Virus record (IMG/VR): IMGVR_UViG_3300037782_000033
Location: 1 to 25,467 of that record
DNA length: 25,467 nt
Source of the DNA: a virus
Lineage: Duplodnaviria; Caudoviricetes
Direction: 5' to 3' (one strand)
The notes under the pieces: generated by a model
Told to the model about the DNA's origin: nothing
Databases searched by the model: none
The model's input: only the letters and a program-made list of their open reading frames with translations
Shown here: one piece after another, positions 1 to 25,467 of the stretch
Layout: every line of letters starts with the position of its first letter
Numbering within the stretch: position 1 is the first letter of the stretch
Position numbers and translations under genes: made by a program

Positions 1-8
1 GATAATAG

Positions 9-36
9 GTTTTAACATATAATTATGTGTTAAAAC
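9..36. repeat. 28-bp near-perfect palindrome GTTTTAACATATAATTATGTGTTAAAAC
   Basis: 13 of 14 positions pair (only T18/G27 mismatched); function unknown. Confidence 0.6.
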
Positions 37-165
37 ACTTATTTTATGTAACTTATGATAAATGTACCCGACTATTATTATAGATAAAATCTATTAAAAA
101 CATTATTTTTATTGTGTCTAAATTAATATGTTTATTATCGAAAAAGTAGTCAAATTGACAACGTT

Positions 166-182
166 TTGGCACACATATTGTA
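166..182 (+). promoter_or_regulatory. Putative sigma54 (-24/-12) promoter
   Basis: TTGGCACACATATTGTA: GG at 168-169, 10-nt spacer, GT at 180-181 (canonical GC). Confidence 0.4.
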
Positions 183-298
183 ATATTGCACTGAAAATGA
201 AGTTTTAATGTATGTTTTATGAACATTAAATGAAGTTTTTATTAACCCTTAAAAACAATTAATAACACGAAAAGTATTATTAATTAACACTCTTAATT

Positions 299-457
299 AT
301 GGCAAAACCAATAAAAGAAACTCCTTTTCTTACTGGTAAAGATGCTAAAAAATTTATTGAGGAAAACAAGCAAGTTGAAAAAGCATCTTGTGACGAGAAA
401 AAGGAAATCAATGAAAGTTACGAGGCGTTAAAAGAAATCGCCGAGTTTGAAATCTAG
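299..457 (+). CDS. 52-aa protein MAKPIKETPFLTGKDAKKFIEENK..., putative antitoxin of the downstream GNAT
   Basis: Translated by hand (below ORF-track cut-off); ATG 299 to TAG 457, 4 nt before the GNAT ATG; small charged protein in a TA-like two-gene arrangement. Confidence 0.75.
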   Translation: MAKPIKETPFLTGKDAKKFIEENKQVEKASCDEKKEINESYEALKEIAEFEI

Positions 458-461
458 TAAA

Positions 462-851
462 ATGAAATTGATCAGGCTTCAGCCTGATACGGAGATACTG
501 CCGTTCGACTGTAAAGACACAGATTTGAACGGCTTTCTTTTCGATGATGCTAAGAATTACGCAAAAGATTTAATTGCGGTTACTTATATCATACATAATG
601 ACACCAACACTTTAGCTTACTTTAATTACCTTAATGATAAAATATCTCATAGAGACATTGGTAATTTTGAAAAATTCGTACAAAGAGTGGGTATTCATCT
701 TCCAATGGAAAAAAGTGAGCATAAAAGTTACCCAGCAGTAAAAATAGGCAGATTAGCAGTAACCAAAGAAATTCAGACAAATGGTTTGGGTAGGCAAATA
801 ATTCAGTTTACAAAAAACCTTTTAAATAAATACTCAAATCTTGATATATGA
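462..851 (+). pseudogene. GNAT-family acetyltransferase (TA toxin-like), apparently 3'-truncated
   Basis: FDCKDTDLNGFL, YPAVKIGRLAV and acetyl-CoA loop QTNGLGRQII resemble GNAT toxins. The ORF stops about 15 aa after that loop, without the usual C-terminal VDA...FY.K.GF segment. ATG 462 is preferred over TTG 447. Confidence 0.7.
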
Positions 852-983
852 CCTATTGAAGCACAAATGTAAAACACGTTATTGAATTATGAAAAAGCAT
901 TGGTTCTATTTTCATTAATTAAAAAATTTTTAATCATTTAGCCTTGTGGTAAATTGTATATAGATGCCATTAATTTAATTTGC

Positions 984-1004
984 TATTTAGAATTATTCTA
1001 AATA
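984..1004. promoter_or_regulatory. Fur/PerR-family-like operator TATTTAGAATTATTCTAAATA
   Basis: Perfect 10-1-10 inverted repeat ending 6 bp before the -7 element of the portal operon; near-identical copy at 16846-16866. Confidence 0.75.
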
Positions 1005-1010
1005 ATTTTT

Positions 1011-1018
1011 TATATTTG
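1011..1018 (+). promoter_or_regulatory. Bacteroidota primary-sigma -7 element (TATATTTG) for the head-tail operon
   Basis: Matches TAnnTTTG, 42 nt upstream of the portal ATG. Confidence 0.65.
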
Positions 1019-1060
1019 TCCTAGAGTGCCTTTGAGTGCCATTTAAAACTAACACGTTAG

Positions 1061-2455
1061 ATGGCTAATTGGCTCAAAAGAAATTACGACAAACTTGTAT
1101 TAAGAACGGTAGATAAAAGCTCAATCACCGTTTCACCTTCCGCACAACAAGCCCTAAACCTTATACCACCTTCAATATTCCTAACTAAAGGTACACCAAC
1201 TTGGCAAAATCTATCTGAACTTATTTACCTACTAGACTGCTACTACTCTAACCCAGTAGTTAATGCCATTGTAAACATAAAGGCAGAAGCATTCGCAAAC
1301 ATGCGCTTTAAGGTAAAGGATTTAAAGACCGAAGAAATCATTCCGCTAAAACAGTACGATGCAGATGGTGGCAAGTTAAGACAGTTACTAAGCAAACCAA
1401 ACCCACTTCAAACAGGATCCGAATGGTTAAGACAGCTCAAGGTTAATTACGAGGTGTTCGGTAATGGTTACGTGTATGGAATGATTCCGATAGGATGGGA
1501 AAACCGTTTTACTTACGAAGATATCGAAGTGCTTAACAACCTACCACCCTATTGTATAAGTCCAGTACTCACAGGTAACTGGCTTACAGCTACTAAAAAA
1601 GAGGAAATTATAAGCAAGTACGTTCTAAAGAACTTCAACAACATCAATAAGGATTTGCACCCAAATACTGTGATGCATTTCAATAACGTCAACATTCGCT
1701 TTGATAGTGATTTCACGCAAGGCAAATCAGACTTATTAGCACTTACTAAACCTATAACCAACATTACAAAAGCCTTTGAAGCTCGTAATGTACTTATAGA
1801 ACGTAGAGGGCCTCAAGGTGCATGGACATCTGATCTAAAAGATGATGTTATGGGTTCAATTCCTATGGATGATGAACAAATAACATCAGTACAAAAAGCC
1901 TTTGCAAAGTACGGATTAATGGACGACCAGTATTCTCAGATAATTAGTCCAATGCCTTTAAAGTTCCAAAAAACAGGCTTTAGCACTAAGGATTTAATGT
2001 TGTTTGAAGAAGTTGAAAGCGATGCTATAGCAATCGCAGTATCTAAAGGTGTGCCTGAATTGTTAGTGAAGTACTACGTACAAGGTGGAACGTTCGAAAA
2101 CCTTAACGCATCAGAAAAGCGACTTTACGATTCCACAATCATTCCTGAAACAGATGATTTTATGCAGAATTTCAACAGTTTCTTTAATACTGAAAGTCTA
2201 GGAATAGAACTATTGGGCACATACGACCATCTCAACATCCTACAAGCCAACAAAAAAGAAGAAGCCGAAACCACAGAAAAGCACTCACAAACTGCTGAAC
2301 GTGCTTTTAGAAGTGGTGCAATTAATTACAACGATTATTTAACAGCTATAGGATTACCACATAACGATACTATTGGTGAACTGCATATCTGGGATTTAAC
2401 ACCAGAACAGCTAAACGCTATTAACATAAAAACCGAAATCGCTAAAAATGAATAG
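1061..2455 (+). CDS. Phage portal protein (HK97-like family)
   Basis: YYSNPVVNAIVNIKAEAFA, LLSKPNPLQTGSEW, VFGNGYVY, IAVSKGVPELL and TFEN motifs; 464 aa; first gene of the head module. Confidence 0.93.
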   Translation: MANWLKRNYDKLVLRTVDKSSITVSPSAQQALNLIPPSIFLTKGTPTWQNLSELIYLLDCYYSNPVVNAIVNIKAEAFANMRFKVKDLKTEEIIPLKQYDADGGKLRQLLSKPNPLQTGSEWLRQLKVNYEVFGNGYVYGMIPIGWENRFTYEDIEVLNNLPPYCISPVLTGNWLTATKKEEIISKYVLKNFNNINKDLHPNTVMHFNNVNIRFDSDFTQGKSDLLALTKPITNITKAFEARNVLIERRGPQGAWTSDLKDDVMGSIPMDDEQITSVQKAFAKYGLMDDQYSQIISPMPLKFQKTGFSTKDLMLFEEVESDAIAIAVSKGVPELLVKYYVQGGTFENLNASEKRLYDSTIIPETDDFMQNFNSFFNTESLGIELLGTYDHLNILQANKKEEAETTEKHSQTAERAFRSGAINYNDYLTAIGLPHNDTIGELHIWDLTPEQLNAINIKTEIAKNE

Positions 2456-2582
2456 TAAAATCATAGGACATACAGGAAATATTCAAATAACCACATGCCC
2501 AATCACAGGTTACAAATATTCATTTCAACCCTTTTACAGAAAGTTAACAAGAAGCGAGAAACGAAAACTTAAAACCGAATAA
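2448..2582 (+). CDS. 44-aa hypothetical protein (MNSKIIGHTGNIQITTCPITGYKYSFQPFYRKLTRSEKRKLKTE)
   Basis: Translated by hand; overlaps the portal stop by 8 nt and ends 1 nt before the next ATG. Confidence 0.5.
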   Translation: MNSKIIGHTGNIQITTCPITGYKYSFQPFYRKLTRSEKRKLKTE

Positions 2583-2583
2583 C

Positions 2584-2712
2584 ATGGAAGCGAAAATCGA
2601 AAAACTAAAAGATTTAAGACGTAAGGCTGAAAAAAACGGTGACGAAAGGTTAAAAGAATCACTAGATAACAAGATAAAAGCATTGTCTAACTCTAAAACC
2701 GTGACAAAATGA
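2584..2712 (+). CDS. 42-aa basic helical head-module protein (MEAKIEKLKDLRRKAEKNGDERLKESLDNKIKALSNSKTVTK)
   Basis: Translated by hand; ATGA overlap with the protease start suggests translational coupling. Confidence 0.7.
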   Translation: MEAKIEKLKDLRRKAEKNGDERLKESLDNKIKALSNSKTVTK

Positions 2713-3515
2713 ATTATACCATAAAACAATATCCAGGCAAAAAGTTCACGGATAAGATGGACCAGACAAGGTTTATCAAAAAACATCTTGAGGAACTAAG
2801 AGAAATCAAGAAGGCTGAGTACAAAACCAACTCACAGCCTATAATTCAAGGTTTAAAAACTAAAGAATTTACACCAATGATTGAGGATATAACATCAGAT
2901 TTCATCGAAGTAAAGTCTGTTATCAATACCACTAATATTATTGATAGCCATTTAGACCTACACATGCCAAAGATTTGGAATAAAACCGTAAAGGACAATC
3001 CATATAGTCATCATTTAAAGCAACACGAGAACAAGTTCGAGAGCGTCATCTCCAAAAAAGCTAAGAGTTACAACGAGAACTCAAACTTTAACCAATTAGG
3101 TCTCGATGTTGACTTTAAAACGGTGGCTAATATCAATCAATTTGTTTTAGAGCGTTCAAAAATACCGTTCATGTTCGATGCCTATAAAAACGGTGACGTA
3201 GACCAACATTCCGTTGGGATGCTTTACGTCGATTTAGACATCGCTTACTACGATGAGGACAGCCAAAAGCAGATGGATTTCTTTAACGAAATGAAATCAA
3301 AATGTGTTAATCCTGATGTAGCTGACGAGTACGGTTACTTCTGGGTTATATACGAAGCTAAGAAACGCGAGGGAAGCGCAGTTGTGTTTGGCAGCAACAG
3401 CGTTACACCTACCCTTTGGGTGAAAAACTATGAGCCGCAAAACAGCACTCAGAAAGAAGCCGCGAGAGCACTTCAAGCCAAACGAAATTTAATTATTAAT
3501 CATTTAAACAACTAA
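2709..3515 (+). CDS. Prohead maturation protease (HK97-type)
   Basis: Lies between portal and capsid; NTTNIIDSHLD, HLKQH, QHSVGM and EGSAVVFGSN..TP correspond to the His/Ser/Glu motifs of phage prohead proteases. Confidence 0.85.
   Translation: MNYTIKQYPGKKFTDKMDQTRFIKKHLEELREIKKAEYKTNSQPIIQGLKTKEFTPMIEDITSDFIEVKSVINTTNIIDSHLDLHMPKIWNKTVKDNPYSHHLKQHENKFESVISKKAKSYNENSNFNQLGLDVDFKTVANINQFVLERSKIPFMFDAYKNGDVDQHSVGMLYVDLDIAYYDEDSQKQMDFFNEMKSKCVNPDVADEYGYFWVIYEAKKREGSAVVFGSNSVTPTLWVKNYEPQNSTQKEAARALQAKRNLIINHLNN
3431..3474 (+). repeat. Tandem pair of same-shape RNA hairpins at the protease 3' end, upstream of the capsid gene
   Basis: UGAG-CC-GC-(AAAACA)-GC-A-CUCA and GAAG-CC-GC-(GAGA)-GC-A-CUUC. 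Confidence 0.55.
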
Positions 3516-3517
3516 AA

Positions 3518-5218
3518 ATGAAAAACATTTTTAAGAACAAAACAGTATTGTTTTTATGCCTGCTTTTTGCGGTGGCATTAACATTTGCATTATTAGACCC
3601 ACTAGCTGGTGGTGCTATGAGTATCGCTTCCTTAGTTCCAATTTGGGGAAGTATTAAAGAAGGAACTTTTAAAGAATTATCGGTAGATGAAATCGCTAAA
3701 CTTTCAGATGAAGAACAAGCGCAATATTTCGCTGATAAGGCTGAGTATCAAAAAGAAGAAATCAAAAAAGAATTATCTGTATTGGTTTCTAAAGCAAAAG
3801 CAGACTTGATATCTAAATCTGATTTTGACAAAGAATTTGATGCTATTAAAGGTAAACTAAAGGACATTGATGTTGATAAATTTAACAAATTTGAACAAGC
3901 CTTAGAAAAGTATCAAGAAATTGTAAAAACTCAAGGCATCGAATTAGCTAAATTAAAAGACAGTGGTATTCCTACTTCTGCTAAAAATGCTTTTAAAGAA
4001 GAACTTAAGAAAGCTCTTGATAGTGAAGAATACAAGGAATTTGTAGAGTCTAACGGAAAAAAGAAAGCATCTTTTAGTTTAAAAGCAGTATCTATTTCAG
4101 ATGATTATACAGGTAATAGTCTTGTACATATCACTTCAAGAGATTCAAGAGTAGTTGACCGTCCAGAAGTAACACGTTTAAACGTAAGAGATTTATTAAC
4201 TGTAATACCAACAGACTTACCTTATTTAGCTTTTACTGAGGTTTATGATTGGGATAGAAACACAGGAACAATATCAGAGAATGGCTCATTAGCAGAATCA
4301 ACATTCAAAGTTAGAGAAGCTACTGTAGATGCTAAACGTATTGGTACGCATATACCGTTATCAAAAAGAATGTTGCGTTCAGCTTCATTTGTAATGGGTC
4401 ATATCATGCAGAAATTACCTGCAATGGTAAGATACCAAGAGGATTTTCAATTATTACATGGTGATGGTGCTGGTGACAATGTTTTAGGTGTAAACAAAAA
4501 AGCACAAGATTTTACAACATTAATAAACACCTCTATTACGGGATCTGCTGGTGCTGTAGCATCTGTAGAAACTTATGATGGTGGTGCAAAAGCATTAATC
4601 ACATTTGCTGCTAATCAAAATCTAAATAATGGTGACACTATTACTATTGCTAATGCAACAGAAGCTAGTTACAATGCTTCTCATTCTGCTATTGTAAAGA
4701 GCCCTACTCAAATAGTTATCGAATTAGCTTATGTGGCTGAAGCAGACACTTCTGCATGGACATTTACTGTAAACAGTCCGTTTAAAGATTCAATCGAAGC
4801 TGCTCAAGAAATCGATGTACTAAAAGTTGCTAAAACTTTAGTTACAGTTCAAGAGTACATGGCTACAGGTATTGTTTTAAACCCTGTTGATGCTACTAAA
4901 ATTGAAACTTTAAAAGGCAGTGATGAACATTATATTGATGTTCAAAGACTAGAAAATGGCGTATTAACAATTGGTGGTATTCCAGTTGTTGAGACTACTG
5001 CTATGCCTGCTGGTAAATTTATCGTTGGTGATTGGGTTTTAGCTGCTGCATTAGCGCAGTTCTCAGAATTAACTTTAGAATTTTCTGAAAGCACTCAAGA
5101 AAAACTTAAGAATATGGTTGAGGCTATTATTCAAGAGGAAGTGTTATTCCCAATCTATAACCCTTACATGTTCGTAACAGGTGACTTTACGACTGCTAAG
5201 GCTGCAATAGGTGTATAA
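3518..5218 (+). CDS. Major capsid protein, HK97 fold, with N-terminal hydrophobic plus coiled-coil scaffold region and an internal beta-rich insertion
   Basis: VRDLL, SENGSLAESTFK, KRIGTHIPLSKRML, EDFQLLHGDG, IVLNPVD..I..LK, IGGIPVVET..MPAGKFIVGD and KNMV motifs. Confidence 0.93.
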   Translation: MKNIFKNKTVLFLCLLFAVALTFALLDPLAGGAMSIASLVPIWGSIKEGTFKELSVDEIAKLSDEEQAQYFADKAEYQKEEIKKELSVLVSKAKADLISKSDFDKEFDAIKGKLKDIDVDKFNKFEQALEKYQEIVKTQGIELAKLKDSGIPTSAKNAFKEELKKALDSEEYKEFVESNGKKKASFSLKAVSISDDYTGNSLVHITSRDSRVVDRPEVTRLNVRDLLTVIPTDLPYLAFTEVYDWDRNTGTISENGSLAESTFKVREATVDAKRIGTHIPLSKRMLRSASFVMGHIMQKLPAMVRYQEDFQLLHGDGAGDNVLGVNKKAQDFTTLINTSITGSAGAVASVETYDGGAKALITFAANQNLNNGDTITIANATEASYNASHSAIVKSPTQIVIELAYVAEADTSAWTFTVNSPFKDSIEAAQEIDVLKVAKTLVTVQEYMATGIVLNPVDATKIETLKGSDEHYIDVQRLENGVLTIGGIPVVETTAMPAGKFIVGDWVLAAALAQFSELTLEFSESTQEKLKNMVEAIIQEEVLFPIYNPYMFVTGDFTTAKAAIGV

Positions 5219-5430
5219 TGGGTAGGTTAATTTTTGAAGGTGACGATAAGGTTTTATCAACAATCTCAAAATCTAACCGATTAAGAGTTAAAAAGTATGG
5301 CCTTAAAGTCACTTTAGAATCAAAGGATAGTAAAGTTACTATTCCATCAAATAAGGAAAACTCAAAAGAGTCTAAACCTAAGAGAGCCAAAACAAGCAAA
5401 AAAGCTGGTGACGACAAAAAAGCCAAATAA
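5218..5430 (+). CDS. Small Lys-rich head-associated protein
   Basis: TAATG coupling to the capsid gene; 70 aa, very basic C-terminus. Confidence 0.7.
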   Translation: MGRLIFEGDDKVLSTISKSNRLRVKKYGLKVTLESKDSKVTIPSNKENSKESKPKRAKTSKKAGDDKKAK

Positions 5431-5439
5431 GGCATAACA

Positions 5440-6078
5440 ATGATTACAACTAGAGATTACTTTATACTCAATACCGAACTGCCATTTGTTTCAGATGACG
5501 TTCCCAACGCTTCATTGGTTGGGAACATATCTGAAGCGGATAGTGCCATACAACGCTATGAAAAGGATATACTTCAAAAAACTTTAGGGTATAGTCTTTA
5601 CAAAGCCTTTATGGATCAGTTTGATTATGATGCTCAAACCATAAGACACACCATAAAAGGCAGTGCAGACCAGAAATGGAAAGACCTACTAAACGGTGTA
5701 GCATACGTTAAAAACGGTGTTAACGTGGTTTGGCAAGGTATCATCTTTACCGACGAAACTGTAAAACGCAGTTTTATTACTAATTACGTTTACTGCGAAT
5801 GGCTAAAAAAGGAAACAAGCAAACACTTAGGTGTGGGCTTAAGCAATCCACAAGCCAAAGGTGCAACAAAAGCAAGTCCAACATACAAGTTTACAGAAGC
5901 CTATAATGATTTTGTAGATGTTGTTGTAGGTAACTTTTGTAACGGTTACAGTGACGAACTCGGTACAGGTGTACGTAGTCTTTATGAATTTATAAACGAT
6001 AAGAACGAAGAAAGCCCTAATACGTATCCTAATTGGATGCCAAAGGACTTTAAAAAGGTTAACGTCTTTAGTATATGA
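5440..6078 (+). CDS. Putative head-tail adaptor/connector
   Basis: Position after capsid; 212 aa, largely helical; function from synteny only. Confidence 0.6.
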   Translation: MITTRDYFILNTELPFVSDDVPNASLVGNISEADSAIQRYEKDILQKTLGYSLYKAFMDQFDYDAQTIRHTIKGSADQKWKDLLNGVAYVKNGVNVVWQGIIFTDETVKRSFITNYVYCEWLKKETSKHLGVGLSNPQAKGATKASPTYKFTEAYNDFVDVVVGNFCNGYSDELGTGVRSLYEFINDKNEESPNTYPNWMPKDFKKVNVFSI

Positions 6079-6578
6079 TACAGTTAGAAAACAGATTTAT
6101 TGAGGTTTTTGATACCGTACCAAACATAGATTTTATGGATGCTTCCCTAAAGTCTAAGTATGATTTCGGAACAGAAGCCGATTGTATTCGTTTTATGACC
6201 GTAAACTCTAAAGGAAAAGACAAATACCCTTTGATTTGGTTAGAAACACCTATCAATCTTAAAGGAAAAGAGCCTTTGTTCAAAACACGTTTAAAATTCA
6301 TTTTAGCCTATCCAACACAGGCAAACATGGAAAATAGGCAACGTTTAGAAACCTATTTTAAAGAGGTGTTAGATGTAATGTTCGATTATGTGATTACAGC
6401 ATTACAGCAATGCGGATTTGTTCGGTTTATTAACCAGGAACAAAACACATTTGCAAGACATTACAATTACACCAACGTAGCAGAAGATAAATCCAAATTG
6501 GATATATGGGATGCTATTGTGTTCGGTAGAGATGTAGAGATAAACTCAAGTTGTAGTACAAAAACAATTAATTATTAA
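6075..6578 (+). CDS. Putative tail terminator/completion protein
   Basis: ATGA-coupled; KYPLIWLE motif; immediately precedes the tail tube gene. Confidence 0.55.
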   Translation: MIQLENRFIEVFDTVPNIDFMDASLKSKYDFGTEADCIRFMTVNSKGKDKYPLIWLETPINLKGKEPLFKTRLKFILAYPTQANMENRQRLETYFKEVLDVMFDYVITALQQCGFVRFINQEQNTFARHYNYTNVAEDKSKLDIWDAIVFGRDVEINSSCSTKTINY

Positions 6579-6590
6579 AAATCACATACG

Positions 6591-7469
6591 ATGATAAACG
6601 ATAAATGCGGTACTACAAGTGCCAAAAAGCTAACAGGTGCTGATAAGCAGTGCCTTACCAAACCAACGGTTGCTTACGCCTTGGCTAAAGAAAGTCAGTC
6701 GTTTGCCGATGCTGCAGCATTTAGAAGCAAAACCGCTTGGGATACTGCAAAAGAAGCTAAGGATATCGTAGTTATGTACAGCGTTGATAAGTCAGAACTT
6801 GCCAATGTTGAGCCTACTTACTACGAAGGTAGAATTAGCAGAATTGAAACTAAAGAAGCGCGTAAAGGTTTACGTGTAACTCACCTTTTAGGCTATTGTT
6901 CTCATGGTGCTCTAAAAACCTATGAAGAAAGCGAATATACTCGTGTATATGAGTTTACAGAAGATGGACAGATTAAGGGTGTAGAGCAATCTGACGGTAC
7001 AATAAAAGGGCAAGAGTTAAGCAACTTCTTAGTAGGTATCGTTAACGAACCAGTAATCGAGGGCGATCCTCAAAACTGTGTTGTAGAGTTTGTTTATGCA
7101 GACCCTAACGAGCTGTCAAACAACGGTGCGGTAGTTACACCAGACTTTAACGTGTTAAAGTACAAAGGTATCTATCCAGCAACGTTAACGGTTGTGGGTA
7201 CACCATCAGCTACATCTTTAGTCGTTAGAGCAACTTACGGTTGTGACAACAAGCCTTTAACAGGTTTGGATATTGACGATTTCAAAGTGTTATTAGCTAA
7301 TGGAAACGCTCAAACACCAGATAGTGTTAGTGAAGGTTCTGGTGATGATGCCAACCTTTACACATTTGTAGATACAGACTTAGCGACTGGTACTATTGCA
7401 ACCAACGTTGTAGTACAGACCTTAGCGATGTTTGAAACCGAAGCAGCAGTATCATTCACAGTTAGTTAA
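6591..7469 (+). CDS. Major tail tube protein, probably with C-terminal Ig-like domain
   Basis: Position, size (292 aa) and Thr/Val-rich beta C-terminus; no sheath gene, so the tail is non-contractile. Confidence 0.7.
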   Translation: MINDKCGTTSAKKLTGADKQCLTKPTVAYALAKESQSFADAAAFRSKTAWDTAKEAKDIVVMYSVDKSELANVEPTYYEGRISRIETKEARKGLRVTHLLGYCSHGALKTYEESEYTRVYEFTEDGQIKGVEQSDGTIKGQELSNFLVGIVNEPVIEGDPQNCVVEFVYADPNELSNNGAVVTPDFNVLKYKGIYPATLTVVGTPSATSLVVRATYGCDNKPLTGLDIDDFKVLLANGNAQTPDSVSEGSGDDANLYTFVDTDLATGTIATNVVVQTLAMFETEAAVSFTVS

Positions 7470-7471
7470 TC

Positions 7472-7708
7472 ATGGGAAAAGTATATAAAAATGTGTCTTT
7501 CAACGAAAATTACAGTCCTAAATGGGATGAATTCAAAAAGTCACATTCACATATCATCCCATTAGACGAACTCGAAGAAGCATACAAAGCTTTAACAGGT
7601 AAAGATATTACAAAGAAACAGAAAATCGCATTACAAAAAGAAATCAATGGCAACACTTCAACAGCAACTTCAGAGAGTTCAGAAGCTAACGCCAACGCAT
7701 CTGAGTAG
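7472..7708 (+). CDS. Hypothetical phage protein
   Basis: Starts 2 nt after the tail tube stop; its low-complexity tail overlaps the next gene by 62 nt. Confidence 0.65.
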   Translation: MGKVYKNVSFNENYSPKWDEFKKSHSHIIPLDELEEAYKALTGKDITKKQKIALQKEINGNTSTATSESSEANANASE

Positions 7709-8123
7709 TGTACTGTTTCAATATCTAAAATCCATTGAAGATGAAATGGCGGAACTCAACCGTCAACAGATATTCAAAGAAAGTGAGGATATATTCGGAC
7801 AGCCTTTGGGTGAGTACTCAGAGGCTACCGAATACATCACAACAAATGAGGCTCTTTTAGGCAAAGGAACGATTATAAAGCGTGAAGGTGAGCCTTACGA
7901 TTTTAAACAAACAGGTGTCTTTTTACCGTCCATTTTTGCAAGGGTAGTTAACAATCAAGTCTTATTTGGCAGTACAGACCCAAAGCTCGATGAGATTTTT
8001 GACAATGTAAGATTAAAGAGCAAAGCATTCTTTGGACTTCAAGACGTCAACAAAGTATTTATAATACAGCAAAGGCTTCTACCCTATTTACAGAATTACA
8101 TCCGAAAGGAACTAAAGCTATGA
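7647..8123 (+). CDS. Putative virion morphogenesis/tail completion protein
   Basis: LNRQQI...D.FG..L.EYS.AT, TGVF and FFGL pattern; position in the tail module. Confidence 0.55.
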   Translation: MATLQQQLQRVQKLTPTHLSSVLFQYLKSIEDEMAELNRQQIFKESEDIFGQPLGEYSEATEYITTNEALLGKGTIIKREGEPYDFKQTGVFLPSIFARVVNNQVLFGSTDPKLDEIFDNVRLKSKAFFGLQDVNKVFIIQQRLLPYLQNYIRKELKL

Positions 8124-8701
8124 CCTATACATCCTTAGATACCATTCCTTTAAAACTGTTTTATCAGATCATGAGTTCTGGCGACGTGTCGTTATTAACA
8201 GATGATAAAAACGAGTTAAAGAATACATCAAAGCTATGGGAACAAATCAAGGCCGAGTTTGAGGAACTAGACCCAACAAACCAAATTCAAAAAACCTTTA
8301 GAACTCTAAAAGAAATCGAGGAATACAAAACCCAATACAATGGCATACAGTTCGCAATTGAAGCTTTAAGGTTTGATAGAGATTTAGACCTAGAAAATCA
8401 GCTGAGAGAGTTCGGATTTAAGTTAACCGAAGATAATCTCATTAACGACTTAGAGACTATCAAAAATGAAAGTCAAGCCTTGTTAATGTTCATTGAAGAA
8501 CTCGAAGCCTTATTACCAAAGCACAACGGTAAAAAAGCAACAAGCATGGACGAAGTTATACTAGGCTATGCGAGTTATACCAATCTACAATATACCAACA
8601 CCAACAGCATCACAGTAACACAGTTCTATGCCCTTAAAAAGGTATTCGACGAAAAGTTAAAAGCAATGCGCCAACAGGCAGCAAAAAACAAACGTAAGTA
8701 A
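8120..8701 (+). CDS. Putative tail assembly chaperone
   Basis: Helical acidic protein directly upstream of, and TAATG-coupled to, the tape measure gene. Confidence 0.55.
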   Translation: MTYTSLDTIPLKLFYQIMSSGDVSLLTDDKNELKNTSKLWEQIKAEFEELDPTNQIQKTFRTLKEIEEYKTQYNGIQFAIEALRFDRDLDLENQLREFGFKLTEDNLINDLETIKNESQALLMFIEELEALLPKHNGKKATSMDEVILGYASYTNLQYTNTNSITVTQFYALKKVFDEKLKAMRQQAAKNKRK

Positions 8702-11700
8702 TGGCAGAAGGGAATATCACCAGAAAAGATTTAATAACCGACGAAGGTATAAGTTGGGGTTCTGAGTATGCCAAAAACCTTCAGATTGCCATAGATAAGA
8801 ATGAAGAGCTTGTAAAGTCCTCAAAACAATTATTTGACCTATACAAGCAATTACAAGGTGTTACAAATAACAAGCAACTTATCACTATTCAAAACAAGCA
8901 AATACAGATTACCCAAACTGCCACAAAAGCATACGAAGATCAAGGCAAAGCATTAGCCAAAGTAGATGAAGAACGTCAAAAGTCTTTATCTAGTTTATTG
9001 CGTACCACTAACAAATTACAGAACGTTAACACTACGACTAATAAACAAAATATTGAAGCCAGAGAAACATTAAGACTTCAAAATTTAGAGATTAAAAGAA
9101 ACCTAACGTTTATGGGTCGTTTGACAAATGAGCGTGATAAGGCTCGTAAATCCGTTCAGGAACTACAGGCTAAGTTAGCACTTGGGAAAAAACTAAGTGA
9201 CCAAGAGCAAAAAGAATTAAGGGAATCTACCAAACTATTTGAAGAATATAATAAGAAAGTCCAAGCGATTAAAAAAAGTACAGGACAATTTCAAGAGAAC
9301 GTCGGTAATTATCCTAAGTTTTTTAGTGGTGCAATAAAATCAATAAAAACATTTTTACCATTAATAGGTGCAGGATTTGGACTGCGTGAAGCCTTTAATT
9401 TTGCAAAAGAAGCTAGACAATTAGCCATTGAAGCCAAAGGTGTTGAGTTTGCATTTGATAGATTAGGCGATACTGGTGTTGATGCCTTTGAACGTGTTAA
9501 AGCATCCACTAGAGGATTGCTTTCTGATTTAGACATTAAAAAATCTATAGTTGAGTTTGATAACTTCAACCTTGATTTAGAAGAAATGGACACCTTATTA
9601 GAGTTTGTTTCTGTACGTGCAGCTCAAACAGGTAAATCATTTGAGCATTTAAGGGATTCGCTTGTAGAGGGTCTATCCAAAGAATCCAAGCTGAGAATAG
9701 ATAACCTTGGTATATCTGCAACTGAATTAAATGCAGAACTTGAAAAAACACCAGACTTTGTTCAAGCAGTTGCAAACATAGCTAAAAAAGAAGTTGCAGA
9801 AGCAGGAAGTGTTTTAGATGATGCTGGTAACTCTCAACAAAAATTTAATGCAGCATATCAGAATTTTCAGTTAGCAATAGGTAAAGGATTAGTTGCTAAA
9901 GCTAGTGATGCTATGTACGATTTAGGTCGTAATATTTTAGATGTCATCACACCTACCAAAACTTTAGTTACTGAAATTGAAAAAGAGCAAACCGAACTTA
10001 ACTTATTAGTTAATAAAATAACTGACGTTAACACATCTAACGAAGAACGTGAACGATTAATAGGAAATTTAAAAACGCAATACCCAGCATTTCTTCAGTT
10101 TCTTAATGATGAAAAAACAGATAACGAAAGTTTATCTACAGCACTTGCAGAAGTTAACCAACTTTATATTAAAAGAATTGCATTACAACAACAGCAAGAA
10201 ACCATTGAAGAACTTTTAAATAAGTCAGGTAAAGAAGCTTTTAGACAAGCTAAAGCACAAGTTGAAGTAGACAAAGAACTAATTAGAATCAATAATACCG
10301 TTTTAAAAGGGTCTATTGACTTAACTAATAAATCCTACCAAGAACGTATAGATGCAGTAACTGAAGCATTAGAAGTAAACGCAAGGTTTAGCGAGAGCCA
10401 ACGTACAGGTGTTAGAACTGCCTTAAATAGTGAAGCAAAAGCCTTACAGTCTTTAAATAGTGATATAGGTAAAACCATTTCTACCAAGATAAGACAAAAT
10501 AGAGTTAATAAAGAATTGACTGAACAACAGGATTTAATGTTGAGACTAGAAGAAAACATGGGTACAACATTAGAAGAAATCAATGCTTTGTTTGCAGCAA
10601 ATACCGCAGCTAAAAATAAAAATGCAGATGCTACAGGACTATTAACAGATAAAGAACAAAAAGCCTTAGAGCAAAGAAAAAAGCAACTAGAACAGGATGC
10701 TTTCAATCTAGACAAACAACGTCTACAATCTCAAGCAGATGCACAAAAACGTATTTTAGATAGTGATAGCGAAACTACTTCAAAGCGTTTAGCAGCAGTT
10801 GTAAATTATACCGATAAATCCATTCTGTTATTACAATTAGAACGTGACCGCGCGATAAAACTAGCCAAAGGCAGAACGGATGAAATAAAGCGTATAGAAC
10901 TGGCTTATTCCGATGACTTTGATGCGTTGATACGTGAGCGTGAAGATAACGTTCAAGGCATTCTCCAAGATAGTTTTGAAAAGACCAAAGCCAGAATTGA
11001 AGCCGAAAACCAATTACAGCAAGATGCAACTAATGAACGTATCAATGAGGCTCAAGCAAAGTTAAGACAAGATTTAGAAACGCTTAACGGTCCAGCACGT
11101 TTAGCACGCATACAAGCCTATGAAGATGAAGTTACCCAAATAGAACGTAACGCAGCCGAAGAACGTCTAAAGAATCAAATTTCGGTAATAGAAAAAGAAT
11201 TGGCAAATCCAATGCTAGATCCTGAGCAACGCATCGCATTAGAACAAATGCTTGCAGATGCTAAGATTGCGTTAAGTGACGAACAGACAGATAATGCCAT
11301 AGCCAACGCAGAACGACAAGCCGAAGCCGAACAGCGATTGTTCGATATGAAACAACAGCTTATCGCTCAATCCTCTCAAAGTATTGCAGACAGTCTAGGA
11401 TTAGACGCCCGTAATATTGAAAGTTTACTTACATCTTTTCTACAAAAATCAGAAAAAACAGGTGATGCAATTATCGACAAATACAATGAGGTTTCAAGAA
11501 CAATATCTCAAATAGGCTCTGTGGGTGCGGTAGTTGGTGATGTGCTAAGTGCAGTATCCGAAGCTAACATAATGCGTATAGACGAGGAAATACAAGCCAA
11601 CGAAGAGTTCTATGAACGACAATTAGAGTTGGCTGGTGACGACGTAAGCCAACGCGAAGCATTAGAGCAAGAAAGAGAATTAAAACGAAAAGAACTTGAG

Positions 11701-12291
11701 AAAAAAAGACGTAAAGAAGAAGAGAAACAAGCCAAACTAGATAAGCTTATGTCTGTTTTTCAAATAGGCATTCAAACAGCTATAGGTGTATCTAAAGCTG
11801 TGGCAGCATCACCTTTAACAGGTGGTTTGCCGTGGTCTGCTATAGTCGCTGGTTTAGGTGCTATTCAAATCGCAGCAGTTTTAGCTAAGCCAATCCCAAA
11901 ATACCGTTACGGTACAGAAGATCACGTAGGTGGATTAGCTGAAGTTGCGGAAGTTAGACCAGAGGTCATCATGGAACCAGGTAAAAAGCCATACATCCAA
12001 AAAACGAGAGCGACCTTAAACCTTGCACCACATACTAAGGTAATTCCAAGTGTAGAGGAATTCTCAAACCAAATGATTGCAGCATCCATTATGACGAGCC
12101 TAGCGCATGATAAACATAACCTCAATCATTATGAGACTTTATTGGCATTTGAAAAATACTCAGATGAAATGGTAGGCGAACTAAAAGAAAATACCAGAGC
12201 TATAAAACGATTGAAGTTGGGTGTCAACATTCAGAATCAAAAATACGATATACCATATCAATTATTCCGTTCTCAAAACATTAAATGGTAA
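8701..12291 (+). CDS. Tail tape measure protein
   Basis: 1196 aa, coiled-coil rich; FQENVGNYP motif, hydrophobic segments, C-terminal AIQIAAVLAKPIPKY..GT...GGLAEVAE. Confidence 0.92.
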   Translation: MAEGNITRKDLITDEGISWGSEYAKNLQIAIDKNEELVKSSKQLFDLYKQLQGVTNNKQLITIQNKQIQITQTATKAYEDQGKALAKVDEERQKSLSSLLRTTNKLQNVNTTTNKQNIEARETLRLQNLEIKRNLTFMGRLTNERDKARKSVQELQAKLALGKKLSDQEQKELRESTKLFEEYNKKVQAIKKSTGQFQENVGNYPKFFSGAIKSIKTFLPLIGAGFGLREAFNFAKEARQLAIEAKGVEFAFDRLGDTGVDAFERVKASTRGLLSDLDIKKSIVEFDNFNLDLEEMDTLLEFVSVRAAQTGKSFEHLRDSLVEGLSKESKLRIDNLGISATELNAELEKTPDFVQAVANIAKKEVAEAGSVLDDAGNSQQKFNAAYQNFQLAIGKGLVAKASDAMYDLGRNILDVITPTKTLVTEIEKEQTELNLLVNKITDVNTSNEERERLIGNLKTQYPAFLQFLNDEKTDNESLSTALAEVNQLYIKRIALQQQQETIEELLNKSGKEAFRQAKAQVEVDKELIRINNTVLKGSIDLTNKSYQERIDAVTEALEVNARFSESQRTGVRTALNSEAKALQSLNSDIGKTISTKIRQNRVNKELTEQQDLMLRLEENMGTTLEEINALFAANTAAKNKNADATGLLTDKEQKALEQRKKQLEQDAFNLDKQRLQSQADAQKRILDSDSETTSKRLAAVVNYTDKSILLLQLERDRAIKLAKGRTDEIKRIELAYSDDFDALIREREDNVQGILQDSFEKTKARIEAENQLQQDATNERINEAQAKLRQDLETLNGPARLARIQAYEDEVTQIERNAAEERLKNQISVIEKELANPMLDPEQRIALEQMLADAKIALSDEQTDNAIANAERQAEAEQRLFDMKQQLIAQSSQSIADSLGLDARNIESLLTSFLQKSEKTGDAIIDKYNEVSRTISQIGSVGAVVGDVLSAVSEANIMRIDEEIQANEEFYERQLELAGDDVSQREALEQERELKRKELEKKRRKEEEKQAKLDKLMSVFQIGIQTAIGVSKAVAASPLTGGLPWSAIVAGLGAIQIAAVLAKPIPKYRYGTEDHVGGLAEVAEVRPEVIMEPGKKPYIQKTRATLNLAPHTKVIPSVEEFSNQMIAASIMTSLAHDKHNLNHYETLLAFEKYSDEMVGELKENTRAIKRLKLGVNIQNQKYDIPYQLFRSQNIKW

Positions 12292-14576
12292 TGATAGATA
12301 CAGCTTATATAGATAGAGTTTATTACGAGCTACAAAACAGCAATGTAGGTAATCTACCAGTGCCATCAGATGATATTATAGGCTGGAATGAGGACGACAA
12401 AGAATATGCACGCAATGATGATTACGAGGGTATATTCGCTAAGTTTTCAAACGCATTGAGATTTAAAGGTGCAGCCAAAGACTGGATAAATAATGCCATA
12501 TATCAATTAGACATCAACGCTAAGTTACGATTGGTAAAAAACGCACTAGACAATCAAATGCAATGGCAACGTTCTTATGAAGGTTTTTTATCTGTTCGTA
12601 CATGGGAATATAAAGACAACGTAGTGTCAATGAAGTTTGAATCTGGCGGTTTAGAAAACACACTAAAAACAAGACGCAAGGACAAAGTAGAACTTGAGCG
12701 CACCGAAACATTTACAGGTAAGGCTATACCAGAATTGGAACTAAAACAGCTCAACTTACCAGGTAGACGTATATTTTTAAATACCACATTTAAGACCGAT
12801 AATGTTAATAACGAAGCCAAAGCTACTGTACAATCAAATGATGGTGATGAAGTGCATAAAACAGTGGGTATTCCTTTACAGATATTGGGTTCTTCACATG
12901 ATTTATCCAATAGTGTAATAATGAACACTACGGGTAACGAGTTTGGTGGTAGTACAGGTATGATGTTTTATGCCTTGAACGACAGAACACGTTTAATGGA
13001 CATCAATTTGGATTTTGATTTTGATGCTTATTTTCAACAATACGAGAATGTGCAATGGTGCAGATATCAAGTGTGCTTAACAATATATGAGAATGGTGCT
13101 AATTATGATATTAAAGAACGAAGAGTTATTTACGAATTACGTTCATCAGGTGAAGGTGTAACAAGTAATCTTGTAAATGGTGGAACATCATTAAATAATT
13201 TACCCTCAAATCACGATTTTGCTTATCCGTCTTTTACCATTCCAATTGCAGGAAGTTATAATACTCAAATAGAATTATTAGAGGGTGAAAGCCTAGCATT
13301 AGAATGTTATCTAAATGCAGATTTATATGTAGACAATAACGCTGGTGTAAGATGCTTTGCTCAAAACATCGTTTCAAATTTAAAGATTGAAGAAGACAGT
13401 TATTACGAGCCAACACTTACGAATGGCATATTAGCCTATGAACTCTTAGAGCGTTTGGTAGAAATAATGACAGGCGACAAAAGCAACTTCAAGTCCGATT
13501 ATTACGGTAGGGTCGATAGAGGTTATCCGGTAGATGGCCCAGGGGCTTATACGTTTTTTGCACATGGCCATTGGATAAGACAGTTTACATCTGAAGACGA
13601 ACTCTACAAGCCCTTTGCAACGTCATTCTTGGATGCGTTTGAGAGCTTAGAAGTATTGCACAACGTAGGTTTGGGAATTGAGCGCATAGGATTTAAGGAA
13701 CGTATCATCGTTGAGGATTCTAAATACTTCAACAATAACAACGTCACCATAAGATTAGGCAAAGAGGTTAACGGTGTTTTTGAATATCTACAGGTTAAAA
13801 ATGTAGAACGCAAAGTTGCAGAAGATTATTACTACTCATCCATTACCATAGGCTCTGATAAAGGTGGCGACTATGAAGAAATAATGGGATTACAGGAAAC
13901 CAACACCCAAGCTAATTTCACAACCATAATTGAAGGTGCTACCAACGAGTACAAAAAAACAGCTAAGTACAGATGGGATCCGTATGGTGAAGAAATCATA
14001 AGACGACGTAACAAGATTACAGCACCAACAACAGACCAAAGTGGCGACTTGGATATTTGGGCTCATGATGTAAAACCTAGTGCAACTGGGATATTTGAGT
14101 TAAAGACTTGGCAGGATGTTTTAGAAGTTGAGCCAATTGGAATGTTCGACCCAGACAGCTCGTATAATTTCCTGTGGTCACCAGTACAGTTATTGTTAAA
14201 ACACGGTTACAAGTTAAGAGCAGGATTAAACAAATACCCTTTAGATTCAATAATATTCGGAAGCTCAACAGGAAAAAGCCAAGTTACCATACAAGCCATA
14301 GGGCAACCAGCCTATGCCGAAAACGGAAACGTACCAAACATAGATTTAGAACCAGCAAGAGACGTACCAAGAGAAGTTAAGTTTGAATTTAAGGTCGATA
14401 GGGAACTTATTAAAAAAATAGAGGGTTACACCATTCTACCAAACGGACAAAAGATACCCAACATCTACGGAAAAATAGAGTTTATGAATGAGTTTGGTGA
14501 ACTCGAAAAAGGAAAAATAATAAGTCTAAAGCCAAACGGAAAAGGACAATTCACATTAATACAAAGCGCGATATGA
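12285..14576 (+). CDS. Tail-tip/hub structural protein
   Basis: 763 aa directly after the tape measure (the true start may be ATG 12291); function from synteny. Confidence 0.65.
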   Translation: MVMIDTAYIDRVYYELQNSNVGNLPVPSDDIIGWNEDDKEYARNDDYEGIFAKFSNALRFKGAAKDWINNAIYQLDINAKLRLVKNALDNQMQWQRSYEGFLSVRTWEYKDNVVSMKFESGGLENTLKTRRKDKVELERTETFTGKAIPELELKQLNLPGRRIFLNTTFKTDNVNNEAKATVQSNDGDEVHKTVGIPLQILGSSHDLSNSVIMNTTGNEFGGSTGMMFYALNDRTRLMDINLDFDFDAYFQQYENVQWCRYQVCLTIYENGANYDIKERRVIYELRSSGEGVTSNLVNGGTSLNNLPSNHDFAYPSFTIPIAGSYNTQIELLEGESLALECYLNADLYVDNNAGVRCFAQNIVSNLKIEEDSYYEPTLTNGILAYELLERLVEIMTGDKSNFKSDYYGRVDRGYPVDGPGAYTFFAHGHWIRQFTSEDELYKPFATSFLDAFESLEVLHNVGLGIERIGFKERIIVEDSKYFNNNNVTIRLGKEVNGVFEYLQVKNVERKVAEDYYYSSITIGSDKGGDYEEIMGLQETNTQANFTTIIEGATNEYKKTAKYRWDPYGEEIIRRRNKITAPTTDQSGDLDIWAHDVKPSATGIFELKTWQDVLEVEPIGMFDPDSSYNFLWSPVQLLLKHGYKLRAGLNKYPLDSIIFGSSTGKSQVTIQAIGQPAYAENGNVPNIDLEPARDVPREVKFEFKVDRELIKKIEGYTILPNGQKIPNIYGKIEFMNEFGELEKGKIISLKPNGKGQFTLIQSAI

Positions 14577-16639
14577 GTTTTTCTAAGATAACATTAACAT
14601 TCAATGCCGATTTAGATTTAAAAGAGCGTATAGGATTTACAGCGTCCTTAAATTCCGTAAGCGTTTATGAGAATTGGGAAACACAAAGAACACAATCCAA
14701 TCAAGTTACGCAAGGAACACCTACAGGAATTGTCGGCGAAAGGTCGGCAATTAACTTTGTGGTAGCTTTTAATCTCGATTATAATAGCACCAACTTATAC
14801 GAAATTACAAGAACAGATAATGTCGTAGTCATAGAATCTAAAGTTGCCAACAACGACTTCTCAGGATTTTATAATTACGATGATTATACTACTGGGCCAC
14901 CTTACGGATTAAGCGGAAGTGTTACTGCGGTCATTGAAAACTTTACAGGTGATATTCTAACGATAGACGACGTTGAATTGTTGGAATCTGAATTTTTAAG
15001 CAATAGCCCATGTACGCATTATAGAGTGGCCATAACTACAAGTATATTGGTGACTGAATTCTATTTACAAGATGACCCAGATACAACTTATGTAAACATC
15101 GCAAACCCTTTAATTTTTGAACGTCCTAGAGGTGTCGGATTTAAGGTGATCTGTGAAAGTGCGGACGGTCAAATAGTAGATACACGAAAATTTAACTTTG
15201 AAGTTCCAGCACTTTTAACAAGCGCGAACATTTCGGTAAGTTCTACGAGTTCACCAAATGGTGGAACGGCCATAATCACGGTTTCAAACTTAGCCGAAAA
15301 TGGAACTATTGAGTATTCTTTGAACGATACGGACTGGCAAACATCAAATGTATTTTCAGGATTAGAAAATGGCAACTACACCGTTTACGTTCGTGATGGT
15401 TTTGGATGTTCGGCTAGTCTTGATTTTGTTATGGATGCTAATAACATTACCAATCCATACAGTTATATAAGTAAAAGCAACTCAATACGATTTGCAGTCG
15501 TTGAAGACTTTGCGCCTTGTGGTGCGTCACAAAATGATGAAAACACATTGAGCTATCAAGCCTTTGCACGCAACCAAAGATTGGCATACAGAGAACATCA
15601 ATGTTGGAACAGTTGCGATACCATTACAAGTCAATTGTGGTCTAACTATGAAAATATAGAAATTAAGATACTCAAAGAAGATGGTACTGAAGATACCGTT
15701 ACACCTTTGCAGTTAACTGAATTTATAGGCATCAAGGATGCCAGAGATGCTATAAGCTACGATTTAGGTGATGGTAAAACAGGAATTTATTTTACGTCTG
15801 GGAATATCTATGATTACGATACTGATGTAGATAGTGGAACGGACTACCTTTTAAACGGTGGTTTGCCAGAATGGGGCGTTATTGGAAACTACGTAAATAT
15901 AGGTGCTGCATGGTTTCAGATTGAGAATGTCATTTTTGATGAAGATTTACAAGCTGAAGTCTTGGTAATTAGTTCGGTATATTCTGGTGGTGCAACGACT
16001 AATATTATCACAAAATCTATTTTCAACCGTCAAGAGTTCAATGTATTTGAGTTTACGATTGCTATGTCGGCTTATAATAACTCATGTTTTCAAGTTCAAA
16101 TTACTGAAACCGATGATAGATTTCCTACAAAAGTTCGCTTATCGGAATTTCAGAACGTTAAGACCGAACAAAAGAACACCATAGAAATGATAAGCTACGG
16201 CATAGATAACACCGATGTGTTCTTTGCTAGTGGTATTCAGCATAAAGTAAGATTGCCGATTGTAAATATAGAAGGTGATTATGACCAAGAAAGCGAGGTT
16301 AACAAAGGTGACACATCCAGCGGTTTAGTGTCAGGCTCATTGCATGAAACAAATCTGTTTATCATTGGGCCAGTGACCAAGGAAATCTACAGAATGATTG
16401 TAGAACAAGCGAGTAATGAGGTGGTGATAATTAATGGTGTGTATTACATAAAAAATGGTGAAATACAGAAAGAAGGGCCTTTAGAAGAAAGTAATCTTTA
16501 TGAAGTCCGTTTACCAATGTTGAAATCAAGAGGCAGAGCTTATATCAATAGAGATGAACAACTAATAGCAACAAATGAAAGCTTAGAAGTGCCTAATCTT
16601 GTGATTGATGGTGATGGGAACTTTGTTTCTTATCAGTAA
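14573..16639 (+). CDS. Tail structural protein containing a SprB-like Ig repeat
   Basis: ATGA-coupled; segment EYSLNDTDWQTSNVFSGLENGNYTVYVRDGFGC resembles SprB-type repeats. Confidence 0.65.
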   Translation: MSFSKITLTFNADLDLKERIGFTASLNSVSVYENWETQRTQSNQVTQGTPTGIVGERSAINFVVAFNLDYNSTNLYEITRTDNVVVIESKVANNDFSGFYNYDDYTTGPPYGLSGSVTAVIENFTGDILTIDDVELLESEFLSNSPCTHYRVAITTSILVTEFYLQDDPDTTYVNIANPLIFERPRGVGFKVICESADGQIVDTRKFNFEVPALLTSANISVSSTSSPNGGTAIITVSNLAENGTIEYSLNDTDWQTSNVFSGLENGNYTVYVRDGFGCSASLDFVMDANNITNPYSYISKSNSIRFAVVEDFAPCGASQNDENTLSYQAFARNQRLAYREHQCWNSCDTITSQLWSNYENIEIKILKEDGTEDTVTPLQLTEFIGIKDARDAISYDLGDGKTGIYFTSGNIYDYDTDVDSGTDYLLNGGLPEWGVIGNYVNIGAAWFQIENVIFDEDLQAEVLVISSVYSGGATTNIITKSIFNRQEFNVFEFTIAMSAYNNSCFQVQITETDDRFPTKVRLSEFQNVKTEQKNTIEMISYGIDNTDVFFASGIQHKVRLPIVNIEGDYDQESEVNKGDTSSGLVSGSLHETNLFIIGPVTKEIYRMIVEQASNEVVIINGVYYIKNGEIQKEGPLEESNLYEVRLPMLKSRGRAYINRDEQLIATNESLEVPNLVIDGDGNFVSYQ

Positions 16640-16799
16640 GAGATTTAAAAGTATCCTTATCGATGTGTAGATGGTTATGAGTTTCGTGGGTATGGTTAAT
16701 AAAGGTGATGGTTTCTTTTTTATCATCAGGAATAAAGGAAGCAATGAGCTTACCGATAAGGTAGCCACCACCAACAAAAAGAATGAATATTAAAACCAT
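16593..16799 (-). CDS. 68-aa single-TM, His-rich moron protein
   Basis: Hydrophobic N-terminus MVLIFILFVGGGYLIGKLIA, then NHTHETHNHLHID; own -7 element TACCTTTG 4 nt upstream of the ATG. Confidence 0.7.
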   Translation of the reverse strand: MVLIFILFVGGGYLIGKLIASFIPDDKKETITFINHTHETHNHLHIDKDTFKSLTDKKQSSHHHQSQD

Positions 16800-16803
16800 T
16801 TAC

Positions 16804-16811
16804 CAAAGGTA
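16804..16811 (-). promoter_or_regulatory. -7 element TACCTTTG for the His-rich moron (probably leaderless)
   Basis: Minus strand reads TACCTTTG-GTAA-ATG. Confidence 0.55.
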
Positions 16812-16845
16812 ATGGATAAAGTTAAAAAAATTTATGTTAGATTAT

Positions 16846-16866
16846 TATTTAGAATGATTCTAAATA
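16846..16866. promoter_or_regulatory. Second Fur/PerR-family-like operator TATTTAGAATGATTCTAAATA
   Basis: Perfect 10-1-10 inverted repeat, identical to 984-1004 except the central base; lies between divergent promoters. Confidence 0.75.
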
Positions 16867-16879
16867 GTTGAATTTTAAT

Positions 16880-16887
16880 TATATTTG
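16880..16887 (+). promoter_or_regulatory. -7 element TATATTTG for the tail-fibre/lysis operon (probably leaderless first gene)
   Basis: TATATTTG-AAC-ATG; same octamer as at 1011-1018. Confidence 0.6.
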
Positions 16888-16890
16888 AAC

Positions 16891-17880
16891 ATGTCTTGGC
16901 AACAACAGATAACAACGCAACTCGCTAACATTCAGGCAACATTAACACAATTTGTTAGTAATGCTAAGAATATGCTTCTTTTCCCGCTAGCATCATTGCT
17001 TAACGGTGAAGATTACATTCATATCTCTCAAGGTGGTGTAGACAAGCGAACAACAATTACGACACTTCTGAGCTATCTCGAAGCCAATAATATATTCGTT
17101 CAGAACTACTACGAGACCATGAGCGGAACAAATCCGCTTTTGACTCAACAAAACCAACAGACCACAGGTCGCATTCAATATGTTGCAGATGCTACAGGGT
17201 TTCCTGGCGTGCCAGATGGTGAAGATGCGTATTTTGAAAAAAGAGATACCAATACACAATCTTATGCGGATTATAGATTGTTGGGCAATGATGAAGTAGA
17301 ACAGATTGTAAGCTCACAATCATGGAAAAATAAATACATCCGCCAAAAAACAACTGAAGGCAATATAAATCTAGGTGACGTTACAAATGGAAGTATAGCA
17401 GCTGTAACGGATAGCACGAATATAACGCACTTTATTTTCGATGAAGCCTTTACTTCTGTAATGGAAAAAGTCAGAACATTAAGCAGTTCTGATGCATTTA
17501 GTCTTAATATTTACAATGCCAATACACGCACTAATATAAGATGTGATATTATAAGTTATGAGCTTGTAGATAGTAGCACAAAATTAAAGATAGGTGTTTC
17601 AGGGGTTTCAGATGGTGAACTTGCGGAAACCCATACCCTACAATTTGAACTACCAGTAAAAAGAAGCACACCTTGGATTTATATAGACGGAAGCGATGTA
17701 TTAAAAGCTTCAGGAAATACGGATTTAACAAAACTTGAAAATGATGACATTGTAAGGGATAAAGTTATAGCCAATACTGGTGATTTCCCTTCACCTGTTC
17801 ATATCGCTTACGCAACTGTAACGGACGAAGAAAACACGGATTTATTAAATTCTTATGACATACCAACAACAGCACAATAA
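16891..17880 (+). CDS. Putative minor tail/fibre-associated protein
   Basis: ATG 16891 preferred over TTG 16885; LNGEDYIHISQGGVDKRTTI resembles fibre-anchoring N-terminal motifs. Confidence 0.55.
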   Translation: MSWQQQITTQLANIQATLTQFVSNAKNMLLFPLASLLNGEDYIHISQGGVDKRTTITTLLSYLEANNIFVQNYYETMSGTNPLLTQQNQQTTGRIQYVADATGFPGVPDGEDAYFEKRDTNTQSYADYRLLGNDEVEQIVSSQSWKNKYIRQKTTEGNINLGDVTNGSIAAVTDSTNITHFIFDEAFTSVMEKVRTLSSSDAFSLNIYNANTRTNIRCDIISYELVDSSTKLKIGVSGVSDGELAETHTLQFELPVKRSTPWIYIDGSDVLKASGNTDLTKLENDDIVRDKVIANTGDFPSPVHIAYATVTDEENTDLLNSYDIPTTAQ

Positions 17881-17884
17881 TATT

Positions 17885-20785
17885 ATGAAAAAACTAATTT
17901 TAATTTTTACGATTTTAACATTTTTTATAGGTAATGCCCAACAGGACAAACCTTCTGGTTATCATAAAGACGGCATTCTATTTGATGATGCTCAAACACC
18001 AAACGTAGAAACACTTTGGTATAACTCATTTACAAATCAATATGGTATTATTAGATATGATAGGGTTTTAGGGAAATTTAGAGTTTTAGAAAATGGCACA
18101 TGGAAAGATTTAATTAGTTCAGGCGATAACCTTGGTAACCATACATTAACTGAAAATTTAGATTTAGCGAATTTCAACATAACTAATTCATTATCTAATA
18201 ATATAAATATTGGAATTGATGACACTACAGCTGCTTATGTAAATATATATGGTGGAAATACTTCTGTTGGTGGTTATTTAGGATTATTTAACGGTGCTAG
18301 TAAAGATACAAATAGAGATGTTTGGTATATAACAGCAGATGGTGATTTTCAAATAAGAGGTGCTGATGCTTATGGTGTTATTGTTGTTGATGATGTAACA
18401 GAAGGTGTAACTATTCCTCAAATGGATTTAGCTGATTATGCTACACTTGGAAACAAATCAATAGTTACTGAAGAAAGATTACAAGATTACGTTTCAACAA
18501 ACTCTTTTACATTACCAGACGACCTAAAACTAGGTGATGAAGACACCACAAACGGAAGCTTAACGGTACACGGAAACAGCACCACAACAGGTGGTAAGGT
18601 TATTTTAGAAAACCCAGCAGATAACGATACCGAAATAAACGACTATTCTTGGGAAACCATTAACGGTAATCTTATTTTAAAATCTAACGGTGGCACAAAT
18701 GGCTCTGTTGTGCCAGTCTTTACCGTTAACAGCTCTACCTTACAAACAGGCTTTGGTAATTATGAGTTTCCTAGAGCAGATGGCACAGCAGGACAAGTGC
18801 TTACAACAGATGGTAGTGGTAATGTAACTTTTGAGGATATTCCAACACCTTCTTTTGATGGAGTAGAGCGTTACGACACAGTTGCAGATTTGCCAGCTAC
18901 GGGTGTATCAACTACATCTTATAAAGTCACCGCAGACCCAACATCTAGTAACAACGGGTTTTATAGTTGGAATGGTAGTAGTTATGATAAAGATGCCGAC
19001 TTATATAATGGTGAAATCGCAGAGGGTGAAACCGAAGCAGTAACTGGTGATAAGATTTTTGAATCTTTAAAGTATAAAGCAGATGTAGTTGTCGGTAAAA
19101 ATATTTTTAATAAAGAGAATATATTAACGGGTCATTTATTAACAAACACAGGTGCTTTAGTAGTAAATTCTGGATATTTTGTATCAGAATATATACCTAT
19201 AAAAGAAGGTGTGCAGTATGTGTCAAGCTCTAACATAAGGTTTTCATGCTATTTCGATTCAAATAGAAATGTAGTTTCTGGTGGGACTAATACTAACATA
19301 ACTACTTTCACACCACCATTAAATGCTTATTATATTAGAGTTACAATTATAAACTCTGGATTAAACACCACACAGATAGAAGAAGGTAGTGTTGCTACAT
19401 CTTATGAAGATTATGAGTTAAAAATCCCAAGTTTAAATATAAACACATTATCACAAATAATTGAAGGTGATACTGTAGAGCCTATAAACTCGTCAGCAGT
19501 TGAGGGGTATATTGATAATTTAGGTCTTGGAAATATAGAACTTTTTTATCCAAACCCTTTAGACCCAACAAAAGTAGAACAAGGTTTTTTCTCACCAACT
19601 ACTGGTATTGTAAATACCAGTAACACAACTTATTGGTATTATAACGGAAGAATTAATGTGTCAGAAGGTGATAAAGTAAGAATTTTTAAATCTAATGAAG
19701 ATGATTTGGCTTTAACTATTAGGTCTATAGCTTCTTTTGATGTTAACGGTGACATAATTTCTGGGTCAGATATAGAGAATCAAACATGGTACAATGTACC
19801 AGCTAATTCTGCAACTGTAAGTTTTAGTTTATATAAATCTCAAGTAACAACAGATGATTTTACCGAACTTGTTTTTTCTAATAACGGATACCCTAAGAAA
19901 AACGAGGCATACATTAAAGTTATTAATCCAGATGATATAAGCTCTGCTGTAAACCAAACTTTTAAAGGCTCATCTATTCTTTGTTATTCAGACAGCATAA
20001 CTGATACTGAAGATGAATACATTTCATATCTGCATACATACGCTGGCTTTTCTACTATAAGAAGTATAGGTATAGGTGGTGCTAGAATAGCAGGGGCTTA
20101 CACAAGAGATGACGTAGCAGACCCTTACGACTATACAACAGACCATCCGACAGACCCAACAGACACTTATGGGGATAGACATTTATATCCACAAATCATT
20201 CATACACCAAACACATTAAGGCACAAGTATGATTTAATAAGTGATAAATACTTACAAGATGATGGGCGTTATATTTTTAAACCAGATGTCGTTTTAATTG
20301 CTTTAGGCTTTAACGACCACAAAGACACTTCTGTTGATGGTTACGAAAGTTATGATGATGTAAAAGATTTAACTGTTTCAGAGCTTGAAACAAGATTAAG
20401 TGCAACGGTTACTGGTAAAAAGATTTTTACATATTTAAGATTGGCATTAGAAAAACTAATGAGTGATGAGATTGTAGAAACTAGAGATTCCATGACTTAC
20501 GGTATAGATTGTCGTTTTTCAAAGATATATTTTGTAACCCCAATGGGTTCAGCGCAATCACCTATTATGGATGTTAATTATGGTGAGTTTGGTGATTTGT
20601 TGGAAAAATGCCTTGAGGATTATTCTATAAAAAGAATTGATGGATATAGGGATTTTGGAATAACAGGTAAATATGAAACACTTGGCTCTAATGGTAGGTT
20701 TTTAATAGATGGAATCCACCCTAATAGAAAAGGCTCTGATAGAATTGGTAGGGTTGTTTCTAAAACAATCATGTCAAATTACTAA
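17885..20785 (+). CDS. Tail fibre/spike-like protein with N-terminal signal peptide and C-terminal SGNH/GDSL esterase domain
   Basis: MKKLILIFTILTFFIGNA/QQ; fibre-type motifs DGTAGQVLTTDGSGN and TVADLPATG...NNGFYSWNG; SGNH blocks YSDSIT, LGFND and DGIHPN. Confidence 0.8.
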   Translation: MKKLILIFTILTFFIGNAQQDKPSGYHKDGILFDDAQTPNVETLWYNSFTNQYGIIRYDRVLGKFRVLENGTWKDLISSGDNLGNHTLTENLDLANFNITNSLSNNINIGIDDTTAAYVNIYGGNTSVGGYLGLFNGASKDTNRDVWYITADGDFQIRGADAYGVIVVDDVTEGVTIPQMDLADYATLGNKSIVTEERLQDYVSTNSFTLPDDLKLGDEDTTNGSLTVHGNSTTTGGKVILENPADNDTEINDYSWETINGNLILKSNGGTNGSVVPVFTVNSSTLQTGFGNYEFPRADGTAGQVLTTDGSGNVTFEDIPTPSFDGVERYDTVADLPATGVSTTSYKVTADPTSSNNGFYSWNGSSYDKDADLYNGEIAEGETEAVTGDKIFESLKYKADVVVGKNIFNKENILTGHLLTNTGALVVNSGYFVSEYIPIKEGVQYVSSSNIRFSCYFDSNRNVVSGGTNTNITTFTPPLNAYYIRVTIINSGLNTTQIEEGSVATSYEDYELKIPSLNINTLSQIIEGDTVEPINSSAVEGYIDNLGLGNIELFYPNPLDPTKVEQGFFSPTTGIVNTSNTTYWYYNGRINVSEGDKVRIFKSNEDDLALTIRSIASFDVNGDIISGSDIENQTWYNVPANSATVSFSLYKSQVTTDDFTELVFSNNGYPKKNEAYIKVINPDDISSAVNQTFKGSSILCYSDSITDTEDEYISYLHTYAGFSTIRSIGIGGARIAGAYTRDDVADPYDYTTDHPTDPTDTYGDRHLYPQIIHTPNTLRHKYDLISDKYLQDDGRYIFKPDVVLIALGFNDHKDTSVDGYESYDDVKDLTVSELETRLSATVTGKKIFTYLRLALEKLMSDEIVETRDSMTYGIDCRFSKIYFVTPMGSAQSPIMDVNYGEFGDLLEKCLEDYSIKRIDGYRDFGITGKYETLGSNGRFLIDGIHPNRKGSDRIGRVVSKTIMSNY

Positions 20786-20789
20786 AATT

Positions 20790-21518
20790 ATGAAAAAAAC
20801 CATCACATACCTAGCACTAATCATTTGCATAACTGCAAATGCACAAGCAGATAAAGTCAACGAAATTTCTAAGGATAAACTAGAAGTTGAGAATGAATGG
20901 CGACAAACTGTAGACAATCAGTTAAAACAGTTACAAGCTATGAGTGTAAAGTTGTATAGTTTGCAAACCGATATTAATAATCTTACGGCAAAGGTTAATG
21001 ACCAGTCAAAACACATCACAGCACTAAAGGTTAATGCCTTAAAAGACAGCCTAAAAATAGATAGGTTAGAAAAGCAGATTAACTACACCCAAACATTCAT
21101 TAAAGATAGTGTGGTTTTTGTATCTGAAAATCCTAAACCAGTCAAGGTTAATTTAATAGACAGCGTTACCAGTATGCACGCAGCGTGGTCAGACAATAAT
21201 GGCGTTTACACTTACGACAGTACCGTTGATAACTACGACTACATCTATTTTAACTTTAAAGAAAACCTTAAACCCAACTCTACCTACATTATATCGTTCA
21301 CCATTCAGTTGGCAGATACTAGCAGAGAAGCTTTGGTTAATTTTTGGTTTTACGACGAAGCATCAAACCAACGTTTACCAGATGGTTACTATAAAGAAGG
21401 TAAGCATAGCTTTGATTACACTGTAGAAGGTGCAGAAAAGATAAGGATGGGTATAAGAGCCAGAAATAACAATGGTGGCAGTTTTGATTTGTTAGATCTA
21501 AAAGTGGTAGAGAAATGA
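20790..21518 (+). CDS. Signal-peptide protein with coiled coil and C-terminal beta-sandwich (CBM-like) domain
   Basis: MKKTITYLALIICITANA/Q; heptad region; LKPNSTYIISFTI typical of jelly-roll domains. ATG 20790 is preferred over 20709. Confidence 0.65.
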   Translation: MKKTITYLALIICITANAQADKVNEISKDKLEVENEWRQTVDNQLKQLQAMSVKLYSLQTDINNLTAKVNDQSKHITALKVNALKDSLKIDRLEKQINYTQTFIKDSVVFVSENPKPVKVNLIDSVTSMHAAWSDNNGVYTYDSTVDNYDYIYFNFKENLKPNSTYIISFTIQLADTSREALVNFWFYDEASNQRLPDGYYKEGKHSFDYTVEGAEKIRMGIRARNNNGGSFDLLDLKVVEK

Positions 21519-21751
21519 ATAAGAACGCTATACGCTTTGTAAAATCTAAGTTGGATCGGTTTATATCCGTAATGGATTTGGCTGGTGTTACACCTTCAGA
21601 AGGTGAGATTGATGATTTTTTATCATCGACTGGTGCAATGTATAGAGAGGTGTTTATAAAGTTCTGTTTTCATTATTGGGAACGCAGGCACGAAAAATAT
21701 ATTATAAACAAAGCAATTGCAGAGTTGCAGTTGTATAACGTAATAAATTAA
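21515..21751 (+). CDS. Hypothetical protein
   Basis: ATGA-coupled 78-aa ORF; no recognisable motif. Confidence 0.55.
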   Translation: MNKNAIRFVKSKLDRFISVMDLAGVTPSEGEIDDFLSSTGAMYREVFIKFCFHYWERRHEKYIINKAIAELQLYNVIN

Positions 21752-21756
21752 GAGAT

Positions 21757-21990
21757 ATGTTCAATAAACTAAAAGAGTTTGGTAAGTCATTTATTTGGCT
21801 TTTAGGTGCAGTAATATTACTAGCACAAACGTATAGGATTGTAGCGTTTTACGCTTTCGATTTAGAGTTTGAAATTGACCTTGTAAGAGATTTTGCCTTT
21901 GCAATTTTGGGCTTTGCTATGATGTTTATTCAGAATGGTTTAAAGTCGGCAGCATTAAAAGTGATAAAGCGCAAATCTGATAGTGTATAG
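21757..21990 (+). CDS. Putative holin (2 TM)
   Basis: 77 aa, two hydrophobic helices, basic C-terminus, upstream of the endolysin. Confidence 0.6.
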   Translation: MFNKLKEFGKSFIWLLGAVILLAQTYRIVAFYAFDLEFEIDLVRDFAFAILGFAMMFIQNGLKSAALKVIKRKSDSV

Positions 21991-22050
21991 AAACATCTTG
22001 CTATTAAGTCACGGTCTTTGTGGGATTAGACCAACTTAAAAATTTTAATT

Positions 22051-22611
22051 ATGACAATAAGTACAGGGAAAAGTTATTTAGACTGGTTTTTAAAGCAAGA
22101 TGGTCGTGGCATGGTCATTATTTTGCTACTCGTAATCGTTGGTTATTTAGGTTATAAGTTCGATAATTATCAAGAAGAACAAGCCTTAGAAATGAAAGAG
22201 TTACGATCTCAGATAGACGATTGCTTGAGTAAAGATCAGATGATAAACGACCTTCAGAACGAGATTAAAGAAATGAAGCTGAAGTTTATAATCCTACAAT
22301 CTAATGCTAACGATAGCCCAAACGCACAATGGATAACAGATGCAGCTACAAACAATATACTTTGGATTAACACCGCATACGAAAACAAATATCTAAAACC
22401 AAAAGGCAAAAGAGCCAGCGACCTTATAGGCACAAACGGTTACGATATTTTTGGCGAAGAAAATGCAAGCAGATTTATAACCAATAACGTTTGGGTAATT
22501 TCTAATAAGAAGCCAAAGACCTTTAGAGAAATTGAAGAAACATTAAAATATCCAATCACTATTGGCGAGTATATATTTGCCATTGGTGGTATGGAATATC
22601 AACATTTTTAA
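22051..22611 (+). CDS. Membrane protein: single TM + coiled coil + PAS-like domain
   Basis: TM MVIILLLVIVGYLGY; SPNAQWITD...ILWINTAYE...DLIGTNGYDIFGEENASRF...V...LKYPI...AIGG follows the PAS_4 pattern. Confidence 0.7.
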   Translation: MTISTGKSYLDWFLKQDGRGMVIILLLVIVGYLGYKFDNYQEEQALEMKELRSQIDDCLSKDQMINDLQNEIKEMKLKFIILQSNANDSPNAQWITDAATNNILWINTAYENKYLKPKGKRASDLIGTNGYDIFGEENASRFITNNVWVISNKKPKTFREIEETLKYPITIGEYIFAIGGMEYQHF

Positions 22612-22614
22612 GCC

Positions 22615-23049
22615 ATGTACAAATGTAAATACTACACCATAGAAGAATTAGTACACCCTTGGATTTTAAAAAAGATAGGTGAAACAAACGCATGGCTTCG
22701 CTTAGATGCAGATGCATTAAAAGACATAGACTTTATACGAGAAGAATGGTATAAGCAAGAAGGCTCTGGTGTGTATTGCAATCGTGTTAATATAGGTTTA
22801 GACAGTCGTGGTTATAGACCACCTAACGACCCTGATGGCTCTTGGAACTCTACACATAAACATGCTAATACCTTTGACTTAGAGCCAGTAAACGGTAAAC
22901 ATCGTAAATTTTTCAACTTTGTAAAGGACTTAATTAAAGAAAGAAAGCTAAAACGTATCAATACCTTAGAAGATTTTGAGTACACTAAAACTTGGACGCA
23001 TGCTGGGTATATGAATACTAATGAGCGACCATTAATAATAAAGCCTTAA
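22615..23049 (+). CDS. Endolysin, peptidase M15-like Zn metallopeptidase
   Basis: YYTIEELV, RGYR, STHKHANTFD (SxH-x6-D Zn motif) and C-terminal WTH. Confidence 0.8.
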   Translation: MYKCKYYTIEELVHPWILKKIGETNAWLRLDADALKDIDFIREEWYKQEGSGVYCNRVNIGLDSRGYRPPNDPDGSWNSTHKHANTFDLEPVNGKHRKFFNFVKDLIKERKLKRINTLEDFEYTKTWTHAGYMNTNERPLIIKP

Positions 23050-23076
23050 TTTACTTTTTACGCAAAAACTAAAATA

Positions 23077-23436
23077 GTGATGAATGTTATTTTACTTTTT
23101 TGGAAAAACAGAACAACCTCAGAAAAACTATTCCTGGTGATTATTGCAGTATGTTTAGTATATGGATCAGTGGTTACTATTCAGAAAGCAGTGTATAAAT
23201 ACAAGTACTTTAAAAAAGTAGAGCAGCAATACAACGTAGCAAAAGATAGTTTAGACGCTCTTAATTTGAGAATAAAAGACTTGACCCAAAAACAGCAAAC
23301 CAAAACTACCAGTACTAAAAAACAATCTAAAGCCATTAATGATAAACTAAAGCAAGATGAAGCAATTATTGATAAGTCTAATCCTAATGATGATGAGCTT
23401 AACGCTTACATCGCAAAACACGAAGGCAACAGATAG
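23077..23436 (+). CDS. Putative inner-membrane spanin-like protein
   Basis: N-terminal TM followed by coiled coil, immediately after the endolysin. Confidence 0.55.
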   Translation: MMNVILLFWKNRTTSEKLFLVIIAVCLVYGSVVTIQKAVYKYKYFKKVEQQYNVAKDSLDALNLRIKDLTQKQQTKTTSTKKQSKAINDKLKQDEAIIDKSNPNDDELNAYIAKHEGNR

Positions 23437-23722
23437 TATTACCATATCTAAAAAAGCCTTAAAATCTATGGCAAAAGAAAGCCGTAAGTGCGATAGTTTG
23501 CGTGTGGCTTATGATTTGCAATTTAAATCGCTAAACGATTTAATAAATAGTAACCTCGATTATTTTAAGCGCATGCGAACTTCAGAAATGCAACGCGAAA
23601 AACTACAAATACAATTAGACGACTCTGTAAAAGCACTTAGAAAAAAGAAAAACAACTGGATTTTACCAACTAGCTTGGGTGTCGTTGGTGGTGTTGTTTT
23701 AGGTGTTTTGATTAGTAATTAA
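23357..23722 (+). CDS. Putative spanin partner (signal peptide, coiled coil, C-terminal Gly-rich hydrophobic segment)
   Basis: Overlaps the previous gene by 80 nt in another frame, as Rz/Rz1 pairs do; no lipobox Cys. Confidence 0.5.
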   Translation: MKQLLISLILMMMSLTLTSQNTKATDSITISKKALKSMAKESRKCDSLRVAYDLQFKSLNDLINSNLDYFKRMRTSEMQREKLQIQLDDSVKALRKKKNNWILPTSLGVVGGVVLGVLISN

Positions 23723-23978
23723 ACCACTTCATAATTTTATCGTCGCTTCTAATCAAAGTATCATGTATATATTTTAAGATGCTGATACTTACAAATTGAA
23801 ACTTACGGATTTCCGTAAGGTAGTTTAACTCAATTGTTATATTGGGTGTATTGTGCTGCAGGTACTTAAAAGCGTAAGCATATTCATTTTTAAACTGGCT
23901 AATGATCTGCTCGTGGTAGTCGTGCTCATCCTGAGACATTTTAAACGCATCTTTATCTATGTGAATCTCGAAATACAT
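23712..23978 (-). CDS. Hypothetical protein, last gene of the integrase operon
   Basis: 88 aa; ATG overlaps the stop (TAATG) of the upstream 29-aa ORF. Confidence 0.6.
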   Translation of the reverse strand: MYFEIHIDKDAFKMSQDEHDYHEQIISQFKNEYAYAFKYLQHNTPNITIELNYLTEIRKFQFVSISILKYIHDTLIRSDDKIMKWFNY

Positions 23979-24067
23979 TATTTATTCAAAAACTCTTCAC
24001 CACCTTTATAAAGGATCCATCCACCTATTACCCAAACAGCTATAAAAATTATTGCTTTTAAAATCAT
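23978..24067 (-). CDS. 29-aa single-TM micropeptide MILKAIIFIAVWVIGGWILYKGGEEFLNK
   Basis: Translated by hand; starts 2 nt after the integrase stop and fills the intergenic gap exactly. Confidence 0.6.
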   Translation of the reverse strand: MILKAIIFIAVWVIGGWILYKGGEEFLNK

Positions 24068-24069
24068 AT

Positions 24070-25227
24070 CTAAAATTTAGGTGAATTATCTATTATGTCC
24101 TTTTTGTAAATCCCTTTTATACGTTTCACATAGTGACTTGTCATGCGTTTTGAACTATGGCCGTAAAGTTCCCTTATAGCATCTAAATCTACACCAGATA
24201 ATAGTTTATCATCGCCTCCTTTGTGTTTATATGAGTACATATTAACATTTATTCCCAAACCTTTTTTAACAATCTTTTGCCAGCGTTTGGTTGCGGTGTC
24301 TCTTTTTAATTGAGTTGGGCCAATAATAAAATCATCAAATTTACCTCTATTACCACAACCACTTTTTCTAAAACTACCAAAAAGATAAAAATTATCTGGG
24401 TAAGCATCAATACGTAAATTTAAAAGCATGTCTAGCATATAATTATTAATAACTACATTTCGCTTTCGTGTTCCTGATTTTGTAATGATTGGTGGTAGAA
24501 TGATTTCCCTAATCTCAAGGTTAATCATGTGTAATTGAATTGACAATATCTCTTTTGGTCGTATTCCGGTATGATAAACTGTTTCAATAAACTTACAGAA
24601 ATTAGGGTGGTTAGTCTCAAGTTCTTTTTTTATGATTTCATGTTCGCTATCCGTAGCTGTTTCGTTAGCGTTGCTTTCACCAACTGGCAACGGTTTTATT
24701 TTATGGCATGGATTGTATTCAATAATATCATGGTCCAAAAGCTCTGACATTATCGCGCTTAATTGTGAAAGGTATTTGTTCCTGGCATGATTGGATAGAC
24801 TTCGAGTTGTTCTTACTTTTTTTAGTACAGCTCGTATATGGTACCGCTTTACATCTTGAATTTTCACATATTGCAAACCAAGTGATTTAATAGCTTTTAA
24901 AATATGTACTAAGGTATTTTTATAAGTAGAAAAAGACTTGTCAGCTAAACGTTCTTTCTTTTCCTTTAGAGCAAACTCTAGCGCACTAGCAAAATAAATA
25001 TCATCTTGTGGAACTTCTTCAGATACGAAAGGATTCCAACCTTTTTTTAATTTCTCGTGCAAATCATTTACAAGAGCATTTCCAAAAATCTCTTTTTCTT
25101 TTGGATTTTTGAGGTAATTGATACCTTTTTTGTATTTCTTGATTTTACCTAGATAAGAAAAGTGGACGTACCATATACCGTCCTTTGACTTGCATAGTCT
25201 GGGTTTTGTGAATTTTTGATTTAACAT
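24070..25227 (-). CDS. int: Tyrosine recombinase/phage integrase
   Basis: HTGIRPKE (catalytic R), TKSG (K), YSYKH (variant of HxxR) and LYGHSSKRMTSHY (H, Y); adjacent to a tRNA. Confidence 0.95.
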   Translation of the reverse strand: MLNQKFTKPRLCKSKDGIWYVHFSYLGKIKKYKKGINYLKNPKEKEIFGNALVNDLHEKLKKGWNPFVSEEVPQDDIYFASALEFALKEKKERLADKSFSTYKNTLVHILKAIKSLGLQYVKIQDVKRYHIRAVLKKVRTTRSLSNHARNKYLSQLSAIMSELLDHDIIEYNPCHKIKPLPVGESNANETATDSEHEIIKKELETNHPNFCKFIETVYHTGIRPKEILSIQLHMINLEIREIILPPIITKSGTRKRNVVINNYMLDMLLNLRIDAYPDNFYLFGSFRKSGCGNRGKFDDFIIGPTQLKRDTATKRWQKIVKKGLGINVNMYSYKHKGGDDKLLSGVDLDAIRELYGHSSKRMTSHYVKRIKGIYKKDIIDNSPKF

Positions 25228-25303
25228 TTTAATCTGTTTTTATTAAAATGTCTGCGGAGAAATCAACTTACTCTATTTTTACCCTTTTTTATTATGGTTC
25301 TCT

Positions 25304-25331
25304 TGAACACCCTGTAAACACAGGGTATTCA
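25304..25331 (-). repeat. Inverted repeat/hairpin just downstream of the tRNA 3' end
   Basis: TGAACACCCTGT-AAAC-ACAGGGTATTCA; fully paired on the minus-strand RNA with one G-U; no following U-tract. Confidence 0.6.
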
Positions 25332-25341
25332 GAAAACCAAG

Positions 25342-25426
25342 CGGAGAAAGAGGGATTCGAACCCCCGGAGGTGTGACCCTCAACAGTTTTCAAGACTGCC
25401 GCATTCGACCACTCTGCCATTTCTCC
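25342..25426 (-). tRNA. tRNA-Ser(TGA), probable integration site
   Basis: GGAGAAA/TTTCTCC acceptor stem, D-arm TGGCAGAGTGGTCGAATGC, anticodon loop CTTGAAA, long variable arm, GGTTCGAATCC T-loop, G discriminator; CCA not fully encoded. Confidence 0.97.
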
Positions 25427-25467
25427 AATTGCGGATGCAAATATAAAACCCTTTTTGATGTAGCCAA

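Follow-up and report, generated by a model that had tools for sequence, protein, structure and literature searches.

Candidate host Fur operators at the virion and lysis promoters of a Forsetiviridae-like prophage

Two identical palindromes that match the Fur box of Flavobacteriales precede the late operons of what appears from its sequence to be a Forsetiviridae-like prophage of marine-type Flavobacteria. We propose, with a probability of about 0.6, that host Fur represses these operons and that low iron or titration of Fur, together with a Com-like protein, releases them, so that late expression would behave as an AND gate. The proposal builds on the sequence identity of the boxes, their conservation among phages, their host regulon context, their spacing class, and a Com motif that co-occurs with Com-like genes; from these we infer that Fur binds and represses, that titration or low iron lifts the repression, and that Com acts. 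Host metal repressors are known to act on prophage cargo genes; structural and lysis operons under the direct control of a host iron sensor would, if the sequence-based prediction holds, be new, and no report of Fur boxes at phage structural promoters was found in a literature search that left most subscription journals outside. If real, this wiring would couple phage yield to iron among bacteria that dominate the decay of marine blooms, a setting in which growth is often iron-limited, and would explain how a phage can drive its late genes from constitutive host promoters.

The window, meaning the whole stretch of 25,467 nucleotides that was analysed, contains the following features.

299..851, plus strand: 52-aa ORF and GNAT acetyltransferase
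984..1004: candidate Fur box 1 (19-bp core 985-1003), spanning the expected -33 region of the portal promoter
1011..1018, plus strand: -7 element TATATTTG of sigma-A type serving the portal operon; transcription is predicted to start at ~1023
1023..1042, plus strand: Com-type bipartite RNA motif at the start of the portal leader: two GAGnnCC heptamers separated by 3 nt
1031..1078, plus strand: predicted hairpin in which the portal start codon pairs with the second heptamer (P 1.00 for the AUG; z -1.8)
1061..2455, plus strand: portal, first gene of the head-tail operon
1061-16639, plus strand: head-tail operon (portal, probable protease, HK97 capsid, tail, tape measure and structural genes)
16593..16799, minus strand: 68-aa ORF, His-rich and membrane-anchored, transcribed divergently from box 2
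16804..16811, minus strand: -7 element TACCTTTG of the divergent 68-aa ORF, 35 nt from the end of box 2 and 4 nt before the ATG
16846..16866: candidate Fur box 2 (19-bp core 16847-16865)
16880..16887, plus strand: sigma-A -7 element TATATTTG of the second late block, 3 nt 5' of the ATG at 16891
16891..23722, plus strand: second late block, with putative genes for fibre or receptor binding, one of them encoding an SGNH domain
22615-23049: endolysin in the second late block (phrog_894)
24070..25227, minus strand: tyrosine integrase
25341..25426, minus strand: complete tRNA-Ser(TGA) with its own TATATTTG

The original prediction had placed two copies of one palindrome in intergenic DNA upstream of the same -7 element, and both observations were verified: TATTTAGAATnATTCTAAATA occurs at 984-1004 and 16846-16866, with gaps to TATATTTG of 6 and 13 bp counted from the 21-mer, or 7 and 14 counted from the 19-mer. 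These are the only two sites in the window within three mismatches of TATTTAGAATnATTCTAAATA, against 0.01 expected from 100 dinucleotide shuffles, and they form its longest two perfect inverted repeats (10-bp arms). As had also been predicted, the late genes are served by promoters of the host housekeeping, sigma-A type; in F. psychrophilum, TAnnTTTG is located at -12 to -5. The mRNA of the second late block is predicted to be leaderless, like those of host feoA promoters, and box 2 faces the divergent 68-aa ORF in addition to this plus-strand block, a neighbour that the original prediction had passed over. Elsewhere in the window TATATTTG is found at 22572, within a gene, and at 25445 on the minus strand, ahead of tRNA-Ser; a scan for sigma-70 promoters and terminators gave chance-level output, and none of 23 listed runs was an RNA data set holding the sequence.

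The operon heads were recovered in part: the first box does head a portal-to-tail operon and the second block does contain an endolysin, but the label "fibre" for its leading gene found no database match. The product of 16891-17880 matched nothing in Pfam (above cut-off), PHROG, NCBIfam or Atlas (best 0.77), and its name derives from where it lies and from weak similarity (E 0.008) to a protein that itself matches a tail-fibre PHROG; the holin-like and spanin-like ORFs of the block were likewise named by position. The element appears to be integrated, because the tRNA-Ser(TGA) is the probable host side of its attachment site. At the other end, the GNAT acetyltransferase is cut at ~830 with ~50 C-terminal residues missing, and phage homology starts only from 969; the segment 299-968 had no match in the phage collection and 801-975 had none among the phage loci compared. 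No terminase, replication or Com genes lie within the window, nor is the left arm of the element seen in it; the probable source contig stops at position 1.

The 19-bp core is identical to the published Riemerella Fur-box consensus, with 0 mismatches at either site, which bears out the resemblance that the original prediction had raised. In Riemerella, Fur shifts DNA fragments from promoters with such boxes (PMC5609570, where the E. coli-type consensus of the abstract differs from that of the results), binding to such fragments is Mn-dependent (PMC10986502), deletion of one Fur box derepresses rhuH (PMC11967795), and feoAB is Fur-repressed (PMC10434265). The Riemerella anatipestifer regulon resembles the present case in its consensus, its -7/-33 type promoters and the spacings of feoA and other uptake genes (PMC5609570, PMC10986502, PMC11967795, PMC10434265); it differs in that here perfect candidate boxes head phage virion and lysis operons, and in a different host family.

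The motif also marks the iron regulon of hosts, and so is not confined to the prophage, as the scan of host genomes proposed earlier was expected to reveal. Sites with one mismatch occur in 39 of 61 genomes of the family of a relative's host (reversed control, 5/61), and 21 of the 30 fetched lie beside iron, haem or Fe-S genes; perfect sites occur in 34 of 301 genomes of the class Bacteroidia (reversed control, 0/301), with 20 of the 29 fetched in such surroundings. Neighbouring genes were assigned by running Pfam on non-redundant subsets of the fetched sites. The 61 family genomes hold just one perfect site, and it is inside a prophage. All of the 41 genomes of this family that were examined for regulators carry one conserved Fur, and 15 have no further Fur-family gene, 11 of which contain 1-mismatch boxes.

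A peroxide gate had been offered as part of the original prediction, as had a domesticated, GTA-like particle; in the former, PerR or another Fur-family paralogue would read the box. The 7-1-7 geometry is common to Per boxes, and 26 of the 41 family genomes have additional Fur-family genes, but the box is found in genomes with a single Fur, and none of the 106 genome sites fetched had a catalase, ahpC or dps gene as its nearest neighbour, a result that concerns the surroundings of boxes. Because the box at these sites flanks iron genes and never these peroxide genes, we take the reader to be Fur and dropped PerR on regulon content. Domestication would suit a window that has no terminase or replication genes and a cut GNAT gene at its left junction; against it, the integrase and tRNA attachment site remain, the portal family occurs in 1 of 401 genomes of the family of a relative's host, unlike a GTA, and intact phages, including the plaque-forming Freyavirus phages, share the layout. 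It is not needed, since the cultured Polaribacter phages Danklef and Freya carry the box before the portal, and it was also abandoned; we regard the peroxide gate or GTA-like element as highly improbable.

Conservation upstream of homologous portals, the other expectation raised at the outset, was found in most close relatives. Of 22 non-redundant relatives (portal identity 48-90%), 14 have a box with 0-2 mismatches ahead of the portal, six are boxless, and another two have only a 3-mismatch site; for these counts, 5 of 33 loci with <100 bp upstream were omitted from one set, 26 of 32 loci were examined in a second (two without upstream DNA), and five duplicate phage loci were merged. The DNA just upstream of the conserved boxes is unrelated between relatives. 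Among TAnnTTTG sites in eight phage loci, 7 of 100 have a box at 0-1 mismatch and 91 of 100 are at five or more. Box 2 is retained in G062, G001, Danklef and Freya, the last two of which have three boxes each, and an estimated ~650 IMG/VR stretches carry the pattern, compared with 4 for its reverse. Distant portals (25-45% identity) yielded a 2-mismatch box in 1 of 30 rows (L257). The complete relative G702 keeps the -7 element, and its genome holds no box even when 3 mismatches are allowed, a pattern consistent with a repressor site that the phage can do without.

Perfect sites are thus rare in the hosts and the rule in these phages, and multicopy titration of Fur is established practice (FURTA), both of which would suit boxes that act mainly as a Fur sponge, where replicating DNA titrates Fur to derepress host iron uptake and receptors and the late promoters simply offer free intergenic space. 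However, each phage genome has only two or three boxes, each 3-16 nt from the -7 element heading a structural block, and no free-standing or tandem boxes were found in these phages, so we consider a sponge very unlikely. Scarcely better odds are given to a phage-encoded reader, either a Fur paralogue or an HTH protein of the left arm, with host Fur incidental. All 17 Freyavirus records have a Fur-family gene just before the small terminase, whose product is 28% identical to host Fur over 107 aa, partly keeps the recognition helix and has lost the HDH metal motif; moreover, the left arm of our element is not seen in the window, and an HTH ORF near terS is common to four close relatives. Yet this paralogue was seen only in Freyavirus and one metagenomic cluster, a search of the window's closest relatives found none, and G062, G063, G064 and the 45-kb prophage contig G001 carry boxes with no Fur gene. 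The boxes also conform to the host consensus and are found in numerous phages that are unrelated.

With host Fur as the favoured reader, the spacing between box and promoter bears on whether it represses or activates. Among host sites, 30 of the 57 fetched have gaps of 3-8, and these head feoA/feoB (8), ECF sigma factors (6), DUF6686-like genes (10) and a TonB receptor; at gaps of 13-16 there are ten non-phage sites, among them those of feoA, of a gene for a siderophore-interacting protein and of one for a PepSY membrane protein. Several genes in these short-gap classes have no assigned function. None of the host sites in either class heads a cytochrome or Sdh gene, and the multihaem cytochrome c genes (12/12) and sdhC have gaps of 44-57. 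The window's gaps of 7 and 14 compare with host feoA at 3 and 14 and ECF sigma genes at 5-7. Repression of both late promoters is the best reading of these sequences, because host genes at the same gaps are uptake genes (e.g., feoA), which are Fur-repressed in Riemerella, and the proposal of a repressing host metalloregulator is strengthened accordingly by the spacing.

Iron-loaded Fur could instead act as a late activator on a fixed helix face beside RNA polymerase, giving particles in iron-replete cells. Phage gaps fall into classes at -5, 13-16, 34-35, 44-46 and 55-56 and show 10-bp phasing (R 0.57, 71 sites, p<=0.0003), in phase with the host cytochrome c and sdhC sites; a gap of 14 shares the phase of the putative activation positions 35, 45 and 55, and simple occlusion needs no such phase. 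The phage promoters also lack a clear TTTG at -33, and activation would account for plaques on rich medium. We nevertheless judge it unlikely: the host genes at gaps of 3-8 and 13-16 are uptake genes and none is iron-consuming, the gaps of orthologous portal promoters range from 6 to 16, a complete relative (G702) does without the box, and activation of host cytochrome genes by Fur is itself inferred. The spacing analysis does predict that Fur may activate respiratory genes in Bacteroidota.

A second input to the head operon is suggested by the portal leader. The motif at 1023..1042, whose heptamer pair spans 1024-1040, is the sole strict match in the window and agrees exactly with the SELEX consensus of Mu Com, NGAGNNCC(N2-3)GAGNNCCNN (PMC6483171). 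The start-codon hairpin is predicted in the window and in 6 of 11 other motif-bearing leaders (P>=0.97); a consensus fold of 11 Com-motif leaders gave no pairs, and in a weak control native leaders folded at -14.9 versus -13.1 kcal/mol for swapped ones, the native being best in only 2 of 10. All ten relatives with a Com-like ORF have the motif, and of the nine loci that lack the motif and extend at least 2.5 kb further upstream, eight have no such ORF and the ninth (L006) has a Cys-rich ORF of another pattern. These genes are encoded near the terminase in relatives; of eight ORFs scanned, all match phrog_6417, six match phrog_13819 gpCom, and one exceeds the Pfam Com (PF10122) cut-off. Given this Com site in the leader, iron starvation should not by itself suffice for particle production. 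The suggestion that iron licenses particle building gains from the spacing typical of repressed uptake genes, but a phage-coded input to late expression probably remains.

In the repression model, iron-loaded host Fur would occupy both palindromes across the -33 regions and silence the head-tail and fibre-lysis operons, so that neither virion nor lysis genes would be expressed in the lysogen or in the first part of an infection; the locks would be tight, because the boxes are perfect, a form less common than the host's own sites. The locks would open once iron-bound Fur became limiting, mainly as phage replication multiplied the boxes, and earlier and more strongly in an iron-short cell. The head operon would need a second, phage-made key, a Mu Com-like zinc finger that binds the GAGnnCC pair and frees the hairpin-occluded portal start codon, so that host iron state and a phage protein would be required together. 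Danklef and Freya were obtained by enrichment as lytic phages (PMC8776804), so any such lock must open in ordinary culture. Both phages are cultured and their hosts deposited (DSM 111047, DSM 111048), which makes the idea directly testable.

Several known systems share parts of this arrangement. Danklef and Freya (Freyavirus, Forsetiviridae) have a portal 66% identical to ours, the gene order portal-capsid-tail-TMP (PMC8776804), boxes before the portal and fibre genes, and a His-rich divergent ORF; they differ in a third box, the Fur paralogue, the lack of a Com motif and low DNA identity (66% over the portal), and the supplement of their description mentions the paralogue without the boxes (PMC8776804). 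Of the core set that marks Forsetiviridae, namely portal, capsid, TMP and five structural proteins, the comparison with the window covered portal identity and gene order. Com-mom translational activation in phage Mu uses the same exact bipartite GAGnnCC and a small CxxC-CxxC protein like that of our relatives (PF10122; PMC6483171), and its start-codon hairpin has a predicted counterpart in the portal leader, but its target is a DNA-modification gene and not the portal gene, and the Com-like gene is non-adjacent in relatives and absent from the window. In Stx1 phages of E. coli, a host Fur box lies inside the prophage late region (P-stx1, Fur-repressed) and governs a cargo gene beside a Q-dependent late promoter (PMC5552940), whereas in the window the boxes stand directly before the structural operons, and they are found repeatedly within a phage family. 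In Yersinia ruckeri, a fur mutant shows raised expression of the genes for structure and lysis of one prophage; the authors leave a direct or SOS route open, and the accessible portion of the paper names no late-promoter box (PMC13607417).

A broader scheme is possible, if doubtful: host Fur would widely serve the phages of Bacteroidota as a two-way stage switch, its direction depending on where the operator lies. Near-promoter boxes (gap 3-16) would silence virion and lysis operons, and upstream, helically phased boxes (gap 34-57) would activate early or lysogeny genes, so that the box at 16846 might close the fibre-lysis operon and open the divergent membrane gene; iron starvation, genome copy number and a Com-like RNA key would release the lock, and the metal-blind Freyavirus paralogue might do so as an anti-Fur. 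If true, the virion output of bloom-associated flavobacteria would be wired directly to ocean iron. Among viral contigs, the His-rich ORF has one clear relative only, its remaining homologues coming from box loci, and homologues adjoin boxes in six other phage loci.

Two identical 21-bp palindromes had been noted at the head of the virion operons, and a search of the window allowing up to three mismatches confirmed them at 984-1004 (box 1, ahead of the portal) and 16846-16866 (box 2, ahead of the fibre-lysis block), with no further copy in the window at that threshold against an expectation of 0.01 in shuffles. The accompanying -7 elements were also found, TATATTTG being located 6 bp behind the palindrome at box 1 and 13 bp behind it at box 2. 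Gap lengths quoted here count the nucleotides between the 19-bp core and the first base of TAnnTTTG, which yields 7 and 14 for the window. In Flavobacterium psychrophilum the sigma-A element has the form TAnnTTTG and occupies -12 to -5 (PMC9723704, excerpt); by this placement, transcription of the portal operon is predicted to start at ~1023 and that of the second block around its ATG near 16891, without a leader.

The core of box 1 (985-1003) has the exact letters of the Fur-box consensus predicted for Riemerella in the results section of PMC5609570 (excerpt), which bears out the likeness suggested earlier; the abstract of that paper gives an E. coli-type consensus instead. Riemerella Fur shifted four promoter fragments (PMC5609570, excerpt), binding at the rhuB promoter requires Mn(II) (PMC10986502, excerpt), and rhuH was derepressed once its box was removed (PMC11967795, excerpt). 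Within a family sample centred on the host of a relative, one-mismatch sites occurred in 39 of 61 genomes versus 5 for the reversed pattern, and the sole perfect site belonged to a prophage. Iron, haem or Fe-S genes adjoined 21 of the 30 one-mismatch sites fetched, namely hemA (9), TonB receptors (4), multihaem cytochrome c (3), and, at the remaining flanks, sufA, mrp, nrfH, ferredoxin and phenylalanine hydroxylase. The near-perfect site seen most often in this sample (9/30) is conserved and separates hemA from an AraC-family gene that points the other way:

L175, L176, L178, L181, L182, L185, L200, L203, L204: host loci with the hemA/AraC-family box

Across the class, 40 perfect sites were present in 34 of 301 genomes (control, 0), and 20 of the 29 fetched adjoined iron genes, TonB receptors being counted by class in this tally. 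A scan of the host clade had been expected to find the motif before TonB receptor, haem, ferritin or catalase genes; the first two were indeed flanked, and neither catalase nor ahpC nor dps was the nearest neighbour of any host site fetched. One conserved Fur was encoded in 41 of 41 family genomes, 15 of which had no other Fur-family member, and boxes were present in 11 of those 15. Because of the iron-gene neighbours, the lack of peroxide genes beside the sites and the boxes in single-Fur genomes, the binder is most likely Fur, and the PerR or peroxide-operator reading was set aside. Binding of the window boxes by host Fur is likely, with a probability we put at roughly 0.87.

Host targets separated by gap class. 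Gaps of 44-57 preceded multihaem cytochrome c genes (12/12), which we take to be ActA-like, and sdhC, with boxes 44-46 or 55-57 nt ahead of the -7 element, two positions that differ by one helical turn:

L164, L180, L183, L197, L218, L219, L223, L225, L226, L228, L230, L232, L233: host loci with cytochrome c or sdhC boxes

This position is typical of activators, from which we infer activation of these genes by Fur, and the spacing predicts Fur activation of respiratory genes across Bacteroidia. At uptake and Suf genes, boxes overlapped or followed the -7 element or stood at gap 26-27, some of the latter with a second site as well. In 351 genomes of the order, a targeted scan located 57 sites with a gap of 3-8 and another 12 with a gap of 13-16. 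Thirty of the former were fetched and preceded feoA/feoB (8, 7 by Pfam), ECF sigma factors (6, 3 scanned), DUF6686-like genes (10; 1 of 3 scanned matched), a TonB receptor, DUF4856, two ankyrin proteins and two unknowns. The 12 at gap 13-16 comprised two prophage genes, feoA, a siderophore-interacting protein, a PepSY membrane protein, two genes without a Pfam match, DUF4920, CotH, a T9SS cargo protein and two sites without a near ORF; cytochrome or Sdh genes were absent from both fetched sets. In a Riemerella fur mutant, feoAB rose 4-5 fold (PMC10434265, excerpt). Since host genes at these gaps include feoA and no cytochrome or Sdh gene, the phage boxes, with gaps of 3-16, belong to the repressed spacing class. 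G702, a complete relative, has no box anywhere at up to three mismatches, and the site is therefore dispensable, which also speaks against the rival reading that Fur activates the late promoters. That reading remains a rival because gaps are phased at 10 bp in viruses (R 0.57, p<=0.0003, 71 de-duplicated sites) and in hosts (R 0.41, p<=0.015, 35 sites), gap 14 sharing its phase with 35, 45 and 55. Given binding, repression by Fur is nevertheless the likely direction, and the lock would be released through copy number together with low iron. In unrelated Bacteroidota-type phages (L007-L129), gaps of 34-35, 44-46 and 55-56 stood mostly ahead of small unknown ORFs, and gaps of 13-16 ahead of portal, fibre-like and phrog_5824 genes.

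On the minus strand, box 2 lies 35 nt from the -7 element of a divergent ORF:

16593-16799, minus strand: His-rich 68-aa ORF, single-helix membrane protein, antisense in the late region

Its homologues adjoin boxes in the prophage contig G001, in L061, L083, L105 and L108, and at Danklef gene 13, which occupies a different position than in the window; gaps were 34-35 or 20 at loci with an exact element. Fur at box 2 may act as a repressor for one direction and as an activator for the opposite one. The ORF itself could encode an exclusion or metal-binding protein.

Conservation upstream of homologous portals, proposed as a check, was observed: among 22 non-redundant relatives (portal identity 48-90%), a box at 0-2 mismatches preceded the portal promoter in 14, a 3-mismatch site in two and none in six. 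Presence was patchy inside the clade on the portal tree, and among more distant portals one of 30 rows had a 2-mismatch site. Box 2 was retained in G001 and in another relative, G062. In IMG/VR the perfect core occurs in an estimated ~650 stretches versus 4 for the reversed pattern, preceding portal, terminase and fibre-like genes, and early genes too. The cultured Polaribacter phages Danklef_5 and Freya_10 carry three boxes each, and all 17 Freyavirus records encode a Fur-family protein of 142 aa immediately before terS:

Danklef_5 and Freya_10: boxes at the portal, at the gene preceding the tape measure and at the gene following the tail-hub block
L130:45797-46225 (Danklef5_76) and L131:8179-8607: Fur paralogue gene, identical across 17 records

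The paralogue has 28% identity to a host Fur, lacks the HDH metal motif and was not found in the other box-bearing relatives examined. It shows a second, independent tie of the phage family to Fur, and it is a candidate anti-Fur or competitor. The isolation paper mentions the gene in its supplement (PMC8776804), and its main text does not contain "iron" or "ferric".

Two GAGTGCC heptamers, 3 nt apart, open the portal leader (1024-1040) and form the window's only strict match to the SELEX consensus of a Mu-type Com protein (PMC6483171, excerpt). In a hairpin predicted within 1023-1078, the second heptamer would pair over the start codon, a fold resembling the mom inhibition hairpin of Mu; comparison of motif-bearing leaders demonstrated no covariation. 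The motif was present in all 10 relatives that encode a Com-like CxxC-CxxC ORF. Of nine motif-less loci for which 2.5 kb or more of upstream DNA was available, eight had no such ORF and the ninth had a different Cys pattern; four relatives had the motif yet no Com-like ORF within the 0.2-3 kb seen. The Com-like ORFs matched a PHROG translational regulator (8/8) and gpCom (6/8), one only passing the Pfam cut-off. Box and motif occurred in all four presence/absence combinations. Because of the motif and the predicted hairpin, low-iron derepression in the window lineage would probably yield portal mRNA but not portal protein without a phage factor, a Com-like protein being the predicted second key.

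Other links to host repressors include LexA on coliphage 186 and GIL01, DtxR on tox, and Fur titration assays. The closest known systems include the Riemerella Fur regulon, whose consensus is identical to the window core, P-stx1 of Stx1 phages (PMC5552940, excerpt), prophage expression in a Yersinia ruckeri fur mutant, its mechanism left open by the authors (PMC13607417, excerpt), and, for the leader motif, Mu Com-mom; a passage in PMC7976709 (excerpt) also concerns Fur repression. The window adds a test of direction based on spacing, a test system available in culture, a Com layer on a box-bearing promoter and the Fur paralogue.

The window, a virus record in its own right, encodes the portal, an HK97-type capsid, tail and tape-measure proteins and other structural proteins, together with an endolysin and an integrase, and it includes a full tRNA-Ser that has a promoter. 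It therefore represents the right-hand portion of an integrated prophage; it has no terminase or replication genes. Its portal is 81% identical to that of a prophage within a Winogradskyella MAG and 66% to those of Danklef and Freya (Forsetiviridae). Homology to relatives begins at 969, where a 99% identical phage (run X3) diverges into sequence like L001, a locus with terminase genes at the corresponding place. Left of 969 lie a small ORF and a GNAT gene, the latter truncated at ~830, and the probable source contig terminates at position 1; a deleted left arm, or an insertion plus a contig break, are both possible.

299-851: 52-aa ORF and GNAT acetyltransferase missing ~50 C-terminal residues
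17855-20785: putative receptor-binding protein, 976 aa, with a C-terminal SGNH/GDSL domain, one of two models being under the Pfam cut-off

The former resembles a toxin-antitoxin-type pair that was disrupted at the junction of a deletion or an insertion, and the latter region is exchanged among relatives. In G001, the integrase is reduced to a 56-aa C-terminal remnant (L170:10709-10876, minus strand) between lysis and early genes.
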